From a virus, in IMG/VR virus record IMGVR_UViG_3300045988_156465: DNA of 64,000 nucleotides. One strand, given 5' to 3'. This document shows positions 1-64,000 of this stretch, in pieces. The position numbers and the translations under genes are program-made. How positions within the stretch are numbered: position 1 is the first letter of the stretch; every line of letters starts with the position of its first letter. The notes below the pieces were generated by a model. The model worked only from the letters and a program-made list of their open reading frames with translations, did not search any database and was not told the origin of the DNA.

Positions 1-49
1 GACCGTCCGGTTATGAGCCGGATGCTCTAACCAACTGAGCTAAGAATCC
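1..49 (-). tRNA. tRNA with CAT anticodon (elongator Met or lysidine-type Ile); 3' part cut off by window edge
   Basis: Reverse complement reads GGATTCT TA GCTC AGTTGGTTA GAGC A TCCGG CTCATAA CCGGA CGGTC: acceptor strand, D arm and a perfect 5-bp anticodon stem with CAT centred in a 7-nt loop. The T arm lies outside the window. Confidence 0.85.
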
Positions 50-231
50 AGAGTGGGGCGTGATGCCGTTAAAACGCCCCAAATATGAAGTTGGTGTTTG
101 GTCTTGCTGCCAGCTCCATCAGCATACAAGCCAAAAACCCACCGAGCCGTGCGATGGCTCTTAACAGGATTCCCCTAGTGGGTGAAAGGTCGTGTTATTC
201 ATCTGGAAAAATGTCCAAAAACCAGATGAAA

Positions 232-302
232 AGCACCAGATGGGAATCGAACCCACGCCGTTAGATTGGAAGGCTGATGTTCTGCCATTAAACTACTGGT
301 GC
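232..302 (-). tRNA. tRNA-like gene, formal anticodon TCC (Gly); imperfect anticodon stem
   Basis: Reverse complement has a 7-bp acceptor stem GCACCAG/CTGGTGC, D stem GTTT/GAAC, T arm GTGGG TTCGATT CCCAT, discriminator T and no encoded CCA. The anticodon arm TCAGC CTTCCAA TCTAA pairs at only 3 of 5 positions. Confidence 0.6.
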
Positions 303-425
303 ATATATAAGACCCTGCGTCCGAAAATCAGCGTCTATAGCCGCCTTGTTTCTTTCCATAATCACCGTACAGTCATGAACTAAACCGCTCAAAGGCAAGC
401 GCAACAAACAGGGTACATATCGGTG

Positions 426-650
426 TTATTCCTTTGGCATGCGGAAAATATTGTTTCCAGAGAATGGCAATTCTTCGTATGCCGCATGAAGTTCGTCAAA
501 GACTTCTTTTGCGCGTTCTATAGTTTTGTATGAGCCAAGCAAGGCGGCTGTTTTTCCCATGTCTCCAATAATTTCGTTCCGCTCGTTGATATAGATATAG
601 CATCCATATTCATCAACAGAACCCTTTCCTCTCTGGCTAATAATTCTCAT
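426..650 (-). CDS. small hypothetical phage protein (paralog of 17344..17619)
   Basis: ORF with GAAGGAG 8 nt upstream of the ATG at 650. The N-terminus MRIISQRGKG matches MRIISQGGKI of the 17344 product. Confidence 0.6.
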   Translation of the reverse strand: MRIISQRGKGSVDEYGCYIYINERNEIIGDMGKTAALLGSYKTIERAKEVFDELHAAYEELPFSGNNIFRMPKE

Positions 651-655
651 GTCAT

Positions 656-805
656 TCACTCCTTCGGCTCAAAATAATCACAGCCATAATCATATTCCGT
701 GTAATCAGTGTAATATTCACTATCCTCGTTATTGCAGGTAAAAAGCAACTCATGGTCTACACTGGCATATCTGCACTTACCGCAACATTCTTTTTCATCG
801 TACAT
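656..805 (-). CDS. 49-aa Cys-rich hypothetical protein
   Basis: ORF read by eye (below the track cut-off): MYDEKECCGKCRYASVDHELLFTCNNEDSEYYTDYTEYDYGCDYFEPKE. Its stop overlaps the RBS of the downstream gene. Confidence 0.45.
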   Translation of the reverse strand: MYDEKECCGKCRYASVDHELLFTCNNEDSEYYTDYTEYDYGCDYFEPKE

Positions 806-821
806 TTGTGACACCGCCTAC

Positions 822-1076
822 TTACTCTTTCAAAGTGTAATCTTCGCAGTTATTATTGAGTCTGCAATAATAGCCTACATAACCTATCCTTCCGTAATTT
901 TCCCGTTCCTCAACAATGCAATATTCGCAGTCAATACAGGTTGTATTTGGATGATACTTTGGTCTTGTAGGAGATTTTAATTCCTCAATCTCCTTTTTCA
1001 GATTTTCGATTGTACGGTCTCGCACATCGACATCGAATTCTAAATCCTTAATTCTTCTAAATGGGTTCCAAAACAT
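822..1076 (-). CDS. Cys-rich hypothetical protein
   Basis: ORF in track. AAAGGAG lies 8 nt upstream of the ATG at 1076. Cys cluster CIDCEYC...YYCRLNNNC. Confidence 0.55.
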   Translation of the reverse strand: MFWNPFRRIKDLEFDVDVRDRTIENLKKEIEELKSPTRPKYHPNTTCIDCEYCIVEERENYGRIGYVGYYCRLNNNCEDYTLKE

Positions 1077-1329
1077 TTTTATCACTCCTTTGTGCAGATG
1101 GGGGCTTTTTGTTTTTGAGGATATTTATGGGACTAAGTAGGGGCTTTTTCTACTCCTATCCAGACCCCCACCCCCGTCCATTTTCAACGGCGGAATCATC
1201 CAAGCCGCAACAACCGCTGTTCATCCGCATTGACTATAATTTTCTGTATTTATTCGCAAAATGATAGTTATGCGAATAGTTTTGAATCAATATCTTGTGT
1301 CAAGCATTTATTTTAAACTAGATATTGAT

Positions 1330-1953
1330 TTATTCGTTTCCGCTGTCCGTCAATCTGTCTGCATCTTGTGCAATTTCAACAGTTTTAACCTCGTTTAGTC
1401 TTGGAAGTTCGGCAGCTGATAGGGCGGTGCGATGTCTGTTAGCATCTGGCGCATATGGGCTGTTCCAACCGTAAAAGTGATTTAGGATTGCGATAACGCC
1501 TACAGGGTTCTGCTTTCCTGTGGCTAGTTTGCCCGATAAACTCTCAAGCCTTACATCTACTAGCTTTTTGTAAATTTTGAAAGCTTTATCACTTAGTTTT
1601 TTATTACCATTTCCCCATTCTTTTATTGCATCTCTACTTATCCCTGTTAAAAAACTAAAGCCATTGATAGATACTTCTTTATCGTTCATCAGGGATAAAT
1701 AAATATATATATCGCAGATATGGTCTACAAGCTCATAGTCATAGGCATTACAATTGCTCATTGCTCCTATACCATTCTTGAATAAAATACTAGATTTTAA
1801 CTGTTTAACATCTGGGAATACAATTTTTTTAATATACATCAAGGCGGCATTCCAGACGCTCTGGGATTCCTTGGACATGTCTGTAATTCCCTTTTCGGCA
1901 CAGAATGAATCTAGACACGCCTCGATTTCTGAATCATAAATTTTATTTTCCAT
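1330..1953 (-). CDS. terminase small subunit-like DNA-binding protein (solitary)
   Basis: 207-aa ORF. An HTH-like segment INGFSFLTGISRDAIKEW is followed by KQNPVGVIAILNHFYGWNS, which resembles the AIF-LKN-FGW motif of phage TerS proteins (from memory, not searched). No large terminase gene follows. Confidence 0.5.
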   Translation of the reverse strand: MENKIYDSEIEACLDSFCAEKGITDMSKESQSVWNAALMYIKKIVFPDVKQLKSSILFKNGIGAMSNCNAYDYELVDHICDIYIYLSLMNDKEVSINGFSFLTGISRDAIKEWGNGNKKLSDKAFKIYKKLVDVRLESLSGKLATGKQNPVGVIAILNHFYGWNSPYAPDANRHRTALSAAELPRLNEVKTVEIAQDADRLTDSGNE

Positions 1954-1990
1954 GCTCCGCGCCTCCTTCCTCGTTCCTGCTGCGGTAAAT

Positions 1991-2031
1991 TAAAAAAGCC
2001 GCAGAAAAAGATTTTACTCTCATTCTGCGGC
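1991..2031 (-). terminator. intrinsic terminator immediately upstream of the TerS-like gene
   Basis: Minus strand reads GCCGCAGAA-16 nt loop-TTCTGCGGC followed by TTTTTTA. Confidence 0.6.
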
Positions 2032-2388
2032 GTGTTGGTATCTTAATCAATAATTGGGGTGCCGTCCTTGCCGTTCAGGTCATCCAGGGCAACGGCGTTA
2101 GCTAGATGCCTTTTAAATTCAATTTTCTTTCTTGTGGGATATGATACAAAAATTTAATCATTCTGTCAATAGGGAATTTTATTTTTTATGATTTAATCGG
2201 TTTCTGTATTTGTTTTAAGATTTAATATATTACTACGTACTTAAATTCTTTTTTAGATTTCATTCTTGAATATATTAGATTTCATTGGTTTTACTGTATG
2301 AAGTAAGATACTAGATTACATTCTTTTTAACCCCTTACAGATACAGATGCTTGTATGGGGTATCGTGCATCTTTCAAAAGCTATCTTC

Positions 2389-2640
2389 TTAACCTAGTTT
2401 TTTGAGCCTTTCTATTATGTCAGAATCTTCTTTTTCATCCAGCTTGTATGTGATTAAATGTTCTGGCTTCATGTTCAGAATGATGCAAATTTTGTTAAGA
2501 GATTTCATGCTTATATTTGCATCGTTTTTCTTGATTTTCCGCCATGTGTCGACAGATAACAATCCATTTTTTACAGCCGTGTAAGAAGTAACCCCGGCGG
2601 ATTCTAATGCAGCTGCAACGTCAAATTTAAATACAATCAT
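2389..2640 (-). CDS. XRE-family helix-turn-helix regulator
   Basis: AAGGAGG RBS before the ATG at 2640. Product MIVFKFDVAAALESAGVTSYTAVKNGLLSVDTWRKIKKND has a typical Cro/C1 HTH layout. Confidence 0.75.
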   Translation of the reverse strand: MIVFKFDVAAALESAGVTSYTAVKNGLLSVDTWRKIKKNDANISMKSLNKICIILNMKPEHLITYKLDEKEDSDIIERLKKLG

Positions 2641-2672
2641 TTTAATAACCTCCTTCGTTTTTCCTATTCTCA

Positions 2673-2760
2673 ATTATACGAATTCCACCGCAAAAAATCA
2701 AGATAAGATATCTTTAAAAAGATATCTTCCTAAAATATTAAATCTTTTCAAAGATATCTT
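2673..2760 (-). promoter_or_regulatory. promoter TTGATT-17-TATAAT with three upstream AAGATATCTT palindromes
   Basis: Minus-strand -10 at 2673-2678 and -35 at 2696-2701. The perfect 10-bp palindrome AAGATATCTT occurs at 2705-2714, 2719-2728 and 2751-2760. Confidence 0.6.
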
Positions 2761-2787
2761 TACAAAGATAAATAAATGGTAAAATAT

Positions 2788-2814
2788 GGAAAAATAACCG
2801 CCATTTCTGGCGGT
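2788..2814 (-). terminator. intrinsic terminator after the RHH-like gene
   Basis: Minus strand reads ACCGCCAGAAATGGCGGT followed by TATTTTT, 6 nt after the stop at 2820. Confidence 0.65.
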
Positions 2815-2819
2815 CGGAT

Positions 2820-3359
2820 TTACAATGTTTCTAATCTCGCTCTGGTGAGCATTTCGGCGCGTTTCTTTTCCTTTTCTGCGGTCTCCATTGCCATAAGCTG
2901 GGCATAGGTGGCGGCATATTCGGGATTAGCTAGCAGCTTGCGCCGCTCCTGCTCCTCCTGTTCTTTCCGCTCCTGTCTTTCTTCCTCCTGTCTGATTTCG
3001 TCTGTTTTCCTGTTATCAAACATGGCTTGGATATCCTCGATTGTTAGCGGTTTTAAGCCGTTTTCGGGCGTTCTGACGGGCGTTTCCGCATCGGGTATGG
3101 GATTGGTCGGTTCTGACGTTTCCGGCTCTACAGGGGCAATCTCCGCTGCTTCTGTATCTGGTGTAGTGTCTGCTACTTTTGTAGATTCTTCACCGTTCAG
3201 ATTGTCTAATACGCATTTAACAATAAATCCGTTCAGACTGTCCCCTGCGGCGTTCCTGATTCGTTCTTCGTCCTCCTTTTTGAATCTGACAAGGGTTTTA
3301 AAATAGTTGTTCTTTTCATATTTTGCGGTTGCCCTTATGTGGGCTTTACTTGTAGCCAT
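2820..3359 (-). CDS. DNA-binding protein, N-terminal ribbon-helix-helix-like, charged C-terminal tail
   Basis: 179-aa ORF with AAGGAGG RBS. The N-terminus MATSKAHIRATAKYEKNNYFKTLVRFKKEDEERIRNAAG is followed by a Pro/Glu-rich linker and a charged coiled-coil-like tail. It is divergent from the iteron array. Confidence 0.6.
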   Translation of the reverse strand: MATSKAHIRATAKYEKNNYFKTLVRFKKEDEERIRNAAGDSLNGFIVKCVLDNLNGEESTKVADTTPDTEAAEIAPVEPETSEPTNPIPDAETPVRTPENGLKPLTIEDIQAMFDNRKTDEIRQEEERQERKEQEEQERRKLLANPEYAATYAQLMAMETAEKEKKRAEMLTRARLETL

Positions 3360-3376
3360 CTCGTAACCTCCTTTAT

Positions 3377-3568
3377 TGTTATCGTGTTATTTATTATAAC
3401 GATATCATAATGATGCTATCGTGTCAATATATTCATGTTATCGTGTTAATGCTATCGTTATAAATATATAGTGTTATCGGTATATAATTTGCACAATGAA
3501 TATATAGCGTTATCGTGTTATTTTGGCTACTATTCCGTATTGAAATTATAACACGTTAGCGTTATAAT
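3377..3568. repeat. array of about 8 TTATCG-core iterons in a divergent promoter region
   Basis: Copies include TGTTATCGTGTTA (3377), its inverted copy in ATAACGATATCA (3396), GCTATCGTG (3414), TGTTATCGTGTTA (3436), GCTATCGTTA (3451), TGTTATCGG (3472), CGTTATCGTGTTA (3509) and AGCGTTATAA (3558). A plus-strand promoter TTGAAA-17-TATAAT lies at 3541-3569. Confidence 0.75.
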
Positions 3569-3616
3569 ATACTCAAGAAGTTAAGAAAACAGCAAAACAA
3601 AAGGAGGAAATCAAAA

Positions 3617-3994
3617 ATGAAAGAATTTGAAATCATCGGCAACACAGTTATTAGTAGAGCATTTAAAGAGGATGTTTTTCAAATTGTTGAAAGAATCCCG
3701 GAAATGTTTTTTGTCTGGAACATCGGGGAAAACATGAAATCTGCGGAATGGATTCCGCTGTGTGAGGCTCTCCATCCGGGAGATAAAGACGATTACAGTA
3801 TCAATCCGGACACGTTAAAAGCCATTAATCTTCCAGAAAATGAAGTAAAGCTTTTAAGGGATGCGGCGGATTTCGGTATTAACAGTCTTGCAACCGCAGA
3901 AAAAGCACTCAAGAGCCGCAGACGTGGTTACATGAGCGACAGAAAAAGAGAACAAGCGAAAAAAGTAATTGATATTTTTCGTAGAATCTCATAA
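3617..3994 (+). CDS. hypothetical protein
   Basis: 125-aa ORF with AAGGAGG RBS. No motif recognised. Confidence 0.6.
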   Translation: MKEFEIIGNTVISRAFKEDVFQIVERIPEMFFVWNIGENMKSAEWIPLCEALHPGDKDDYSINPDTLKAINLPENEVKLLRDAADFGINSLATAEKALKSRRRGYMSDRKREQAKKVIDIFRRIS

Positions 3995-4075
3995 GCCGAA
4001 ACGGTCAGAAATGACCGTCAGCCGTGGGATAGTCTCCCGGCTCTGATGATGGCAGACGAAAAAGGAGAAATGAAA

Positions 4076-4351
4076 ATGACAAAGAAAGATTTAATGAAAG
4101 AATTTAACGAATTACAGGAAGAAAAGAAATGCAGAATCGAAGGTATTTACTGGAATAGTAATAAAAGCAGCATCCAAAATGCGATTAACTGCTTAAAATG
4201 TTCTGATGAAATGCTTGAAAAATATTTAATCGTTGTCAGTCTTAAATATGAAAATATCGGGGAAAGGATAAAAAGCAATGGAGATTTTAAGCACCATCCG
4301 CACAACAGGCTTTATGTTTTTAACACCGCAAGGGCAATTTTAGCCGATTAA
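4076..4351 (+). CDS. hypothetical protein
   Basis: ORF in track. AGGAG lies 8 nt before the ATG at 4076. Confidence 0.55.
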   Translation: MTKKDLMKEFNELQEEKKCRIEGIYWNSNKSSIQNAINCLKCSDEMLEKYLIVVSLKYENIGERIKSNGDFKHHPHNRLYVFNTARAILAD

Positions 4352-4454
4352 GTCGAAACCGCCTTCTGGCGGTCTTGGGTAGGGCGGCAACCTTCCAACT
4401 GATGAGACAAGCCAAAGAAAAAAGGAACATGAGAAAAAGAAAGGAAAGATAAGA

Positions 4455-4820
4455 ATGAAAAAATTTGAATTGTTTATGTGCTGTTTGGGAAATGGAATCA
4501 CTGTTTGCGATAAGGCAGTAGAAGAAAACGGAGATTATAAAAGTGTTGCCCATATTGCAAATTGTGGAAAAATCACATGGTATGTCAATCCTGAAAGATA
4601 CATACCATCCGATGCGCTATTAAAAATTGAGCATACGGCTAATGTGCAGCATGAAAAATGGGAACAGTGGTTAAACTCTATGCCGGAGATAAAACAGTAT
4701 GAAAAACTGTTAAATGCTGTTCCGTTGAATGTAATGCTTTATGCAATGGACTTAGGCGGCGGATTGGAAAGAAAAATTCATTACCTAAAGAAAGTGTGTT
4801 ATGAAAAGGCGTACTTTTAA
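4455..4820 (+). CDS. hypothetical protein
   Basis: 121-aa ORF with an AAAGGAAAG purine-rich RBS. No motif recognised. Confidence 0.55.
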   Translation: MKKFELFMCCLGNGITVCDKAVEENGDYKSVAHIANCGKITWYVNPERYIPSDALLKIEHTANVQHEKWEQWLNSMPEIKQYEKLLNAVPLNVMLYAMDLGGGLERKIHYLKKVCYEKAYF

Positions 4821-4885
4821 CAAAAAGGAATCCGCAGGGCTTGACGTTCTGCGGATTGGCTGTGTAGAAAAGGAGAGATAACCGA

Positions 4886-5176
4886 ATGAAAAAAGAAAAG
4901 TTTTTCGCAGTCCGTCAGCTTGCAGGGCAAAAAAAGGAGCGTGTGCTTGCGGAAGGGTACAGGGTGGAGCGCGGAGAATTTGTTTTTTATATCTGCGGCT
5001 CTGGTGGCTCTTGGAGCGTGACAGAAGCAAAAAGCGGTATGTTAATAGGTGTTTACGGAAAAACCCGAAAAGAATGTATAGAAAAATTACAGGCGTTCGA
5101 CCTGTCAAGGCTTGAAAAATTCGACCTTGAGAAGCTGAATAAGGAAATGCTTTCTCTGCCCCTCTGCGGCTTGTGA
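4886..5176 (+). CDS. hypothetical protein
   Basis: 96-aa ORF with AAGGAGAG RBS. Confidence 0.55.
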   Translation: MKKEKFFAVRQLAGQKKERVLAEGYRVERGEFVFYICGSGGSWSVTEAKSGMLIGVYGKTRKECIEKLQAFDLSRLEKFDLEKLNKEMLSLPLCGL

Positions 5177-5507
5177 GAGGGCGCTTTCTTTTTTTTGGCG
5201 GTTAATCGGTCAAGTGAAATAAAAAGGCGGCTTATAGGGGCGAATATAGGGCGAAAATGCATATTGAAAATGTTTTCTGTTTTTGGTATTATAAAAATGA
5301 TTAAGATTTCCCAGTGGATAAAAGTGAGAAATGGCACTGCTTTATGCGGTGCTTTTTTCTTTGCCAAAAATAGGGCGAAAAATTTTTTGAAAGCAGAACC
5401 CCAAAAACCCACCAAAAAGGCAAAATATTCACAAAAAGACAAAAAATATTGCAAAAAAATTGTTAGTGTTATATGATGGAAGGACAAAACAAAAAGGAGG
5501 GTTTTAT

Positions 5508-6353
5508 ATGAAATTTCAAAGATTAAAAGACATGGTTTGCGGTGCTGTGATTGCATCAATGGTCTTGTGTTCTGGTACGGTGGCATTTGCTAAGGTGGCA
5601 AACACAAGTATCCCTGTGTCATTTAGCAATATCAAGATTATTGTCGATGGGAAACAGCTTTCCACAAACAAAGAGCCTTTCACCTACAACGGAACAACCT
5701 ATCTACCTGTTAGGGCGGTAGCCGAAGCGGTTGGTAAAGATGTTACATGGGATGGCGCAACAAAAACGGTTTATCTTGGCGAAAAGCCGCAGAATGCCGC
5801 GCAAACAACAAACAATCAGACGAAAGAATTAAGCGCAAAAGAATACTATTATGAGAAGTACGGTTCTTTTTATTATGACCTTCTTGTAACAAATAATTCT
5901 CCCGATGCGCTGAGGATTGAAAGCAATGTAGTTGCAAAGGATGCGGCAGGAAATTCTATCGGGGCAAAGTCTGATTCTGCTCCTGTTGTCGGCAGTGGAG
6001 AAACAGCTATCTTGACACATATTTTTGATAGTGTTCCTGCAAAAACAACATATACATTAAAAACAGAAAAAGAAACATATTTCAAATCTGCAACCGCAGA
6101 TTTGAAAACAACTTCCTCCAAAGCAGGGGATAAGGTTCTTGTTGCTGCTACAAACTTAGGAAACTATGATATGGAATTTGTAAAGGCAACTGTATTTTTC
6201 TTCAAAAATGGGAAAGTAGTTGGTTCTGATTACAAATATTTAGACGATAATAGCTACAAACTGAGCGCAGGCGGAACAGTTACGGAAGAATTTGAGCTAT
6301 TCCCAGAAAATGAATTTGATAAGTATGAGGTATACGTTGAAGCGAGAAAATAA
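5508..6353 (+). CDS. secreted protein with copper-amine-oxidase N-terminal-like (stalk) domain
   Basis: AAAAGGAGGG RBS. Signal peptide MKFQRLKDMVCGAVIASMVLCSGTVAFA. IKIIVDGKQL..PFTYNGTTYLPVRAVAEAVG matches the stalk-domain pattern common in clostridial secreted proteins. Confidence 0.7.
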   Translation: MKFQRLKDMVCGAVIASMVLCSGTVAFAKVANTSIPVSFSNIKIIVDGKQLSTNKEPFTYNGTTYLPVRAVAEAVGKDVTWDGATKTVYLGEKPQNAAQTTNNQTKELSAKEYYYEKYGSFYYDLLVTNNSPDALRIESNVVAKDAAGNSIGAKSDSAPVVGSGETAILTHIFDSVPAKTTYTLKTEKETYFKSATADLKTTSSKAGDKVLVAATNLGNYDMEFVKATVFFFKNGKVVGSDYKYLDDNSYKLSAGGTVTEEFELFPENEFDKYEVYVEARK

Positions 6354-6373
6354 TATTGAAAAGGAGTTTAACC

Positions 6374-6934
6374 ATGGAAAACAAAGAAAATGAAGTAAAA
6401 AAGTGCAAACATTGCCAGTCAGATATTCCGAAAAAAGCTAAGATTTGCCCGAATTGTCGGAAAAAGCAAGGCGGTAAGTTGAAATTTATTATTGCATGGA
6501 TTTTTTTAATTATTATTGCGATTGCTTCGATTGGCGGCGGAGATGGTTCAGGGAAAAAAGACGATTCAGAAAATATTTCGCCTGAGCAGTACAAGTCTGA
6601 GTGCATAGATGTTTCCTATGATGATTTGGCAAGGAAACCAGACGAATACGAAGGGCAGAAAGTGAAGTTCCGCGGACAAATTAGGCAGGTCGTGAAAGAT
6701 TCTGACAGTAGCACTTCCGAATATTTGATTCCTGTTACGGAAGGTGATTACGGTTTATGGGATGATAATGTGTTTGTAAAGCTCAGCCCAGACAACAAGG
6801 ATGGAAAATTCCTTGAAGATGATATTGTAACATTCTACGGCGAATCAGCAGGGGAGTATAAATATACAAGTATTTTGGGGCAGTCTATAACAATCCCTTG
6901 TGTGAAAGCTGTTTACATGGAAATTACGGAATAA
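6374..6934 (+). CDS. zinc-ribbon membrane protein with extracytoplasmic domain
   Basis: AAGGAG RBS. CKHCQSD..CPNCRKK zinc ribbon, one TM helix FIIAWIFLIIIAIASIGGG, then a soluble C-terminal domain. Confidence 0.7.
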   Translation: MENKENEVKKCKHCQSDIPKKAKICPNCRKKQGGKLKFIIAWIFLIIIAIASIGGGDGSGKKDDSENISPEQYKSECIDVSYDDLARKPDEYEGQKVKFRGQIRQVVKDSDSSTSEYLIPVTEGDYGLWDDNVFVKLSPDNKDGKFLEDDIVTFYGESAGEYKYTSILGQSITIPCVKAVYMEITE

Positions 6935-7029
6935 GGATAGAATCAAAAAAGAAAAAGAATAAAAAGCAATAGAGAATGAGCATCGCAGAAAAGCGGTGCT
7001 TTTTCTTTTGGAAAATTTTAAGAAAACAC

Positions 7030-7073
7030 TTGACAAAATGTAATTACAAAGTTAAAATGAAAATGTAATTACA
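7030..7073 (+). promoter_or_regulatory. promoter TTGACA-17-TAAAAT with two copies of the operator AAATGTAATTACAAA
   Basis: -35 at 7030-7035 and -10 at 7053-7058. The palindrome TGTAATTACA lies at 7039-7048 (in the spacer) and 7064-7073 (just after the -10). Confidence 0.7.
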
Positions 7074-7095
7074 AATTGAAGGGTGGTGATGGAAA

Positions 7096-7272
7096 ATGTC
7101 GCCTAAGATGGGACAAAAGATAACGGATAATCCAAAAAACAAGTTAATTCAAGTTAGAATGGATAAGGAGACGGTAGAAAAATTAGATTATTTAGCTGCT
7201 GAACAAAATTCTGACAGGTCTAAAATAATTAGGCAGGGGATTGAAATTCAGTACAACCAAAGAAACAAATAA
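7096..7272 (+). CDS. Arc/Mnt/CopG-type ribbon-helix-helix repressor (58 aa)
   Basis: ORF read by eye: MSPKMGQKITDNPKNKLIQVRMDKETVEKLDYLAAEQNSDRSKIIRQGIEIQYNQRNK. It has a strand-helix-helix pattern and lies directly downstream of the operator pair. Confidence 0.65.
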   Translation: MSPKMGQKITDNPKNKLIQVRMDKETVEKLDYLAAEQNSDRSKIIRQGIEIQYNQRNK

Positions 7273-7398
7273 AAAAAGGCGGTAACTGCCACAGACTACC
7301 AATCAATAACAGTTGCCACCGCACGCCATAAGGAGTGTATATAAAGTATAGCACTGTATACCTCCTTTTGGCAATAATAAATAAAGGAGGTTATCGAA

Positions 7399-8070
7399 AT
7401 GAATGACGTTATTACAATCGAAAACACCGAAATGCAAATCAGAGAGTACAACGGCGAAAGGGTTGTGACATTCAAAGACATTGATACGGTACATCAGAAT
7501 AAAAGTGGAACAGCATATAGAAATTTCAATCGAAACAAAAAATATTTCGTAGAGGGCAAACATTTCTATGTTTTGAAAAAGCAAAATTCTAATGTGACAA
7601 ATTGTCTTAATAGAAATATTGTTGTTCCGAATAAAGGGATAACGGTATTGACTGAAAGAGGGTGCTTATTGGTTGCAAAATCGTTTAATGACGCTCTATC
7701 TTGGAAAGTACAGGATATGCTTGTAGATGTATATTTCAAGGTCAGAGCGGTGCAGAAAGAGCCATATTACAAAGAACCGCTCGCAGAGGATTTCACGCCC
7801 AGAGTGCCGATTGTATCTGACTGGTACGAGAGGAACAAGGGCAGGATGTACCGACTTTGCAGAGACAGCGGAAACAGCCGCAGTTATCTGTATCATTGTA
7901 TCTTGAATCGACTTTCCGAACGATACGATTTGAACGCAGCAAGGGAGATTTACAAGAACGAGGTCGGGAATTATCCGGAATACCCGATTGATATTGTAAA
8001 ATATTTCCCAGAGTTAGAACAGGATGCGGACAAAATCCTTGACCGTATCGAGCGAATGACCTACAGGTAA
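7399..8070 (+). CDS. phage antirepressor-like protein (ORF6N-type N-terminal domain)
   Basis: AAGGAGG RBS. EMQIREYNGERVVTFKDIDTVHQNKSGTAYRNFNRNKKYFVEGKHFY...LTERGCLLVAKSF matches the ORF6N/Ant pattern. Paralog of 10209..11018. Confidence 0.7.
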   Translation: MNDVITIENTEMQIREYNGERVVTFKDIDTVHQNKSGTAYRNFNRNKKYFVEGKHFYVLKKQNSNVTNCLNRNIVVPNKGITVLTERGCLLVAKSFNDALSWKVQDMLVDVYFKVRAVQKEPYYKEPLAEDFTPRVPIVSDWYERNKGRMYRLCRDSGNSRSYLYHCILNRLSERYDLNAAREIYKNEVGNYPEYPIDIVKYFPELEQDADKILDRIERMTYR

Positions 8071-8104
8071 AAAAGGAAAGGGGGCTAATAAAAGCCCCTC
8101 AATC

Positions 8105-8419
8105 CTAAAATATTCGTTTCAATATGTAACGATTGCCGCCACAAGTGATGAGAGCCTTGGACAGCCCATCGTCAATAATTTCCGAATTGGAAATTTCCAG
8201 AACCTTTACCAGAGATATACCGACATTGTCGCAGATTCTAACGAACGTGGAAAGCCGCATATCTTCCGGTTCCTCATTGATGATATTATACATAGCCTTG
8301 TATGATAAATCGCACTGGATGGAAAGCTGCGCAACGCTCCACCCCTTTAGAAGCATCTCGCGGCATAACTCGGATTTAAGATTCGATATACATTGCCCCG
8401 GTTTTACCCCATAATTCAC
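8105..8419 (-). CDS. XRE-family HTH regulator
   Basis: 104-aa ORF. LLKGWSVAQLSIQCDLSYKAMYNIINEE is a typical HTH. Confidence 0.65.
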   Translation of the reverse strand: MNYGVKPGQCISNLKSELCREMLLKGWSVAQLSIQCDLSYKAMYNIINEEPEDMRLSTFVRICDNVGISLVKVLEISNSEIIDDGLSKALITCGGNRYILKRIF

Positions 8420-8657
8420 ACACCTTTCTATTTTGTAGTCGAATGGAAAGTTTTGCTGAATGTTTGGTAGTCAACTGCAATGGAATCCTTCTCCCTTCTG
8501 GTATAATTAGCTTGTACCTAAAAAACAGGTACACCGCAGTTCTGGTTATTGGGCGGCGTTTGGATTGGCGTTCTCGCCGCCTAATATCTATTGTAAACCT
8601 TGAAAATAAAAAGTCTATAGCTAAAAATGTCGAAAATGTAGAAAGGGCGTATAAATT

Positions 8658-8789
8658 ATGTTAAGAAATGAAGAATGTACGGATAAAATGAGCCAATTTC
8701 GTGAAGAAATTATCGATTTAATATCTAAATTTGATGATGTGCGCCGCCTGAGGGCGATTCGTGCATATCTCAGAGCACTGTTAGGATGA
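8658..8789 (+). CDS. possible 43-aa ORF
   Basis: Read by eye: MLRNEECTDKMSQFREEIIDLISKFDDVRRLRAIRAYLRALLG. Weak RBS. Confidence 0.3.
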   Translation: MLRNEECTDKMSQFREEIIDLISKFDDVRRLRAIRAYLRALLG

Positions 8790-8837
8790 TAAAAAAGAGA
8801 AAGTCAATGGATTGCGCATTTCCATTGACTTTTTTTA

Positions 8838-9218
8838 TTACTCTTTTCCGATAGAATCAACAAGTTTTTCCAAAACTTCCCAATCTGATTCATTCAGCTT
8901 AGCCAGTGCAGACACGAGCCTGCGCTTGAAACTATCTTTTCCGTTTCTTTGGATTTCGCCAAGCATTTCAGAAATCTGCTCATCTTTAGATTTAACAAAC
9001 ATTTCGTCAATCCCATCTCTGAGCCAATCCTCGTTTACAAACTTTCCGTTCCAAGATTCCAAACAAATTATTTTGAAAATCTTATCCGTTACCGGTCTAT
9101 CCCCTTTTTCGATTTGGGATAAATAGGTCTGCGCTACTCCTATCTTCTTCCCAAAATCGCTTTGATTCATTTCAAGGAATAGCCTTAATTTTTTCACGCG
9201 CTCATTTACACCATTCAA
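8838..9218 (-). CDS. cI-like XRE-family repressor
   Basis: GGAGG lies 8 nt before the TTG at 9218. The HTH is MNQSDFGKKIGVAQTYLSQIEKGDRPV. It is divergent from the operator-bearing promoter at 9258-9320. Confidence 0.7.
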   Translation of the reverse strand: MNGVNERVKKLRLFLEMNQSDFGKKIGVAQTYLSQIEKGDRPVTDKIFKIICLESWNGKFVNEDWLRDGIDEMFVKSKDEQISEMLGEIQRNGKDSFKRRLVSALAKLNESDWEVLEKLVDSIGKE

Positions 9219-9257
9219 TGTAGACACCTCCTTTCTTGTAATATAATAACACAAGAA

Positions 9258-9320
9258 TATTGCAAATGCAATAAATTTTTCTTGACTTTATAACGCATTT
9301 GCGCTACTATGATATTGCAA
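9258..9320 (+). promoter_or_regulatory. promoter TTGACT-17-TACTAT overlapped by TGCA-NN-TGCA operators
   Basis: TATTGCAAATGCAATA at 9258-9273. -35 at 9282-9287. CGCATTTGCG lies inside the spacer. -10 at 9305-9310. A half-site TATTGCAAA lies at 9312-9320. Confidence 0.6.
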
Positions 9321-9341
9321 ACGAAATAAGGAGGTGAGGAG

Positions 9342-9425
9342 ATGAAAAAAGTATTTTACTTTTCTTTGGTTGCATTAGCAGTTTCTATTGTAGCCTTCAT
9401 TATTTCAATATCAAGGGTAATATGA
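9342..9425 (+). CDS. 27-aa hydrophobic peptide
   Basis: AAGGAGGTGAGGAG RBS. Product MKKVFYFSLVALAVSIVAFIISISRVI. Its 3' end overlaps the convergent gene by 26 nt. Confidence 0.45.
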   Translation: MKKVFYFSLVALAVSIVAFIISISRVI

Positions 9426-9723
9426 TGGCTGCGATACTAATTGTGATGGAAACAATGGATGTTATGACAGAAATGTTGGAATATTTTCTGGACGATTCCG
9501 CCGTTTCCTTCGCTAATTTGGATTGTTCGATGGCTGCATCAGCTTGAATTTTTGAACTGTCCGCGACTGCTTTGGCAGATTCAGCTTGAGATTTTGCAGA
9601 ATCAGCAAGATTGCGGAGTTCATGAGATGTTTTCTCAAGAAAAGCCGTCTGGTGTTCCATCATTTCAAGAGGGCTTTTACCTTCTTCATAATCTGGGGAC
9701 ATGGCATCTAAGTTGCTATGCAT
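9400..9723 (-). CDS. coiled-coil protein with C-terminal TM anchor
   Basis: 107-aa ORF. Ser/Ala/Lys-rich coil followed by ISVITSIVSITISIAAIILPLILK. Confidence 0.55.
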   Translation of the reverse strand: MHSNLDAMSPDYEEGKSPLEMMEHQTAFLEKTSHELRNLADSAKSQAESAKAVADSSKIQADAAIEQSKLAKETAESSRKYSNISVITSIVSITISIAAIILPLILK

Positions 9724-9812
9724 ATTTTATTGATTCTATCGTAATCATGAAACATTTTGAAAATCTCCTTTTTAAAGGGATTATACCACAAAACAGGGAA
9801 GGAGGTGAAACG

Positions 9813-10007
9813 ATGGAAGAAAGAAAATTCGGGAAAACCATAGTGGATTTTACTTCTAAAGGCTCTATTCAGTGTATTGCTATAGCGCATACAGAAAAAG
9901 ATAGAAACGACTTACTGAAAAGAGCCTACAGGGTAATATTCACGCCAAATACGGAAGGAATCAACTGTTGGGTTCTGTTTCGGGAAAAATCGGAGGTCGG
10001 TCTTTAG
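9813..10007 (+). CDS. hypothetical protein
   Basis: GGAAGGAGGTG RBS before the ATG at 9813. 64 aa. Confidence 0.5.
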   Translation: MEERKFGKTIVDFTSKGSIQCIAIAHTEKDRNDLLKRAYRVIFTPNTEGINCWVLFREKSEVGL

Positions 10008-10152
10008 ACCACTCTAAATGAATCCATCGATAGTCCGGCGGAAATCCTTCTGAAATACCGATAAATCGCCAACCGCATTTTTCATAATCTGAAATGATTT
10101 GGTTTATCTGGGATTCCGAAAGGTTATCACATTTGATGATTCGTTTTTCCAT
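9961..10152 (-). CDS. hypothetical protein
   Basis: 63-aa ORF with AAGGAGGTG RBS. It overlaps the convergent 9813 ORF by 47 nt. Confidence 0.5.
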   Translation of the reverse strand: MEKRIIKCDNLSESQINQIISDYEKCGWRFIGISEGFPPDYRWIHLEWSKDRPPIFPETEPNS

Positions 10153-10208
10153 AAATTCACCTCCTTATTATTTGATAAGGAAATTATAACACAGAAAGGA
10201 ATGGTGCA

Positions 10209-11018
10209 ATGCACGATTTGGTTCATATCCAAAATACTGATATTTCGGTAAAGGAATATCGAGGGCAAAGAGTTGTAACATTGAAAGATGTTGATATGGT
10301 CCATGAAAGACCTGAGGGAACGGCGAGAAGAAATTTTAATTCTAACAGAAATAGATTTATTGATGGAGAAGATTATTTCGTTGTTAGTGCGGACGAAATT
10401 CGTACAAGCCGCATGTTTCCTATATCTGACAATGATTTTACAAACAAAATTCTTCTAACAGAACAGGGATATTTGATGTTAGTCAAGTCATTTACGGACG
10501 ATTTGGCATGGACGGTTCAGAGACAGCTTGTGAACGGATATTTTAAGACAAGGCGGCTTGTCAATGAGGAATTATCGCCGGAAACACAGCTTATCTTAAA
10601 ACTGGCTCAAAGCATCGCCAATAAAGAGTTGGAAGATAAAGAGCGAGACAGGCAGATTGCACTTGCGAATGAAACAGCGAAAAAGGCGGTTGAAACTACA
10701 GAAACAATTAAGGAAGCTGTTAAACCTGTACTGGATAATTGGCGGATTGAGATTAACAGAAAAATTAAACGTGTTCAGTTTAGTTCCAAAATTGATTTTC
10801 AAACATTGAATACCCAACTGTATTCAGAATTGGAACAAAGAGCCGGATGCGACTTAGGCACAAGGCTTAGAAACATGAAGCAGAGGATGGGAAATTCTGG
10901 TGCGACCAAAACCGCAATCAATAGTATCAGAAAAATTGATGTGATTGAGGGAGACAAGAAACTTCGGGAGATTTTTTCAAAAATTGTCTCCGAGTACGAA
11001 ATTAAATATTGCGCATAG
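10209..11018 (+). CDS. phage antirepressor-like protein (ORF6N-type N-terminal domain)
   Basis: DISVKEYRGQRVVTLKDVDMVHERPEGTARRNFNSNRNRFIDGEDYF...LTEQGYLMLVKSF. Paralog of 7399..8070 with a longer coiled C-terminus. Confidence 0.7.
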   Translation: MHDLVHIQNTDISVKEYRGQRVVTLKDVDMVHERPEGTARRNFNSNRNRFIDGEDYFVVSADEIRTSRMFPISDNDFTNKILLTEQGYLMLVKSFTDDLAWTVQRQLVNGYFKTRRLVNEELSPETQLILKLAQSIANKELEDKERDRQIALANETAKKAVETTETIKEAVKPVLDNWRIEINRKIKRVQFSSKIDFQTLNTQLYSELEQRAGCDLGTRLRNMKQRMGNSGATKTAINSIRKIDVIEGDKKLREIFSKIVSEYEIKYCA

Positions 11019-11033
11019 AAGGGAGAAAGAAAG

Positions 11034-11252
11034 ATGAACATTGATAAATTAAATGAATTTGATGTTTCAATAGGATTTCGGTTTGCAGAAGCTCATGAGC
11101 AAACAGCGGAATGTAGCGATGGTGGAACCGCAAGTGTTATCACGCTGCACTTTGGAAACGATTTTCATGTTGCTGCGGTTGTAGATTTTATTGACGGAGA
11201 ACCTCATATTATCGAGCTTTATGCGGTTGACGATAATGGGAAGAAAATTTAA
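11034..11252 (+). CDS. hypothetical protein
   Basis: 72-aa ORF with GGGAGAAAG RBS. Confidence 0.5.
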   Translation: MNIDKLNEFDVSIGFRFAEAHEQTAECSDGGTASVITLHFGNDFHVAAVVDFIDGEPHIIELYAVDDNGKKI

Positions 11253-11269
11253 GGAAGGAGGTGCAGGAA

Positions 11270-11410
11270 ATGAGCGAAAAGGAAAAACAGGTAGTAGAAA
11301 AGCTGAAAGAAGCAATTCCGCAGATGTCCGATTTTGACAAGGGTTATATCCTCGGAAAAGTTGAGAGCATGGCAGAGCGGAAAAAAGAAGATGCGGAGGA
11401 AAAGGAATGA
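11270..11410 (+). CDS. 46-aa hypothetical protein
   Basis: Read by eye: MSEKEKQVVEKLKEAIPQMSDFDKGYILGKVESMAERKKEDAEEKE. GGAAGGAGGTG RBS. Confidence 0.45.
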   Translation: MSEKEKQVVEKLKEAIPQMSDFDKGYILGKVESMAERKKEDAEEKE

Positions 11411-11556
11411 TTGTAATAAAAATCATTTTAATTGTATTGCAATTTTCGCTTTTTGCAATGTGTATATTAAGTTGCATTGAAAACGAAAGCAAAGAATTGG
11501 GATTTTGGACTGTTTTATGGCTTATTTGCACAATTCTGAAATATGCAGTCTGTTAG
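11407..11556 (+). CDS. 49-aa membrane peptide
   Basis: ATGA overlap with the upstream ORF. Product MIVIKIILIVLQFSLFAMCILSCIENESKELGFWTVLWLICTILKYAVC. Confidence 0.4.
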   Translation: MIVIKIILIVLQFSLFAMCILSCIENESKELGFWTVLWLICTILKYAVC

Positions 11557-11569
11557 CGAGGTGTTGAAG

Positions 11570-11665
11570 ATGTATGTAAATCCATTTGTAGCAGGCGTTT
11601 TCGTGACAATCGCATCGGAGATGGTTCTGATTTTCCTGTATGCCATTTTTAACCAGAAGAAATAA
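11570..11665 (+). CDS. 31-aa membrane peptide
   Basis: GAGGTG RBS. Product MYVNPFVAGVFVTIASEMVLIFLYAIFNQKK. Confidence 0.4.
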   Translation: MYVNPFVAGVFVTIASEMVLIFLYAIFNQKK

Positions 11666-11683
11666 GAAGGGCAGGGATAGGAA

Positions 11684-11893
11684 ATGTCAATCGGGTTGCC
11701 GCGCAGAACGCCAACAAATAAAAGAGTAGTAGCCTGCAATATCTGCGGTAAGGTTTGGAACATTGCCGCAACGCAGGATACCCAAAAGGGCTATTATTGC
11801 CCGGAGTGTAGCAAAGGTAGGGGTGCAAAACATGAAAATAGAACAAATCAGAGAAACAGCGCAAAAGAAACTGTTTGTAGGCAAGAAGGTTAA
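11684..11893 (+). CDS. zinc-ribbon protein
   Basis: CNICGKV...YYCPECSK four-Cys motif. Its 3' end overlaps the next ORF by about 60 nt, so the end is uncertain. Confidence 0.45.
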   Translation: MSIGLPRRTPTNKRVVACNICGKVWNIAATQDTQKGYYCPECSKGRGAKHENRTNQRNSAKETVCRQEG

Positions 11894-12068
11894 GGTGCTT
11901 GAGTTCGGCAAGGATAGGCATGGAGCGAACGTCCTGCGAAAAAGAAGAACAGGAACGGTAACAGGTCTTTATCCACATATTTTTACTGCGATTTTTAATG
12001 GAGGATACACAGAGAGTTTCCGCTACAGTCAGTTCTTTGAAAGTGATGGGGAAGTGGTGAGGCTATGA
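11832..12068 (+). CDS. hypothetical protein
   Basis: 78 aa. ATGA-type overlap with the downstream membrane-protein gene. Confidence 0.5.
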   Translation: MKIEQIRETAQKKLFVGKKVKVLEFGKDRHGANVLRKRRTGTVTGLYPHIFTAIFNGGYTESFRYSQFFESDGEVVRL

Positions 12069-12268
12069 GAAATTGGAAACGGACTGCGTTTTACATCCGC
12101 CGTGGTCTGCTGCGGTGGGCAGCTATGTTTCTGGGAACGCTTCTTTCTCTTTGTGTCATGGTGTTTGTTCTGGAAAATGCTGACGGGCGAATGATGTTTT
12201 ATCTCGCGAGCAGCGTCATGATTGCAATCGCAATCGGCAGTTTGTTCTACGGAGGGCAGGAAAAATGA
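12065..12268 (+). CDS. small two-TM membrane protein (paralog of 37054..37263 in E2)
   Basis: MRNWKRTAFYIRRGLLRWAAMFLGTLL compares with E2 MRNWKRTFFYIRRGLLRWAVVFFGTLL. Confidence 0.65.
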   Translation: MRNWKRTAFYIRRGLLRWAAMFLGTLLSLCVMVFVLENADGRMMFYLASSVMIAIAIGSLFYGGQEK

Positions 12269-12687
12269 AAAATCCTGTATGCAATTTTAACTGTTTTGAA
12301 TGTCCGCACCCAGATTGCATCTGTGATGATTTTTCGCGAAAGGAGTATGTGACGGACGCTGAAATCAACAGAATTGCAGGTATGACGAGAAGCAAAACAG
12401 GCTTGAGAAAAAAAGAATACCTCAGAAAGTATTATTCAGAACGCAAAGAATATGCCAAAGCATACCAGAAAAGCTATTACGAGAAAAACAAAGAGAGGAT
12501 TCGCGAAAAGGCTAGGGAGCGTTACCGAAAGAACAGAGACAGATACATAGCAAGCGTGCGAGCCTATCGGGAGAGCAATAAGGAGAAGGTCGATGCCTAC
12601 AAGAAAGAATACTCAAAAAAATATAAAAGACGAAAAAGGGAGGAAAGAGAGAATGAAAAACGGCAGAGAATTGACACCAGAGAATGA
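12265..12687 (+). CDS. Cys-rich N-terminus, highly basic Lys/Arg/Tyr-rich protein
   Basis: 140-aa ORF with translational coupling (ATGA). CNFNCFECPHPDCIC followed by KEY/RKxY repeats. Confidence 0.55.
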   Translation: MKNPVCNFNCFECPHPDCICDDFSRKEYVTDAEINRIAGMTRSKTGLRKKEYLRKYYSERKEYAKAYQKSYYEKNKERIREKARERYRKNRDRYIASVRAYRESNKEKVDAYKKEYSKKYKRRKREERENEKRQRIDTRE

Positions 12688-12838
12688 GTTGCAGGAGCTT
12701 TGGGAACTGAACGGCAGGGTTAAGGCGGTCATTTCGTATCTGAAAACAGATAAATTTGTGGATGCCGAACAAATCTTGGCTATGCTTGCTGGAGGTGATG
12801 ATGATGGCTTACCCATGCAGGACAGGGATAAAGACTGA
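12653..12838 (+). CDS. hypothetical protein
   Basis: GGGAGGAAAG RBS before the ATG at 12653. 61 aa. Confidence 0.45.
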   Translation: MKNGRELTPENELQELWELNGRVKAVISYLKTDKFVDAEQILAMLAGGDDDGLPMQDRDKD

Positions 12839-12980
12839 ATGTGACAGCTGCGGATACTGCGAAAAAGAGCAGGAAGAATGTCCGCACTGCCAAGAGACGC
12901 AATACGAATACTTTTATAGAAGGGATGACGGAGAAATCGTTGGCTGTAGCGAATGTATAGAAAGGATGTGGAGTGATTGA
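12804..12980 (+). CDS. small Cys-rich zinc-ribbon protein (motif shared with 37498..37776)
   Basis: CDSCGYC..CPHCQETQYEYFYRRDDGEIVGCSECIERM. GGAGG lies 8 nt upstream. Confidence 0.55.
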   Translation: MAYPCRTGIKTECDSCGYCEKEQEECPHCQETQYEYFYRRDDGEIVGCSECIERMWSD

Positions 12981-14911
12981 CGGAAGTGTTATTGAAAAAA
13001 ATCAGTCTTAAAAACTACATGGGGGCTGAAAATGTAGAGGTTGACTTTTCCGAGAAAACGGAAATCAGAGGTAAAAACCGTTGCGGCAAGTCTACACTAA
13101 TGAACGCCTACTTTGATGTTATGACAGGGAAATTTGCGAATGGTGCCGCACCGAACAATATTTGCCCTGTGGATGAGAACGGAGAAGAAAAGCCTGTCAA
13201 GGAAATAGAAAGAGCGGTTACTTTGGAAATCAACGGAATTGAACACGAAATCAGAAAAGTGACTAAAAGAAAGTATCGTAAGGGCGTTTTTATCGGAAAT
13301 GAAACTGTTTATATTCTTGATGGCGTATCTGCGAAAGCAGCGGAAGTCAATGATTTCTTGTCTGGTATCGCACCGCCAGAAACGATTGCAATGTGTTCCA
13401 ATGCGTCTGTATTTTTGTCGACCTTGAAAAAATCGGCTGCGGATGCCAGAAAAGCCATTGAGAGCCTTTCTGGGTTCGATGTGGAGCGTTTTTGCAAGGA
13501 AAATGCAGAATACCAGAGCATTTACGAAATGACCGCAGGAAAGAAAACGGAGGACGTATTGAAGCAACTGAAAAAACGCCTTTCTGTCGAAAACGGAGAA
13601 CTGGACAGGCTGAATGTTGAATTGGACTACGAGCAGCGCAGACTTGACAGGTCGGATGATTCTGATTTGCAGAAATTGGAATCCGAGAAAGCGGTTATTA
13701 TCGGAAACATTGATAGTATGGAGAACCTGAAAGAAACACTGAATATTTCAATCGACAGATACACTTTCCTGCTTTCACATATCGAAAAACTCAAAGGCGA
13801 GTTATCCAAAATCGAAAAGGAGCAGACAAAAACGCAAAGGGAAAGAATCGGTGCTATCAATGAAGAATTGGCTGTTCTGGATAAGGAAATTTCAGAAAAA
13901 TCAGCGGAGTTGACCAAAAGAAATACAAAATTGCAGGATAACAAAATCTTTCTTGCCTTAAAAGATAAGGAGTTGATGGATTTGGTAAAAGAACGCCTGC
14001 GGCTGAAAAATGCTGATTTTATCGCAAGTGGCGTGTGTCATGTTTGTGGGCAGCCTTTGCCAGAGGATAAAACAGAGGAAGATAGAGAGCAATTTGAGAA
14101 AGAAAGCGAAGAAAATATCCGGCTTACAGAAAGTGCTATTTCCTCTGCGGAATCCGAGATTGAGGAAGTTGGAGAAAAACTCAGCCTTAATTCCAAGAAA
14201 ATCGAAAAATTAACGGCGTTTATTTCCGATAAGAAGAAACGAGTAGAGGAAATTCCCTCTGAAAAAGAAAAAATATTTTCCGATATGAAATTTTCTGGAA
14301 CGGAGGAATACAAAAGGACTTCGGAAGAATTGGAAAAATCAGAAGCAGAAGCAGCAAGGCTTTTTGAATCGACCGATTTATGGCGGCAGGTAACGGAACG
14401 AATCAGCAGCTACAAGGCTGACCTTTCACAGAAAGAATCTGAAATCAAAGCTATTATCAGAGATACCGAAAATACAGAAAAACGAATTGATTCGTTGAAG
14501 GAATCCGTTAAGGAACAGGCGCAGAAAATAGCGGACGTTGAACGCCAGATTGATATGTTGCAGGATTTCAGCATTGCTAAAAATGTAGCTCTGGAGGATA
14601 TGGTAAACAGGAAATTTGAGTTTATCAAAATAAAAATGAGCGAAGAAACATTGAGCGGAGATATTAAGGAAACTTTGAGAATCAATGTAAATGGCGTTGA
14701 TTACTTTAATGGATTGAATCACGGAGACAGAATTCTTGCGGAAATTTTCTTGTTAAAAGGATTGCAGGACATGAACGGAATCAAGCTGCCGATTTGGATT
14801 GACGATACAGAATCATTGGACGAAAACAGGATTCCAGATGTAAGCCGCCAGTTGATTGTTATTCGCAGGACAGATGATGAAACTTTGAAAGTATGCAATG
14901 GGGAGGAATAA
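12977..14911 (+). CDS. Rad50/SbcC-like AAA ATPase with long coiled coil and CxxC hook
   Basis: Walker A GKNRCGKST. About 400 aa of heptad-rich coil interrupted by CHVCGQPLP (14036-14047). C-terminal LPIWIDDTESLD is Walker B/D-loop-like. TTG start. Confidence 0.75.
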   Translation: MTEVLLKKISLKNYMGAENVEVDFSEKTEIRGKNRCGKSTLMNAYFDVMTGKFANGAAPNNICPVDENGEEKPVKEIERAVTLEINGIEHEIRKVTKRKYRKGVFIGNETVYILDGVSAKAAEVNDFLSGIAPPETIAMCSNASVFLSTLKKSAADARKAIESLSGFDVERFCKENAEYQSIYEMTAGKKTEDVLKQLKKRLSVENGELDRLNVELDYEQRRLDRSDDSDLQKLESEKAVIIGNIDSMENLKETLNISIDRYTFLLSHIEKLKGELSKIEKEQTKTQRERIGAINEELAVLDKEISEKSAELTKRNTKLQDNKIFLALKDKELMDLVKERLRLKNADFIASGVCHVCGQPLPEDKTEEDREQFEKESEENIRLTESAISSAESEIEEVGEKLSLNSKKIEKLTAFISDKKKRVEEIPSEKEKIFSDMKFSGTEEYKRTSEELEKSEAEAARLFESTDLWRQVTERISSYKADLSQKESEIKAIIRDTENTEKRIDSLKESVKEQAQKIADVERQIDMLQDFSIAKNVALEDMVNRKFEFIKIKMSEETLSGDIKETLRINVNGVDYFNGLNHGDRILAEIFLLKGLQDMNGIKLPIWIDDTESLDENRIPDVSRQLIVIRRTDDETLKVCNGEE

Positions 14912-14913
14912 AA

Positions 14914-15663
14914 ATGGGAATGAAAGGATATAAAGGTTTTCGTAAAGGGCTTATTTGCAAAGGCAAGCAGTACGCAGAGAACACGATTTTTGAAGAAAGC
15001 GAAGCTAATATTTGCGTGAATGGTATGCACTTCTGCAAAAATCCTATGGACGTACTTGACCATTATCCGCTGATTGATGATAACGGCGAAATGTGCGAAT
15101 TTGCGGAAGTAGAGGCATTGGACGAAACTCTTACAAATGACGAGAAGAAATATTGCACGAAGAAACTAAAAATCGGTGCAAGGCTGTCTTTAGCAGAATT
15201 TATTAAGGCAAGTTTTGACGTAACCTATCAGCAGATTAAAGAAGAAGTTGATAATGTTTCAGAAAAAGAAAATGTCGTAGATAACGCCACACTGGCAGGC
15301 GGAAACAGGGCCACACTTGCAGGCGGAGACGGGGCCACACTTGCAGGCGGAGACGGGGCTAAACTGGCAGGCGGAAACAGGGCCACACTTGCAGGCGGAG
15401 ACTGGTCTAAACTGGCAGGCGGAGACTGGTCTAAACTGGCAGGCGGAGACGGGTCTAAACTGGCAGGCGGAAAACACACCATTATGATTTCCGAAAACGA
15501 TAGCAAAGCTAAAGGCGGTATCGGAAGTTTGATTGTTATGGTGGAGCGAAACAATGAAGGAGAAATCGTCAATTACAAAGCAATCCAGATTGATGGGGAT
15601 ACATATAAAGAGGACACATGGTATCAGTTGGAAGATGGAGAAATTAAGGAAGCGGAGGAATGA
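14914..15663 (+). CDS. phage protein with N-terminal Cys-containing domain and 8 tandem octapeptide repeats
   Basis: GGGGAGG RBS. MGMKGYKGFRKGLICKGKQYAENTIFEE...GMHFCKNPMDVLDHYP, then (A/S)(T/K)LAGG(D/N)(G/R/W) x8. Confidence 0.7.
   Translation: MGMKGYKGFRKGLICKGKQYAENTIFEESEANICVNGMHFCKNPMDVLDHYPLIDDNGEMCEFAEVEALDETLTNDEKKYCTKKLKIGARLSLAEFIKASFDVTYQQIKEEVDNVSEKENVVDNATLAGGNRATLAGGDGATLAGGDGAKLAGGNRATLAGGDWSKLAGGDWSKLAGGDGSKLAGGKHTIMISENDSKAKGGIGSLIVMVERNNEGEIVNYKAIQIDGDTYKEDTWYQLEDGEIKEAEE
15286..15477 (+). repeat. 24-bp tandem repeat x8 (coding, octapeptide xxLAGGxx)
   Basis: Units read GCCACACTGGCAGGCGGAAACAGG, GCCACACTTGCAGGCGGAGACGGG ... TCTAAACTGGCAGGCGGAAAACAC, in frame with the 14914 ORF. 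Confidence 0.9.
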
Positions 15664-15665
15664 GC

Positions 15666-16337
15666 ATGAAATACAGAAAGAAACCCGTGGTAATTGAAGC
15701 GTTTAAATATGATGGAGATTTAAAAGGTGCAGATGGTAAATATTATGTCCCTGATTGGGCTGTAAATGCCTTTGAAAATGGCATCATGCACTACGATAGT
15801 GAGGATGGAGAAAAACCGCCTATTGAACTCTATATTGATACATTAGAGGGGACACACCATGTGAGTGTTGGGGACTATGTGATTCGCGGCGTGAAGGGAG
15901 AACTTTATCCCTGTAAACCAGATATTTTCGAGAAGACATATGAAGCATGTGAGGAGCGATGCAGAATGGCAGAAATGAAGGCGTTAGAGTTTTTGAGAGA
16001 ATGGCATAGAATGTGTCAAAAGTATCCGTTTTGTAGTGATTGCCCAATGGAAGATTCTTCATCTCGCAGTTGTATGCCTTGTAAGTGGGTTTTTAATGAT
16101 ATAGAAAAAGTGGTCGCCATCGTGAAGAAGTGGTCTGAGGAACATCCAAGAAAAACACTTTTGCAGGATTTCTTGGAGAAGTATCCGAAAGCCGAACTGG
16201 CATATAACAAATTTCCGGAAATTTGCCCTCATTCGTTGGGATATGCGACAAATAAAGAGTGCTTTTTAGATACGGACGAACAATTTGTTTCAGAAGAATG
16301 CGAAGAATGTTGGAACAGACCGTTGGAGGAGGAATGA
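15666..16337 (+). CDS. two-domain phage protein; Cys-rich C-terminal domain is a paralog of 23593..23933
   Basis: N-terminus MKYRKKPVVIEAFKYDG. The C-terminus FCSDCP...VKKWSEEHPRKTLLQDFLEKYP...CEECWNRPLEEE is shared with the downstream interrupted gene. Confidence 0.65.
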   Translation: MKYRKKPVVIEAFKYDGDLKGADGKYYVPDWAVNAFENGIMHYDSEDGEKPPIELYIDTLEGTHHVSVGDYVIRGVKGELYPCKPDIFEKTYEACEERCRMAEMKALEFLREWHRMCQKYPFCSDCPMEDSSSRSCMPCKWVFNDIEKVVAIVKKWSEEHPRKTLLQDFLEKYPKAELAYNKFPEICPHSLGYATNKECFLDTDEQFVSEECEECWNRPLEEE

Positions 16338-16341
16338 AATA

Positions 16342-17340
16342 ATGGCTGAAAATACACAGGTGGCAGAAAAGAAGGAATTTACAACGGCATTAAGTCGGTG
16401 GAGCAACGAAATTACAGGATTGATTGCAAAAGACTATGAGGCTTGCGGCGTTATTTTTGATGAATATTCCAGAAAATGTGCTATGGAGGCGGTCGGCAGC
16501 ATTTACAACCTCGTGAAGAACGATGGAAAAGCGAGCATGAACTCTCTCGATACAAGCAACTTGAGGGGCATCGTTGAAAACTGTGCAGGGCTGAAATTGA
16601 ACCCTGCGGCATATCCGAGAGAATGTTATTTCCAACTTAGAAATGTAAAGCGTGGGAACGAGTGGGTAAAGGTTGTTGAAATGGGTATCGAGGGTGCAGG
16701 ATATGATTCCCTTCTCTCTCATTACGGCAAGGATGTCGAACAAGTTTATCCATATTGGGTAGTCAAAGAAGGGGATACCTATATCCCACCCAAACATAAG
16801 GGATTGGAGCTGACACCGCCAGAATGGGAAGAAAACGGATTATCCGATAAAGCGGTTCGGGTGGTATATCCAGTCAAATTGACGGACGGCACAGTAACTT
16901 ATCTGACAGCTGATAGGGCAAGCGTAAAGGTCAACCTTTTGGCTCATGTTAAGCAAAATATGATGAACGCTACATTCGGCATTTGTGCCGATAGATACAA
17001 GGCAACGGATAAACAGAAAGAGGAAATCAAAGCCAAGAAGGATGAAATTCTGAACGCATTGAGAGCGTGCGCTACGGTTGATGATATGTTGGAGTGCGAG
17101 GTCGCAAAGCCATTTATCAGCGGCGCATGGTTGGATACACCAGAAAGCATGATTCAGCGAAAAATGTGCAACAATGCAACAAGAAAGTATCCAAAAAATT
17201 ATGACCAGATGGCAAGACAGGCACAAATCGAACTGGATGATGCATACCGCCAGACACAGGATGATGTTGTGGAAAGTGCAAATGCCGTTGATTTTGACGA
17301 GGAAACCATCATTGATGGGGAAATTTTGCAGGAGGGATGA
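16342..17340 (+). CDS. RecT/Red-beta-type single-strand annealing protein (probable)
   Basis: 332 aa. CAGLKLNPAAYPRECYFQLRN...VEMGIEGAGYDSLL resembles the RecT core. Its context is an ATPase, MBL-fold protein and SSB. Confidence 0.6.
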   Translation: MAENTQVAEKKEFTTALSRWSNEITGLIAKDYEACGVIFDEYSRKCAMEAVGSIYNLVKNDGKASMNSLDTSNLRGIVENCAGLKLNPAAYPRECYFQLRNVKRGNEWVKVVEMGIEGAGYDSLLSHYGKDVEQVYPYWVVKEGDTYIPPKHKGLELTPPEWEENGLSDKAVRVVYPVKLTDGTVTYLTADRASVKVNLLAHVKQNMMNATFGICADRYKATDKQKEEIKAKKDEILNALRACATVDDMLECEVAKPFISGAWLDTPESMIQRKMCNNATRKYPKNYDQMARQAQIELDDAYRQTQDDVVESANAVDFDEETIIDGEILQEG

Positions 17341-17343
17341 TTT

Positions 17344-17619
17344 ATGAGAATTATTAGTCAGGGTGGAAAAATTGATTTGCCGTATGAACAGATTTCAATT
17401 TCAATCGACTGCGATGATGAAAGGACGATTATTGCTTATGCAGTAAGTTCTGGTACTATTTGGGAATTAGCTGAATACTCGAAAAAAGAAAAAGCCGAAA
17501 AGGCTATGGAAATGTTGAGGACGGAATACGGGAATTACAAACAGGCAAAAAGCAGTGAATATTATTTCGCTTTCAATTATCCAAAAGTCTTTCGGTTTCC
17601 GCAGGATAGCGAGGTGTGA
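17344..17619 (+). CDS. small hypothetical phage protein (paralog of 426..650)
   Basis: MRIISQGGKIDLPYEQ...KEKAEKAMEMLRTEY parallels the 426 product (..ERAKEVFDELHAAY). Confidence 0.6.
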   Translation: MRIISQGGKIDLPYEQISISIDCDDERTIIAYAVSSGTIWELAEYSKKEKAEKAMEMLRTEYGNYKQAKSSEYYFAFNYPKVFRFPQDSEV

Positions 17620-18059
17620 TGATGAGCGAAAATGTAAAATGGAAGGTTAATGGTATTTTTAAAGCTGATGCAAACGAATGTTACAGAGAGATTTCTTCTC
17701 TGGAACAGATTACTCCGAAAGCAATCCTTGATTTTGCAAGAGATGAAAATTCAGAATTACATAAATGCTTTGAGTGGGACAATGATTCAGCAGCGGAGAA
17801 GTACAGAACAATACAAGCCGGCAATGTCATTAGGATGTTGTATATAGTTCCTAAAAACGCAGATGCACCGCCAGTAAGGGTATTGAGTAGGACATCTGAT
17901 ACGGTTTATCAGCCAACAAGGACATTTGTAAAGAACCAGAATGAATATGAGGATTTGCTTAAAAGAGCATTATCGGAATTGGAAAGTTTCAGATTGAAAT
18001 ATAAGACACTTTCCGAGTTGGAACAGGTATTTGAGCAGATTGATTTAATCACTGTTTGA
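17619..18059 (+). CDS. hypothetical protein
   Basis: GAGGTG RBS and overlapping stop/start. No family confidently recognised. Confidence 0.55.
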   Translation: MMSENVKWKVNGIFKADANECYREISSLEQITPKAILDFARDENSELHKCFEWDNDSAAEKYRTIQAGNVIRMLYIVPKNADAPPVRVLSRTSDTVYQPTRTFVKNQNEYEDLLKRALSELESFRLKYKTLSELEQVFEQIDLITV

Positions 18060-18413
18060 TATATAGCATAAAACAGAACATAACAGGAAAATTTCAGACA
18101 GCATATTAAAAAACAACCTATTTTCAAGTGTTTAACAGGTGAGATAACACCTATTATATAACAGCTTTTTATAAAACATCGAAAAACAGGTCAAAATAAA
18201 ACAGGAAAATAAAGCGCAACATAGGACACTTTATCTCACTTGCTAAGCGCTTGATTATAGGAACACGCTGATAGAGCATTTTATAGGCGGTATGATACCG
18301 CCAGCATATTAAAGAAAAGAACAGTAAAGCAAAAGAAAATACAAGACAATGCAGAATATTATATCGCCTACAAAGTGTTCTATCAGTAACAAAAATGAAA
18401 GGAGAAAACAAAA

Positions 18414-19040
18414 ATGGCTAAAACAGAGGTAATCGAAATCAAGCCCTTAAACATCAAAACCGCAACAATCAAAATCGCAGGAGATGGAGACTTGATTCTT
18501 AATAAAATGAACGATGTAAGCGCAAAGGATTTGATTGACAAGCGTAAGGATAAGGCGAAAGACACAGCAAAGCCTAATCAATGGGAAGCAATCATCACTT
18601 CTATGCACTGGTACAACGGCAAGCCAAAAGATTATTCGGAAGAAGGACTATTACAGGCATTAAAAGAAAACGCACCATGTATTACCGGATTCGGTCTGAA
18701 AAAATCTTTCGGACAGGCTGTTGTACAGAACAAAATTGATACATACGCAACGAAGTTTAATGCAGGAGTAAACATTATCGCAAAGGGAGATTTGATACCA
18801 ATTCAGTTTGCAGAACATCATATTGACGAAAAACTGATGTCTCCCAAAAAAGGCTCTCCAGTATTAGTACACCTTAACAGATTTAGCGGTTGGAAAGCTG
18901 CATTTACAATCCAGTACACCGAAAACGCTTTCTCTTTGGAACAGATTGTAAACATTGTCAATCTTGCAGGATTTGGCAACGGTATCGGAAGTGGTAGAAG
19001 TAGTGGATACGGAAGATACCATGTTGATGGTATTGAATAA
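18414..19040 (+). CDS. hypothetical protein with C-terminal glycine-rich loop
   Basis: 208 aa with AAAGGAGAAAAC RBS. C-terminus GFGNGIGSGRSSGYGRYHV. It is preceded by 354 nt of non-coding DNA. Confidence 0.6.
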   Translation: MAKTEVIEIKPLNIKTATIKIAGDGDLILNKMNDVSAKDLIDKRKDKAKDTAKPNQWEAIITSMHWYNGKPKDYSEEGLLQALKENAPCITGFGLKKSFGQAVVQNKIDTYATKFNAGVNIIAKGDLIPIQFAEHHIDEKLMSPKKGSPVLVHLNRFSGWKAAFTIQYTENAFSLEQIVNIVNLAGFGNGIGSGRSSGYGRYHVDGIE

Positions 19041-19058
19041 TCGTTAGGAGGTGCGAAA

Positions 19059-19781
19059 GTGCTGCTAAAAACGATAGCAACGGGTTCAAGCGGAAATTGC
19101 CACGCACTTATTGCAGACACAGGAGAGATTCTTCTTTTGGACTTGGGGGAGAACGAAAAGAAAATTAAGAAAGGAATCGGTTGGAAAATTTCTGATGTTG
19201 TCGGTGCGATTGTTACCCATAAACACGCTGACCACTCAAAATCGGTCAATGAATTTGAAAGAATGGGTGTTCCTGTTTTAAAGCCGTATGAAAACGAAAG
19301 CGACATCGGCTTGAAAAATATTTCTGGTTTTAGAGTGCAGGCGTTTGACCTTACAACGATTGGCGGCAGATGGACACACACAGATGCAGACGGAACGGAT
19401 TGCCCGATATTCGGTTTTCTGATTATGCACAAAGAAATGGGAAGAATGCTTTATATCACTGATACGGCTATTGTCAAATGGCGGTTCAAAAATATAAACC
19501 ATATTCTTCTCGGCGTGAATTATGACAGGAATATGATTTATCCAGATAACGAGGGGAAAAAGAATCATATTTTCGGCGGTCACTTGGAGATTGGAACAGC
19601 TTGTGACTTTGTAAGGGCGAATAATTCTGATTCCTTGCAGAACGTCATAATGTGCCATCTGTCAGCAGATAATGCCGATTCTGATAAATTCATCGAGCGT
19701 ATGAAAAAAGCGTGTCCTGCGGCGAATGTGTACGTTGCAGGGCGTAATGACGGGTGGTGGTTGAGCGATGGGAAGGTATGA
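19059..19781 (+). CDS. MBL-fold metallo-hydrolase
   Basis: TAGGAGGTG RBS with GTG start. GSSGNCHALI and the THKHADH (HxHxDH) motif. Confidence 0.8.
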   Translation: MLLKTIATGSSGNCHALIADTGEILLLDLGENEKKIKKGIGWKISDVVGAIVTHKHADHSKSVNEFERMGVPVLKPYENESDIGLKNISGFRVQAFDLTTIGGRWTHTDADGTDCPIFGFLIMHKEMGRMLYITDTAIVKWRFKNINHILLGVNYDRNMIYPDNEGKKNHIFGGHLEIGTACDFVRANNSDSLQNVIMCHLSADNADSDKFIERMKKACPAANVYVAGRNDGWWLSDGKV

Positions 19782-20004
19782 GTTTTCCTTAAATGCAAAT
19801 ATCAAGGCAAAGGACGGCATTTGCCCCTGCTATGGATGCGAAGGAAGGAACGCTGGATGTCATTCAAAATGCGAGATATTCACGATTTGGAATCAGAAGC
19901 ATTTGAAAAATAAAAAAGAAATGCAAAAGAAGGCGTTCATCGAAAATCAGGCGGATTACCGGAAGAACGAATACTTTAGAAGAAAGAGGGACAAGCAGAA
20001 ATGA
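19768..20004 (+). CDS. small Cys-rich protein
   Basis: CPCYGCEGRNAGCHSKCE. Coupled to its neighbours by overlaps. Confidence 0.5.
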   Translation: MGRYEFSLNANIKAKDGICPCYGCEGRNAGCHSKCEIFTIWNQKHLKNKKEMQKKAFIENQADYRKNEYFRRKRDKQK

Positions 20005-20423
20005 ATAAATGTATTTTTGTCGGTAGAACGACAAGAGATGTTGAACTCAGATACACGCAGTCCGCAAATCCTCTTGCGGTCGGAAGAACCTCCATTGCGG
20101 TTGAGAGTGGATATGGGGATAAGAAGAAAACGAGCTTTTTCAATATCTCTGCTTTCGGCAAAACGGCGGAAACAATGGATAAATTTGTTAAGAAGGGTAC
20201 GAAAATCATCCTTGAGTGCGAAGCTGCGCAGAATGAATACACTGACAGGGAAGGGAAGAAACAGAACACGGTATCCTTTATCGTGAAATCTTTCGAGTTT
20301 GCCGAGAGTAAAGCGGCAAGCAGCAGTGCAGGGCAGACAAGTGATGCGCCGAAATCGCAGAGTAACACGGATGGTTTTTATCCCATTGACAATACCATTG
20401 AAGATGACGATTTGCCGTTTTAA
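20001..20423 (+). CDS. single-stranded DNA-binding protein
   Basis: The OB-fold pattern NKCIFVGRTTRDVELRYT..., a Ser/Ala-rich linker and the canonical acidic tail EDDDLPF identify this gene as ssb. Confidence 0.9.
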   Translation: MNKCIFVGRTTRDVELRYTQSANPLAVGRTSIAVESGYGDKKKTSFFNISAFGKTAETMDKFVKKGTKIILECEAAQNEYTDREGKKQNTVSFIVKSFEFAESKAASSSAGQTSDAPKSQSNTDGFYPIDNTIEDDDLPF

Positions 20424-20448
20424 AAAATAAGAAGGGTGGAGACTGATT

Positions 20449-20670
20449 TTGAGAATAGAAAATTTAATCGTTTTTTTGAAAGAGAATTTTGAAAAAGGGA
20501 TACAAATGTTTGATACTCCGAATATTGTGGGCGATTTCATGGTGCCTATTTATAAGAAGGACAATATATTGGTGTTGTACGCGCCGGAATATGACTATAT
20601 TGAGATATTCGGAATATCTGATGAAGAATTTGAAAGAGTTGAGAAAGAGGTTAATCGGAAAAGGCGGTAA
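20449..20670 (+). CDS. hypothetical protein
   Basis: TTG start 8 nt after GGTGGAG. 73 aa. Confidence 0.45.
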   Translation: MRIENLIVFLKENFEKGIQMFDTPNIVGDFMVPIYKKDNILVLYAPEYDYIEIFGISDEEFERVEKEVNRKRR

Positions 20671-20674
20671 GATT

Positions 20675-21505
20675 ATGGATTTGAAAGACATCAAAACAGA
20701 ATTGTTCAATGACAATTTCCAAAATTATAAGCGGTACGGCATCCCGAAAGCACAACTTGTTATTGCCGATATCCCCTACAACGTGGGTACGAATTTCTAC
20801 GGTAGTAATCCCATGTGGTATAAAGGTGGGGACAATAAAAACGGCGAAAGCAAACTTGCCGGAAAAGCAGCTTTTAATACAGATTTTAATTTCAATCTGT
20901 ACGAGTATTTTCATTTTTGCAGCAAACTGTTGAAGAAAGAAGATACGAAAACCGTATCACGTGGCAGAAGCAGCAACAGCCCGTGCATGATTGTTTTTTG
21001 CAGTTTTGAGCAGATGCCGACACTGATAAACGCTGCTAAAAAGCATGGATTTGTAAACTACATACCTTTGGTTTTCTGCAAAAATTACAGTCCGCAGGTT
21101 TTAAAGGCGAATATGCGTATTGTAGGTGCGACAGAATACGACCTTGTATTTTATCGTGGAAGGTTACCAAAGTTTAGAAACGGCTGTCAGCAGGACGAGA
21201 ACGGGAAGAATATTCGCGGCACAGGACGGATGATTTTTAATTGGTTCGCATGGGAGAAGGACGGAAAAGAGATTCCTAAAATTCATCCAGCGCAGAAACC
21301 CGTAGCGGTGATTAAGAAACTGATTGAAATTTTTACGGACGAAGGGGACATCGTGATTGACCCTTGCGCTGGTAGTGGTTCGACACTGAGAGCGGCTATG
21401 GAGTGCGGAAGAAACTCGTACGGATTTGAAATTTCAAAGGAATTTTACAGACGAGCAAAAGATGAAATGCTTGTTGTGAAAGAAGAAATGCAGTTGCATT
21501 TGTAA
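20675..21505 (+). CDS. DNA methyltransferase, beta-class N6-adenine/N4-cytosine type
   Basis: Motif IV ADIPYNV is near the N-terminus and motif I IDPCAGSGST near the C-terminus. HPAQKP precedes motif I. Confidence 0.85.
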   Translation: MDLKDIKTELFNDNFQNYKRYGIPKAQLVIADIPYNVGTNFYGSNPMWYKGGDNKNGESKLAGKAAFNTDFNFNLYEYFHFCSKLLKKEDTKTVSRGRSSNSPCMIVFCSFEQMPTLINAAKKHGFVNYIPLVFCKNYSPQVLKANMRIVGATEYDLVFYRGRLPKFRNGCQQDENGKNIRGTGRMIFNWFAWEKDGKEIPKIHPAQKPVAVIKKLIEIFTDEGDIVIDPCAGSGSTLRAAMECGRNSYGFEISKEFYRRAKDEMLVVKEEMQLHL

Positions 21506-21517
21506 GGCGGTGGAAAG

Positions 21518-22108
21518 ATGGACTATCAGAAATTCAAGAAAGCGAAGGCTATTGAGAAGAAGAACAAGGAACGCTTGCTGAAAGTAAATCCAAAATTGAA
21601 TGAGGATAGCGGAATTTATTTCCTAACAAGAATTGATGAAAACGGATTCAAATACGCATATATCGGGCAAGCGGTACATATTCTGACGAGACTTGCACAA
21701 CATCTTGTCGGCTATCAGCATATCGACCTTTCACTGAAAAAACATGGCTTGTATGATGCGGAAACAAACCAGTACGGATGGAAAATCGGTTTCATGCTTT
21801 ACAAAGACACCGAGTTGGATAGTGCGGAACAGCACTGGATAAAGAAATATGCTGATGGTGGTTATCAGTTGCGGAACAAGACAAGTGGCTCACAGGGAGA
21901 GGGCAAATCGCAGATTGCGGAATATAAAGCCGCCAAGGGATATCGTGATGGCTTGGAACAGGGCAGAAAGAATCTTGCGAAGGAATTATCGAATATTGCC
22001 GAAAAGCACCTCACAATCGAAATTAGAGAGGATAAGAGGGGAAACAAGATTTCAGAACGGCAGTATGAGAAGTTTATGGAGTTGATGAAAGGAGAGGTGG
22101 ATTCGTGA
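21518..22108 (+). CDS. GIY-YIG nuclease domain protein
   Basis: SGIYFLTRIDENGFKYAYIGQAVHILTRLAQH...EQHWIKKY...YQLRNKTSG carries the GIY, YIG, Arg, Glu and Asn hallmarks. Confidence 0.75.
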   Translation: MDYQKFKKAKAIEKKNKERLLKVNPKLNEDSGIYFLTRIDENGFKYAYIGQAVHILTRLAQHLVGYQHIDLSLKKHGLYDAETNQYGWKIGFMLYKDTELDSAEQHWIKKYADGGYQLRNKTSGSQGEGKSQIAEYKAAKGYRDGLEQGRKNLAKELSNIAEKHLTIEIREDKRGNKISERQYEKFMELMKGEVDS

Positions 22109-23370
22109 AATTCATTGACTTCTTCTCTGGTGTCGGTGGTTTCCGCAGAGGGATGGAGCTGGCGGGACATGAGTGTGTGGGATTCTGTGAATTTGATAAA
22201 TTTGCAGTAGCCAGCTACACAGCCATGCACCTTATGACGGAAAAGGATCGAGAGTACATAAGCACGTTGCCGAAAAACAAAAGAGTGGCAGAAGCAGGAA
22301 AGGAGGAGTACAGGCATGGAGAATGGTATGCAAATGACATTAGACGGATTTTCGCCGAGGACATACCGAAAACAGACTGCTGGTGTTTCGGATTCCCCTG
22401 TCAGGACATCAGCGTTGCCGGAAAGCAGCTTGGCTTTAACGGAGCAAGAAGCAGCCTATTTTTCAGAGTTATGCGCCTTGTGCAAGACCTCGAAGAAAAA
22501 GATAGACCCACATACCTATTCATTGAGAACGTTAAAAACCTACTTAGCGTTAATGGGGGAACGGACTTCCTTAAACTTCTCATTGCGCTGGACGAAAGTG
22601 GGTACGATGCAGAGTGGCAAGTTATCAACTCTGCCGATTACGTCCCACAAAACAGGGAAAGAGTTTTCGTTATCGGACATCTTAGAGGGAGAAGTACCAC
22701 AAAAGTATTTCCTATCGAAAGAGCAGACAGAGAAAATAGTGTTCAAATAATCGCACATAGAGAGGGATTCCGCAGGAATATGCAAGTGTTTTCTCCGGAA
22801 GGGATAACAGAATCGCTAGACACAGGGCAAGGTGGCGGAAGAGGTCATTATACCGCCATGCCCGTATTTTGCGATATGTCAAAAAGTGCAGGAATACAAA
22901 CTTATGATAAGGCGTTTTGCTTGCAAGCGAGATACCATAAAGGCGTTTGCAACAGGCGAAAGGAAATAAGTGGCATTTGCGTTCCTGTACTTACTCCGGA
23001 CAGAGCAGAAAAAAGACAGAACGGCAGAAGAATGAAGGGAAATGGAGAGCCAATGTTTACTCTGACCGGACAGGACCGGCACGGAGTTATGATTTCAACG
23101 CCTGACGGAATGGCGTTTTATGCCATTTGGTACGAAAAATATCAGTGCTATATTGCTATCCGCAAACTGACACCGAGAGAATGTTTCCGGCTGCAAGGAT
23201 GGTCGGATGAATATTTCAATAGGGCTGAATTGGTAAACAGTGACAGCCAGTTATATAAACAGGCAGGGAACGGCGTGACCGTACCAGTAATATACGAGAT
23301 TGCAAAAAGAATGAGGGCGAATGGGAACATTTCTGCCCGAATTGTATGGAGTGATAGAAATGGAAAATAA
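22105..23370 (+). CDS. DNA (cytosine-5) methyltransferase
   Basis: FSGVGG (motif I), GFPCQDIS (IV), ENVKNL (VI), QNRERVF (VIII), GNGVTVPV (X). GTGA overlap with the GIY-YIG gene. Confidence 0.95.
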   Translation: MKFIDFFSGVGGFRRGMELAGHECVGFCEFDKFAVASYTAMHLMTEKDREYISTLPKNKRVAEAGKEEYRHGEWYANDIRRIFAEDIPKTDCWCFGFPCQDISVAGKQLGFNGARSSLFFRVMRLVQDLEEKDRPTYLFIENVKNLLSVNGGTDFLKLLIALDESGYDAEWQVINSADYVPQNRERVFVIGHLRGRSTTKVFPIERADRENSVQIIAHREGFRRNMQVFSPEGITESLDTGQGGGRGHYTAMPVFCDMSKSAGIQTYDKAFCLQARYHKGVCNRRKEISGICVPVLTPDRAEKRQNGRRMKGNGEPMFTLTGQDRHGVMISTPDGMAFYAIWYEKYQCYIAIRKLTPRECFRLQGWSDEYFNRAELVNSDSQLYKQAGNGVTVPVIYEIAKRMRANGNISARIVWSDRNGK

Positions 23371-23590
23371 AACAGTAGACCACACGAATATTTTTGAAAG
23401 TTATCTGGCGCAAGATATCTTTATCATGGGTATTATCGAAAAGGTTGTTAATGACTGGAAACGAACCAAGTGGAAAGAAGGTACTTTTAACAGAGAAAAT
23501 TTAGAAGATTTCTTTTTGGACGATTTCCAACAGTGGCTTGAATTGGGCGTTGATGAATGGTGTAACGAAGAATGGGGACAGGAGGGATAA
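23360..23590 (+). CDS. hypothetical protein
   Basis: 76-aa ORF beginning MENKTVDHT. Confidence 0.5.
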   Translation: MENKTVDHTNIFESYLAQDIFIMGIIEKVVNDWKRTKWKEGTFNRENLEDFFLDDFQQWLELGVDEWCNEEWGQEG

Positions 23591-23592
23591 AC

Positions 23593-23933
23593 ATGGACGC
23601 AATAAAATTCTTGAAAGAAAAAAATAGAATGACGAAAAAGTGCAGTATTGATTGCTCTGATTGTCCGCTTAGCAGTGAAAAAACCCAACTGGTTTCGCGT
23701 GTGGCGATTTGCAGAGAGTGTATTCAGAGATTGCAGTTTCTATTGTAGAAAAATGGTCGGAGGAACATCCGCCGGAAACAAGACTGACAGAGTTTTTGAA
23801 ACACTACCCAAATGCACTAATGGAGGATGATGGAACTCCGGAAGTGTGTGTAAACGAATTGGGACTCAAAAGAGATGACGGATGTATCTCGAACTGTATA
23901 AAATGTTGGAACACACCGATTGAGGAGGAATGA
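23593..23933 (+). pseudogene. frame-interrupted paralog of the C-terminal domain of 15666..16337
   Basis: Frame 1 gives MDAIKFLKEKNRMTKKCSIDCSDCPLSSEK. Homology continues in the -1 frame as NPTGFACGDLQRVYSEIAVSIVEKWSEEHP...CWNTPIEEE. The switch is at the A6 run 23678-23683. Confidence 0.7.
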
Positions 23934-23937
23934 CAAA

Positions 23938-24558
23938 ATGGCAATTAAACCGATTTTATTTAATACAGAAATGGTACAAGCGATTCTGGATGGACGAAAG
24001 ACATGCGCTCGGCGGATTGTGAAAGGTGCTATCCCTGATGATGCGATGTGGGGGTATACCATGTTTACACCAAAAGGCTGTATATCTTGCAGGGGGGTGT
24101 ATGCCGATGGATACGGCGAAGGATTTTACAAATTGCCGTACCAGCCGGGCGATATTCTGTATGTCCTGGAAACTTGGGGGTATCCAATTGCTTTAAATTC
24201 AGATAAACAGTATGTTTTTAGAGCGGACGAAGTAGCAGAAAGTGGCTTTAAAAATGATAGCCATATATGGCATCCATCAATTCACATGCCGAAAGAAGCT
24301 GCTCGTATCTGGCTGAAGGTGACGGATGTTAGGGTGGAACGCTTGCAGGATATGACAGATGATGATGCAGAAGCAGAGGGATGTTTCGATTATACATCAA
24401 CAGCACTTGGTTTTCCCGATGTATGGGATTCCACCATCAAAAAATCCGACATTGGCCGTTGCGGATGGGCGGCTAACCCTTGGGTTTGGGTGGTTGAATT
24501 TGAACGGTGCGAGAAGCCGAGGGAGGGATGGAACAGGAGTACAAAGTATGAATCTTAA
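23938..24558 (+). CDS. ASCH domain protein
   Basis: KPILFNTEMVQAILDGRKTCARR ... WHPSIHMPKEAARIWLKVTDVRVERLQDM is the typical phage ASCH pattern. Confidence 0.75.
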   Translation: MAIKPILFNTEMVQAILDGRKTCARRIVKGAIPDDAMWGYTMFTPKGCISCRGVYADGYGEGFYKLPYQPGDILYVLETWGYPIALNSDKQYVFRADEVAESGFKNDSHIWHPSIHMPKEAARIWLKVTDVRVERLQDMTDDDAEAEGCFDYTSTALGFPDVWDSTIKKSDIGRCGWAANPWVWVVEFERCEKPREGWNRSTKYES

Positions 24559-24596
24559 CGAGAAAATCAACAATAAATAAGAGTGTGGTGTTGTTT

Positions 24597-25334
24597 ATGG
24601 CAATATACAGGAATTTGCATATATCGTTCTGGACGGACAGCAAGGTCGAGGATGATTTCACGCCAGAGGATAAGTATTTCTATGCTTATCTTCTGACAAA
24701 CCCACAGACGAACATCTGCGGCTGCTATGAGGTCAGTTTTAATCAAATATCGCACCATACAGGATATACGAAGGACACAATTTCAAGGCTGATAAGGCGT
24801 TTTGAAAATGTGCATGGCGTGATTCGGTACTGTGCGGAAACAAAGGAAGTCTTGATTCTCAAATGGTACAAATACAACTGGAGCAAGTCAGAGAAAACGC
24901 TTGCAGGAGTTGAGAATGTTGCAAAGCATATTAAGTCCGATGATTTTAGGCGGTACGTTATGGATACGGTAAATAAGGTTAGAGGCAGTGCGGACGATTG
25001 CCAGACGGAAGAAGAACCGAAAAGTATTCCTTCCGTTTCTGTAAAGAAAGTATCTTCTGCGGATATGCTGAATGACATGGTTTCCGAGTTTGCTATTTCC
25101 GATTATCTTCTGGAATCGGTGCAGGACTGGATAGCCTACAAGGGAGAGAGAAATTTCAAGTACAAAGAAAGAGGTTTGCGGACACTTTTAAAAACAATAT
25201 CCGAAAAATCAACACAGTACGGAGATACGGCGGTATCAACGGCAATAAATGAAAGCATTTCAAGCGGATATCAAGGTATTGTTTGGGAGAAAATCGGGAA
25301 GGCTTCCAGTAGCGATATAAACTGGAATTTTTAG
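24597..25334 (+). CDS. phage replisome organizer / DnaD-like replication protein
   Basis: MAIYRNLHISFWTDSKVEDDFTPEDKYFYAYLLTNPQTNICGCYEVS matches the replisome-organizer N-terminal pattern. Confidence 0.7.
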   Translation: MAIYRNLHISFWTDSKVEDDFTPEDKYFYAYLLTNPQTNICGCYEVSFNQISHHTGYTKDTISRLIRRFENVHGVIRYCAETKEVLILKWYKYNWSKSEKTLAGVENVAKHIKSDDFRRYVMDTVNKVRGSADDCQTEEEPKSIPSVSVKKVSSADMLNDMVSEFAISDYLLESVQDWIAYKGERNFKYKERGLRTLLKTISEKSTQYGDTAVSTAINESISSGYQGIVWEKIGKASSSDINWNF

Positions 25335-25337
25335 GGG

Positions 25338-26024
25338 GTGTGTTTTGTGCTGACAAAAGAGGAAACGAAGAAAATCCTGCGTATCATGTATAACTGTTTT
25401 CAGAATTTCAGACCAAAGAATATCGAAGAAACAACGGAGGTTTGGGGAATGATGCTTTCAGATTATACATATCAGCAGATTTCGGTTGCGTTGAAATCCT
25501 ATATCCTGTCCGATACAAGCGGATTTGCACCGACAATCGGGCAGTTGGTTGATATGGTTCATTCCGTTAGCAAACCGCAGGAATTGAACGAAATGGAGGC
25601 GTGGTCGTTAGTCAGTATGGCGATTAGAAACAGCGGATACCGATATACCGAGGAATTTTTGAAACTTCCTGCAATTATTCAACGTGCAATCGGAACGCCA
25701 GAACAGCTACACATTTGGGCTACGGATGAAGATTATAACGAGACAGTAGTTATGAGTAATTTTCAGCGGTCATACCGGCTTGTGCTGATGCAGAAAGACG
25801 AAAGCGCAAAGCTGCCAACAGAAGTGCGGAATTTGCTTTCTAATAATGAAAATCCTGCCAGAATAGAAATGCAGGATAGGATTAAGCAGCTTTCTAATGC
25901 GTTTGACGAAAAGAGCAAACTGCTGATTGAAGGCAAGGAGAAGAAGGAAAGAGTAGTGGATGATTCTGTTATGGACACCGTTCATGCAGAATTAGAGAAA
26001 ATAAAGGCAATGAGTATCAGATAA
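25338..26024 (+). CDS. replicative helicase loader/inhibitor-like protein (G40P-loader type)
   Basis: The call rests on its position after the organizer and on W..ML.DYTYQQISVALKSYILSDTSGFAPTIGQL. GTG start; the exact start is uncertain. Confidence 0.55.
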   Translation: MCFVLTKEETKKILRIMYNCFQNFRPKNIEETTEVWGMMLSDYTYQQISVALKSYILSDTSGFAPTIGQLVDMVHSVSKPQELNEMEAWSLVSMAIRNSGYRYTEEFLKLPAIIQRAIGTPEQLHIWATDEDYNETVVMSNFQRSYRLVLMQKDESAKLPTEVRNLLSNNENPARIEMQDRIKQLSNAFDEKSKLLIEGKEKKERVVDDSVMDTVHAELEKIKAMSIR

Positions 26025-26046
26025 AAACCAGAACGGAGGAAGATTT

Positions 26047-26484
26047 ATGAAAACGCCAATCGTAAAATCTGATGAAGGAAAACCGCAACTTAACCTTGTG
26101 CCGTTGGAACTTTTAGAACCATTGGCAAGGGTTCGTGAATTTGCTGTTGAGAAATACGGTCTTGAAGGTATCGAATCATGGCGCAATATTTCCGATGATA
26201 GATTGTTAGCTGCTCTGCTGCGGCATACGATTACTTACCAAAAAGACCATGACGCGCGTGACGAGGAAAGCGGATTGCCTGCTGCGTATCATGTAGCTAT
26301 CAACGGTGCATTTCTTGCCATCAAGGCTATGGAGAGAATGAAAGAAAGATGTGGATACCAAGTCAAAGAAGTCAAAGAAATTAGCTTTTACGAAAATCTG
26401 CCGCCGGAAGCGCAGAAAAGGGTGGACAAATTTCTTTCTGTGGCTTGCGAAGGTGGCGTAAAAGATGAATCTGAATCAGATTGA
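26047..26484 (+). CDS. dATP/dGTP diphosphohydrolase-like (DUF5664-like) protein
   Basis: SDEGKPQLNLVPLELLEPLARVREFAVEKYG...WRN...LLAALLRH...DEESGLPAAYHVAINGAFL. The pattern was recalled from that family, not searched. Confidence 0.55.
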   Translation: MKTPIVKSDEGKPQLNLVPLELLEPLARVREFAVEKYGLEGIESWRNISDDRLLAALLRHTITYQKDHDARDEESGLPAAYHVAINGAFLAIKAMERMKERCGYQVKEVKEISFYENLPPEAQKRVDKFLSVACEGGVKDESESD

Positions 26485-26827
26485 AAAGAAAAAACGGTAT
26501 CAGAAGCAAAAAAGAATCATTGAAGAAGCAAAGACAGAGGCTATCGAGAATATGCAGAAAGTCATAAATAATGGCTTAGACTCTCAAATGGAACTGGTTA
26601 TGCTGTTGGTTCTGCATGATAAATTTGGTTTCGGTCCGGAGCGGTGCGCAAAGGCATTGGTTGCTTTTGAACAGTTATGGGCTGATGTTGGGGATAAGCA
26701 CCTTTGTCTTGATGATATTGAGGAAGTGGTAAAGGCTGAAATTGGAATCGAAATGACTGAGGATACTATTTTTCAGACCGACAAGAAAGGGAATAAGAAA
26801 TTGCTTTGGTCTAACGAGAATACATAA
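26465..26827 (+). CDS. hypothetical protein
   Basis: 120-aa ORF overlapping the upstream stop. Confidence 0.5.
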   Translation: MNLNQIEKKKRYQKQKRIIEEAKTEAIENMQKVINNGLDSQMELVMLLVLHDKFGFGPERCAKALVAFEQLWADVGDKHLCLDDIEEVVKAEIGIEMTEDTIFQTDKKGNKKLLWSNENT

Positions 26828-26842
26828 AGGGGGTACTCTTAA

Positions 26843-27244
26843 TTGGCTTTGCGAGATTTGACAAAGCCAGAATTGCGAAAAATTATAGAGAACGCCAATT
26901 TTACCGAGGATGAGATGATGGTATTTCAACTGTCCAGTAACGGTTCCCCTATTGATTATATAGCGGACACGATGAAAATATCATCATCTACGGTGAATCG
27001 CATTTTGAGGAAGATTTATAAGAAAATAGAAAGGATTGAGGATATGTCGAAACCAGAAGTGCCGATTTGGCAGAAAGTTACAATGACGATTGATGAAGCG
27101 TCCGCCTATAGCAATATCGGAACGGCAACGCTCAGAAAACTTGCGAATAACCCAAGATGCACTTTTGCTCTTACAAACGGGAACAGAAAGCTCATTAAGC
27201 GAAAGGAATTCGACAAGTTTATTGAAAATACTGTTGAGATATAG
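26843..27244 (+). CDS. sigma-70 region-4-like HTH (Tn916 orf7-like) read in frame with an excisionase domain
   Basis: TTG start. N-terminal half FTEDEMMVFQLSSNGSPIDYIADTMKISSSTVNRILRKIYKKI. The C-terminal half is the Xis-like domain (next feature), with no stop between them. Confidence 0.6.
   Translation: MALRDLTKPELRKIIENANFTEDEMMVFQLSSNGSPIDYIADTMKISSSTVNRILRKIYKKIERIEDMSKPEVPIWQKVTMTIDEASAYSNIGTATLRKLANNPRCTFALTNGNRKLIKRKEFDKFIENTVEI
27044..27244 (+). CDS. Tn916-type excisionase (possible internal start)
   Basis: This is the xis candidate. MSKPEVPIWQKVTMTIDEASAYSNIGTATLRKLANNP..NGNRKLIKRKEFDKFIE parallels Tn916 Xis (..IPIWERYTLTIEEASKYF..NGNRIQIKRKQFEKII, from memory). 66 aa, against 67 aa in Tn916. 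Confidence 0.65.
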   Translation: MSKPEVPIWQKVTMTIDEASAYSNIGTATLRKLANNPRCTFALTNGNRKLIKRKEFDKFIENTVEI

Positions 27245-27314
27245 ACAGAAATTAGCCCCGTATGGTAGTATGAAGCTGTATGGGGCTTTTCTCAAAATGA
27301 AAGGGTGTGTAACG

Positions 27315-28442
27315 ATGGGAAAAGACCTTAGAGGTAAAGAATTAGGCGTTGGTATCAGCCAACGGAAAGACGGAATGTATACAGGACGTTTTACAACAAA
27401 ATCTGGAAAACGAAAACAGAAATACTTTCATAAGTTGCAGGAGTGCAGGGCATGGATGGCAGATGCGCAGTTTGAGGATGAACATGGTGATGTGTTCTTT
27501 TCTGACTCTCCAACAGTCGATGCGTGGTTTGACTACTGGATAAATGAAGTAAAGGGAGATAGCATAAGAATTATAACAGAAAGAAACTACAGAAGTATGT
27601 GGAGCTTTTCTATTTCTCCAATTATTGGGAATATGGAATTAAAAGACGTAAAGCCGATTCATTGTCAGAAAGTACTAAATATGATGAATGAAGGGCATAA
27701 GACATCTACCATTAAGGTGCATAGAGATTTAATGTGGAGTGTTTTTGAATGTGCTGTCGAAAATTATTTAATAGAAAGAAATCCTGTAAGAAGGAATGTG
27801 AAAGCAACTGGTGGTAAAAAAACAGAAGCGCGAGAAGCACTAACTGTTGATGAGCAAAAAACTTTCTTAAAAGAATCAGAAAAATCATCATTTTATAATG
27901 GATATGCGTTTGTGCTGCAAACCGGGATTCGGGTTGGAGAATTGATTGCGTTAAAGTGGTCTGATGTAGATTTTAAAAATCGAAAAATAAAAATACAGAG
28001 AAGTGCATCGGAGGTCGCGAAACAAGGGTTTGTAATCGGAGAACCAAAGACAAAAAGCGGGCATCGGGAGATACCGCTTACAAAAGAAGCTGTCAATATT
28101 TTATATAGTCAAAAAGAGAAGAATTCTCAAAACAAAATTATTCCAATCCAGTATGCAGATTATATTTTTCTGAACAAAAACGGAAATCTAATTCAAAAGT
28201 CAGCGTATAATCAAGGAATATATGCTATTTGCAATAGATTGGGAATGAGAAAGTTCTCAATTCACTTGCTAAGGCACACATTCGCTACGAGATGTATAGA
28301 AAGTGGTATGCGCCCTAAAACGCTGCAAGCAATCCTAGGTCATAGCAAAATTGAAATGACGATGAATTTGTATGTTCATGTAACGGATGAATCCAAACTG
28401 GAGGAAATCGAAGCAATAGAAAAAAACTTAAAATTGGTGTAG
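27315..28442 (+). CDS. tyrosine recombinase, Tn916 Int family
   Basis: This is the E1 int gene. The N-terminal arm-binding motif GISQRKDGMYTGRF matches Tn916 GESQRKDGRYLYKY. The catalytic region reads HLLRHTFATRCIESG...LGHSKIEMTMNLYVH. Confidence 0.9.
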   Translation: MGKDLRGKELGVGISQRKDGMYTGRFTTKSGKRKQKYFHKLQECRAWMADAQFEDEHGDVFFSDSPTVDAWFDYWINEVKGDSIRIITERNYRSMWSFSISPIIGNMELKDVKPIHCQKVLNMMNEGHKTSTIKVHRDLMWSVFECAVENYLIERNPVRRNVKATGGKKTEAREALTVDEQKTFLKESEKSSFYNGYAFVLQTGIRVGELIALKWSDVDFKNRKIKIQRSASEVAKQGFVIGEPKTKSGHREIPLTKEAVNILYSQKEKNSQNKIIPIQYADYIFLNKNGNLIQKSAYNQGIYAICNRLGMRKFSIHLLRHTFATRCIESGMRPKTLQAILGHSKIEMTMNLYVHVTDESKLEEIEAIEKNLKLV

Positions 28443-28454
28443 AAATTGGTGTAG
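28431..28454 (+). repeat. 12-bp tandem duplication AAATTGGTGTAG x2 spanning the integrase stop codon
   Basis: Copy 1 (28431-28442) encodes K-L-V-stop. Copy 2 (28443-28454) is identical. Confidence 0.9.
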
Positions 28455-28592
28455 AAATAAAAAATACATATAGAACACCTTGTTTTATCAATGTTTTTAA
28501 TAAGTATATACATTTTGGGAATAAAGTGATATGATAGCTTGATGGATTGAAGAATGTCAGAAAATTTCCTTAAAGGATAAGGAGGATACAGC

Positions 28593-29951
28593 ATGAAGGT
28601 TGTAATCGTAGGGGACGGTAAGGTCGGCGGCACTATCGCCAGACAGCTCTCCGGTGAAGGACATGACATCATTGTAATTGATAATAATACAAGTGTTCTG
28701 AATAATGCTTCCAATACGATGGATATTATGAGTGTGGAGGGGAACGGTGCAAGCATGCTTGTCCAGAAAAGAGCAGGTGTGCCTGAGGCAGATTTGCTGA
28801 TTGCGGCAACCTCCGCGGATGAGGTAAATATGCTTGCCTGCCTGCTGGGGAAAAAGCTAGGCGTGCCGCATACGATTGCCCGTGTGCGTAACCCCGAATA
28901 TTATGAGCAGATTAACGAATTGAAGGAAGAGCTTGGGCTGAGCATGACGGTAAACCCCGAATTTGCGGCGGCAACGGAAATCCTGCGTCTTTTGCGCTTC
29001 CCCTCTGCTTTGAAAATCGAGGTGTTTGCGAGAGGGCGTGTGGAACTGGTAGAGGTCAAGATTCCGCCCCACAGTGTGCTGGATGGGATGCCTCTATGGG
29101 CGATTTATAAGGAGTTTCAGGTAAAGGTTCTGATCTGCGCGGTGCAGAGAGCAGGAGAGGTGCATATCCCCAACGGTAACTTTGTATTGCAGGCAGGGGA
29201 TAAAATCAACCTGACCGCATCACATAGTGAGATTGAAAAATTCTTCCGTACCATCGGTCTGTTCCGTACGGGGGTAAAATCGGTCATGATTCTGGGCGGC
29301 GGCAGAATGGCGTATTATCTGGCAAAGGCACTGATTCTTTCTCATGTGCGCGTAAAGATTATCGAACTGGATTATAAGCGTTGTGAATATCTATGTGAGG
29401 CGCTGCCGGAAGCGGTTGTGATTCACGGAGATGGGACGGATAAGGAAACTCTGCAGGAGGAGGGTCTGGAAAAGACGGATGCTCTGGTCTGCCTGACGGG
29501 GATGGATGAGGAAAATATCGTAGTTGCGCTTTATGCCAAGGCGAAAAAGGTTTCCAAGGTGATTGCGAAAATCAACCGTATTTCCTTTGATGAAATTCTG
29601 GATGCGCTGGATATTGATGGCTTTATTTCGCCGAAGATGATTGCGGCAAATAATATTGTCCGTTATGTGCGCGCGATGCAGAATTCCGCAGGGAGCAGTA
29701 ACGTAGAAACGCTGCATAAGCTGGTAAATGAGCAAATTGAAGCATTGGAGTTCAAGGTAAGAGAAAAATCCAGCGTAGTGGGTGTGCCGCTCAAGGATTT
29801 GAAGACGAAAAGCGAGGTTCTGGTGGCAACGATTATCCGCAACGGCAGAGTTATTATTCCGGGCGGTAATGACATGATTGAGGTGGATGACAGCGTGATT
29901 ATTATTACCAGAAATAAGCATTTGACGGACTTGAAGGATATTTTGAAATAA
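28593..29951 (+). CDS. Trk-type K+ uptake regulatory subunit TrkA (two RCK/NAD-binding units)
   Basis: This is trkA. MKVVIVGDGKVGGTIARQL and a second MILGGGRMAYYLAKAL Rossmann motif. 452 aa with AAGGAGG RBS. Confidence 0.9.
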   Translation: MKVVIVGDGKVGGTIARQLSGEGHDIIVIDNNTSVLNNASNTMDIMSVEGNGASMLVQKRAGVPEADLLIAATSADEVNMLACLLGKKLGVPHTIARVRNPEYYEQINELKEELGLSMTVNPEFAAATEILRLLRFPSALKIEVFARGRVELVEVKIPPHSVLDGMPLWAIYKEFQVKVLICAVQRAGEVHIPNGNFVLQAGDKINLTASHSEIEKFFRTIGLFRTGVKSVMILGGGRMAYYLAKALILSHVRVKIIELDYKRCEYLCEALPEAVVIHGDGTDKETLQEEGLEKTDALVCLTGMDEENIVVALYAKAKKVSKVIAKINRISFDEILDALDIDGFISPKMIAANNIVRYVRAMQNSAGSSNVETLHKLVNEQIEALEFKVREKSSVVGVPLKDLKTKSEVLVATIIRNGRVIIPGGNDMIEVDDSVIIITRNKHLTDLKDILK

Positions 29952-29975
29952 TAAATTGAAATTTGGTGAAGGGTT

Positions 29976-31427
29976 ATGAATTTTAATATGATTGCCTATA
30001 TTCTGGGCAATATCATACGAATAGAGGCTGCCCTGCTTGCAGTGCCTGCCTTTGTTTCTATATGGTATCAGGAGGTAAAGGCGGCATCGGCATTTGTCGC
30101 AACCATTATCGCCTGCCTGATGGTAGGGACGGTTCTGGTCAGCCGTGAGCCGGAAAATAAGCGGATTTATGGGCGAGAGGGCTTCGTTGTGGTTGCACTT
30201 TCGTGGATTGTGATGTCCGTTCTGGGGGCACTGCCGTTTTATCTGAGCGGCTCTATTTCGGGCTATGTAAATTGCTTTTTTGAAACGGTATCCGGCTTTA
30301 CCACAACGGGCGCAAGCATTTTGCAGGAGATTGAAACTCTGCCGAAAAGTATTCAGTTCTGGCGTTGCTTTACGCATTGGATTGGCGGTATGGGGATTCT
30401 GGTATTTATGCTTGCAATTATGCCCCTTGGGGACGAGCGCACGATGTATCTGATGAAGGCGGAGGCACCCGGACCTCTGGTTTCCAAGCTGGTGCCAAAG
30501 GTAAAATCGACAGCAAAAATCCTGTATACGATTTATATTGTACTGACACTGGTGGAGATGATTTTGCTGTTTGCAGGTGGAATGCCCTTTTTTGACAGCG
30601 TGGTGCATGCCCTTTCGACAGCGGGGACAGGCGGCTTTTCTGTAAAAAATAGCAGCATTGCGGAATACAATAGTGCGTATTTTGAATATGTCATTACGGC
30701 ATTTATGCTGCTGTTCGGGGTGAACTTCAACCTGTTCTATTTGATGCTGATGAAGGATTTTAAGAATGTGTGGAAAAATGAGGAGCTGCGCTGCTATATC
30801 GCCATTGTCTGCATTGCGACAGCGTTGATTACCATAGATATTTCTCGGTATTATTCGACAGTGGAGGGTGCCTTCCGCCATGCGATTTTTCAGGTGGCGG
30901 CAATTATGAGTACAACGGGTTTCGTAACGGCAAACTTCGACCTCTGGCCTGAGTTTTCCAAGACGCTTCTGTATTGCCTGCTAATTCTTGGGGCATGCGG
31001 CGGTTCAACTGCGGGCGGTATTAAGGTTTCGCGTTTTGTAATCCTTCTGAAAATGATTAGGCGGGAGATCAGCCATATTGTGCACCCGCGCTCTGTTAAC
31101 CTGATTAAACTGGACGGCTATAAGGTGGATGAGGATTCTATTCGCAGCGTGACAGGGTTTATTATTCTGTATGTGCTCATTTTGCTGGGGTCGTTCATGC
31201 TGGTTTCGCTGGATAATTTCGACTTTATTACGAATGTGACTGCGGTTACAACATGCCTGAGTAATGTCGGACCGGGACTTGCTATGGCAGGGCCTGTTGA
31301 AAACCTTTCCTTCTTCTCCGGCTTCGTAAAGATTGTGCTTTGCTTGGATATGCTGCTGGGGAGACTGGAAATTTTCCCGATTATTATGCTTTTCGCTCCA
31401 TCCATCTGGAGAAAGAGCTACATGTAA
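29976..31427 (+). CDS. TrkH/KtrB-family K+ transporter membrane subunit
   Basis: This is trkH. 483 aa and polytopic. Pore-loop-like motifs ETVSGFTTTGAS, STAGTGGFS, MSTTGFVT and CGGSTAGGIKVSR. Confidence 0.9.
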   Translation: MNFNMIAYILGNIIRIEAALLAVPAFVSIWYQEVKAASAFVATIIACLMVGTVLVSREPENKRIYGREGFVVVALSWIVMSVLGALPFYLSGSISGYVNCFFETVSGFTTTGASILQEIETLPKSIQFWRCFTHWIGGMGILVFMLAIMPLGDERTMYLMKAEAPGPLVSKLVPKVKSTAKILYTIYIVLTLVEMILLFAGGMPFFDSVVHALSTAGTGGFSVKNSSIAEYNSAYFEYVITAFMLLFGVNFNLFYLMLMKDFKNVWKNEELRCYIAIVCIATALITIDISRYYSTVEGAFRHAIFQVAAIMSTTGFVTANFDLWPEFSKTLLYCLLILGACGGSTAGGIKVSRFVILLKMIRREISHIVHPRSVNLIKLDGYKVDEDSIRSVTGFIILYVLILLGSFMLVSLDNFDFITNVTAVTTCLSNVGPGLAMAGPVENLSFFSGFVKIVLCLDMLLGRLEIFPIIMLFAPSIWRKSYM

Positions 31428-31569
31428 CAACGCAGAGCCAAGCATCTGCAAAAAAAGAACAGCTTACATGCTTGCATGATAGGCTGTTCTTTTTATTGCA
31501 GATATTTGGCGAGCGCCACAACGAAAAAATACGAAGTATTTTTGAGATGGGCTCTGCGTTGTTGCATGT
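31420..31569. repeat. inverted duplication of the trkH 3' end flanking its terminator
   Basis: ACATGTAACAACGCAGAGCC (31420-31439, containing the trkH stop) pairs with GGCTCTGCGTTGTTGCATGT (31550-31569). 19 of 20 positions are complementary, and similarity extends about 12 nt further with an indel. Confidence 0.85.
31456..31497 (+). terminator. trkH intrinsic terminator
   Basis: AGAACAGC-19 nt loop-GCTGTTCT followed by TTTTATT. Confidence 0.75.
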
Positions 31570-31594
31570 GGGTGCCCTGATTTCGATTTTACAG

Positions 31595-31623
31595 AAAAAG
31601 CAGCCTGTTTGGGCTGCTTTTTC
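31595..31623. terminator. bidirectional intrinsic terminator
   Basis: AAAAAGCAGCC TGTTTG GGCTGCTTTTT, with an A5 run on one side and a T5 run on the other. Confidence 0.75.
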
Positions 31624-31933
31624 TGTAAAGGGGAGGGTATATTACTATGATAAACCAAATATAGGTAGTTGTCTGTTTTTTTCTTTCAATATTTTTCTTC
31701 CAATAGGGGAAGGGGTGCCTGCAGCCTTTCGGGGAAGGGGACTGCAGGCGGAAGTAAAAGGGGGCGTCCTTTCGACTTCTTTTGTAGTATACTGTAAAAA
31801 TATGGACAAAGTGTGAATAGAAACTTAAGGCTTTGTTAAAATATGCGAATGTTTTCTTTATTGTGTTATCAGCGTTTCTGCGGTGTTGGGTTGATGTTTT
31901 TGGAGATTTGCCACCCATTTGCCACCGTAAATT

Positions 31934-33175
31934 TCATTTGGGTGGCAAGCCATTTACAACGCTTTCAAATAAATCCGCTGCGGTCTGTGCCATTTCGTCT
32001 GTGTGGTGAACGTAGGTATTCATTGTGGTTACAATGTTTTTGTGCCCGAGCCGCTGTTGAACTGCCTTCACGTTGGCACCTGCCTCAATCAGCTTTGTGG
32101 CATGGGTATGACGCAGGCTGTGATAATCAAAATTGATTCCAAGCTCCTGCCGGATGACTCTCTGGCAATAGGCAAAGCTGTTTTTGGTTGTCAGCTCTCC
32201 GTTTTCATCAACGCAGATAAAATTGATTCGCCGCGCGTCTGTGGAAAGGATTTTTTGTGTGCCGACAATTCGCTGTCGAGGCGCTCCTTTTTCGTCCGTA
32301 AAATCGACAAGCTGATATACTGTGTAGAATTCGCCATATTTCAGTTCGTTTTTAAGCTGTCGGTTTTTCTCTGCCTTGAGGATTCGGTAAAGGGATTCCC
32401 CGAATTTTATTTTCCGCTTGGAGTTGTACTTTGGTTCTTTGAGGGAGAACCCCAGATTGCCGTTGATGTTCCTGCGGATAAGCTGACGCTCTACAGACAA
32501 CGTGCAGTTTTCAAAATCAACATCGTCCCATGTGAGGGCAAAGCACTCATTGATACGCAGCCCACAGTTCCAGCCAATCATAAGCGGAATATAGTAGCGA
32601 GAACCAACGGGAAAGCGTTTCCGGATGCGGTCAAATTCTGCATCCGTCAGCACGATGCGCTCTCTGACCGGCTTTGCGACAGTACCTATCTTTACAAACC
32701 GACAGGGATTCTCTCGGATATACTGCAAGGGCTGAACAGCATAATCTATCGCAGTAGAAAGGACAACAAAGATAGAGCGTATGGTCGCTTTGGAATAGCC
32801 CTGCGCCTTTAGCTGGTTTATGTATTCCTGAATGGCTGCCGCCTGTAGGCTTTTTAAATAATACGCACCGAACTGCGGTTTCAGGTGCCTGTGGATCAGC
32901 GTTGCGTAGGTCTGCTGCGTATTTTCTGTGAGATTCATTTTGCAATATTGCTCATACCAGAAATCCAGATAATCACTGACGCTGATGGTGGAAGGCTGAA
33001 AGACTTGTCCGGAGTTTTCATATTCCGCGATAGCCTTTGCCAGAGCCGTTTCCGCTTCCTTTTTGGTACGGAATCCGCCCTTTTCGATTTTCTTTCTTTT
33101 GCCGCCGACCTGAGCGGTATCAAAATAATATGACCATGTTTTACCACGTTTTCGTGTTCCGCCTTTCATAAGCAT
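31934..33175 (-). CDS. tyrosine integrase (phage type, AP2-like N-terminal arm-binding domain)
   Basis: This is the E2 int gene. KRGKTWSYYFDTAQVGGKRKKIEKGGFRTKKEAETALAK, then HSLRHTHATKLIEAGANVKAVQQRLGHKNIVTTMNTYVH. Confidence 0.9.
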   Translation of the reverse strand: MLMKGGTRKRGKTWSYYFDTAQVGGKRKKIEKGGFRTKKEAETALAKAIAEYENSGQVFQPSTISVSDYLDFWYEQYCKMNLTENTQQTYATLIHRHLKPQFGAYYLKSLQAAAIQEYINQLKAQGYSKATIRSIFVVLSTAIDYAVQPLQYIRENPCRFVKIGTVAKPVRERIVLTDAEFDRIRKRFPVGSRYYIPLMIGWNCGLRINECFALTWDDVDFENCTLSVERQLIRRNINGNLGFSLKEPKYNSKRKIKFGESLYRILKAEKNRQLKNELKYGEFYTVYQLVDFTDEKGAPRQRIVGTQKILSTDARRINFICVDENGELTTKNSFAYCQRVIRQELGINFDYHSLRHTHATKLIEAGANVKAVQQRLGHKNIVTTMNTYVHHTDEMAQTAADLFESVVNGLPPK

Positions 33176-33318
33176 TCCTCCTTAATTGAAAAATAGGTAT
33201 AGAAAATAAGGCGGTATCGTGGTATAATCCTATTGCGAGTAGGTGGTTATACAAATACCGCCTGAAATCCTCTTTCTCTGCGCCAACAGGGAAGGGGGAT
33301 TTTTTTATTTAGTGGGGC

Positions 33319-34428
33319 TTACCCAACACATTTTTTACAAGGGGTCAGTCCCATTTTAATAGCATTATCTAAAGTAGTGGGGGAGTAGCTGCCGCCATTG
33401 CAGGAGCTGTTATAGTGATATTTCTTGCCGGTCGGGGTGACGTAAACCGTAACGGAGTTCTGGGACTGTGCCTGACTCTGCTGCTGTGCGGCAATACGTT
33501 CCTGCTCCGCTTTCTCCGCCGCCAGACGTTCTTCCTCTGCCTTCTTTTCGGCTGCGATACGTTCTTCTTCGGCTTTCTTCTCAGCGGCAATGCGTTCCTG
33601 CTCTGCTTTTTCCTTATCAATGACTTGGAAGGTCAGTTCGTTGCTCTTCGCAGAGCCTTTTTTGGCAACCAGTGTAAAGGTGCCTTCCTTTGCCTGCGTA
33701 TGCAGGACAATGCCGTCCTCTGTCTGCTCCACCTTTGCAAGCGTGCCATCGGACAGCTCAAGCGAGAGGTTGGAGGCATCCGCGTCCTTGGGTGTGTATG
33801 TAAAGGAAATCAACTGTTCTTCGTTGATGTCCATGGTGTCCTCATCTGCGGTTAGCTTGATGGTCTCCACATTGGGCGTGGGTATCGTCACGAGGCATCC
33901 GAGTACCGTAAACACCAGAAAGCAGCAGGTGCGAATCATAGATTTTTTCTTCTTCTGTTCATCGGCGAGTGTCTTTCTGGCTTGGAACAGATGGAACAGC
34001 CCAACAAGGAACATAGAAGGGTAGCACAGCTTTTTGCTGATCTGGGTCGCGATGCAGATAACTGCGATATAGATTACCCAACGCAGGATGCTTTTCGGGT
34101 TCATCTTTCCGCCGGGGGTGGGGGAAGAATTATCGGAAACAGGCGGCGTGGGGGTGGTATCTGCGGAAGGATTCTCTGCGGCAAATGCAGTGGATGCCTT
34201 GGCAGAGGTTTTCTTGGCGGTTGCCTTCTTTTTGGATGCGCCCAACTTACTGCTGCTTACATAAGAAATACCCGTCCCCGGGATGCCAACGGATTTTGTG
34301 ACACGCCCTTTGGAATTGAGCGAGACACGCGCCCCCTTTACGCCGGCACTGACACCGATTCCTCTTTTGCTGAGGTTCAGCTTTACGCCGGGGGCGATTT
34401 TAAAACTTTTGCGGAATCTCATTCCCAT
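33319..34428 (-). CDS. membrane protein: DUF4236-like N-terminus, TM helices, Ig-like region, 11-aa charged repeats, Cys-containing C-terminal module
   Basis: MRFRKSFKIAPGVKLNLSKRGIGVSAGVKGARVSL.. (DUF4236 pattern). TM stretch WVIYIAVICIATQI.. and CCFLVFTVLGCLV. C-terminus VYVTPTGKKYHYNSSCNGG..TPCKKC. Confidence 0.75.
   Translation of the reverse strand: MGMRFRKSFKIAPGVKLNLSKRGIGVSAGVKGARVSLNSKGRVTKSVGIPGTGISYVSSSKLGASKKKATAKKTSAKASTAFAAENPSADTTPTPPVSDNSSPTPGGKMNPKSILRWVIYIAVICIATQISKKLCYPSMFLVGLFHLFQARKTLADEQKKKKSMIRTCCFLVFTVLGCLVTIPTPNVETIKLTADEDTMDINEEQLISFTYTPKDADASNLSLELSDGTLAKVEQTEDGIVLHTQAKEGTFTLVAKKGSAKSNELTFQVIDKEKAEQERIAAEKKAEEERIAAEKKAEEERLAAEKAEQERIAAQQQSQAQSQNSVTVYVTPTGKKYHYNSSCNGGSYSPTTLDNAIKMGLTPCKKCVG
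33478..33612 (-). repeat. coding 33-nt repeats (AAEKKAEEERI x about 4)
   Basis: Protein segment EKAEQERIAAEKKAEEERIAAEKKAEEERLAAEKAEQERIAAQQQ. The DNA units GCNGCGATACGTTCTTC..GCYTTCTT are visible. Confidence 0.8.
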
Positions 34429-34554
34429 AAATATGCCCTCCTTTTACATCATTTGACAATGTTTGCATATTGTGATATTTTTGATGTGGAAGGCTGCTTG
34501 GTAAGCGACTTTCTTTTCCCTCTATGGTATTAGCGGTACGGTAGGGGGAGTTTT

Positions 34555-35010
34555 TTATTTTATACAAAATCCGTAATCACAGAAAATAATTGTTTTTCCC
34601 TTATATGTATAGCTGTGACCGTATCTTTTCTTAAAAATTTCTAAGGCTTCCAGCAAAAATTCTTCGGTTACTTCCAAGTACTCTGCAATTTCAAAAAGAT
34701 TGCTGCAGGGATGTTCAGTTGCCTCAAAGACATCCTCAATGGTAAGTATTTTATCAACGGCCCACTTGCGAGCTTTTATCTCCTGTTTTCTGTTTTCTGT
34801 ATTTTTCTGATTCAGAATATTGCCTACAGTTGTATAATAGTGTCCGATTTCTTCTGCCAGAACGCAGGCTTTTTCTGCATCTGACAGGTCTTTGCGGATG
34901 CCTATCTTTTGCCCCTTGCAAAGTCCTTTTGCGTCAGATTCAAACTGAATTTCTTTTACTTCAAGACCTATCATACTTGCATCATGCAGAAGTTTTTCAT
35001 AATTGCACAT
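34555..35010 (-). CDS. ImmA/IrrE-family metallopeptidase
   Basis: The HExxH motif lies in LAEEIGHYYTT. 151 aa, directly downstream of the XRE repressor as in ImmR/ImmA pairs. Confidence 0.8.
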   Translation of the reverse strand: MCNYEKLLHDASMIGLEVKEIQFESDAKGLCKGQKIGIRKDLSDAEKACVLAEEIGHYYTTVGNILNQKNTENRKQEIKARKWAVDKILTIEDVFEATEHPCSNLFEIAEYLEVTEEFLLEALEIFKKRYGHSYTYKGKTIIFCDYGFCIK

Positions 35011-35028
35011 ATAACAGATCCCTCCCTA

Positions 35029-35817
35029 TTAAAATTTATCCAAATCTCGCTCCATTTTCTCTAACTGGTCGCTGCTCTGGTTGTCATTATGCGCGGCAAC
35101 AGGCATAAGGTAATCCGGTTCCGAGGAAACCCCGAGAATTTTATCAACAGCGGGTTGCATATCAGGTTGATTTCGATATGCCCTAATTACTTTTTGTTCA
35201 TGCTTCGTGTAATCCAAAATGAGAGCTGATGGAGCAAGAGGGATTACATTAGTGTTTGCTGCATCAAGAAGATAATAAGTCTGACCTTCGGGAATCCCGG
35301 TAGATTTTCCGTATTCAGAGACAAGAAGGTCGTAAATATCAGAAGGAAGCTTGTTTTTCCAGAACTTCTGATTTAGCAACATGGAAACAAAGGTAGAGTA
35401 AGAAACATGTCGAATATCAAATTTGCAATTTTCTATGCTTCTGGAATAATACGCTTTAAAAATTTGTTCTGCTGCATTAAGTTTTTGTGGAACGTTGGAC
35501 AGGGAGGAGGAAAGAACTTCATTAGCTGAAGCTTTCATTTCTTCTCTCTCTATGTAATCGTAATAGAATTCAAATTTATCTTCTGTACTGGGCAGACTAA
35601 GAGCGGATAAAATTTCAAAACTAATATCCAAAGCTTTTGCAATTTTTTCTACAGTTTCAGTTGTAACACGAACTTGCTTTCCAGTACGAAAATCCATACC
35701 TTTTTCAATGCTATCAATATGCGTATGACTCAACTCACATTTTTCAGCAAATTTTCTAAGGGAAAGACCTAAAGCATCTCTTTTTCGGTGGATATAATTT
35801 CCCAGAATGTTGTGCAT
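35029..35817 (-). CDS. cI/ImmR-like XRE repressor with long C-terminal domain
   Basis: GGAGGTG lies 7 nt before the ATG at 35817. The HTH is LGLSLRKFAEKCELSHTHIDSIEKG. The longer ORF-track N-terminal extension lacks an RBS. Confidence 0.75.
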   Translation of the reverse strand: MHNILGNYIHRKRDALGLSLRKFAEKCELSHTHIDSIEKGMDFRTGKQVRVTTETVEKIAKALDISFEILSALSLPSTEDKFEFYYDYIEREEMKASANEVLSSSLSNVPQKLNAAEQIFKAYYSRSIENCKFDIRHVSYSTFVSMLLNQKFWKNKLPSDIYDLLVSEYGKSTGIPEGQTYYLLDAANTNVIPLAPSALILDYTKHEQKVIRAYRNQPDMQPAVDKILGVSSEPDYLMPVAAHNDNQSSDQLEKMERDLDKF

Positions 35818-35954
35818 AAAAAACACCTCCGTACACAGATTGTAAATCACGAACAACAAAAAGTAAATAGAAATATACAGGAATTCCTGTTGTTTATGAT
35901 TGACAAAATGAAAAATGTATTGTAATATGAAAACAACAGGAAGGAGGACGATGA

Positions 35955-36167
35955 ATGAATAACAGGCTAAAAGTTTTACGCGCAGAAAAAAATATAACAC
36001 AGGATGAACTGGCAAATTTGTGCGGTATTTCAAGGACTACAGTAAACAGTATTGAAACGGGCAAGGTGATCCCAAACGGAGATACAATGTTGAAATTATC
36101 AAAAGCACTAGGGGAGCCAATTGAAAAAATTTTTTTAGATTTTGCGTTGTGTAAAAACAACAAATAA
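35955..36167 (+). CDS. Cro-like XRE regulator
   Basis: NNRLKVLRAEKNITQDELANLCGISRTTVNSIETGK. Divergent from the repressor. Confidence 0.8.
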   Translation: MNNRLKVLRAEKNITQDELANLCGISRTTVNSIETGKVIPNGDTMLKLSKALGEPIEKIFLDFALCKNNK

Positions 36168-36195
36168 AGGTGCAAGCGAAAGGGAGGTGAGGTAA

Positions 36196-36441
36196 GTGGA
36201 AACAAAATTGCGTCATCTGCTTAGGCAAAGAAATATCACTGTCAAACAGGCAGCCAAGGAATTGGGGATAAAAAGAGAAACTTTACAGAGAAAACTTTCG
36301 GGACAATATCCATTTTATCTGCGAGAGGCAGTCGCTTTACATAGACTGTATTTTTCGGATTTAGATTTCCTTGAGATTTTCTATGAATATGGAAAAGAGC
36401 AAGGCGTTAGGGTACCTTGCTCAGCTGGTGAGGTTATTTAG
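36196..36441 (+). CDS. HTH DNA-binding protein
   Basis: GTG start after AGGGAGGTGAGG. RNITVKQAAKELGIKRETLQRKLSG. Confidence 0.6.
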   Translation: METKLRHLLRQRNITVKQAAKELGIKRETLQRKLSGQYPFYLREAVALHRLYFSDLDFLEIFYEYGKEQGVRVPCSAGEVI

Positions 36442-36565
36442 TTTTTTTAGTTTGTGCCAAGGCACTGCCTGCAACGCTTTTAGAAGCCTTGCTGTATCTG
36501 CCGTCTTTCAGAATTTTAGATGCTGTGGAAGCGACAGATTTACTTGTCTGCTTGGTATTTGCCAT
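36434..36565 (-). CDS. 43-aa basic Ser/Lys/Ala-rich protein on the opposite strand
   Basis: Read by eye: MANTKQTSKSVASTASKILKDGRYSKASKSVAGSALAQTKKTK. G8-TGAG RBS. Its own promoter TTGTAT-17-TATAAT lies on the minus strand (-10 at 36606-36611). Confidence 0.5.
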   Translation of the reverse strand: MANTKQTSKSVASTASKILKDGRYSKASKSVAGSALAQTKKTK

Positions 36566-36829
36566 GAATCTCACCCCCCCCTTTTTTTATGATATGTGAC
36601 GATTATATCACATTTTATGGAAAGATACAACATATTGATTGAAAGTATTTTTGTTAACAATATATTGTATGTGTTTTAATGAAAAGACAAAATTTTCAGC
36701 AGATGGTTGCTATAGAATACACATGGGTGTGATTTTTCATGTGTTGCTGTTTTTTAATTAACAAAGAAAGTGAATAGACTGAAAATGTCAAGCAAAGTGA
36801 AAAAGAGGTCGCTAAAAGGAGGTGTTCTT

Positions 36830-37057
36830 ATGGAGCCGATGCTTTATACAGTAAAGGAAGTTGCACAAATTTTGAAATGCAACCCTACCAGAGTGTACGG
36901 ATTGAAGGATGCGGGGCTGCTGCCGTTTCTGAAGCTGGGGCAGTTGAAATGTCGCAGAGAAGCGGTGGAGGAATTCCTGCGGAAGTATGAGGGCTACGAT
37001 GTGTCCGACCCGAACAACATCATCCCTCTGGAACAGGGAGAGGAGGTGAAACCATGA
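36830..37057 (+). CDS. excisionase-family/MerR-like HTH protein
   Basis: AAAGGAGGTG RBS. MLYTVKEVAQILKCNPTRVYGLKDAGLLPFLKLG. Confidence 0.6.
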   Translation: MEPMLYTVKEVAQILKCNPTRVYGLKDAGLLPFLKLGQLKCRREAVEEFLRKYEGYDVSDPNNIIPLEQGEEVKP

Positions 37058-37263
37058 GAAACTGGAAACGGACGTTTTTCTACATTCGCCGGGGGCTGCT
37101 GCGTTGGGCGGTGGTATTCTTCGGGACGCTACTGGCGCAGTGCGGCTTAGTATGGGTTCTGGAGAACCCCGACAGCAGGATGATGCTTTATCTGATTTCC
37201 GGCACGGTGATTGCCTTTGCAATCGGTAATGTGTTTTACGGCAGGGAATTGCCTAAGAAATAA
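37054..37263 (+). CDS. small two-TM membrane protein (paralog of 12065..12268 in E1)
   Basis: MRNWKRTFFYIRRGLLRWAVVFFGTLL. ATGA overlap with the upstream gene, as in E1. Confidence 0.65.
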   Translation: MRNWKRTFFYIRRGLLRWAVVFFGTLLAQCGLVWVLENPDSRMMLYLISGTVIAFAIGNVFYGRELPKK

Positions 37264-37348
37264 AAACGTCCCCAGAGGTGTTGGCGCACCGTTTCGGGGA
37301 CTGGATAATTATTCAATTACAGAATAACAGAAACAGGAGGGAAATGCA

Positions 37349-37498
37349 ATGGAAAACTGGACAGGCACGATGCAGATCAACCGTGTGGACGGCGAGCCTT
37401 TGCTGAAAAGCGGAGAATGGCAGTATGACCCTTGGTGGAACTGCTGGTACTTAAACGGGGAGAGCTTCCCTGCGGAGATTTGCAGGAAGGTGTTGTGA
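37349..37498 (+). CDS. 49-aa Trp-rich hypothetical protein
   Basis: AGGAGGG RBS. Product MENWTGTMQINRVDGEPLLKSGEWQYDPWWNCWYLNGESFPAEICRKVL. Confidence 0.45.
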   Translation: MENWTGTMQINRVDGEPLLKSGEWQYDPWWNCWYLNGESFPAEICRKVL

Positions 37499-37776
37499 TG
37501 GCATTTACATACACGGAAGACCCCAGAAAAGAGGAGGAAGCGGAGGAAATCATCCCTGAATGTATCATTTGCGGGAGCAGGAAATGCGAGTATTTCTATT
37601 TTGATAAATGGAGTGAACCGCTTGGCTGCGATGGCTGCATCCAAAGTGTGGAGGTTTACGAAACCGAAGAACGGGTTTGTCCTGTATGCGGTAGTGTGAA
37701 ATGCGACTATTTCTACAAAAAGCATGGTGAAATCATCGGTTGTGACGGTTGCATCAGAAGGGAGGAAGTCTGGTGA
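37498..37776 (+). CDS. double zinc-ribbon protein (motif shared with 12804..12980)
   Basis: CIICGSRKCEYFYFDKWSEPLGCDGCI and CPVCGSVKCDYFYKKHGEIIGCDGCI. Confidence 0.55.
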   Translation: MAFTYTEDPRKEEEAEEIIPECIICGSRKCEYFYFDKWSEPLGCDGCIQSVEVYETEERVCPVCGSVKCDYFYKKHGEIIGCDGCIRREEVW

Positions 37777-37949
37777 ACAGACAGGATTATTTGCAGAAAA
37801 ATTTTGAACTGAGCATGGATCTGCGAGAAACGGAGCGGCAGATTGCAGGGCTGTATAACCGCAAAAAGCAGATTCTTGCGGAAATGGATGCTATCCAAGA
37901 GCAGATGGTTGAGGAAGCAAGAAACGGCACATTGCATAAGGAGGAGTGA
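37773..37949 (+). CDS. coiled-coil hypothetical protein
   Basis: GTGA overlap with AGGGAGGAAG RBS. 58 aa. Confidence 0.45.
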   Translation: MNRQDYLQKNFELSMDLRETERQIAGLYNRKKQILAEMDAIQEQMVEEARNGTLHKEE

Positions 37950-37952
37950 GAA

Positions 37953-38174
37953 ATGCGTGAAACTTTGAAAAAAGCCCGCCAAGCGGCGGGCATGACACAA
38001 CAGCAGGTAGCGGATAAATTAGACATTGGTTTGCGATATTATAAATCTCTGGAAAGCGGCGAAAGGCTCGGAGGAATTGAATTGTGGGATGCCTTAGAAG
38101 ATTTATTCAAAATTCATCAAAGAAAACTCCGTGAGATTTCAGCCACTCATCTCGACCGAGAAGATAATCAATAG
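37953..38174 (+). CDS. XRE-family HTH regulator
   Basis: LKKARQAAGMTQQQVADKLDIGLRYYKSLESGER. Confidence 0.7.
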   Translation: MRETLKKARQAAGMTQQQVADKLDIGLRYYKSLESGERLGGIELWDALEDLFKIHQRKLREISATHLDREDNQ

Positions 38175-38340
38175 AAACATCTAACTTGTCGGCAATTTTG
38201 ATGAGGGCATCAGCGGACGGAAAGCGGTCACCACTTTCATAATTTCTGTAAGCCCTTAATCCCATAGAAAGATAATCTGCCATTTGTTGTGCTGTATATC
38301 CTCTGAATTTGCGAGCAAGATTGAGTCTTTTTGAAAACAA
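38107..38340 (-). CDS. XRE-family HTH regulator (convergent, 68-nt overlap with 37953..38174)
   Basis: RLNLARKFRGYTAQQMADYLSMGLRAYRNYESGDRFPS. Confidence 0.7.
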   Translation of the reverse strand: MFSKRLNLARKFRGYTAQQMADYLSMGLRAYRNYESGDRFPSADALIKIADKLDVSIDYLLGRDEWLKSHGVFFDEF

Positions 38341-38366
38341 AGAAATTCCCCCTTTGAAAAAAATAC

Positions 38367-38417
38367 TTGACAGTGCTCAAATTGTACACTAATATGATTA
38401 TATAGTACAGTGCTCAA
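38367..38417 (+). promoter_or_regulatory. promoter TTGACA-17-TAATAT with duplicated ACAGTGCTCAA operator
   Basis: -35 at 38367-38372 and -10 at 38390-38395. ACAGTGCTCAA at 38370-38380 and 38407-38417. Confidence 0.6.
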
Positions 38418-38444
38418 TATGAACACCACGAAGGAGGAATATAC

Positions 38445-38687
38445 ATGAAAAATGAAATTTTAAAAGTAAGGAATGAGTTTGAAGACCTTATTATGGATGC
38501 AGAAAAACTTTATAGTATTGTGTTCATAAATTGGGATTCATTAGCGAGTGGCACATTTTCTGCAAATAACGAGGTTTATACAAATGCTGCATATGCAATA
38601 GAAGGGCTTATGGCAGATGTCTTAAGAAAGATGAATAATATTCTAAATGAATTGTATGAATCAGGAAAAAACAAAGGAGAAATGTAA
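38445..38687 (+). CDS. hypothetical protein
   Basis: AAGGAGG RBS. 80 aa. Confidence 0.55.
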   Translation: MKNEILKVRNEFEDLIMDAEKLYSIVFINWDSLASGTFSANNEVYTNAAYAIEGLMADVLRKMNNILNELYESGKNKGEM

Positions 38688-39215
38688 ATGGAAGAAATCT
38701 GGAAGCCTGTGGTTGGTTACGAAAAATTTTACGAAGTATCAAATAAGGGAAGAATTAAAAGCCTCCCAAGGATGGTTCACGCAGGACATGGCGTTTATTA
38801 CGAAAAGAAGGGAAGAATTAGAAAACCTGTTTTAAATAAAGGTAATGGATATTATATGCTTTTTCTTGCAGGAAAATTCAATAAAAAATGTGTTTATGTT
38901 CATAGGGTTGTGGCACAAGCTTTTTGCGAGAATCCGAAAAATCTTGAGATAGTTAATCATATCAACGAAGTAAAAACAGATAATAGAGCAGAAAATTTAG
39001 AATGGTGTTCAAAAGAGTACAATAACTCCTTTAACGGAAAAGACCAACGTTCTTGTAAACCAATAATTCAACTTTCTATGGGAGAAGAATACATTGCTAC
39101 ATGGAATGGAGCGAGAGAAGCGGCAAAAAAACTTGGTATTGAATATAAAAATATTTCCGCCGTATGCAGAGGTAAAAGAGATTCTGCTGGCGGTTACAAA
39201 TGGAGGTTTAAATAA
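38688..39215 (+). CDS. HNH homing-type endonuclease (NUMOD4-like N-terminus)
   Basis: EIWKPVVGYEKFYEVSNKGRIKS, VHRVVAQAF...VNHINEVKTDNRAENLEW, and a C-terminal GGYKWRF DNA-binding-like module. Confidence 0.8.
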   Translation: MEEIWKPVVGYEKFYEVSNKGRIKSLPRMVHAGHGVYYEKKGRIRKPVLNKGNGYYMLFLAGKFNKKCVYVHRVVAQAFCENPKNLEIVNHINEVKTDNRAENLEWCSKEYNNSFNGKDQRSCKPIIQLSMGEEYIATWNGAREAAKKLGIEYKNISAVCRGKRDSAGGYKWRFK

Positions 39216-39859
39216 TGGCAAAGCTGATTTGCATTATGGGGGAATCGGGCAGCGGCAAGAGTACGTCCATGCGGAACTTAGACCCTGTGACAACCTATTA
39301 TATCGACTGTGACGGGAAGGGGCTGCCATGGAAGGGGTGGAAGGCGCAGTATAACGAAAAAAACAATAATTACTGCGTGACAAGGGACATTCCGAAAATA
39401 GAGAAATATCTTTTGAGTGTCAATGCAAATGGTACACATATCCAGACGGTAGTGATTGATACGCTGAACACCTGCATGGCGGACAAAGAAGTGAAGGGCA
39501 TGAAGGAAAACGGATATGGCAAATGGATTGACCTGACGCAGTTTGTATGGAATCTGGTCGAAACGGCGAGCAGACTGCGGGAGAATCTGACGGTTATTTT
39601 CGTGATGCACAGTGAAACGGTGCGTGATGATTTCGGTTATGCGTTTACACGGATTCGCACAAACGGCAGGAAGATGGAAAAGCTTGTGTTGGAATCCTTG
39701 TTTAATGTTGTGCTGCTTGCCAAGCGCACCGATGAGGGCAGATATATTTTTGAAACGCAGACCAAAAATAGCACAGCAAAAAGCCCTATGGGGGCATTTG
39801 AAACTTTTGAGATTGAGAATGACATTCAGCAGGTACTGGATGCACTGAAGGATTTTTAA
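39215..39859 (+). CDS. Sak4-like RecA-fold ATPase (AAA_24 type)
   Basis: KLICIMGESGSGKSTS is Walker A and VVIDTL is Walker B. About 210 aa, followed by a DUF669-like gene. Confidence 0.7.
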   Translation: MAKLICIMGESGSGKSTSMRNLDPVTTYYIDCDGKGLPWKGWKAQYNEKNNNYCVTRDIPKIEKYLLSVNANGTHIQTVVIDTLNTCMADKEVKGMKENGYGKWIDLTQFVWNLVETASRLRENLTVIFVMHSETVRDDFGYAFTRIRTNGRKMEKLVLESLFNVVLLAKRTDEGRYIFETQTKNSTAKSPMGAFETFEIENDIQQVLDALKDF

Positions 39860-39871
39860 GGAGGACAAGAA

Positions 39872-40402
39872 ATGAAAAATATCAACTGGAACAGCGTACC
39901 CGACCCTGTGGAGCTGCCGAGACTAACCCCGGGCGGATACGTCTGCAAGATTACGGTAGCGGTGGACGTACCTGAGAAGGAATATCTGAAGCTGGAGTAT
40001 GACATCGCGGAAGGGGAGCACAAGGGACACTGGGATGCGCTCTACAAGGCGAAAGCCTTCTGGGGTGGTACGTTTTACCGTTCCTACAAGGAGAAGGCAC
40101 AGTCCATGTTTAAGGGCTTTCTGACGGCGGTGAAGGAGAGCAACCCCGGCTTTGTATTTGAAAACGAGGAAAAGCGTCTGGAAGGCAAGCTGATCGGGCT
40201 GGTACTGGCGGAGGAGGAATACCGCAAAAATAACGGCAGTGACGGCACAAGACTGTATGTTGCCAACATCCGCAGTGTGGAAAAAATCCGCAAGGGAGAT
40301 TTCATTGTACCGCCCAAAAAGCTTTTGCAGGAAAGCGGCAGTGCAGGCGAGAACGGATTCTATCCCACAAAGGATGTGGAAGATGACGATGTTCCGTTTT
40401 AA
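39872..40402 (+). CDS. DUF669-like protein with SSB-type acidic C-terminal tail
   Basis: 176 aa ending ..YPTKDVEDDDVPF. It holds the position typical of the SSB-like partner of Sak4. Confidence 0.6.
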   Translation: MKNINWNSVPDPVELPRLTPGGYVCKITVAVDVPEKEYLKLEYDIAEGEHKGHWDALYKAKAFWGGTFYRSYKEKAQSMFKGFLTAVKESNPGFVFENEEKRLEGKLIGLVLAEEEYRKNNGSDGTRLYVANIRSVEKIRKGDFIVPPKKLLQESGSAGENGFYPTKDVEDDDVPF

Positions 40403-40414
40403 GGCGGTGATGGG

Positions 40415-40897
40415 ATGATACTTTTGTGCGATACAAGGCAAAAGAAGGGAAAACATGAGGAAAAAGAAAAGTGGTTTGCGGCGCATGACGTAGAGGTGGT
40501 ACGCACAAAGCTGGTGGTAGGGGATTATTCCCTTCCCACCGACCAGAGCGTCTGCATTGATACGAAGGCAGGACTTCTGGAGATCTGCGGCAACGTGACG
40601 CAGCAGCATCGGCGTTTTGTGGAGGAATTAGACCTTGCGAAACGGCTTGGGATTCAGTTGATTATCCTTTGTGAGGAGGACGGGATTGCCGCACTGGAGG
40701 ATGTCAAGCATTGGAGCAATCCACGCCTGTGGCACTCCCCGAAGGCGTTGACGGGGGAAAAGCTGTATAAGATTCTGAAATCCATCGAGGAACGCCATGG
40801 CTGCCATTTTCTGTTCTGCCGGAAGAAGGACGCAGGACAGATGATTGTCAAGCTGCTTGCGGCAGGGAAGGCAATGGACGGTGAGCGTCATGGCTGA
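40415..40897 (+). CDS. ERCC4-type nuclease-like protein
   Basis: ILLCDTRQKKGKH...KLVVGDYSL...VCIDTKAGLLE follows the ERCC4 layout of GDY plus an ERK-like DTK. Confidence 0.55.
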   Translation: MILLCDTRQKKGKHEEKEKWFAAHDVEVVRTKLVVGDYSLPTDQSVCIDTKAGLLEICGNVTQQHRRFVEELDLAKRLGIQLIILCEEDGIAALEDVKHWSNPRLWHSPKALTGEKLYKILKSIEERHGCHFLFCRKKDAGQMIVKLLAAGKAMDGERHG

Positions 40898-42737
40898 GTT
40901 TCGGGAATATCAGAAACAGGACTTTCTGGAAGGTACAGAGCCATATGAGGTGCTTTATAAATACATAGACAACCAATTCCTGCTGTCGCAGATGACGGAG
41001 CAAATGGCGGATGTGGCGAAAAAAGCAGGGGTGAAGGGCTTTAAGACCCTGTTCAGAAAATTCTGTCAGGCGAAGAAAAAGGATGCTACGGGGAATTTCA
41101 TTCAGAATGCAACGAATTTTGACGGACAGCCGTTAGAACTGGATTGCGGAAACTGGGTTGCGGATGACAGCGGCATCAGCATTTCCACGCCCCTTGGGGA
41201 CATGCTTGCCTGCATCCACCCGATACTGCCGACCATGCGGCTGATCAATATTGATACGAATACGGAAAAGCTGCAATTATCCTATCGCAAGGGCGGCATC
41301 TGGCGCAAGACCATTGCCGATAAGCGGACACTGGCGGCGGCTTCCTCCATCATCGCCTTGGCGGATGTGGGCGTGGCGGTCAACAGTGAAAATGCAAAAT
41401 GGCTCGTACGGTTCCTGCATGATGCGGAGAATCTCAATTATGAGCGCATCGAGGAGAAGAACAGCGTCGGGCGGCTCGGATGGGTGGAGGGACACGGCTT
41501 TTCGCCCTATGTGGAAAATCTTATTTTTGATGGGGATGCCGCCTGTAAGGGGCTGTTTGAAAGCGTGAAAAGCGGCGGCAGTTATGAAACATGGCTTGCA
41601 CTTGCCGGAGAAGTGCGGCAGGAGAGCCTGTACGGGCGGATTCTGATGGCGGCGGCGTTTGCGAGCGTGCTGGTTAAGCCGCTGAATTGTCTGCCCTTCT
41701 TCCTGCACCTCTGGGGCGGTACGGAGGCAGGCAAGACTGTCGGCGAAATGCTTGCGGCATCTGTCTGGGCGGACCCCAGAGTGGGGCGGTATATCCAGAC
41801 CTTCAACAGCACTGTGGTCGGCAAGGAGCGTGCGGCGGCGTTTGTGGGGAATCTGCCGCTGATTCTGGATGAACTGCAGATTGCAGGCAGTCAGTCCGGC
41901 TTTGATAAGGACATCTATATGCTTTCCGAGGGCGTAGGGCGCACCAGAGGGAATAAGCAGGGCGGCGTTGACCTGACACCCACATGGTCGAACTGCATTA
42001 TCACAAACGGGGAAATGCCTCTGGCATCTGCGGCATCTGGCGGCGGCGCGGTCAATCGTATCATCGAAATCGAGTGCGAGGAGGCGTTGTTCAAAAACCC
42101 GAAACATGTGGCGGATACCCTTCTGGAAAACTACGGCTTTGCCGGGAAGAAATGTCTGGATTGGCTTGCGGGATATGACCCGGACTTTGCGACCGTCAGA
42201 CAGCTTTACCGTATCTATATGCAGGAATTTGATAAGAAGGACACCACAGGCAAGCAGTCCATGGCAATGAGCATGATTCTGGTGGGGGATTATGTGCTGT
42301 CGCAGGCAATCTTCGGGGATGATAAATTTCTGCGCCCTGCGGATGTACAGCACTTTCTGAAAACAAAGCAGGAGGTCTCCGTGCATGAGCGTGCGTATGA
42401 ATATGTTTATGAAACACTGGTTGCCAATAAAAGCCACTTCGGCGAGGCGGAGGACGATCGCAGCGAGGTCTGGGGGGCGAATGATAAATATTATTTTTAT
42501 GTGATTCGCAGCCGCTTTGAACAGATTTGTCGGGATGGCGGATTTAACGCAAAGGCATTGCTTTCATGGATGAAACGGACAGGGAAGATTGAAGTCCCGA
42601 AAAAGGGATATACCAAAATGAAAAGAGTAAACGGCGAACCGATTCATTGCATCTGGCTGATTAAAATGCAGGAGGAAAAGGACGGTTTTGACCAGGTAGG
42701 TCTGGAGGATAAGGATGGAAATGCGTGCCCGTTTTGA
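40890..42737 (+). CDS. DUF927-type replicative helicase/primase-associated protein
   Basis: 615 aa. RLGWVEGHGFSPY and the Walker A WGGTEAGKT. Followed by an iteron array. Confidence 0.65.
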   Translation: MAEFREYQKQDFLEGTEPYEVLYKYIDNQFLLSQMTEQMADVAKKAGVKGFKTLFRKFCQAKKKDATGNFIQNATNFDGQPLELDCGNWVADDSGISISTPLGDMLACIHPILPTMRLINIDTNTEKLQLSYRKGGIWRKTIADKRTLAAASSIIALADVGVAVNSENAKWLVRFLHDAENLNYERIEEKNSVGRLGWVEGHGFSPYVENLIFDGDAACKGLFESVKSGGSYETWLALAGEVRQESLYGRILMAAAFASVLVKPLNCLPFFLHLWGGTEAGKTVGEMLAASVWADPRVGRYIQTFNSTVVGKERAAAFVGNLPLILDELQIAGSQSGFDKDIYMLSEGVGRTRGNKQGGVDLTPTWSNCIITNGEMPLASAASGGGAVNRIIEIECEEALFKNPKHVADTLLENYGFAGKKCLDWLAGYDPDFATVRQLYRIYMQEFDKKDTTGKQSMAMSMILVGDYVLSQAIFGDDKFLRPADVQHFLKTKQEVSVHERAYEYVYETLVANKSHFGEAEDDRSEVWGANDKYYFYVIRSRFEQICRDGGFNAKALLSWMKRTGKIEVPKKGYTKMKRVNGEPIHCIWLIKMQEEKDGFDQVGLEDKDGNACPF

Positions 42738-42743
42738 TGAAGA

Positions 42744-42969
42744 TGTACGAATGTACGACTTGTACGACCGTTTTTTGATATACCTTCTTCTATAAAAAGA
42801 GTGATTGAAAGAATAAAAACAGAAACACACTTTTTTATATATAGGGATGAATTTTGGTTGTACAAGTCGTACAAATCAGAATGACACGCAGGAAACCCAG
42901 TAAAATCAAGGCTTTTAGATGTACGACTTTTAAAAAAATAAATTCGTACAAGGTTGTACAGGTCGCACA
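42744..42969. repeat. TGTACGA/TCGTACA iteron cluster (candidate origin)
   Basis: Three direct copies with 9-bp spacing at 42744, 42752 and 42761. Further copies in both orientations lie at 42859, 42867, 42920, 42944, 42955 and 42962, around an AT-rich core. Confidence 0.7.
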
Positions 42970-43095
42970 TTTTCTATAAGGAATAGTTATTTGAAAAAGA
43001 GTATTGATAAAAAATACAACAATAAAAGCCATGGATAGGCTCTGATGCAAAAATACCATATCCCTTGAAAAAAGCAAGACGAAAGGAGGGATTTC

Positions 43096-43431
43096 ATGCA
43101 CCCGATGACAAAGGATGAATTTCAACAATACCGCCTGTTGGTACAGCGTAAGGGAAAGGCAATGACGATTCCGGCGGAATTGCGCCTGGGAAAATACGGC
43201 GCAGAATATCAGAAAATTGTAACAGCCCTCCGCACGCAGTTTCGACCCTATCTTGCCTATTATATCACAGAAGGGAAGAATAATCTGCGCCATGATGCCG
43301 AAACGGCGGAACGGGTGAGACAACAGAAGGCTATCTTTGCAGGTATTCAGACCGCCCTATATGATGGGGATTTGAAGAAAATGGATAGATATTGCGATAG
43401 GCTGAAAGAGGTGTATCAGCATGAAGGATAA
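43096..43431 (+). CDS. hypothetical protein
   Basis: AAAGGAGGG RBS. 111 aa. Confidence 0.55.
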   Translation: MHPMTKDEFQQYRLLVQRKGKAMTIPAELRLGKYGAEYQKIVTALRTQFRPYLAYYITEGKNNLRHDAETAERVRQQKAIFAGIQTALYDGDLKKMDRYCDRLKEVYQHEG

Positions 43432-43633
43432 ATCAACAGGAAAAGAACGGCTTTATATGGCAGTGACGAGGGATAGGCTCTCCCTTCCGCTTGCGGTGGC
43501 GGACAGTGCTGCGGAGCTGGCAAGGCTAAGAGGTGTAAAGAAGAGGACTGTGTTTAGCGGGATTTGCATAAGCAGGAGGCTGAAGTATCCACGGTATATT
43601 GTGGTGGATGTGGATGACGATTTGCCGTTTTAA
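43421..43633 (+). CDS. 70-aa protein ending in an SSB-type tail DDDLPF
   Basis: MKDKSTGKERLYMAVTRDRLSLPLAVADSAAELARLRGVKKRTVFSGICISRRLKYPRYIVVDVDDDLPF. Confidence 0.6.
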   Translation: MKDKSTGKERLYMAVTRDRLSLPLAVADSAAELARLRGVKKRTVFSGICISRRLKYPRYIVVDVDDDLPF

Positions 43634-43734
43634 GGAATCGCCAGAAAGGGTGCTTGACGTTCAATCATTGCATTGAGCATATAACCGCCAACATAAGAGG
43701 GATAGTATGACAGGAAAATGAAAAGATTAACCGG

Positions 43735-44109
43735 TTGAGAGAAGCAGTAAACCGATTGAGAGGATATACTCCGGCAGAAGATTTCGGGGCGGAAGCAAGG
43801 GCGTGTAAACGTACTGCGGAGGGATTTGGACAGGAAGCAGATTGGCTGGAGGAACTGAAACGCTACAGGGACTTGGAAGAACAGGGGCGGCTGTTAGTGC
43901 TGCCTTGCAAGGTCGGAGATACGGTGTATGAAATCCTCGAAGAAACAGTACCAAACCGATATTTCTATATCGGAGAATATAAGGTGCAGGATGTATCGGT
44001 GAAGGCTGTCAAGTACGCTGGCGAATGGGAACCGTATGATTACGAGAACCTGTATTTCACAAGAGAAGAAGCGGAAGCGGCATTGGAAAGAAGGAGGAGG
44101 GAAAAGTGA
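43735..44109 (+). CDS. hypothetical protein
   Basis: ORF with TTG start and no clear RBS, so the start is uncertain. Confidence 0.45.
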   Translation: MREAVNRLRGYTPAEDFGAEARACKRTAEGFGQEADWLEELKRYRDLEEQGRLLVLPCKVGDTVYEILEETVPNRYFYIGEYKVQDVSVKAVKYAGEWEPYDYENLYFTREEAEAALERRRREK

Positions 44110-44306
44110 TGGGAATGGTTATTTTGGCAATTTTGATAATCGCATACATAATGATAGGGTACGGTCTTTTTCTGAGCATAATCATTGAAGATTATACACA
44201 AAACGTATGGAAACCGATTATTTGTTTTTTATGGATTGTTTCCCTTTGGTTTCCCTATGGTGTTTATAGCTATTTGAAAGAAAGAAGGACAAAGGATGAA
44301 TCTTGA
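44106..44306 (+). CDS. small two-TM membrane protein
   Basis: MMGMVILAILIIAYIMIGYGLFLSIII...ICFLWIVSLWFPYGVY. Confidence 0.5.
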   Translation: MMGMVILAILIIAYIMIGYGLFLSIIIEDYTQNVWKPIICFLWIVSLWFPYGVYSYLKERRTKDES

Positions 44307-44583
44307 TGAGAAAATCAAACAGCACATTCCGCAGGACGAGCTGTTAGCGCAGTTAGCAGAGGAATGTGCGGAGTTATCGCAGGCGGCATTAAAGTTGCGG
44401 CGAGCGTTGACGGGTATCAACCCAACGTCTGTGACGGTGGACGAGGCAAGAAAGAGTCTGGTGGAGGAGGCAGCGGATGTCTACAACGTAATGGGGCTGC
44501 TGTTGGATGCGGAGGACAACGCCGAGATATACAGCATCATTCGGCGGAAAAAGAAAAGATGGCTGAATAGATTGGAGGGGTGA
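44296..44583 (+). CDS. MazG-like nucleotide pyrophosphohydrolase
   Basis: LAQLAEECAELSQAALKL and LVEEAADVYNVMG match the EExxE..ExxD helical motifs. 95 aa. Confidence 0.65.
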   Translation: MNLDEKIKQHIPQDELLAQLAEECAELSQAALKLRRALTGINPTSVTVDEARKSLVEEAADVYNVMGLLLDAEDNAEIYSIIRRKKKRWLNRLEG

Positions 44584-44587
44584 TAGC

Positions 44588-45019
44588 TTGGCGATTGTGA
44601 GGGAGAATGAGGAGAAGAAGCGATACCTAAACGGGTATCGGGATTGCACACGGCGAGAACGGCAGCTACAGGAGCAGATTGAGGAGTTACGCAGTCAGCA
44701 GATGTTTCCGAGTGTGAACCATGACGGGATGCCGCAGGGGAATGCACACAGCGACCTGTCGGGTTATGTGGCGAGGTTGGATGCACTCATCAGCCAACTG
44801 GAGCATGAGCAGGCTATGGCGGTACGGCAGTACAAGGAAATCCATGACAGGATACATAAAATGCAGGACGGGGCGGAGAAGGAAGTGCTGATTCGGCGGT
44901 ATCTGATGGGAAGGACATGGGAGCAGATTGCGGTGGAGATGGATTACAACTACCGTTGGGTATTAAGACTTCACGGGAGGGCTTTAAAAAATTTTGAAAT
45001 TTCTGAAATAAGCCACTAA
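44588..45019 (+). CDS. sigma-70 region-4-like late-gene regulator (candidate)
   Basis: TTG start after GGAGGGG. C-terminal RRYLMGRTWEQIAVEMDYNYRWVLRLHGRALKNF. It lies immediately upstream of terS. Confidence 0.55.
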   Translation: MAIVRENEEKKRYLNGYRDCTRRERQLQEQIEELRSQQMFPSVNHDGMPQGNAHSDLSGYVARLDALISQLEHEQAMAVRQYKEIHDRIHKMQDGAEKEVLIRRYLMGRTWEQIAVEMDYNYRWVLRLHGRALKNFEISEISH

Positions 45020-45087
45020 AAGCCACATCGAAATATGGTATTATGGCATTGTGAAAATATAGATGTTTCATGTTACCTCCTATTTTG

Positions 45088-45113
45088 GGCACTCGGAAAC
45101 GGGTGCCTTTTTC
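45088..45113 (+). terminator. intrinsic terminator directly upstream of terS
   Basis: GGCACTCG GAAA CGGGTGCC (8-bp stem, GAAA loop) followed by TTTTT. Confidence 0.7.
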
Positions 45114-45145
45114 ATTACAAAAAAATTTGAGAAAGGGGCGATAGT

Positions 45146-45610
45146 ATGCCAAAGGAAAAGGCGGAATATCGCCTGACAGAAAAACAGAAACGATTTGCGG
45201 ATGAATACTTGATAGACTGCAACGGAACGAGGGCCTATAAGGCTGCGTATCCAAGCTGCAAAAAGGACAGCTCGGCAGATGCAAATGCAAGAAAGCTACT
45301 CGGAAATGCTCGGATTCGGGAATACATTGATGAAAAGCTGGACGAAATGCACTCTGCGAAAACGGCGGATGCGCAGGAGGTTATCGAGTATCTGACGGCG
45401 GTAATGCGCGGCGAACAGAAGGAGCAGACCCTGCGTCTGATTGGGGATGGGATACAGACGATTAGCGATATTGATGTTTCCGCAAAGGAGCGATTGAAGG
45501 CGGCGGAGCTGTTGGGAAAACGCTTTGGACTGTTTACCGAAAAGGTGCAGATGGATATAAGCCCTGTTACCATCATAGATGATATTCCGAAGGGGGATGC
45601 AAATGTCTGA
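45146..45610 (+). CDS. terminase small subunit
   Basis: This is the E2 terS gene. LTEKQKRFADEYLIDCNGTRAYKAAY...NARKLLGNARIREYI...ERLKAAELLGKRFGLF matches the Terminase_2/P27 pattern. Confidence 0.85.
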   Translation: MPKEKAEYRLTEKQKRFADEYLIDCNGTRAYKAAYPSCKKDSSADANARKLLGNARIREYIDEKLDEMHSAKTADAQEVIEYLTAVMRGEQKEQTLRLIGDGIQTISDIDVSAKERLKAAELLGKRFGLFTEKVQMDISPVTIIDDIPKGDANV

Positions 45611-46835
45611 TTTAACAAAGCTGATTGCGCCCTCCTTTTACGGGGTGCATCATGACATCAAGGCGGGGCGGCACACGCACTACTGGCTGAAGGGCGGGCG
45701 GGGATCTACGAAATCCTCTTTTATCTCTGTGGAGATTATCTTGGGGATGATGCAGGACACCGCCGCCAATGCGCTTGTTCTGCGGAAGGTGGCGGCCAAC
45801 CTAAAGGACAGCGTGTATGAGCAGCTGCTCTGGGCGATTGAGGCATTGGGTGTAGAGCATTTGTGGAAAGCAAAGCTAAGTCCGTTACAGCTTTCGTACA
45901 TCCCGACAGGACAGAGAATACTCTTTCGTGGGGCGGACGAGCCGAAGAAAATCAAATCTACGAAATTCCGAAAGGGTTATTGCAAATACATCTGGTACGA
46001 GGAGGCGGACGAGTTTGCAGGGATGCAGGAAATCCGCACCATCAATCAATCCCTGATGCGTGGCGGCAGCAGTTTTTTTGTATTTTACAGCTACAACCCA
46101 CCGAAAAGCCAGAGCAACTGGGTAAACCGGGAGTGCTTACAGCCGAAGGCAAACCGCTTGGTGCATACCTCTGATTATCGGCGTGTGCCGCCTGCGTGGT
46201 TGGGGGATGCGTTTTTGCAGGAGGCGGAATATCTAAAGGAGCTGAACGAAAAGGCATATCGACATGAATATCTGGGCGAGGTGGTCGGCAGCGGCGGTGC
46301 GGTATTCGACAACGTAACGGTGGAGGAAATCACCGATGCAGAGATTGCAGCCTTCGACCGTATTTACAACGGCGTGGACTGGGGCTTTTATCCCGACCCT
46401 TGGGCGTTCAATCGGATGCACTACGATTCTGCCAGACGGACGCTCTACATCTTCGGCGAGCTGACAAGGCACAGAACGGGCAATGCGGAAACAGCAAGGC
46501 TCCTGCGGCAATATGGTGTGCAGGATACGGATTTGATTACGGCGGACAGTGCCGAGCCGAAAAGCGTTGCGGACTATCGGAGCTATGGGCTGTTCTGCCG
46601 TGGAGCAGTGAAGGGACCGGGGAGCGTGGACTACAGCATGAAATGGTTACAGGCTTTGGTGCGGATTGTGATTGACCCGGTGCGCTGTCCCGATACGGCG
46701 AAGGAATTTTCCGCCTACGAATATGACAGGAACAAGGCAGGGGAGGTCATCAGCGGCTACCCCGACAGAGACAATCACCATATCGATGCAGTGCGCTATG
46801 GAACAGAACCCATCTGGAAAAGGAGGGGGCAGTAA
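45603..46835 (+). CDS. terminase large subunit (PBSX type)
   Basis: This is the E2 terL gene. YWLKGGRGSTKSSF is Walker A. 410 aa, between terS and the portal gene. Confidence 0.9.
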   Translation: MSDLTKLIAPSFYGVHHDIKAGRHTHYWLKGGRGSTKSSFISVEIILGMMQDTAANALVLRKVAANLKDSVYEQLLWAIEALGVEHLWKAKLSPLQLSYIPTGQRILFRGADEPKKIKSTKFRKGYCKYIWYEEADEFAGMQEIRTINQSLMRGGSSFFVFYSYNPPKSQSNWVNRECLQPKANRLVHTSDYRRVPPAWLGDAFLQEAEYLKELNEKAYRHEYLGEVVGSGGAVFDNVTVEEITDAEIAAFDRIYNGVDWGFYPDPWAFNRMHYDSARRTLYIFGELTRHRTGNAETARLLRQYGVQDTDLITADSAEPKSVADYRSYGLFCRGAVKGPGSVDYSMKWLQALVRIVIDPVRCPDTAKEFSAYEYDRNKAGEVISGYPDRDNHHIDAVRYGTEPIWKRRGQ

Positions 46836-48229
46836 TGCGAAATTTTATCACTTGGGTAAAGGGGGTGTTGCAGATGTTTTTTCAGAGAGAAACGATAAAA
46901 AGGGCAGTCGGTGCAGAGGTGGCAATCAGCGCAGGAATGCAGGATGCCATCACGCTCTGGCAGAAGATGTTCTGCAATGAGCCGCCTTGGTTAGATAAGA
47001 ACACAGAAACGCTTGGGTTAGCCGCTGCGGTTGCGTCGGAGATTGCAAGACTGGTTACTGTGGAATTTCACAGCGAAATCAGCGGCAGTGGCAGACGGGC
47101 GGCATTTTTGCAGGAAGGCTATGCTTTTGTGCTTTCCAGACTGAGAGAGCAGACAGAATTTGCGGCGGCAATGGGCGGCTTGGTATTCAAGCCCTACATG
47201 GACGGCGGCAAAATTGCGATTGATTTTGTTCATGCGGACAGATTTATTCCGACTGCTTACAACAGCCGCGGAGAGGTGACGGGTGCGGTGTTTGTGGAGC
47301 GTGTGAAAAAGGGTTGTGCATGGTACACCAGACTGGAAAGCCATCAGCTGACGGATGCGGGCTATACGGTGCAGAATAAAGCCTTTATCTCCTACCAAGA
47401 AGGAGAATTGGGTGTGCCTGCGGCTCTGACAAGCGTGGATGAATGGGCGGATCTGGAAGAAAGCTTTGTCATGGGTTACCGGAACGGGGACACCTTGGAG
47501 CGTCCGCTTTTTGTATATTTCAAGATGCCCTTTGCGAACCACATTGATGCGGAATCCCCTCTGGGCGTATCGGTCTGCGCAAGAGCGGCAGGGCTGATGG
47601 AGCAGGCGGACAGGCAATACAGCCGTATTCTATGGGAGTTTGAAGGCGCGGAGCTGGCAGTGGATGCATCTGTTGGAGCGTTGCAGGCGGATGGGAAAAG
47701 GCTGCCTGTCGGCAAGCAGAGATTGTTCCGCTCTCTGAATCTGGAAAAGGGGACAACCGGGGATTTATACGAGGTATTCAGCCCTGCAATTCGGGACACT
47801 TCCCTGTTTAACGGCTTGAATCAGCTTTTGCGGCGGATTGAGTTTAACTGCAATCTGTCCTACGGCACCTTATCCGACCCACAGAATCAGGAAAAGACAG
47901 CGGAGGAAATCCGCATGAGCAAGCAGCGCAGCTATGCGGCGGTCTGCAATATCCAGAAGTCCTTACAGGCGGCGTTGGAGCATCTGGTCTGGGTGCTGGA
48001 CTACTACACAAGCCTATATCAGCTTGCGCCCGATGGGAAATACGAGGTTACCTTCAACTGGGGGGACGGCGTGCTGACGGACACAGGCGCAGAATATGCA
48101 CAGATGAAGGCTATGGTGGATGCGAACATCCTCAAGCCCGAAAAGCTGTTGGCGTGGTATTTCGGCATTTCCGAGGAGGAGGCAAAGGACTACATTCCTG
48201 CACAGGATACGCTTGAGTTTGGGGAGTGA
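46835..48229 (+). CDS. portal protein (SPP1 gp6-like)
   Basis: 464 aa. ATGA-type coupling to terL. Called on position and size. Confidence 0.8.
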   Translation: MRNFITWVKGVLQMFFQRETIKRAVGAEVAISAGMQDAITLWQKMFCNEPPWLDKNTETLGLAAAVASEIARLVTVEFHSEISGSGRRAAFLQEGYAFVLSRLREQTEFAAAMGGLVFKPYMDGGKIAIDFVHADRFIPTAYNSRGEVTGAVFVERVKKGCAWYTRLESHQLTDAGYTVQNKAFISYQEGELGVPAALTSVDEWADLEESFVMGYRNGDTLERPLFVYFKMPFANHIDAESPLGVSVCARAAGLMEQADRQYSRILWEFEGAELAVDASVGALQADGKRLPVGKQRLFRSLNLEKGTTGDLYEVFSPAIRDTSLFNGLNQLLRRIEFNCNLSYGTLSDPQNQEKTAEEIRMSKQRSYAAVCNIQKSLQAALEHLVWVLDYYTSLYQLAPDGKYEVTFNWGDGVLTDTGAEYAQMKAMVDANILKPEKLLAWYFGISEEEAKDYIPAQDTLEFGE

Positions 48230-48235
48230 TGAGGG

Positions 48236-49999
48236 ATGCTGAAACCCGAATATTTACAGCGTGTGCCGGATGGCATGATAAAGCTGTACGCACAGGCGGA
48301 GGCGGACATACTGGCGGATATGGCAAGGCGTATCAGCACATACGATTACTGGATTCCTGCGGTGGAGCATCAGGCGAAAATGCTTGAGGAGGCAGGGATG
48401 GTGCGAGAGGAGATTCTGGCAAGGCTGAAAACGCTGACGGGCAGAGCCGACAGGGAGCTGCGGCGGCTCATGCAGGAGGCAGGAGGGGTGGCACTGAAAT
48501 CCGATGATGCGGTTTATCGCAGGCAGGGGCTGCATCCGCCGCCTGTTTCGGCATCTGAGGACTTGCGGAAGATATTGCAGGCAGGATATGAGAAAACAGC
48601 GGGTGCATTTCGCAATCTGACGCTGACAACGGCACGCACCGCCGCGCATCAGTTTGCACAGGCACTTGACCGTGCCTATATGCAGATTACGCTGGGCGGC
48701 ATGGATTACAACACAGCCATCCGAAGTACTATCAAGCAGCTTTCCGCCGAGGGCGTGGGGGCGATCCGATACCCGACAGGGCGGACGGATACCATAGAGG
48801 TGGCAGTCAGACGGGCGGTGGTAACGGGCGTGAACCAAACGGCACTGAAATTGCAGGATGCCAGAGCGGACGAAATGGGAGCTGACCTTGTGGAGGTTTC
48901 CGCTCACGCAGGGGCAAGACCATCCCATGCACAATGGCAGGGCGGCATCTATAGCAGGAGCGGGAAAAGCAGGAAATATCCCGATTTTGTGAAAACCACA
49001 GGCTATGGGACGGGCGCAGGCTTGGGCGGATGGAACTGCTCGCATAGCTTTCGCCCGTGGTTCGAGGGCATGAGCCGCACCTACGATAAGGCGCTGCTGA
49101 AGGAATATCAGGCAAAGGACTATGAGTATAACGGCGTAAAAATGACCGAATACGAGGCGTTGCAGGAGCAGCGGAGGATTGAGCGCAGTATCCGCAGATG
49201 GAAACGGGAAAGGAACGCCATGCAGGCCGCAGGACTGGACAGCAGTGAGGCATCCGCCAAGATAACGGAATGGAACAGAAGGCAGAAGGATTTTCTGGAA
49301 CAGACGGGATTGAAGGCGGATGGGATGAGGGTTGCTGTGGGGAAAGGCAGTGTGTTGGATGCGTTTGCGGAAGAAATCCAAGAAACAAGAATTTACAAAG
49401 AGCTAACTCTGGAAGATTTTAAGGGGTTAAAACATTCCATTACAAAAGAAGAACGTAGAATCATCTATGGGCGCAGCCACTTTAGTGGATATATCAATTC
49501 CAGTAATGCCAGAAAAATAAATATGGCAATCAGAGAAGGGAAGGAATTGGATTCCGAATATCAGAATATCGCAGAAACATTACAGAGTGTAATTAACAAA
49601 AACAAAGTGGATTGTGATATAATGGTCTACAGATACGTTGATGATGATGCTCTGGAATCTATCACAGGCATAAAAGCACCTGTTGCAACATTGAAGATGA
49701 GCAGTGAGGAGTTCTTCGGCAAGGTAAGAGATACTGCGAGGATGATAACGCTCGGGCACGAATATACAGAAAAAGGGTTTTTATCCACAAGCGGTGTTTT
49801 GGATAAAAATGTGATGTCCCGAAAGAACGTCTTTTTGCGAATAAAAGTCAAAAGTGGAACGAATGCGTATATATCAACAAACAATAAAGAAAGCGAAATA
49901 ATATTTGGACGGAATACAAAGTTGAAAATTACAAAAGCAAGCTTAGAAAATGAGGGTGCATATAATTTTAAATATGTACTGGATTGCGAAATGGAGTGA
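48236..49999 (+). CDS. minor head protein (SPP1 gp7/Mu F-like) fused to a C-terminal ADP-ribosyltransferase domain
   Basis: The N-terminal two-thirds include GGWNCSHSF, as in gp7/MuF proteins. The C-terminal approx 200 aa carry VYRYV (R466), FLSTSG (S517-T-S519) and ESE (E552-x-E554), the R-STS-ExE triad. Confidence 0.8.
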   Translation: MLKPEYLQRVPDGMIKLYAQAEADILADMARRISTYDYWIPAVEHQAKMLEEAGMVREEILARLKTLTGRADRELRRLMQEAGGVALKSDDAVYRRQGLHPPPVSASEDLRKILQAGYEKTAGAFRNLTLTTARTAAHQFAQALDRAYMQITLGGMDYNTAIRSTIKQLSAEGVGAIRYPTGRTDTIEVAVRRAVVTGVNQTALKLQDARADEMGADLVEVSAHAGARPSHAQWQGGIYSRSGKSRKYPDFVKTTGYGTGAGLGGWNCSHSFRPWFEGMSRTYDKALLKEYQAKDYEYNGVKMTEYEALQEQRRIERSIRRWKRERNAMQAAGLDSSEASAKITEWNRRQKDFLEQTGLKADGMRVAVGKGSVLDAFAEEIQETRIYKELTLEDFKGLKHSITKEERRIIYGRSHFSGYINSSNARKINMAIREGKELDSEYQNIAETLQSVINKNKVDCDIMVYRYVDDDALESITGIKAPVATLKMSSEEFFGKVRDTARMITLGHEYTEKGFLSTSGVLDKNVMSRKNVFLRIKVKSGTNAYISTNNKESEIIFGRNTKLKITKASLENEGAYNFKYVLDCEME

Positions 50000-50003
50000 T
50001 TCT

Positions 50004-50330
50004 GTGAACAAAGAAAAAAAGGTATTTATCGATAATCTGTGGATGGAATCTGACTTAGGAAAATGGTGTTTGCTGATGTCTGAAGGAAAAACGGAGGACG
50101 CAGACGGTATTGTGCGTGATATTGTAGCATTCACGGGTGCAAAGACCTATATGGGTGCCGTCCGGATGAAGGAAAAAGAGGTTTCCGAAAAAATGATTGC
50201 TGCATTTAAAGATTTGAATGAGTATAAAGAATATATGCTAAGCATAGAGGCAGAAAATGCTGACCTTGTAGGCGTTTTGATAGCGTATGACATTTTTGCG
50301 GATTTAGAAGATACTTTAACTCAAAAATAA
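50004..50330 (+). CDS. hypothetical protein (candidate ART partner/immunity)
   Basis: GTG start 8 nt after GGAG. 108 aa. It lies in an AT-rich cassette. Confidence 0.5.
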   Translation: MNKEKKVFIDNLWMESDLGKWCLLMSEGKTEDADGIVRDIVAFTGAKTYMGAVRMKEKEVSEKMIAAFKDLNEYKEYMLSIEAENADLVGVLIAYDIFADLEDTLTQK

Positions 50331-50379
50331 GGAATGCCGCAGGACGAGGCTCACATCAAAGCATCCGGAAAGTATAATT

Positions 50380-50643
50380 ATGCAAAAGAGGCAGGCGAAT
50401 ACTATGCTAAAATTAAAAAATATAAAAATAAATAATGGAATCATTTCTGCAGAGTATGACCCCGAAAATAGCGGTGTTTTAGGCTCGGTTTCTGTTGATA
50501 TTAAGAGTGGAGAGATAGTAGACAGCAGACTTTCTGAGTATGACAAGGATTTTCCTGTTTACCTCGGTCATGCGGTTGCCTGTTTGGAAAAATTAGCGTT
50601 GCAGGATAGTGTGCCGGAGGAAAAGACGGTCATGTGGTACTGA
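50380..50643 (+). CDS. hypothetical protein
   Basis: ORF in track, with an alternative ATG at 50404 (MLKLKNIKINNGIISAEYDPE...). Confidence 0.5.
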   Translation: MQKRQANTMLKLKNIKINNGIISAEYDPENSGVLGSVSVDIKSGEIVDSRLSEYDKDFPVYLGHAVACLEKLALQDSVPEEKTVMWY

Positions 50644-50773
50644 GTGTTGGACTGGAGGGATGAGTATGTATCATTATACAATATGCAATGTTCCCGATGA
50701 AGAACTGTTTTATAAACAATGCGTGGCATTGGAAAAGAATGTAAGGACTTTATTTTTGAAAGGGTGAAATAAG

Positions 50774-50962
50774 ATGTCCTACGAAGAAGAAAAAAATGCT
50801 TTGAAAGAAGAATTCGATGTGAAATTTGCGGCTCTTGCAAAGGAAGAAGATGCAGCAATGATAAGAGGGCTTGATTCAGAATATGACGTGAAAAGAAAAA
50901 TGATGATGCGAGAAGAAAACAAACGATTGAAAGCATTGAAAGAAAAGTACGGTATCAAGTAA
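50774..50962 (+). CDS. charged coiled-coil hypothetical protein
   Basis: 62-aa ORF with GGGTGA RBS. Confidence 0.45.
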   Translation: MSYEEEKNALKEEFDVKFAALAKEEDAAMIRGLDSEYDVKRKMMMREENKRLKALKEKYGIK

Positions 50963-51073
50963 GCACTTGCCATTTTTGGTAGGTGCTTTTTGATTGCCCG
51001 GAATGGCGAAAAACTATCAAGGCGTGCGGAAAGAACCGTGAGAACAAACTGAAAGCTGAAAGGAGAACGAAGA

Positions 51074-51652
51074 ATGAAAAGAGAGGACATTAAGAAATTT
51101 TTCCCCGATGCCACAGAGGAACAGCTGAAGGGCTTACTGGACATCAACACAGCCGACATCGGCAAGGCAAAGGGAGAGTTTGAAGCAGTGAAGACGGACT
51201 TGGAGAAAGCCAACGGCACCCTCAATGAATACGAAACCACCATTGCAGACCTGAAAAAATCCGCAGAAGGCAACGAGGATTTCAAGAAGAAATTCGAGGA
51301 TTTGGAACAGCGGATTGCGGACGAGAAAGCCGAGGCGGAGAAGAAAGCAAAGGAAGAAGCGGAAGAAGCCGAATATTCCAACCGCTTCAAGACGGTGGTC
51401 GGGGAGCAGAAATGGCGGGACGAGCTGACGGAAAAGGCAGTCTACGCCGAATTTAAAACCGCTTTGCAGGATGAAGCAAACAAGGGCAAGGGGGACAAGG
51501 ATATTCTGGCGGCTCTGACGCAGGACAAGGAATATTTCGCAAAAGACCCTGCAAGAGTGCCTGCCTTCTCCAGAGGGACAGGCTTTGCAGGCGGCGAGGT
51601 GGACGATGCGGCAGTCAGAGCGGCAATGGGCTTATCCCCGAAGAAGGACTAA
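51074..51652 (+). CDS. scaffolding protein
   Basis: 192 aa, Glu/Lys-rich helical protein immediately upstream of the capsid gene. AAAGGAG RBS. Confidence 0.7.
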   Translation: MKREDIKKFFPDATEEQLKGLLDINTADIGKAKGEFEAVKTDLEKANGTLNEYETTIADLKKSAEGNEDFKKKFEDLEQRIADEKAEAEKKAKEEAEEAEYSNRFKTVVGEQKWRDELTEKAVYAEFKTALQDEANKGKGDKDILAALTQDKEYFAKDPARVPAFSRGTGFAGGEVDDAAVRAAMGLSPKKD

Positions 51653-51677
51653 GGAAAATCGAAAGGAGAAATAAAAC

Positions 51678-52571
51678 ATGGCGAACAGCATTACACTTTT
51701 CAAAAAATACATTGACCTGCTGGACGAGGTCTATCAGAATGCGTCCGTTACCTCTGCGCTGGACGGCGATATGACACTGGTGCAGATGGGCGCGAACACA
51801 AACGAAATCGTGATTCCCAAAATCAGCATGGATGGTCTGGCGGATTATGACCGCAACGGCGGCTATGTGCATGGGGATGTGACACTGACGAATGAAACCG
51901 TCAAATTCAATTATGACCGTGGCAGAAAATTTACGGTCGATGCCATGGACAACGAGGAAACCGCAGGGCTTGCCTTCGGGAAGCTGGCGGCGGAATTCAT
52001 CCGCACAAAAGTGGTACCTGAAATGGATGCCTTCCGCTTTGCGACCTACGCAGGCACAACAGGCATTTCCAAGGCAACCGCAGACACACTGGCGGACGGT
52101 GCGGCAGTTCTGGCGGCTCTGGTGGCGGCGCAGAACAAAATGGACGAGGACGAGGTACCGCAGGAAAACAGACATTTGTTTATTACACCTACCCTCTACA
52201 ACATGATTTACGCGGTCGATACCACGAAATCCAAAGAGGTGCTGAATTCCTTTGCATCCATTCAGAAGGTGCCCCAGACCCGTTTCTATACCGCCATTGA
52301 CCTGTATGACGGCAAGACGGACAACAGCGGCGCAAGCGGTGCGAATGAGAAGGTCGGCGGCTTTGTGAAGGCAAGCACAGGCAAGGAAATTAACTTCATG
52401 GTCATTCATAAGCCTGCACTGCTGCAGTATCCCAAGCATACGGTCAACAAGGTTATCTCTCCCGATGCAAATCAGGATAGTGACGGCTGGCTGTTCTTCT
52501 ATAGAGCATACGGTCTGGCGGATGTATACGAAAACAAGGTTGCAGGGATTTATCTGCACCATAAAGCGTAA
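51678..52571 (+). CDS. major capsid protein
   Basis: 297 aa with AAAGGAG RBS, after the scaffold gene. N-terminus MANSITLFKKYIDLLDEVYQ. Confidence 0.75.
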   Translation: MANSITLFKKYIDLLDEVYQNASVTSALDGDMTLVQMGANTNEIVIPKISMDGLADYDRNGGYVHGDVTLTNETVKFNYDRGRKFTVDAMDNEETAGLAFGKLAAEFIRTKVVPEMDAFRFATYAGTTGISKATADTLADGAAVLAALVAAQNKMDEDEVPQENRHLFITPTLYNMIYAVDTTKSKEVLNSFASIQKVPQTRFYTAIDLYDGKTDNSGASGANEKVGGFVKASTGKEINFMVIHKPALLQYPKHTVNKVISPDANQDSDGWLFFYRAYGLADVYENKVAGIYLHHKA

Positions 52572-52584
52572 GGAGGGAAGGCGT

Positions 52585-52719
52585 ATGGCGAAAACAGTAG
52601 GCATGGGCGCAAAACAGCCCGAAACGGCGGAAAACAAGGAAATCGCAAAGCTGAAAAAGGAAAATGCCGCACTGAAAAAGGAGCTTGCGGCTCTGAAGAA
52701 GGAGCAGGAAAAGCAGTAA
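52585..52719 (+). CDS. 44-aa coiled-coil protein
   Basis: AAGGAGGGAAGG RBS. Product MAKTVGMGAKQPETAENKEIAKLKKENAALKKELAALKKEQEKQ. Confidence 0.5.
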   Translation: MAKTVGMGAKQPETAENKEIAKLKKENAALKKELAALKKEQEKQ

Positions 52720-52732
52720 AGGGGGAAAACGC

Positions 52733-53434
52733 ATGATTTATGCGGATTTTTCGTATTACAAAGACACCTATTGCGGCGAAATGGCGGAGGGAGACTTTAA
52801 GCGTCTCTCCCGTTCCGCCTCTGCGTATCTGGACAGCATAACTTTTGACCGTATTCCATCCGTTACAGATGAGAAAATCAAGGAGAGGGTCAAAGAGGCG
52901 TGCTGTGCGGTGGCGGATGTGCTTTTGCAGAAGGAGCAGAGGGACGGCATTGCATCGGAAACGAATGACGGCATTTCTGTTACCTACACAACCGAAGGCA
53001 GTACGGACGAACAACGGCTTTACCGCGCGGCGGTGCTGTATCTTAGCAATACAGGGCTGTTGTATCGGGGGGGTGGAGTGATGCTTGCATGTACGGAAAC
53101 GATTACGCATATCCGGCTGCGGTATGACAGGAAAACGGATACGGATGCATATATCTGCACTGCGATTCATGGTGTGAGTTGGTTCGGCAAGCTGATTGCT
53201 ACGCCGGAAAACAAAGGCTTGACGGGTGCGGCGAAGATTACCGTCCGTATTCCGGAGGATGCCATGCCCGATATTACCATCCGAAACGGAGATTTTATCG
53301 TGCGTGGTGCGGTGGATGCCATCGAAAAACAGGCAGACTTGAAGGGACTGGAATACTTTACGGTACTTTCTGTCGGGGATAACCGCAGGAGCAGGCGGAA
53401 GGACTTACGGCATTGGGTGGTGAGCGGCGCATGA
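52733..53434 (+). CDS. head-tail connector ORF that runs in frame into the next head-closure-like gene (233 aa)
   Basis: The first approx 115 aa end ..TGLLYRGGGV, a typical connector C-terminus. ATG 53081 opens MLACTETITHIRL.. in the same frame. A G7 run at 53067-53073 sits at the junction. Confidence 0.65.
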   Translation: MIYADFSYYKDTYCGEMAEGDFKRLSRSASAYLDSITFDRIPSVTDEKIKERVKEACCAVADVLLQKEQRDGIASETNDGISVTYTTEGSTDEQRLYRAAVLYLSNTGLLYRGGGVMLACTETITHIRLRYDRKTDTDAYICTAIHGVSWFGKLIATPENKGLTGAAKITVRIPEDAMPDITIRNGDFIVRGAVDAIEKQADLKGLEYFTVLSVGDNRRSRRKDLRHWVVSGA

Positions 53435-53820
53435 AATTAGACTATGAGGTTAATATCAGCACAGCGAAAATCCTGCGGAGGTATGGTCTGGGCGAGGATA
53501 AGGCGGCACAACGCTTTCTGGCGGAGGATGTGGAGCGGAAATGTCAGCCCTATGTGCCGATGTCGGCAGGCAGTGCCGCCCACATGGTAAACGCCGCAAG
53601 AGTGACGGCGGACAGCATCATCTATCCCGGGCCGTATGCGCATTATCAGTATGTCGGCGAGGTGATGGCAGGGCGTGCCCCTAAGCATTACACCGGACAG
53701 CCGCTGACCTATCATGGCGGTGCATTGCGTGGCAAGCAGTGGGATAAGCGGATGATGGCAGACCATGGCAAGGAAGTCGAGAAGGATTTGGAAGGGTATC
53801 TGAAAGGACGGGGCAAATGA
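53431..53820 (+). CDS. head-tail joining / minor capsid-type protein
   Basis: 129 aa. ATGA overlap. Called on position. Confidence 0.6.
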   Translation: MKLDYEVNISTAKILRRYGLGEDKAAQRFLAEDVERKCQPYVPMSAGSAAHMVNAARVTADSIIYPGPYAHYQYVGEVMAGRAPKHYTGQPLTYHGGALRGKQWDKRMMADHGKEVEKDLEGYLKGRGK

Positions 53821-54239
53821 AGAACATCATGGAAGAAGTACGGAAGTTTCTGCGTACCTATCCGCCGCTTGCGGAAGGAAAGCTGCACGTGGATTTTCTG
53901 CCGGAGGAGGCACAGAGCTATTCGGTTGAGGCTGTGCCTGCAAAGGAGATTGTGCGTTCCTATGTGGACGGCTCAACGGTGCGGCAGTTTTTATTTGTGG
54001 TGGCAAGCAGAGAATTTTTCGGGGATAAAATCAGACAGCAGCTGGATAACCTCAGCTTTTACGGTGATTTCTCCGAATGGCTGCGGGAACAGACCATGGC
54101 AGGCAAGCTCCCCAATCTGGGCGAGGGCAGGAAGGTCATGCTGATGGAGGCAACCACAAGCGGCTATGCCATGTCGGCAGAGGCAAGCATGGCGAGATAC
54201 CAGATTCAGTGCAGAATGGAATTTTTTCAGACAAGATAA
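53817..54239 (+). CDS. tail completion/head-tail joining protein
   Basis: 140 aa. ATGA overlap. It lies upstream of the major tail gene. Confidence 0.55.
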   Translation: MKNIMEEVRKFLRTYPPLAEGKLHVDFLPEEAQSYSVEAVPAKEIVRSYVDGSTVRQFLFVVASREFFGDKIRQQLDNLSFYGDFSEWLREQTMAGKLPNLGEGRKVMLMEATTSGYAMSAEASMARYQIQCRMEFFQTR

Positions 54240-54253
54240 GGAGTGAAAACAAT

Positions 54254-54742
54254 ATGGATGCAGTAATGAGATATCAGGTGGCGGATTATCTGAACACGGC
54301 AAAAAGCGGAACGGAAAGCTTTGCGCTGATGGGGGTTGGGTTTAATACCTTGGACGAATCCCCCAACGCACAGAAGGATTCCAAAACATACATCAATCAG
54401 AAATCCCAGACCTCTACGATTAAAAGCTATCAGCCTGCGTTTGCGTTTGATTCGGACTTGATTGCGGACGAGGCGGCAGTGATGGCACTGTATGAAATCG
54501 GCAGAAATCAGCTGACGGGCGCGGATGCCGAAAGGGACTATGTGAGAGTGGAGCTGTTCAAGCCTGTGGCGGAAACACCGAATACCTTTGAAGCGAGAAA
54601 ATTTAAGGTTGCGGTTGAGGTTTCCTCTATCTCCGGCGAGGGCGGCGGCGTGATGAAGGTAACGGGCAATCTGAACGGTGTAGGGGATTTCGTGGACGGC
54701 ACGTTTAACACAGAAACCAAAAAATTTACACCGGCAGAATAA
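54254..54742 (+). CDS. major tail protein
   Basis: 162 aa with AAGGAGTG RBS. It lies between the connectors and the chaperones. Confidence 0.7.
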   Translation: MDAVMRYQVADYLNTAKSGTESFALMGVGFNTLDESPNAQKDSKTYINQKSQTSTIKSYQPAFAFDSDLIADEAAVMALYEIGRNQLTGADAERDYVRVELFKPVAETPNTFEARKFKVAVEVSSISGEGGGVMKVTGNLNGVGDFVDGTFNTETKKFTPAE

Positions 54743-54763
54743 GGAAAGAAGGAGGAAAAAGAG

Positions 54764-55198
54764 ATGGGAAAATTTGAATTTCGCAAGCATGGGATTTTGC
54801 TTGATATCGAAGGGGTGCAGGTGACGGTACCCGCTACGGTAGAATATGCAAAAAGGCTGGAGGACGCAGGCGAGAAAATGAGAGCCTTCGGCGCACAGTT
54901 GAAGGAAGAAAAGGATGTCGAAAAGGGGATTGATTTCATGCTTGACATTCTGGATGACCTGCTGGGCGAGGATACGATGGATGCCATTACGGCGGAGAGG
55001 GATGTGGATATTTATGATTGTCTGGATCTGGTGATGTATATTTCCCAAGAGGTGCAGACCTACCACGCAGAACGGGCAAACAGCTACAAGAAGCCTGTCC
55101 CCCGAAGCACACAGCCCTCTGCCCCCATGGCACAGGCGGCGGTTGAAAACAGAGCCGCACGCAGAGCCAGAGAACGCGCGGAAAGAAGAAAGAAATGA
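54764..55198 (+). CDS. tail assembly chaperone
   Basis: 144 aa with AAGGAGG RBS. Called on position. Confidence 0.6.
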   Translation: MGKFEFRKHGILLDIEGVQVTVPATVEYAKRLEDAGEKMRAFGAQLKEEKDVEKGIDFMLDILDDLLGEDTMDAITAERDVDIYDCLDLVMYISQEVQTYHAERANSYKKPVPRSTQPSAPMAQAAVENRAARRARERAERRKK

Positions 55199-55815
55199 AA
55201 GAACTGCTGACAGGAAATTTGCCTGACTCTTTTTTGATTGGCGGCAGGGAATATCACATCTCCTCTGATTTTCGGGCAATGCTGAGATTGGAGGAGATTT
55301 TTTCCGCCGAGGAGCTGACGGATGAGGAAAAGGCGGAACGGGCGTTGAAGCTGTTTTATGGCTGCATCCCCGAACCGCTGGAGGAGGCGGTAGATCGGCT
55401 GTGCTATTTCTGGGGCTGCGGCAGGCAGGAGAAAAAGAGACACGAGAAAGCCGCAGGAGCGGATTTTTACCAACCGCCGATTTATTCCTTTACCCATGAC
55501 GCAGGGCTGATTTATGGGGCGTTTCTGACGCAGTACGGCATTGATTTAAGCCGAAAAAGCCTGCATTGGTGGCAGTTTATGGCACTGTTTGAGGCTTTGG
55601 AGGAGGACAGGGTGCTGAAAGAGGTCATGCGGTGCAGAGCGGTGGAAATCAAGGGGGATATGCCGCAGGCGCAGAAGGATTACTATAACGCCATGAAACG
55701 CAGATATGCCCTGCCTCTGCCTGAGCAGGAGAAAAGACAGCAGTCTGCCCTTGTCGCGGCACTGATGGGGGATGGCAAGGTGGATGAGGTGATGGCGTGC
55801 ATGAAGAAAAAGTAA
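55195..55815 (+). CDS. Gp15-like tail assembly protein
   Basis: GGREYHISSDFRAMLRLEEIF...THDAGLIYGAFLTQYGIDL...WWQFMALF resembles the phage Gp15 family. Confidence 0.65.
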   Translation: MKELLTGNLPDSFLIGGREYHISSDFRAMLRLEEIFSAEELTDEEKAERALKLFYGCIPEPLEEAVDRLCYFWGCGRQEKKRHEKAAGADFYQPPIYSFTHDAGLIYGAFLTQYGIDLSRKSLHWWQFMALFEALEEDRVLKEVMRCRAVEIKGDMPQAQKDYYNAMKRRYALPLPEQEKRQQSALVAALMGDGKVDEVMACMKKK

Positions 55816-55952
55816 AATGCCCCTACTGCGGCTATGAAATGCCTGTTACATACAGTAAGGATGCTGTGTGCAAGGGGCTTTTTTTACGCTGTAAGGGGCG
55901 AAGGTGCAAAAGAATATTTGAAATTGAGATAAACGTGAAAAACATCAAGTAG
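55797..55952 (+). CDS. 51-aa four-Cys zinc-ribbon ORF
   Basis: GTG start. Product VHEEKVKCPYCGYEMPVTYSKDAVCKGLFLRCKGRRCKRIFEIEINVKNIK, read by eye. Confidence 0.4.
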   Translation: MHEEKVKCPYCGYEMPVTYSKDAVCKGLFLRCKGRRCKRIFEIEINVKNIK

Positions 55953-55966
55953 AGCCTGAGCTGCCG

Positions 55967-58891
55967 ATGATGTTCCCTACGGAGGTGGGACTATTGGCAG
56001 AAGACGGCTCTGTTGTAATTAAAATCAAGGGCGATGACAGCCCATTTCAAAAGGTACTGGGAAAAATCGGCAGTGCGGTAAATACGGCTGTAAAGGCGAG
56101 TGCTGCGGCAGTCGGTGCGGCATCTGCAGGCGTTGCGGCTCTGGGGACTGCGTGCATCAATGCCTATGCGGACTATGAACAGCTGGTCGGCGGCGTGGAA
56201 ACGCTGTTCAAGGACAGCGCGGACACGATTCAGACCTATGCGGATAATGCGTATAAAACCGCGGGTCTGTCCGCAAATGAATATATGGAAACCGTTACGA
56301 GCTTTTCGGCAAGCCTGCTGCAAAGTCTGGATGGTGATACGGAAAAGGCGGCTGCGGCGGCAGACCTTGCCATTACGGATATGGCGGATAACGCCAATAA
56401 GATGGGTACTGCAATGGAATCCATCCAGAACGCCTATCAGGGCTTTGCCAAGCAGAACTATACCATGCTCGATAACCTCAAGCTCGGCTATGGCGGCACG
56501 AAAGAGGAAATGCAGCGCTTGCTTGCGGATGCGGAAAAGCTCAGCGGTGTGAAATATGACCTTTCTTCCTATGCCGACATTGTAGAGGCAATCCATGTGA
56601 TTCAGACGGAAATGGGCATCACAGGCACAACGGCGAAGGAGGCAAGCACCACCATTCAAGGCAGTGTTGCCAGCATGAAAGCCGCATGGGCGAACCTGAT
56701 GGTCGGCATGGCGGATGATACGCAGGATTTCGATTTGCTGTTAAGCAATTTCATTGAAAGCATCGGCACGGTGGCGGATAACCTTCTGCCCCGTATCGGC
56801 ATTGTGATTGAAGGCATGGGAAAACTCGTTGCAGGCTTAGCACCGGAGATTGCATCTGCATTGCCGACATTGACGAATGAACTGCTGCCGAATCTGGTGG
56901 AATTGGGGGTGCAGTCCATCAGCGCACTGGTGCAGGGCATACAGGAGAACGGAGACAGCCTTGCGGCAGGGGCATTATCCATTGTGGGTACACTTGCGGA
57001 GGGCATTGCGGAGCTGCTTCCGATGGTTGCGGATACGACGGCAAGCCTTGTGGTTTCTCTGGCAGATGGGCTGACGGAAAGCCTGCCCGATATCATCCCT
57101 ATTGCAATTGAAACGATTTCGACACTGGTAGAAAATCTGACGGAAAACGCCAATACCATCATCGATGCAGGAATTCAGATTATCCTTGCATTGGGCGAGG
57201 GGCTGATTGCTGCCCTTCCGCAGCTGATTGAAACCGTACCGCAGATTGTCATCAATATTGCGAATGTTATCAATGACAATGCGCCCAAGCTGGTGGATAC
57301 AGCACTGTATCTCATCACAAGGCTTGCGGTGGGTCTGGTGCAGGCAATTCCTACACTGGTTGCCAATATCCCGAAAATCATTGAAGCAATCGTGGCTGCG
57401 TTCATGGCGTTCCAGTGGCTGAATCTGGGGAAACAGCTGATTGACGGGGTTGCAAACGGCGTGAAAAAAGCCGGAGAATCCATGGCAACGGCGGCGAAGA
57501 ACGCCTTCTCCAAGTTTAAATCCAAGATTACGGGCAGTGAGGTCGCAACCGAGCTGAAGAACATCGGGAAGTACATCATTGACGGCATTGTCGGCGGCAT
57601 CAAAAACAGCCTGTCAAAGATTGCAAATATTGCCGGAAAGATAAAGGACACTCTGCTTTCCAAGCTGAAGGGACTGTTTCGGATTGCATCCCCTTCCAAG
57701 CTGATGAAGGAGGAGGTCGGCGCATATATCGGCGAGGGTATCGCTGTCGGTATCGAGGAAAGCGGACAGATGGCGGTGGATGCCGCGGAGGATGTGGCGG
57801 ATAAGATTGCAGATACGCTGACACAGAAACGTGACAGCCTGCAAAGCAAGCTTGCCGATTACGGAGAGTTATTCGAGCGTGTGAAAACGGAGGACGGCAA
57901 GGAGCTGTTCCAGTTGGGCAACCTCAAGGATGACATCAAGCAGTTGGAAAAATACGGGGATGCCATCGACAAGCTGAAAGAAAAAGGCATTTCTGACAGC
58001 CTGATGAGCGAGATTGCCGGCATGGGTGTCGGGGATGCACTTGATTACATGAACAAGCTGCTTTCCATGTCTGACACGAAACTGGATGAGTATGTTTCTC
58101 TGTTTGAGCAGAAGCAACAGATGGCGCAGGGCGTTGCGGAAAAATTCTACAAGGGCGAATTTGATGCCATGGAGAAAGCCTACACCGGACAGCTGCCGGA
58201 GTTTCTGGCAGGCGTGAAAACTGAGCTTTCCAACGTAGGCACAGCGGTATCCGAAAGTATGCAGGCAGTCAGCGCGGAGGGTGTTTCCGAAGGGATTGCG
58301 GAGCAGCAGCCCCTTGTTGCAGAGCAGGCAAAGCAGCTGACTGAAACAGCGAAGGAAGAAATCGCAGGCTACCAGACGGATTTTAAAGCCGTTGGGGAAA
58401 GCCTGATGGAAGGCGTTGCAAAGGGCGTGCGTGATGGGCAAAGCGGCGTTGTTAATGCAGTTGCAAAGGCATTACAGGCGGCGGTGCGTGCGGCGAAAAA
58501 GGAAATGGACATCAACAGTCCTTCTCGTGTGATGGCGAAAATCGGCGATTACATGGCGCAGGGTGTCGGCGTAGGTTGGTCTGACCGCATGGACAGTGTT
58601 TCGGATACCATCAGCGGCAGCCTGTCCGATGGGTTCAGCCGCAGAATGTCCGATGCGTATGAGAAAATGCGTGCCGCTATGAACCAGAACATGGTGCGCC
58701 TGCGTGGGGATATTGCCGTTCAGCGCGGTGGAGATACGTCCTATATCACAAAGACGGTCAATCATACAGAAGGAAATACGGTGCTGCAGATTGAGCATTT
58801 CCATAATGACAGCAAGGAGGCAGTGCCGAGTCTGATGCAGGAGATGGAATTTTCCCGCAGACGCAGAGCCATGGCAAAGGGAGGTGCATAA
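55967..58891 (+). CDS. tail tape measure protein
   Basis: 974 aa, Ala/Gly/Leu-rich helical repeats, downstream of the chaperones. The start may be the TTG near 55994. Confidence 0.85.
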   Translation: MMFPTEVGLLAEDGSVVIKIKGDDSPFQKVLGKIGSAVNTAVKASAAAVGAASAGVAALGTACINAYADYEQLVGGVETLFKDSADTIQTYADNAYKTAGLSANEYMETVTSFSASLLQSLDGDTEKAAAAADLAITDMADNANKMGTAMESIQNAYQGFAKQNYTMLDNLKLGYGGTKEEMQRLLADAEKLSGVKYDLSSYADIVEAIHVIQTEMGITGTTAKEASTTIQGSVASMKAAWANLMVGMADDTQDFDLLLSNFIESIGTVADNLLPRIGIVIEGMGKLVAGLAPEIASALPTLTNELLPNLVELGVQSISALVQGIQENGDSLAAGALSIVGTLAEGIAELLPMVADTTASLVVSLADGLTESLPDIIPIAIETISTLVENLTENANTIIDAGIQIILALGEGLIAALPQLIETVPQIVINIANVINDNAPKLVDTALYLITRLAVGLVQAIPTLVANIPKIIEAIVAAFMAFQWLNLGKQLIDGVANGVKKAGESMATAAKNAFSKFKSKITGSEVATELKNIGKYIIDGIVGGIKNSLSKIANIAGKIKDTLLSKLKGLFRIASPSKLMKEEVGAYIGEGIAVGIEESGQMAVDAAEDVADKIADTLTQKRDSLQSKLADYGELFERVKTEDGKELFQLGNLKDDIKQLEKYGDAIDKLKEKGISDSLMSEIAGMGVGDALDYMNKLLSMSDTKLDEYVSLFEQKQQMAQGVAEKFYKGEFDAMEKAYTGQLPEFLAGVKTELSNVGTAVSESMQAVSAEGVSEGIAEQQPLVAEQAKQLTETAKEEIAGYQTDFKAVGESLMEGVAKGVRDGQSGVVNAVAKALQAAVRAAKKEMDINSPSRVMAKIGDYMAQGVGVGWSDRMDSVSDTISGSLSDGFSRRMSDAYEKMRAAMNQNMVRLRGDIAVQRGGDTSYITKTVNHTEGNTVLQIEHFHNDSKEAVPSLMQEMEFSRRRRAMAKGGA

Positions 58892-59581
58892 ATGGGTTGG
58901 TTTCATTTTAAAGGAAAGGATAGCCGAGACTTCGGGATTCTGATTTCCGCCGCGCCCGAAAAGGTGAGAGCAGAACGGCGTGTGGAGCAGGTTACCATCC
59001 CCGGCAGAAGCGGGGAGCTGACAATGGACGAAGGGACGTATGCGCCGTATGTGCTTTCGGTGGAGTGCAGCACCAGAGGAAGTGAAAATCTGGATGAAAT
59101 ACTGGCGTGGTTGGACGGTGCAGGGGAGCTGATTCTCTGCACCGAGCCGGATAAGGTCTTTCGGGCATCCATCTATAACAAGATTTCTGTTGCGGATATG
59201 ATTTATCTCTATAACAGCTTTCTGCTGCAGTTTCGGGTGCAGCCCTTCAAGTACAGCGTCAATGCCGCAGGGGATGCTTTGGAGCTGACCGCTCCGACCA
59301 CCATCCGCAACAGTGGTACGGCATACAGCGAGCCTTTGATTACGGTTTACGGCAGTGGGAATATTACGCTGAGCATCAACGGCAATTCCTACCCTTTGCG
59401 GAATGTGCAGGAAAGCATTACCATTGACAGTGAAATGATGGAGGTATTTAAGGGGAACACCAACCAAAACGGCAAATACGGCGGTGTGGAGTTTCCGAGA
59501 TTTGAGGTCGGGAAAAACGAAATCAGTTGGACGGGGAATGTCAGCAAAATAAAAATACAGCCCCGTTGGAGATGGCTGTAG
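58892..59581 (+). CDS. distal tail protein (Dit)
   Basis: 229 aa directly after the tape measure gene. MGWFHFKGKDSRDFGILI...VTIPGRSGE. Confidence 0.75.
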   Translation: MGWFHFKGKDSRDFGILISAAPEKVRAERRVEQVTIPGRSGELTMDEGTYAPYVLSVECSTRGSENLDEILAWLDGAGELILCTEPDKVFRASIYNKISVADMIYLYNSFLLQFRVQPFKYSVNAAGDALELTAPTTIRNSGTAYSEPLITVYGSGNITLSINGNSYPLRNVQESITIDSEMMEVFKGNTNQNGKYGGVEFPRFEVGKNEISWTGNVSKIKIQPRWRWL

Positions 59582-59666
59582 TTGTCGAAAAATGAAATGT
59601 ATGGTATGCTGTAAGCGAGGATTATCGCTTGGCGGTTCAGTCACTCTCTGAAAAGGGGGTGATGCT

Positions 59667-59750
59667 ATGAATTGTGTTACATATTCGGATTTATTTCAAT
59701 TCGGTATGCTCATCGTAGCTATTATCGCCCTGTGTAAAAACAGGGGATAA
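59667..59750 (+). CDS. 27-aa hydrophobic holin-like toxin candidate
   Basis: GGGGGTG RBS. Product MNCVTYSDLFQFGMLIVAIIALCKNRG. It has its own promoter-like TTGTCG-17-TATGCT at 59582-59610. Confidence 0.55.
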   Translation: MNCVTYSDLFQFGMLIVAIIALCKNRG

Positions 59751-59751
59751 A

Positions 59752-59838
59752 TAAAAATTGACCGCCTAACAGAAGTTAGACGGTCTTTCCAAAACCATTC
59801 GGACTGACCGCCCTTCCAAAAGCGGTAATCCTTTTCTT
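59752..59838 (-). ncRNA. predicted antisense small RNA (type I antitoxin candidate)
   Basis: Minus-strand promoter TTGACA (59873-59868)-17 nt-TATCAT (59850-45). Minus-strand terminator GACCGTCTAAC TTCT GTTAGGCGGTC plus AATTTTTATTT ends near 59750. Confidence 0.5.
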
Positions 59839-59878
59839 ATATTTATGATAACAAAAGAAAGATATTCTGTCAAGAAAG

Positions 59879-59912
59879 GCGCATCTGAAAATAAAACGGA
59901 TGTGCTTTTTTA
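59879..59912 (+). terminator. intrinsic terminator upstream of the fibre gene
   Basis: GCGCATC-12 nt loop-GATGTGC (one G-T pair) followed by TTTTTT. Confidence 0.6.
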
Positions 59913-59939
59913 ATGCGATTTTTGGAAAGGAGTGGGAAA

Positions 59940-61187
59940 ATGGCAAAAACGTATAATCGTCTGGAAATTGATGTGAACAAAAAGCCGAACAGCATCGGGA
60001 TTCGCCCTGTGCAGAACGATACAAAATCCAGATATTTGGACGTGTGCCTGTATGAAAACGGTGTGGCAATCAATCTGACAGGCGAGCAGGTGCGTATCAC
60101 ATTCAGAAAAGCGGACGGCGGCACATTTTTTAATCAGGGGGAAGTGACAGATGCGACTGCGGGCAGATGCCAATTTGCCCTGACGAATGAAATTCTTTCG
60201 GAGGCAAAGGCAGTCGAGGCACAGATTTCCGTTTGGAATGCAGGCGGTCAGATTTTGTCTACGCAGGTGTTTGAAATCTATGTGACGGCGGCAATTCCTT
60301 GGACGGATGCGGTAGAAAGCGAAAACGAATACGGCGTTTTGGTGGTGCTGTTTCAGGAAATTCAAAACGCACTGGATACCATGCACAAGATTGCCGCAGC
60401 ATTCGGCGAGCCTGGGGACAAGGCGGCAGAGTACGGCGTGGATACATTCTGGGGGATTTTGGAAATGCTTGCACAGCGTGGGGATGTGGAGAGTGCGCTG
60501 GAGAAAAAGATTAAAGCCTATTTGAATAGTACGATTGGGACAAGTGGGTTTCAGTCGTTGGATAAAATGCTCCCCGCAAAGAGTGGTACGCAGACCTTTA
60601 CCGAAAATGGCACGTTTACCGTTCCCGATGGCGTAACGAAAATTTGGATTACTGCCTGTGCAGGTGGGCAGGGAGGCACCAGATATAGTGATAGTGGTTC
60701 TTATTATTACGGCGGAAAAGGAGGCGATGGTGGCGAGTGCATCATAAGGGAGCCGTATTCTGTTTCAGCAGGACAAACAATAAGCATTACTGTTGGCAAC
60801 GGTGGTAGTGCAGGTTCAAATGGCACACCTACAATTATCGGAAACCTCGTTACACTCCGAGGTGGAGGTACTACAACAGGGCTTGTTGGTGCTGGTGTTG
60901 GTGGTATAGGAGGATTCTATTACAGAGAATCCTCCAGTAATCGTGGGGCTGAATATGGACTAGATGGAGTTAGAGGTAATGGAGGTACAGTAGCGGATAG
61001 ATCGGTAAGAAGTTCCCCAAATGGTGGCGGCGGCGGCGGTTCTTATGGCTGCGGAGGAAATGGTGCTGATTCTTCAAAGGGGGCATCTCAATTTCCGCCA
61101 GGTTATGGTGGTGGCGGTGGCGGCGGTAGTTATAATTATACTGGTGCATCTGCTGGCGGCGATGGCATTGTCATCATCGAATGGTAA
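59940..61187 (+). CDS. tail fibre/receptor-binding protein: BppU-like N-terminal domain plus glycine-rich C-terminal domain
   Basis: NRLEIDVNKKPNSIGIRPVQNDTKSRYLDVCLYENG matches the BppU_N pattern. GTFTVPDGVTKIWITACAGGQGG is followed by long GG-rich tracts. Confidence 0.7.
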   Translation: MAKTYNRLEIDVNKKPNSIGIRPVQNDTKSRYLDVCLYENGVAINLTGEQVRITFRKADGGTFFNQGEVTDATAGRCQFALTNEILSEAKAVEAQISVWNAGGQILSTQVFEIYVTAAIPWTDAVESENEYGVLVVLFQEIQNALDTMHKIAAAFGEPGDKAAEYGVDTFWGILEMLAQRGDVESALEKKIKAYLNSTIGTSGFQSLDKMLPAKSGTQTFTENGTFTVPDGVTKIWITACAGGQGGTRYSDSGSYYYGGKGGDGGECIIREPYSVSAGQTISITVGNGGSAGSNGTPTIIGNLVTLRGGGTTTGLVGAGVGGIGGFYYRESSSNRGAEYGLDGVRGNGGTVADRSVRSSPNGGGGGGSYGCGGNGADSSKGASQFPPGYGGGGGGGSYNYTGASAGGDGIVIIEW

Positions 61188-61199
61188 GGAGGTGAAAAA

Positions 61200-61493
61200 A
61201 TGAAAAACTATGCAATGATTTTACAAAACAGAGTGATTGACGTTCTGAAAGACAGGGAAACAGAACCCTACTATCCACCTGACCCATCGGGCAATCCTGT
61301 GACTGCTATTCCTTGTGACGATACCGTTACGCTTGGCATGATTTATGATTCTGAAATAGGTACGTTTTCGGAATACACACCACCCGAACCCGAGCCCACA
61401 CCAGAACCGCCCCTATCCGAAACCGAACAGGCAATTTTAGAAACTGCAATCAATGTAGACTATTTGGTCTGCATGAAGGAATTAGAGATTTGA
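61200..61493 (+). CDS. hypothetical protein (XkdW-position)
   Basis: AAGGAGGTG RBS. 97 aa with a PEPEPTPEPP linker. Confidence 0.5.
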   Translation: MKNYAMILQNRVIDVLKDRETEPYYPPDPSGNPVTAIPCDDTVTLGMIYDSEIGTFSEYTPPEPEPTPEPPLSETEQAILETAINVDYLVCMKELEI

Positions 61494-61507
61494 AAGGAGT
61501 AGATATT

Positions 61508-61648
61508 ATGACATACGCAAGACTGAAAAAGCTGATTGAAAGAGGGGCTTACAACAAGGAGGACATGTTGAATAAAATGGACGTATTCCTCATGGCGAAC
61601 AGAATCACAGAGGAGCAGTATCAGGAATTGGTCGGCATGATGGGGTGA
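61508..61648 (+). CDS. XkdX-like small phage protein
   Basis: Read by eye: MTYARLKKLIERGAYNKEDMLNKMDVFLMANRITEEQYQELVGMMG. Confidence 0.5.
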   Translation: MTYARLKKLIERGAYNKEDMLNKMDVFLMANRITEEQYQELVGMMG

Positions 61649-61652
61649 TGTT

Positions 61653-62789
61653 ATGATTACCATTCACGAAAAAACGGCAAAGACATTTGACACAATCGGG
61701 CTGGGGACATTGGTTCCCGGCTCTTGTATTGTGACGGAGGAATTAAACGGGGCGTATGAGCTGGAGATGAAACACCCATACGATGAGGGCGGCAAGTGGA
61801 AACGCATTGAGCGTGGGCGAATTCTCTACGCATCCACGCCCAGAGGAAAACAGCCGTTCCGCATTTATTACGTCAAGCCGAGCATGAAGGAAATTTCGGT
61901 CAACGCAAGGCATATTTTTTATGATTTACTGGACAACCAGTGCGAACCAATCAGCCACAGCGGTACGGCAGGAGCGGCACTGGCGGCATTACAGGCGGCG
62001 TTTGCCTATCCCATGCCCTTTTCCTTTGATACGGATATTTCGCTGACAGGGACGCTCACAACAGGGCGTATGAATCCCGTACAGGCGTTGTTATCGGATG
62101 ATGACGAAGCAACCTCGTTTGTCAAGGGCTACGGCGGCGAGCTGCTGCGGGATGGCTTTCGGGTGTCCGTCAAGGCAGCTCTGGGGCAGGACAGGGGCGT
62201 TTCCATCCGCTACGGGAAAAACCTTGTCGGGCTTGAGGTCACAGAGGATGAATCCAACGTAAAAACACGCATTGTCTGCTACGGCAAGAACGGCAGTGTA
62301 ACGCTTGACAGTCCCCATATGGGCGATTATATCTACCCGAAGATTTACACCCTAGAGGATGAAAATAAGACGCTCTCCGAGGTGCAGGAGGAGGCACAGG
62401 CGTTGCTTGATGGCGGCTGTGATATTCCAAGCATCAATATCAAGGTGGATTTTGTGGCACTGGAAAAGACGGTGGAGTATCGGGAGTATGCCGTTCTGGA
62501 GGAAGTCTTTTTGGGGGATATGGTAACGGTTATCAATACGAGGATGGACTTTCGGAAGCAGGCGAAGGTTATTTCCTACGAATGGGATTGCCTTCTGGAG
62601 CAGTACGACGAGGTGGAGCTGGGGGATTTCATCCCCACGCTTGCGGCATCCGTTACCAGTGGCGTGAAAAGCGGTTCGCTTGCGTCCTCTGCGTACATCA
62701 ATGCCGCCTCAGTTATGACACTGCTCCAACAGCACTTGAATGATTTTAACAATCCGCACCATGTCACAGCGGCACAGGTGCAGAGTTGA
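61653..62789 (+). CDS. tail-associated protein (Tal / prophage tail endopeptidase N-terminal type)
   Basis: ITIHEKTAKTFDTIGLGTLV..CIVTEELNGAYELEMKHPY matches the siphovirus Tal N-terminus. It ends ..NNPHHVTAAQVQS. Confidence 0.7.
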   Translation: MITIHEKTAKTFDTIGLGTLVPGSCIVTEELNGAYELEMKHPYDEGGKWKRIERGRILYASTPRGKQPFRIYYVKPSMKEISVNARHIFYDLLDNQCEPISHSGTAGAALAALQAAFAYPMPFSFDTDISLTGTLTTGRMNPVQALLSDDDEATSFVKGYGGELLRDGFRVSVKAALGQDRGVSIRYGKNLVGLEVTEDESNVKTRIVCYGKNGSVTLDSPHMGDYIYPKIYTLEDENKTLSEVQEEAQALLDGGCDIPSINIKVDFVALEKTVEYREYAVLEEVFLGDMVTVINTRMDFRKQAKVISYEWDCLLEQYDEVELGDFIPTLAASVTSGVKSGSLASSAYINAASVMTLLQQHLNDFNNPHHVTAAQVQS

Positions 62790-62805
62790 GAAAGGGGATG
62801 GCAGC

Positions 62806-63096
62806 ATGGAAGCAATAGAAAAAATGGTGCAGGAGGCACTGGATAGCACGAAATCCGCACACAAGCGCATTGACCGCATGGAGAAGCGGCAGGACAACCT
62901 TGACGGATTGACAAAGGCGTTTTCAGTCCTGCAAAACGAGCAGGAGCATATCAAAACGGATGTAGGGGAAATCAAGGATGATGTGAAGCAGTTGGTTTCT
63001 AAGTCGGCAAAGCGTTGGGATGGGCTGATTGATAAGGTGATTGCGGTGGTTGTCGGTGCGGTGCTTGGGTTCCTGCTGAACGGTGGCGGTTTTTAA
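62806..63096 (+). CDS. XhlA-like coiled-coil membrane protein
   Basis: An N-terminal coil with a C-terminal TM VIAVVVGAVLGFLL, at the start of the lysis module. Confidence 0.6.
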   Translation: MEAIEKMVQEALDSTKSAHKRIDRMEKRQDNLDGLTKAFSVLQNEQEHIKTDVGEIKDDVKQLVSKSAKRWDGLIDKVIAVVVGAVLGFLLNGGGF

Positions 63097-63368
63097 TGAA
63101 AAAACGCAGACGGATTCGTTTTCCACCAAAGATAAACGATGATACCATGTCCAGCATTGTGATTTATTCGTTGGTATTCTGCGCAGGAATCACGATTGCA
63201 GGCATGGTATTAGGTGCATTTGGCCATGATGTGAGTGCTGTGGTTGACAGTACGCATCGCGTATTTGGGACAGAATTAGGCATCTGTGGGCTGATGAAGC
63301 TGTACGATAAGGGTGTGGAGCAGGCAGAACGCAGGAAGCGGCGAGCAGAAGGGAAGGAGATTGAATAA
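63096..63368 (+). CDS. holin (two-TM)
   Basis: TAATG overlap. TM segments SSIVIYSLVFCAGITIAGMVLGAF and a second hydrophobic stretch, with a charged tail RRKRRAEGKE. Confidence 0.6.
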   Translation: MKKRRRIRFPPKINDDTMSSIVIYSLVFCAGITIAGMVLGAFGHDVSAVVDSTHRVFGTELGICGLMKLYDKGVEQAERRKRRAEGKEIE

Positions 63369-63709
63369 TGTTTTTAATGGAAAATTGGTATCTGGTTGTT
63401 GCGTTGATGGCAGTCACTGGGATGGTCGGTGTATTCATCGGGCGGTTTCTGAAAATGCCAACATCCGAGCAGAGGGAAAGAGTCAAGGAATGGCTGCTGT
63501 GGGCGGTCACGCAGGCAGAGGCGGAGCTGGGCAGCGGCACAGGCAAGCTGAAGCTGCGGCAGACCTACGATTTATTCATCCAGCGATTTCCTGCATTGGC
63601 TATGGCGGTATCCTTCGATACCTTCTCCCTGTGGGTGGATGAGGCACTGGAGGAAATGCGAAAGCTGCTGAAGGAAAATAAAACAGTCAGAGAGCTTGTA
63701 AAGGGGTGA
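63368..63709 (+). CDS. LL-H-type holin-like protein
   Basis: N-terminal TM WYLVVALMAVTGMVGVFIG, then LLWAVTQAEAELGSGTGKLK. Precedes the endolysin. Confidence 0.55.
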   Translation: MFLMENWYLVVALMAVTGMVGVFIGRFLKMPTSEQRERVKEWLLWAVTQAEAELGSGTGKLKLRQTYDLFIQRFPALAMAVSFDTFSLWVDEALEEMRKLLKENKTVRELVKG

Positions 63710-63713
63710 TTAT

Positions 63714-64000
63714 ATGGCGAAAAAAATGACAGGCAAGGAGCTGGTAGCCTTCTGCCGCTCCAAAATCGGCATGCCCTATGTTTACGGCATGAAGGGCAAG
63801 GTTATGACGGAGCAGAACTATAAATTTCTGAAAAACACCTATGGGAAAATGGTCTGGCTGAGTGACAGGGAGAAAATCGGCAAGGTCTGCGTGGATTGCA
63901 GCGGACTGATTTCGTGGGCGTGTGGCGTGACGCTCGGTTCGGGCCAGTGGAAGGCAAGGGCAACCAAAATCAACCCCATTTCCACCATTGAAAAAGCACC
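63714..64000 (+). CDS. endolysin, NlpC/P60 (C40)-type, truncated by window end
   Basis: GKELVAFCRSKIGMPYVYG...VCVDCSGLISWA carries the catalytic Cys motif. Confidence 0.7.
   Translation, partial: MAKKMTGKELVAFCRSKIGMPYVYGMKGKVMTEQNYKFLKNTYGKMVWLSDREKIGKVCVDCSGLISWACGVTLGSGQWKARATKINPISTIEKA

Follow-up and report, generated by a model that had tools for sequence, protein, structure and literature searches.

An apparently virion-less 28.5-kb element, E1, is probably the right-hand part of a complete ~54.5-kb temperate tailed phage

Introduction

The window analyzed here is a 64,000-nt stretch of viral DNA (IMG/VR record IMGVR_UViG_3300045988_156465). At its left end it contains an element, E1, that was initially annotated at positions 303-28560 as phage-like, with a Tn916-type xis/int pair, a solitary small terminase (TerS)-like gene and no virion genes. 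Such a gene set has three possible explanations: a helper-dependent satellite, a phage/ICE hybrid or decayed prophage, or a complete prophage that the window cuts off from its late genes. We conclude, with a probability of about 0.9, that E1 makes up the right-hand 28.5 kb of a temperate tailed phage that is ~54.5 kb long, complete and active; its long tape measure suggests a siphovirus-like virion. The host is very probably an Anaerotignum-like gut Clostridia bacterium, in which the prophage sits between hisS and trkA; its TrkA protein and that of an Anaerotignum MAG are 97% identical.

Results

Late genes left of the window

Positions 1-11967 of the window match locus L002 in a single block of 99.79% identity, with window position 1 at locus position 11953. 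In contigs 99.8% identical to this interval, the large terminase gene (TerL) begins ~1.9 kb left of window position 1. Reading leftward, these contigs carry tRNA-Met, tRNA-Ser, TerL, an SPP1-type portal, MuF, scaffold, major capsid and tail completion genes, and further on a 1247-aa tape measure, tail fibre, holin-like genes, eight small genes, attL and hisS. A protein identical to the TerS-like protein was found on 50-64-kb contigs; downstream of its gene all of them carry three tRNAs, a 580-598-aa protein and an SPP1_portal protein, and Phage_Mu_F and Phage_cap_E proteins wherever the contig extends that far (the L010 contig stops inside the portal gene). The 598-aa protein is TerL (phrog_38, 2e-44), and the portal and capsid were matched at 1e-78 and 3.6e-41. 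End-to-end tiling gave 99.92% identity between L002 and L031 and 100% between L031 and L192, which continues through tail and lysis genes to attL and hisS; L031 was 87-96% identical to the Int-side loci (95-96% for six of the ten) across 1.1-2.7 kb. L031 and L011 carry the tail completion protein, tape measure (phrog_1535, 1.7e-72), tail fibre and a holin-like gene. The endolysin candidate has a sub-threshold NlpC/P60 match. The composite prophage, of which ~25.9 kb lie to the left of the window and 28.52 kb inside it, is ~54.5 kb long, in agreement with related contigs of 53.4-56.2 kb; a related capsid is encoded on 216 IMG/VR viral contigs. The late module of E1 is read from contigs elsewhere that are 99.8-100% identical, rather than from the source genome, so that a deletion peculiar to this strain would not show.

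The absence of capsid, portal, tail and lysis genes holds inside the window, as does that of TerL beside the TerS-like gene, and neither holds in the near-identical contigs, where TerL and the module that follows it lie leftward of the tRNAs, in the region that the initial annotation had singled out for inspection. The impression of a solitary TerS gene and no virion genes arose because the window ends where it does. A contiguous morphogenesis and lysis module left of the window, from TerL through the lysis candidates to attL and hisS, supports the reading of a complete prophage with late genes past the window edge.

A PICI-like satellite, whose own TerS would redirect a helper phage such as E2 to package E1, would account for a window that holds a TerS-like gene and no structural genes. 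We regard it as extremely improbable. In the near-identical copies, the TerS-like gene is contiguous with a full set of TerL, portal, capsid, tail and lysis genes; the element measures ~54.5 kb rather than 10-15 kb; E1 and E2 share at the DNA level one 213-bp match of 69% identity and nothing else; and circular 53-56-kb forms occur alone in many samples.

Integration module and attachment sites

Both a Tn916-like Xis and an integrase are present in the window, as initially annotated, although the gene boundaries differ. The sigma-like HTH and Xis, described as two genes, form one uninterrupted 133-aa ORF (26843-27244, +) in the sequence read directly. Its residues 19-63 are a GerE/sigma-r4-like HTH (Pfam GerE, 25 bits) and residues 72-130 a Tn916-family excisionase (PF09035 Tn916-Xis, 66.4 bits, cut-off 22.9), and the ORF matches phrog_16129 excisionase at 6e-21. 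It is kept as a 133-135-aa ORF in L011-L020 and L027; an internal ATG at 27046 after GAGGA could yield a separate 66-aa Xis. The integrase, listed as a 450-aa ORF with a TTG start, begins at ATG 27315 and is 375 aa long (27315-28442, +; Pfam Phage_integrase 1e-31, phrog_1 3.5e-75, with additional Phage_int_SAM_3 and Phage_int_M matches). Its N-terminus scores 19.6 bits against the Tn916 Integrase_DNA domain (PF02920), below the cut-off of 27. We take the SQRKDG motif there to resemble that of Tn916 Int.

Comparison of attB, attP and attR places the right end of E1 at the att core 28513-28520, not at 28560. The attR (28431-28520, +) includes two arm-type repeats AAATTGGTGTAGAA (28431-28444 and 28443-28456) that overlap the stop codon of int. 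Its other parts are the P arm and the core TTTTGGGA (28513-28520), beyond which the sequence is that of the host. The same core is common to attB, attP and attR, and in attP it is flanked by five arm-type repeats. The attB site is 73 bp upstream of the start codon of trkA. A search for the empty site, as initially proposed, succeeded: the hisS-trkA site is empty in nine contigs and occupied in one, and attL was found in the L020 scaffold and four large contigs, which fixes the ends at attL and attR. Identical Int proteins were found on 38-56-kb contigs. In nine of the ten Int loci listed, Int is followed by attP and then by distal late genes instead of trkA, an order that indicates a circular or concatemeric form. 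Nine circular attP junctions were found in metagenomes, and we concluded from these sequence junctions that the prophage excises in vivo.

These data also bear on a phage/ICE hybrid or decayed prophage, in which a Tn916-type recombination module would have joined phage early genes and the late genes would have been lost. The Pfam family of the Xis, the sub-threshold match of the Int N-terminus to the Tn916 arm-binding domain, and the fact that the region left of the window is known from near-identical contigs and not from this particular genome are compatible with it. Against this, neither the window nor any related contig shows a relaxase, coupling protein or type IV secretion gene, Xis belongs to the phage family phrog_16129 and Int to the phage family phrog_1, the window stays collinear with an intact phage as far as position 1, attR is intact, and the lineage occurs as complete circles and as prophages bounded by attL and attR. 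Such an origin is very improbable, and the Tn916 flavour appears confined to the PF09035 Xis and the sub-threshold Int similarity. With the late module on near-identical copies, just left of the window, E1 as a complete phage is neither satellite nor hybrid.

Start of the late operon

The late operon of the phage runs leftward. Its leader (1992-2169, -; promoter scan and RNA folding) has a promoter-like site TTGACA-17-TATCAT at 2169-2141 (11/12 match) and a hairpin at 2031-1999 followed by a U-run (dG -21.4 kcal/mol, z -6.65; none of 200 shuffles was equally good), which bears out the intrinsic terminator noted earlier before the TerS-like gene. That gene (1330-1953, -) is the first of the operon and encodes a 207-aa protein. 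Three small ORFs follow (426-659, 656-814 and 822-1085, -), which correspond to 84/49/74-aa genes in L001-L007, L009 and L010; at this place L008 has 93/49/76/77 aa. The two of them scanned against PHROG (426-659 and 822-1085) had no matches. The two tRNAs reported beside the TerS-like gene are tRNA-Gly(TCC) (232-302, -; ARAGORN, Rfam 58.3 bits), found at the equivalent place in all related phage contigs, and a tRNA-Met(CAT) that runs out of the window after its first 49 nt (1-49, -; Rfam tRNA 33.8 bits, truncated on its 3' side). On the way from the TerS-like gene to TerL there are three tRNAs (Gly, Met, Ser), of which the truncated tRNA-Met is the middle one; complete tRNA-Met and tRNA-Ser were found in L001, L003, L007 and L008. 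The tRNAs are phage genes within the late operon and not a host boundary, and position 303 is therefore not an end of the element.

The 207-aa protein is probably the small terminase. Its own Pfam GP3_package match is under the cut-off (E 0.0027), and 26 of 32 members of its family match this P22 TerS family at E<=1e-3. The protein is identical in 731 collection blocks, and its AF2 model is helical (pLDDT 72.5). It could instead be a regulator or another late-operon leader protein, with TerS being a small ORF directly upstream of TerL or a different DNA-recognition subunit in use. The lack of a significant PHROG match or PDB sequence or fold match, a non-significant comparison with the annotated TerS of phage Maintenon, and the ~3.2 kb that separate the gene from TerL all leave room for this option, which we consider unlikely: the ORFs adjoining TerL encode products of only 47-80 aa, the annotated Maintenon TerS occupies the equivalent position with small ORFs and tRNAs likewise before TerL, and several full-length viral contigs terminate inside or beside the gene, the ends of three ~54-kb IMG/VR contigs lying inside it.

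Regulators and early genes

The early functions initially listed (regulators, antirepressors, SbcC-like ATPase, RecT, MBL-fold protein, SSB, methyltransferases, and replisome organizer with loader) were all recovered. Two leftward regulator genes lie next to the late leader, encoding an HTH_26 protein (2389-2673, -; Pfam 7e-06) and a 179-aa protein whose N-terminal part varies among relatives (2820-3359, -); similarity to relatives breaks off at ~3166-3171. Around them are a terminator-like site (2815-2796) and promoter-like sites (2701-2673 and 3427-3399). The rightward accessory block (3617-8070, +; precomputed Pfam and PHROGs) includes small ORFs, a secreted Cu_amine_oxidN1-domain protein (5505-6353), a zinc-ribbon membrane protein (6356-6934), an RHH protein (7096-7272) and the first ORF6N antirepressor (7399-8070; PHROG anti-repressor, E 1e-34). 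Between its first and second ORFs lies a full-length type II hammerhead ribozyme (3994-4061, +; Rfam RF02276, 58.5 bits with the gathering score at 37, E 8e-10), present in L002, L004, L006, L007, L008 and L010 and absent in L003 and L005. A candidate lysogeny switch (8105-9254), proposed from domain matches, comprises an HTH_26 protein (8105-8419, -) and a CI-like HTH_3 repressor (8838-9254, -; phrog_8 transcriptional regulator/repressor 1.4e-10, and phrog_3). The former has no PHROG match itself, its assignment resting on a precomputed weak HTH_26 match of the equivalent 83-aa gene in related contigs; the 126-aa equivalent of the latter has a precomputed Pfam HTH_3 match flagged weak. The second ORF6N antirepressor follows at 10209-11018 (+; phrog_4608, 1e-44).

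The recombination module (12977-20423, +; Pfam/PHROGs) contains an SbcC/Rad50-like ATPase (12977-14911; phrog_77, 2e-39), a DUF7666 protein (14893-15663), RecT (16285-17340; phrog_2185, 6e-87), an MBL-fold hydrolase (19059-19781) and SSB (20001-20423). The DNA modification block (20489-23370, +), with PHROG matches to phrog_116 (6e-97) and phrog_67 (4e-49), encodes an N6/N4 methyltransferase (20489-21505; Pfam N6_N4_Mtase 3e-27), a phrog_19106 protein (21518-22108) and a C5 methyltransferase (22105-23370). In the replication block (24585-26484, +), with matches to phrog_6251 (3e-43) and phrog_801, are a DnaD/replisome-organizer-like protein (24585-25334), a G39P-like helicase loader (25338-26024; Pfam Inhibitor_G39P 1e-08) and a dGTP diphosphohydrolase-N-like protein (26047-26484).

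Discussion

Genome layout and proposed life cycle

Two opposed arms diverge from a control region at ~2.0-3.6 kb of the window. The leftward late arm runs from the promoter-like site and terminator hairpin through the TerS-like gene, three small ORFs and tRNAs Gly/Met/Ser, and past the window through small ORFs, TerL, portal, MuF, scaffold, capsid, connector and tail genes to the 1247-aa tape measure, tail fibre, and holin and endolysin candidates. Between the lysis genes and attL come eight more small genes, read rightward. The rightward arm comprises accessory genes, the repressor/antirepressor region, and recombination, modification and replication genes, with xis-int last, adjoining the att site. 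The few unusual traits of E1, namely its opposed early and late arms, single HTH-Xis ORF and hammerhead ribozyme, are all minor.

Integration would be carried out by Int bound to the core and arm sites, with excision directed by Xis. Upon induction, xis-int may be reached by read-through from the early arm, as in the lambda pL operon. To get past the leader hairpin, late transcription would require an activator or an antiterminator. Packaging by TerS/TerL may be of the headful type, from a pac site within or close to the TerS-like gene. The regulatory steps of this model are drawn from sequence motifs.

Comparison with known systems

Among cultured phages, the closest relative is Clostridium phage Maintenon (ON453900.1), an induced prophage of [Clostridium] innocuum from the OMM12 consortium (PMC10197239). 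Maintenon is likewise temperate with a genome of ~55-57 kb; amino-acid identity is 40% for TerL, 36% for the portal, 53% for the major capsid and 33% for RecT, while nucleotide similarity between the two phages and detectable similarity between their TerS proteins were not found. The two share a late-operon start of TerS, small ORFs, tRNAs, small ORFs and TerL, a small phrog_909-type head protein encoded upstream of the capsid, with a tail completion protein and long tape measure encoded after it, and an early module with SbcC-like ATPase, RecT, metal-dependent hydrolase and SSB. They differ in layout. Maintenon is classical, with int and repressor leftward at one end and all else rightward, whereas in E1 the entire early arm points the opposite way from the late arm and has xis-int at its end; Maintenon also has its own DnaB helicase and primase, none of which was seen in E1.

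The lambda pL operon carries recombination genes, then xis, int and attP. As in lambda, xis-int of E1 are distal in an early operon with recombination functions and are transcribed toward the adjoining att site, outward in the prophage. The outward direction had been taken as a mark of Tn916 rather than of lambdoid prophages; because lambda pL has it too, it does not discriminate between them. Unlike in lambda, the replication genes of E1 share the arm with xis-int, the late genes are on the opposite strand, and an HTH domain shares an ORF with the Xis, which belongs to the Tn916 Pfam family. With the Tn916 module E1 shares a PF09035 Xis above the cut-off and a tyrosine recombinase, with arm-type repeats present in both arms of att. 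It differs from Tn916 in being a virus with a complete structural module, without a conjugation module, and in integrating site-specifically, at one intergenic attB with an identical core of 8 bp, in place of variable AT-rich targets with coupling sequences. The part of E1 inside the window resembles PICI and other phage satellites in its integrase, regulators and TerS-like gene, whereas the whole of E1, at ~54.5 kb, has its own TerL, portal, capsid, tail and lysis candidates.

Late genes of E1 in near-identical copies

E1, the phage-like element at the left of the window (303-28560), had been described in the initial annotation as a virion-less element with a solitary TerS-like gene and a Tn916-type xis/int. 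The exact TerS-like protein (1330-1953, -) was indexed in 731 blocks of the assembly collection, of which ten places, on 50-64-kb contigs, were shown. In one of these related contigs, L002, window 1-11967 was matched at 99.79% in one block, with locus position 11953 corresponding to window position 1; the remaining loci were 93-99.9% identical to the window, with mosaic gaps. To the left of the window, every locus shown carries the rest of a tRNA-Met and then a tRNA-Ser, followed by four to six small ORFs and a large terminase (TerL) of 580-598 aa (phrog_38, 2e-44). Further along are an SPP1-type portal (SPP1_portal, Pfam 1e-78), a Phage_Mu_F head-morphogenesis protein, a scaffold-sized protein, a 112-aa phrog_909 head protein and the major capsid protein (Phage_cap_E, 3.6e-41). 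The TerL, portal and capsid scores were taken in L002 (99.8% identical to window 1-11967) for genes that lie outside the window itself; the genes from Phage_Mu_F through Phage_cap_E were seen wherever the contig extends there (the L010 contig stops inside the portal gene). A 142-aa protein between TerL and portal (L002 15606-16034) matched phrog_36 "transcriptional regulator" (4e-14), which is an odd place for a regulator.

The tail genes were found on an IMG/VR contig, L031, that encodes a 100% identical capsid and is 99.92% identical to L002. On this contig the map gains genes for tail completion, for a candidate tail tube and for a tape measure of 1247 aa (phrog_1535, 1.7e-72). By exact-protein look-up, the identical Int was located on 38-56-kb contigs. 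At nine of the ten Int loci shown, Int is followed not by trkA but by a ~380-bp non-coding stretch and then eight small genes on the + strand; beyond them, on the - strand, lie genes for an NlpC/P60-like (sub-threshold) and a holin-like protein, for a Gly-rich tail fibre, for a protein of 592 aa and for a DUF6711 protein, and then the last part of the tape measure gene. The lysis genes are weakly supported (holin-like PHROG match at 1.5e-05, NlpC/P60 match below the cut-off). Between the Int-side loci and L031 there are overlaps of 1.1-2.7 kb with 87-96% identity (95-96% in six of ten), and therefore the map closes into a circle. Another contig, L192, matches the L031 end at 100% and continues through the tail and lysis genes, the eight small genes and attL into hisS. 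Along the chain of window, L002, L031 and L192, attL is placed ~25.9 kb left of window position 1, so the prophage measures ~54.5 kb. This size fits the contigs of 53.4-56.2 kb, each of which starts and stops at the same point of the map; in L001 both ends fall, by arithmetic, at window-equivalent ~15.2 kb.

Many circular-looking 51-56-kb ENA contigs from different assemblers (L001-L006, L009, L011, L016 and L018) are linearised in the same ~3-kb early-arm region, the SbcC-like/DUF7666 region at window-equivalent ~13.5-16.5 kb. The shared region may reflect an assembly-graph branch at a module common to other phages, or strain heterogeneity.

The near-identical copies thus carry TerL, portal and capsid genes left of the tRNAs, and directly beyond the left window edge they have the morphogenesis and lysis genes as one contiguous module. 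This overturns the view of E1 as an element with a solitary TerS and no virion genes, and bears out another reading in the same annotation, a complete prophage with late genes beyond the left edge. A phage-like element that had a lone TerS and no virion genes would have qualified as a possible satellite, and the main value of the present result is the correction. The PICI-like reading, in which a helper-dependent satellite redirects packaging with its own TerS, was rejected: the composite is ~54.5 kb rather than 10-15 kb and has its own TerL, portal, capsid and tail. The copies together hold what defines a temperate tailed phage: TerL, portal and capsid, tail and (weakly matched) lysis genes, and an integrase with att sites. 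Infectious particles may be produced; the indirect evidence consists of circular attP-containing contigs and 216 IMG/VR viral contigs. Judged from its sequence and that of its relatives, E1 is a complete temperate tailed phage of the ordinary kind, inserted between hisS and trkA. It is not to be counted as a satellite or a phage/ICE hybrid, being a standard temperate phage that the window edge cuts off.

The xis-int module and the integration site

The Tn916-like Xis of the initial annotation was recovered (PF09035, Tn916-Xis, 66.4 bits versus a cut-off of 22.9); it also matches a phage excisionase family, phrog_16129. The HTH and Xis had been read as two genes, but they form one uninterrupted 133-aa ORF (26843-27244, +) with a GerE/sigma-r4-like HTH; the ORF has 133-135 aa in all relatives, with no stop between HTH and Xis. 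An ATG at 27046 inside this ORF is preceded by GAGGA, and a free 66-aa Xis is possible. Int (375 aa, ATG start at 27315) belongs to the phage integrase family phrog_1, and its residues 3-42 gave a sub-threshold match to the Tn916 N-terminal arm-binding family PF02920 (19.6 bits, cut-off 27, E 9e-4). Between xis and int, at 27242-27271, a promoter-like site with an extended -10 could act during establishment. A phage/ICE hybrid or a decayed prophage had also been considered. The hybrid part of that reading fails because no conjugation gene (relaxase, FtsK-like coupling protein or VirB4-like ATPase) was found in the window or related contigs by Pfam/PHROG scans, which covered selected window, L002 and L011 genes and ten L031 genes, plus precomputed Pfam matches on L001-L020.

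The host genes downstream of Int are trkA (28593-29951) and trkH (29976-31427). On nine of ten TrkA-bearing contigs hisS stands directly before trkA (empty site), and the tenth, L027, has the same xis-int before trkA (occupied site). Comparison of three junction kinds gave an 8-bp att core, TTTTGGGA, usually then A, which is common to attB (nine contigs), attP (nine contigs), attR (the window and L027) and attL (L020 and L191-L194). The attB falls in the spacer separating hisS from trkA, 73 bp ahead of the trkA start codon, and the attR core is at 28513-28520. In attP, AAATTGGTGTAGAA occurs five times: two copies on the int side overlap the int stop codon at 28431-28456, and the other three are ~230 bp off, on the opposite attP arm. 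The attL junction would be expected to read GTCTTGTAT-TTTTGGGA-(A)TGAAATGATATTG, then hisS. Scaffold L020 carries attL after an N-gap, with hisS flank, core and P' arm, and attL is also present in four metagenome contigs of 79-183 kb. The tRNA-Gly was rejected as an integration target: every circular copy has the tRNAs inside the phage genome, and the true attB is between hisS and trkA. The contigs establish the two-arm gene order, the att sites with their arm repeats, and the empty, integrated and circular forms.

The att core lies within the 17-nt spacer of a trkA promoter-like site, TTGTAT-17-TGaTATGAT in attB (L021 5915-5950). In attR (28507-28535, +) a replacement -35, TATACA, comes from the phage arm and stands 17 nt before TGaTATGAT, which argues that trkA expression is probably preserved upon integration.

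The best TrkA match, at 97% identity, is from an Anaerotignum MAG; the next-best matches, at 70-95%, are mostly from Anaerotignum or uncultured Clostridia. An exact 40-mer of the attB/attR host side had no match in GTDB representative genomes, and a literature search on Anaerotignum prophages found nothing relevant. The predicted host is an Anaerotignum-like Clostridia bacterium.

Early arm and control cassette

A survey of the window for ORFs, tRNAs and composition placed nearly all plausible genes between about 3.6 kb and 28.4 kb on the + strand, and those at 0.4-3.4 kb on the - strand. The early functions listed in the initial annotation were confirmed by family scans. The regulators comprise two ORF6N-type antirepressors (7399-8070 and 10209-11018), a CI-like HTH repressor (8838-9254, -), an RHH protein (7096-7272) and an HTH_26 protein (2389-2673, -); a second HTH_26 protein (8105-8419, -) has a weak precomputed match in related contigs only. 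Genes for recombination, replication and DNA modification encode a SbcC/Rad50-like ATPase (12977-14911), RecT (16285-17340), an MBL-fold hydrolase (19059-19781), SSB (20001-20423), an N6/N4 DNA methyltransferase (20489-21505), a C5 DNA methyltransferase (22105-23370), a replisome organizer (24585-25334) and a G39P-like loader (25338-26024). At the left edge, ARAGORN found a tRNA-Gly (232-302, -), and Rfam found a second tRNA (1-49, -) that is cut by the window edge and covers the first 46 model positions.

The DNA-modification segment (window-equivalent ~21.5-24.5 kb) is highly variable in the related contigs L011, L012, L018 and L020, where it holds differing sets of N6/N4 and C5 methyltransferases, PAPS-reductase-like, Mom-like, DUF4406 and HNH genes. 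This part of the early arm in E1 relatives is probably an anti-restriction hot spot.

A full-length type II hammerhead ribozyme (RF02276) was detected at 3994-4061 (+) with 58.5 bits versus a gathering threshold of 37. Its CUGAUGA and GAAA core elements are present and cleavage is predicted from the sequence. Its first base is also the final stop-codon base of ORF 3617-3994, and the start codon of ORF 4046-4351 is within the CUGAUGA core. The ribozyme is present in L002, L004, L006, L007, L008 and L010 and absent from L003 and L005; a sub-threshold Rfam scan of window 1-30000 gave no second ribozyme. Prophage hammerheads flanking genes are already known (PMC3088659).

The stretch next to the ribozyme, window ~3166-3994 (to 4061 in some relatives), is exchangeable among phages that are otherwise 93-99.9% identical. 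Similarity is lost at ~3166-3171, in the N-terminal part of a 179-aa regulator gene (2820-3359, -), and returns exactly at the ribozyme 5' edge (3994) or just past its 3' edge (4062). The cassette spans the putative DNA-binding N-terminus of the regulator, divergent promoter-like sites (3427-3399, -, and 3540-3568, +) and the first rightward ORF, and it looks like an immunity-type specificity swap. We consider it unlikely that the E1 lineage is an uncharacterised, highly prevalent human-gut Anaerotignum phage group with unusual regulation, marked by the inverted two-arm layout, the HTH-Xis fusion and the ribozyme-bounded cassette. If it were, the sigma/GerE-like HTH-Xis fusion could couple excision to transcriptional control, and the self-cleaving hammerhead would process the early transcript. 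These unusual features leave E1 a normal prophage.

TerS-like protein, packaging and proposed life cycle

The hairpin that had been noted ahead of the TerS-like gene was borne out by folding (dG -21.4 kcal/mol, z -6.65, with a U-run after it). A strong promoter-like site at 2169-2141 (-) precedes this leader hairpin (2031-1999). The 207-aa TerS-like protein itself scored 18.3 bits against GP3_package (PF16677; cut-off 29.4), and 26 of its 32 homologues matched this family at E<=1e-3 (best 4e-06). Its AF2 monomer model is helical (pLDDT 72.5), and a Foldseek search of the model against PDB returned nothing with E<1. Searches of PDB sequences with phmmer and a family profile gave chance-level matches only (e.g., CorA), and no significant match was found in PHROGs. 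We also compared the protein with the annotated TerS of Clostridium phage Maintenon (ON453900.1) by BLASTP and hhalign; neither was significant, and only a 45-residue HTH-like motif aligned. The 207-aa protein is probably TerS, an assignment supported by the GP3_package matches of its homologues and by the same position of the Maintenon TerS relative to the tRNAs and TerL.

Three IMG/VR contigs of ~54 kb (L033, L038 and L042) end inside the TerS-like gene, and two others (L063 and L079) end 296-450 bp upstream of it. Among ~11 full-length IMG/VR contigs ending in the fetched 21-kb stretch, five have ends <= ~0.8 kb from the start of the gene. These ends are consistent with a pac site there. 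SPP1-type portals, MuF proteins and the P22-gp3-like TerS family are typical of headful pac phages, and packaging in E1 would probably begin from a pac site within or close to the TerS-like gene, and then proceed by a headful mechanism.

The remaining steps of the life cycle were inferred from established phage biology. Int would bind the core and arm sites and recombine attP with attB, and Xis would direct excision. The xis-int genes, distal on the early arm, would be read through upon induction; the lambda pL operon has the same distal xis-int position on its early arm. Late genes would run leftward from the promoter-like site at 2169-2141 (-) past the leader hairpin. That late transcription must pass the hairpin suggests control by an activator or antiterminator.

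Relation to E2 and to known phages

E2, the second, unrelated prophage of the window (31934-64000), is sited just downstream of trkH and has its own TerL, portal and tail genes; its integrase (31934-33175, -) carries an Arm-DNA-bind_4 domain. By blastn, E1 and E2 share a single 213-bp match at 69% identity, which gives no support for a relationship with E2 as helper. An integrase of the E2 type is beside trkH in L021, L023, L026 and L028 and absent in L022, L024, L025, L027, L029 and L030. E2 is present or absent independently among strains, and the trkAH operon is flanked by two independent prophage sites. In the E1-type variant L192, positions 2287-2528 and 3403-4032 are ~80-82% identical to E2 at window 61154-61390 and 63371-64000, in the distal late region. 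The likeness suggests that tail-fibre or lysis modules are exchanged between the two phage lineages of the host.

In GenBank phages, megablast with the late region (L002:10001-20624) and with window 12000-28600 gave tRNA-sized or 250-bp matches only and no close relative. Related capsids are encoded at 216 IMG/VR loci. The E1 lineage is uncultured and missing from GenBank phages, and is already represented by these 216 loci. For this prevalent uncultured gut phage lineage a full map has been gained, with att sites, host, integration site, gene order and closest cultured relative.

That relative, by protein, is Maintenon (TerL 40%, portal 36%, capsid 53% and RecT 33% identity), which belongs to a set of 13 prophages induced from the OMM12 consortium (PMC10197239). 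Maintenon shares with E1 the order TerS, small ORFs, two tRNAs, small ORFs and TerL, and therefore the "lone TerS, tiny genes, tRNAs" arrangement is the conserved start of the late operon in the group. The two phages differ in layout. In Maintenon int and repressor point leftward at one end and all else points rightward, whereas in E1 the whole early arm is turned round with respect to the late arm and has xis-int at its end. Opposed arms are also a feature of mycobacteriophage L5, where attP and int lie between the two, and the E1 layout is a rearranged yet unremarkable architecture.

Follow-up and report, generated by a model that had tools for sequence, protein, structure and literature searches.

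MuF-superfamily domains include PF04233 (MuF1), PF06152 (MuF2), MuF3 and MuF4. The Alt protein of phage T4 is a separate protein that a capsid-targeting sequence directs into the head and that the prohead protease processes. Polymorphic toxins built on MuF proteins have been described as a family, in which PF06152 is termed MuF2 and ADP-ribosyltransferases (ARTs) make up 14% of 191 toxins (Jamet 2017, PMC5576092). One such MuF-ART, Bxa, modifies arginine specifically, and immunity proteins encoded beside it neutralise it (PMC11699363). Co-injection of MuF toxins in the manner of T4 has already been proposed (PMC5576092; PMC10083569, a 2023 paper on a (p)ppApp hydrolase), while their delivery is called unexplored in the latter, which cites SPP1 gp7 as a portal-associated protein that exits the capsid with the DNA. 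In a different setting, orphan cdiA-CT/cdiI and Rhs-CT arrays consist of displaced tip fragments and intact cognate immunity genes stacked downstream of an active toxin (Poole et al. 2011, as cited in PMC5576092).

The window considered here is the whole stretch of viral DNA that was analysed (IMGVR_UViG_3300045988_156465; 64,000 nucleotides). Its plus-strand gene at 48236-49999, with a verified reading frame of 587 aa, is a further clear case of the MuF phage toxin family already described and involves no new principle. With a probability of about 0.75, it encodes a polymorphic toxin of the MuF type, carried by a temperate siphovirus of Anaerotignum/Lachnospirales gut bacteria, and within this reading we infer both the delivery of the ART and the immunity function of a 108-aa protein encoded next to it. 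The constant elements of the locus and the toxin tip are as follows.

31934 to 33175, minus strand: tyrosine integrase, left end of the toxin-bearing prophage (PF00589, E=8e-24, plus an Arm-DNA-binding domain)
46835 to 48229, plus strand: portal protein gene (PF05133 SPP1_portal, E=1.3e-9; phrog_533 portal, E=3e-116)
48236 to 49348, plus strand: constant MuF2/minor capsid domain, aa 1-371 (PF06152; 57% GC)
49349 to 49999, plus strand: exchangeable tip, a short linker and the ART domain, aa 372-587 plus stop (PF03496; 37% GC)
51074 to 51652, plus strand: scaffold protein gene, right constant flank (PF06810, E=4e-16; phrog_194)

The original prediction proposed that a gp7/MuF-like minor head protein is fused without an intervening stop to an ART, and both halves were recovered by Pfam in the single 587-aa frame. 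Residues 2-355 match the full PF06152 profile, positions 1-366 (E=2e-134), the PHROG match is the minor head protein phrog_581, and the GGWNCSHSF motif that had been noticed in the head part begins at aa 264 (nt 49025). A second label, 'head maturation protease' (phrog_595), was dismissed, as this match stretches from the last part of the MuF domain across the ART region, where Pfam shows no protease domain. The gene begins 6 nt past the portal gene, and the scaffold gene was found, as anticipated, beyond the small ORFs that follow. In its defining features, the gene shows no difference from the MuF family (PMC5576092): in the head/packaging module of a temperate Firmicutes phage, a MuF-superfamily N-terminal domain (PF06152) is encoded directly 3' of the portal gene; its C-terminal extension is a toxin domain shared with other toxin systems (PF03496, with a fold match to secreted ART toxins); alternative tips occur on the same N-terminus; and a tip-specific small ORF (<150 aa; here the 108-aa ORF) lies directly downstream. 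A MuF1 or MuF2 domain was also found in 69 of the 85 long relatives of the ART domain.

C3 enzymes carry a QxE motif, the Gln of which sets asparagine specificity, and modify an asparagine residue (Rho Asn41). ARTs of the ExE type related to C2, iota, Vip2 and CDTa act on eukaryotic actin, and ExE-type ARTs may also act on eukaryotic proteins or nucleic acids. In the 587-aa protein, the Pfam check that had been proposed for the C-terminal domain returned PF03496 over aa 393-572 (E=7e-20; 71.6 bits, the cut-off being 23.4). All three motifs of the predicted R-STS-ExE triad are present and in frame: R466, within VYRYV, at 49631-49633; S517-T518-S519 at 49784-49792; and E552-S553-E554 at 49889-49897. 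Lack of conservation of these residues in homologs had been named beforehand as a possible refutation; in 134 aligned sequences they are kept in 127-133 (R466, 132; S517, 133; S519, 127; E552, 131; E554, 132), and the first position of ExE is E in 131/134 and Q in 2/134. An AlphaFold (AF2) model of the tip (pLDDT 88.4, pTM 0.84), compared by Foldseek with C3 and Vip2 structures as had been suggested, matches C3bot1 with a probability of 1.00 (E=1.4e-12, TM 0.71-0.75) and also Certhrax, C3larvin, Plx2A, CDTa, Vip2, C2-I and iota, at sequence identities of 15-25% to these structural matches. Sequence matches by phmmer include C3stau2 and C3cer, and the top viral structural match is a 592-aa 'Minor capsid protein', others being annotated 'ADP-ribosyltransferase domain and MuF-like fusion protein'.

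From its sequence and modelled structure, the tip is predicted to be an enzyme, an R-S-ExE ADP-ribosyltransferase domain with a C3/Vip2-like fold and intact catalytic residues. It shares PF03496, the R / S-T-S / E-x-E constellation and the fold with the C3 exoenzymes and with C2-I, iota, Vip2 and CDTa, so that the assignment to a C2/C3/Vip2-type ART stands for family, catalytic residues and fold, but not for C3 specificity. Although C3 enzymes are the best structural match, and are single-domain enzymes like the ART tip, the sequence E552-S-E554 differs from the Q-x-E of the C3 subfamily; because ExE stands where C3 has QxE, arginine specificity of the C2/iota/Vip2 kind, rather than specificity for Rho Asn41, would be expected. 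The binary toxins further have a binding/translocation partner, whereas the ART here is without one and is fused to a phage head protein.

The junction between the constant and exchangeable parts of the gene is marked by a change in composition. GC content is 57% before nt 49349 and 37-38% from there on, and GC3 falls from 0.64 to 0.37 inside this single gene; over longer segments, GC is 56.7% for 48236-49380, 38.0% for 49381-51073 and 51% beyond. Hand counts of 19/60 GC in 49381-49440 and 29/60 in 49261-49320 proved exact on recount, and the sharp drop placed by the original prediction near 49380 is real; the breakpoint of both composition and homology lies ~30 nt further upstream, at nt 49348/49349 (aa 371/372). 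A survey of the best 120 of 3771 database hits for the MuF2 protein showed N-termini that are 88-97% identical in >100 proteins and diverge at this same point (about aa 372-377 by a windowed estimate). The tips found among these 120 homologs were ART, 523/530, 501, 512/514, Ntox50 (PF15542, E=3e-32) and IS-disrupted types, giving at least five other tip types on a near-identical N-terminus, and each of these others is paired with a small partner gene of its own. No Pfam family was matched by the 523/530-, 501-, 514- or L019-type tips. The gene order terS-terL-portal-MuF-[variable]-scaffold is identical in all loci compared. Recombination would bring in new tips, with the conserved MuF coding region as the left-hand site of exchange and sequence inside or beyond the old cassette as the right-hand one.

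Three related loci (L016-L018) retain the state of this locus prior to arrival of the ART. These are otherwise 94-97% identical to the window and are missing the tip segment 49349-49999; identities of 94% and 96.7% flank a replacement of 370 nt there by 977 nt here. Acquisition of the ART tip by recombination is supported by this sequence comparison, and the tip and the 108-aa gene came together, displacing the first ~123 codons of an earlier tip. The proposal that an AT-rich ART-plus-accessory cassette was acquired horizontally is borne out for the ART and the ORF at 50004-50330, while the other small ORFs were already resident. The features between the ART stop codon and the scaffold gene are listed below.

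50004 to 50330, plus strand: 108-aa gene with a GTG start, candidate immunity/partner gene of the ART tip (co-occurrence with the ART subfamily)
50331 to 50435, plus strand: relic 1, the last ~33 codons and stop of the displaced 523/530-aa-type tip (identity to L002 and L016)
50404 to 50643, plus strand: 79-aa orphan partner, an immunity candidate, of the 523/530-type tip (start overlaps relic 1)
50666 to 50767, plus strand: 33-codon chimeric open frame, not a gene (its 3' part crosses relic 2 in the wrong frame)
50729 to 50772, plus strand: relic 2, the last 13 codons (GKECKDFIFERVK) and stop of a third tip of the L019 type (identity to L019)
50774 to 50962, plus strand: 62-aa orphan partner of the L019-type tip (counterpart in L019)
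50961 to 50988, plus strand: 12-bp terminator-like hairpin with a T-run, end of the variable region (conserved pre-scaffold sequence follows)

The GTG start of the 108-aa gene lies 4 nt past the ART stop codon and is preceded at 8 nt by GGAG. Word-based homolog searches recovered near-identical copies only, and degenerate-pattern scans of IMG/VR and metagenomes only copies that are 98-100% identical; distant homologs were found by inspecting the sequence downstream of distant ART homologs. In this way, homologs were located directly 3' of the same ART subfamily in L008 (47% identity), L029 (28-33%, E=1e-13 to 1e-17) and L027 (29%, E=1e-7), and in L008 no gene other than the homolog lies between those for the ART and the scaffold protein. 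The protein thus co-varies with the ART subfamily in four lineages, in which ART identity is 50-74% and partner identity is 28-47%. An alternative ATG start at 49950 (126 aa, with a 50-nt overlap with the ART gene), the 18 extra residues of which appeared to be conserved in L008, was rejected: the apparent conservation arises because the C-terminus of the ART is conserved in the other frame, and the distant homologs of L027 and L029, as well as an in-frame Met in L008, begin at the position of GTG 50004. Nothing significant was found for the 108-aa protein in Pfam, NCBIfam or PADLOC, and a PHROG match was marginal (E=8e-4); its single-sequence model (pLDDT 47) was kept out of the fold search. 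Because only this gene travels with the ART and has homologs in four lineages, it is likely the immunity gene of the ART, as judged from position and co-occurrence, in agreement with the suggestion that an antidote would be found among the trailing ORFs. It would represent a small, otherwise unannotated candidate family of ART inhibitors.

All four of the small ORFs originally predicted exist as placed, but one is not a gene and two belong to older tips. The segment 50325-50661 is 86% identical to L002 (6462-6799) and 96.7% identical to L016 from position 3053 onwards, and the relic 1 peptide MPQDEAHIKASGKYNYAKEAGEYYAKIKKYKNK corresponds to the C-terminus of the 523/530-aa proteins. The 79-aa protein overlapping this relic is 84% identical to the product of the gene 3' of the 523-aa toxin in L002/L003, and its gene is intact in 15/15 loci (pN/pS 0.07-0.26). 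Relic 2 is identical to the 3' end of a 575-aa PF06152 (MuF2) protein in L019, where this different tip is intact, and a 95%-identical 62-aa gene starts there 2 nt past the stop codon; the 62-aa gene is intact in 6/6 loci. The 33-codon ORF is not a gene because its 3' part reads relic 2 in the wrong frame; its 5' part is weakly similar to a 91-aa partner gene, a score that was reached by 64 of 5000 shuffles, and might possibly be derived from it. In sister phages (L009, L020-L026), a relic of a 501-type tip is accompanied by a 74-aa gene. Nothing significant was found for the 79- and 62-aa proteins in Pfam, NCBIfam, PADLOC or PHROGs, for the 62-aa protein among annotated phages, or for the 74-, 91- and 64-aa partner proteins in Pfam.

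By sequence comparison, the small ORFs other than the ART partner are thus what is left of two earlier toxin tips and their partners, present before the ART; behind the 523/530-type layer lies an older one, made up of relic 2, from a third tip, and the 62-aa partner gene. The partner genes of displaced tips seem to be kept intact under purifying selection, as the 108-, 79-, 74-, 62- and 91-aa genes were intact in every locus examined, with pN/pS of 0.06-0.26 where measurable. Both pairs (relic 1 with the 79-aa gene, relic 2 with the 62-aa gene) have the form of an orphan toxin-tip/immunity array, a 5'-truncated tip followed by an immunity gene. This resembles the CDI and Rhs arrays as cited in PMC5576092, including the existence of full-length versions of the displaced tips in relatives of the locus, but the carrier here is a phage head protein in a late structural operon and not a substrate of a secretion system. 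The relics consist of only 13-33 codons and therefore could not by themselves restore a functional tip. Relative to the MuF family as described (PMC5576092), the locus adds these fossil layers, i.e. relic 3' ends with kept partners, and a preserved before/after pair. No description of fossil layers at MuF loci was found; the word 'orphan' is absent from PMC5576092, and PMC11699363 merely speculates on polyimmunity. The stacking of fossil toxin and immunity genes is a modest addition to knowledge of MuF toxins.

All related loci become homologous to the window again at 50978-50987, and other terminal modules bear their own hairpins at the corresponding place. A promoter scan gave 6 sites against 5.0 expected, and promoters and terminators were not enriched over shuffles, although a promoter-like site lies at 50350-50378; there is therefore no sign of independent expression of the immunity genes, and toxin and immunity candidate both sit in the late operon. 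Host genes for TrkA/TrkH lie close upstream of the integrase, and an M78 peptidase/HTH repressor pair closely follows it. An earlier notion that the left part of the window (40% GC) is host DNA, making the cassette host-like in composition, was dropped: the region from 1 to 28.4 kb has an integrase of its own at its end and probably represents a separate mobile element, and trkA and trkH (46-48% GC) are the only clear chromosomal genes.

As with SPP1 gp7, a few copies of the fusion would be built into the capsid at the portal and would leave it with the DNA, such that the ART would act in the newly infected cell. There it would modify arginine residues of bacterial cytoplasmic proteins (by its ExE motif; cf. 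the MuF-ART Bxa), while in the producing cell the 108-aa protein would bind and block the ART during late gene expression. Packaging in the virion, injection, toxicity and neutralisation are suggested by analogy with described systems. The closest of these, Bxa/Bsi/BAH of a Bacteroides stercoris prophage (PMC11699363), likewise comes from a gut prophage and pairs an antibacterial MuF-ART fusion with one or more small immunity genes next to it, in a family with alternative tips. It differs in its phylum and in its distantly related ART (phrog_16625 'Bxa ADP-ribosyl transferase', E=9e-4), and a gene for an ADP-ribosylhydrolase (ARH/BAH-type) was not found here, where the 108-aa partner is without a detectable family.

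A host-takeover role like that of T4 Alt, in which RNA polymerase or another host factor is modified without killing the cell and the 108-aa protein is a chaperone, packaging adaptor or regulator, is unlikely. Alt resembles the fusion as a capsid-borne ART proposed to be delivered with DNA, an Alt-like 'RNA polymerase-ADP-ribosyltransferase' is a distant structural match (rank 38, TMq 0.56), proteins of the MuF/gp7 type are portal-associated and leave with the DNA (SPP1 gp7), and killing the cell it has entered would bring a temperate phage little. In contrast to Alt, the ART here is covalently fused to a MuF protein that would be packaged at the portal, in a swappable toxin system with immunity genes in a temperate phage. 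Because the same N-terminus bears varied toxin tips, such as the polymorphic-toxin domain Ntox50, each with its own small partner, the locus has the signature of toxin and immunity rather than of tailored takeover enzymes; the partner diverges faster than the enzyme, as in toxin-immunity pairs, and Bxa and Apk2, two MuF toxins that have been characterised, act against bacteria and depend on immunity proteins encoded next to them (PMC11699363; PMC10083569).

It is highly unlikely that the protein is instead a lysis-released effector acting outside the bacterial cytoplasm, e.g. on animal gut cells, as was initially described for Bxa, which would make bacterial delivery irrelevant. The related loci do come from human gut metagenomes and from Anaerotignum/Lachnospiraceae MAGs, the structural matches C2, iota, Vip2 and CDTa target eukaryotic actin, and Bxa modifies host-cell proteins (PMC10083569; PMC11699363), yet the ART domain is without a signal peptide or translocation component, the co-varying small partner implies toxicity inside the producer, and Bxa itself proved antibacterial (PMC11699363). 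Such an activity is compatible with the antibacterial MuF toxin preferred here. Least credible of all, at a very low probability, is a decayed or inactive fusion, in which recombination fixed the ART tip as a passenger without function and every downstream ORF is junk. Fragments do accumulate at the locus (two relic toxin ends and the 33-codon non-gene), and IS elements disrupt related genes (P0043; L027), but the catalytic residues are all intact and nearly invariant, a near-identical protein (P0001) represents a cluster of 369 member sequences, and the small partner genes are intact everywhere examined, with the low pN/pS ratios given above.

MuF toxins are common in gut prophages, and they may be packaged, injected or used against competitors. 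This locus provides a clean natural series, with one backbone, at least six interchangeable tips, an ancestral state (L016-L018) and two layers of displaced tips. It allows direct tests of how specific immunity is, of whether orphan genes cross-protect and of whether phages of Clostridia deliver an ART in their virions. It also flags several toxin tips that are without a Pfam family. A tentative and rather doubtful extension is that the retained partners (79 and 62 aa here, 74 and 91 aa in sister phages) form a poly-immunity array against toxins injected by superinfecting relatives, left by serial tip displacement exactly as in CDI/Rhs systems. If so, a lysogen or replicating phage would be protected, MuF toxins would be weapons in phage-phage or lysogen-lysogen competition, and the phage population would offer natural before/after genotypes with which to test this.

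Behind the portal gene, four small ORFs lie between the minor head gene and the scaffold gene, as the original prediction had described. After comparison with related loci (L001-L029), this segment is read as follows.

Features of the MuF gene and the segment downstream
48236-49999, + strand: MuF2-ART fusion gene, 587 aa (ORF call)
50004-50330, + strand: 108-aa gene; GTG start 4 nt past the ART stop, GGAG 8 nt upstream
50331-50435, + strand: relic 1, end of a 523-type toxin, MPQDEAHIKASGKYNYAKEAGEYYAKIKKYKNK* (match to L002)
50404-50643, + strand: 79-aa partner gene of the 523-type toxin (match to L002)
50729-50772, + strand: relic 2, end of an L019-type tip (identity to L019)
50774-50962, + strand: 62-aa orphan partner of the L019-type tip (L019 gene arrangement)
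50961-50988: terminator-like hairpin plus T-run (equivalents in L004, L009 and L012)

The predicted fusion of an ADP-ribosyltransferase (ART) domain to a minor head protein was confirmed by Pfam, which places PF06152 (Phage_min_cap2, MuF2) at aa 2-355 (E=2e-134) and PF03496 (ADPrib_exo_Tox) at aa 393-572 (E=7e-20; 71.6 bits vs a cut-off of 23.4), and PHROGs concur. All ORF and motif coordinates proved correct when checked on the sequence: GGWNCSHSF begins at aa 264, R466 (49631-49633) lies within VYRYV, and S517-T-S519 and E552-S-E554 occupy 49784-49792 and 49889-49897. The catalytic constellation is intact, and the proposed triad is conserved in 127-133 of 134 aligned homologs (R466, 132; S517, 133; S519, 127; E552, 131; E554, 132). 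The domain has an ART fold: AlphaFold2 modelled aa 376-587 with high confidence (pLDDT 88.4, pTM 0.84), and C3bot1 structures lead the PDB matches of the model (E=1.4e-12, TM 0.71/0.74), followed by Certhrax, C3larvin, Plx2A, CDTa, Vip2, C2-I and iota toxin. The C3 exoenzymes C3stau2 and C3cer are sequence matches of the domain. Although C3 exoenzymes provide the nearest PDB fold, their ARTT loop carries QxE and that of the window ART carries ExE; because ExE in this enzyme class points to an arginine acceptor, arginine rather than asparagine is predicted. A profile labelled 'head maturation protease' (phrog_595) matches aa 243-571, covering the ART region and the last part of the MuF domain (E=8e-11); Pfam found no protease domain in the 587-aa protein, and the label is probably a misannotation spread from MuF fusion proteins.

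MuF polymorphic toxins were defined with PF06152 explicitly included as 'MuF2', and it was proposed, citing the T4 ADP-ribosyltransferases, that the head is loaded with these toxins, which are then delivered along with the DNA (Jamet et al., 2017; PMC5576092). Bxa, a MuF-ART from a Bacteroides prophage, is an arginine-specific antibacterial toxin neutralized by two adjacent immunity proteins (PMC11699363). Among 1.8 billion representative proteins searched in full with HMMER, 335 relatives of the window ART domain were found; among 85 long relatives, PF04233 (MuF1) is present in 53 and PF06152 in 16, and viral structure matches include proteins that already carry the annotation 'ADP-ribosyltransferase domain and MuF-like fusion protein'. 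Given this family resemblance in the literature and among homologs, the original prediction was right, but the protein is a MuF2-ART polymorphic toxin of an already described family. Close relatives come from Anaerotignum sp. MAGs, a Lachnospiraceae bin and human gut metagenomes, and a more distant one from Chakrabartyella piscis. Among the cultured phages in INPHARED, MuF-domain identity does not exceed 50%, and only Streptococcus phage Javan206 matched into the ART region (27% identity).

The best 120 full-protein homologs are 88-97% identical over the first ~371 residues and range from 393 to 592 aa in total length. Clustering of their C-termini gave tip classes named by protein length or domain: 523/530-aa (59 proteins), 501-aa (27), 512/514-aa (27), ART (P0001, P0002), Ntox50 (PF15542), and a copy of 481 aa (P0043) in which an HTH_38/IS30-like sequence replaces the tip. 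All classes diverge at residues 372-377 (windowed estimate), and nucleotide homology ends at 49345-49351, or G371/S372, where GC content also drops. By these relationships, the 587-aa protein classifies as a polymorphic toxin. Earlier hand counts of GC (29/60 in 49261-49320, 19/60 in 49381-49440) were exact; overall, GC is 56.7% in 48236-49380, 38.0% in 49381-51073 and about 51% beyond, and third-position GC within the gene falls from 0.64 to 0.37. All loci share the order small terminase, large terminase, portal, MuF gene, variable segment, scaffold, major capsid, and in all of them the variable segment, at 35-47% GC, falls below the constant flanks, at 51-57%. Pfam found no match in the 523/530-, 501-, 514- and L019-type tips (L016:2683-3159, L004:~6117-6503, L006:~6111-6542 and L019:~2900-3496, respectively), and these tips probably represent toxin domains not yet described; a VIHNHPKDG...SRAD stretch occurs in the L019-type tip and GEHAHD in the 501-type tip. 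In L027:880-4612, an IS66-family transposase lies between a MuF1 gene and its ART tip, so that the ART stands alone as a 203-aa ORF with its partner gene.

The tip covaries with its partner gene. In L008, where the cassette region is only ~70% nt-identical to the window and the ART domain 74% identical at the aa level, a 47%-identical homolog of the 108-aa protein is the sole gene between the ART and scaffold genes. A homolog of the 108-aa protein also directly follows the ART in the MuF1-ART loci L029 and L027, whose ARTs are 57% and 50% identical to that of the window; here the partner identity is 28-33% (E=1e-7 to 1e-17). ORF 50004-50330 thus travels with the ART, as judged from these comparisons, and is less conserved than the enzyme, resembling toxin-immunity pairs. 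Because the homologs begin at the position of GTG 50004, the 108-aa call is favored over a 126-aa ORF. Both the MuF-ART and 108-aa genes lie within the late operon.

The remaining small ORFs have other origins. In L002, the final ~110 nt of the 523-aa-type toxin gene together with the 79-aa gene behind it match window 50325-50661 at 86% nt identity; this segment of the window was therefore assigned as a relic toxin end and its partner. Window 50729-50772 is identical to the final 13 codons plus stop of a 575-aa MuF2 protein bearing yet another tip in L019, an unrelated phage, where a 62-aa gene starts 2 nt past that stop. The tail of the 33-codon ORF is relic 2 read in another frame; the ORF was thus rejected as a gene, and 50774-50962 is an orphan partner. 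Of the predicted ART-plus-accessory cassette, then, the 108-aa ORF stands as accessory, and the other ORFs, once taken as part of the same unit, belong to two relic layers.

Natural genotypes permit the exchange to be reconstructed. L016-L018 (IMG/VR) share 94% identity with window 46835-49348 and 96.7% with 50326-52600; the stretch between these flanks is 370 nt long in L016-L018, where it codes for the initial ~123 residues of a 530-aa-type tip, vs 977 nt (ART tip plus 108-aa gene) in the window. This comparison indicates that the ART was gained by a single replacement with its right end inside the old tip, L016-L018 preserving, on sequence grounds, the prior state.

Active modules and older layers across loci
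Window, L001, L011: active ART + 108 aa; older, relic 530-type + 79 aa and relic L019-type + 62 aa
L020, L021, L023-L026 (L022 grouped here; its sequence ends before the last layer): active ART + 108 aa; older, relic 530-type + 79 aa and relic 501-type + 74 aa
L016-L018: active 530-type + 79 aa; older, relic L019-type + 62 aa
L002, L003: active 523-type + 79 aa; older, 91 aa (514-type partner)
L009, L010: active Ntox50 + 64 aa; older, relic 501-type + 74 aa
L004, L005: active 501-type + 74 aa; older, none
L006, L007: active 514-type + 91 aa; older, none
L008: active ART + 125 aa; older, none

No locus examined has a disrupted partner gene, and pN/pS is 0.06-0.26 where measurable, orphan-vs-orphan comparisons included. 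The best promoter-like site in the region (50350-50378; CTCACA-17-TATAAT, 10/12) falls within relic 1 and precedes the 79-aa orphan gene by 26 nt; such sites are no more numerous in the region scan than expected from shuffles. Each terminal module is closed by its own copy of the hairpin plus T-run, apparently a transcription stop or RNA-stability element amid the late structural operon, just before the conserved sequence upstream of the scaffold gene, TT(G/T)(A/T)TTGCCCGGAA(T/C)GGCGA; the hairpin marks the right recombination boundary. In L020:2470-2940 and its equivalents in L021, L024 and L025, the tail normally found behind the 91-aa module comes after the 74-aa module, and the right end of these ART-bearing loci matches L002/L006; this suggests an additional recombination layer.

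The prophage setting is evident from an integrase (31934-33175) and an M78/HTH repressor pair. Its composition is strongly mosaic, lysogeny/early regions (35001-36000, 38001-39000) having 35-36% GC and the structural module (46000-49000) 50-57%, higher than in the adjoining chromosomal genes; phages of higher-GC hosts may be the source of this module. The left 28 kb (1-28442; 36-44% GC) resembles a separate integrated element.

Features of the left element and its border
232-302: tRNA-Gly
12977-14911: AAA_15 ATPase
22105-23370: C5 DNA methylase
27090-28442: tyrosine integrase, at the element's right end
28593-31427: trkA/trkH (46-48% GC), the sole separation from the MuF-ART prophage

By analogy with SPP1 gp7 (PMC10083569), a few fusion copies would be incorporated at the portal and released into the next cell; the ART would ADP-ribosylate bacterial proteins at arginine, and the 108-aa protein would neutralize it in the producer cell. 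Stacking of displaced tips and partners was not found described for MuF loci in the searchable open-access literature; the word 'orphan' occurs in neither PMC5576092 nor PMC12226406, and polyimmunity appears only as speculation in PMC11699363. The fossil tip/immunity stack, together with natural before and after genotypes, is a modest but useful addition.
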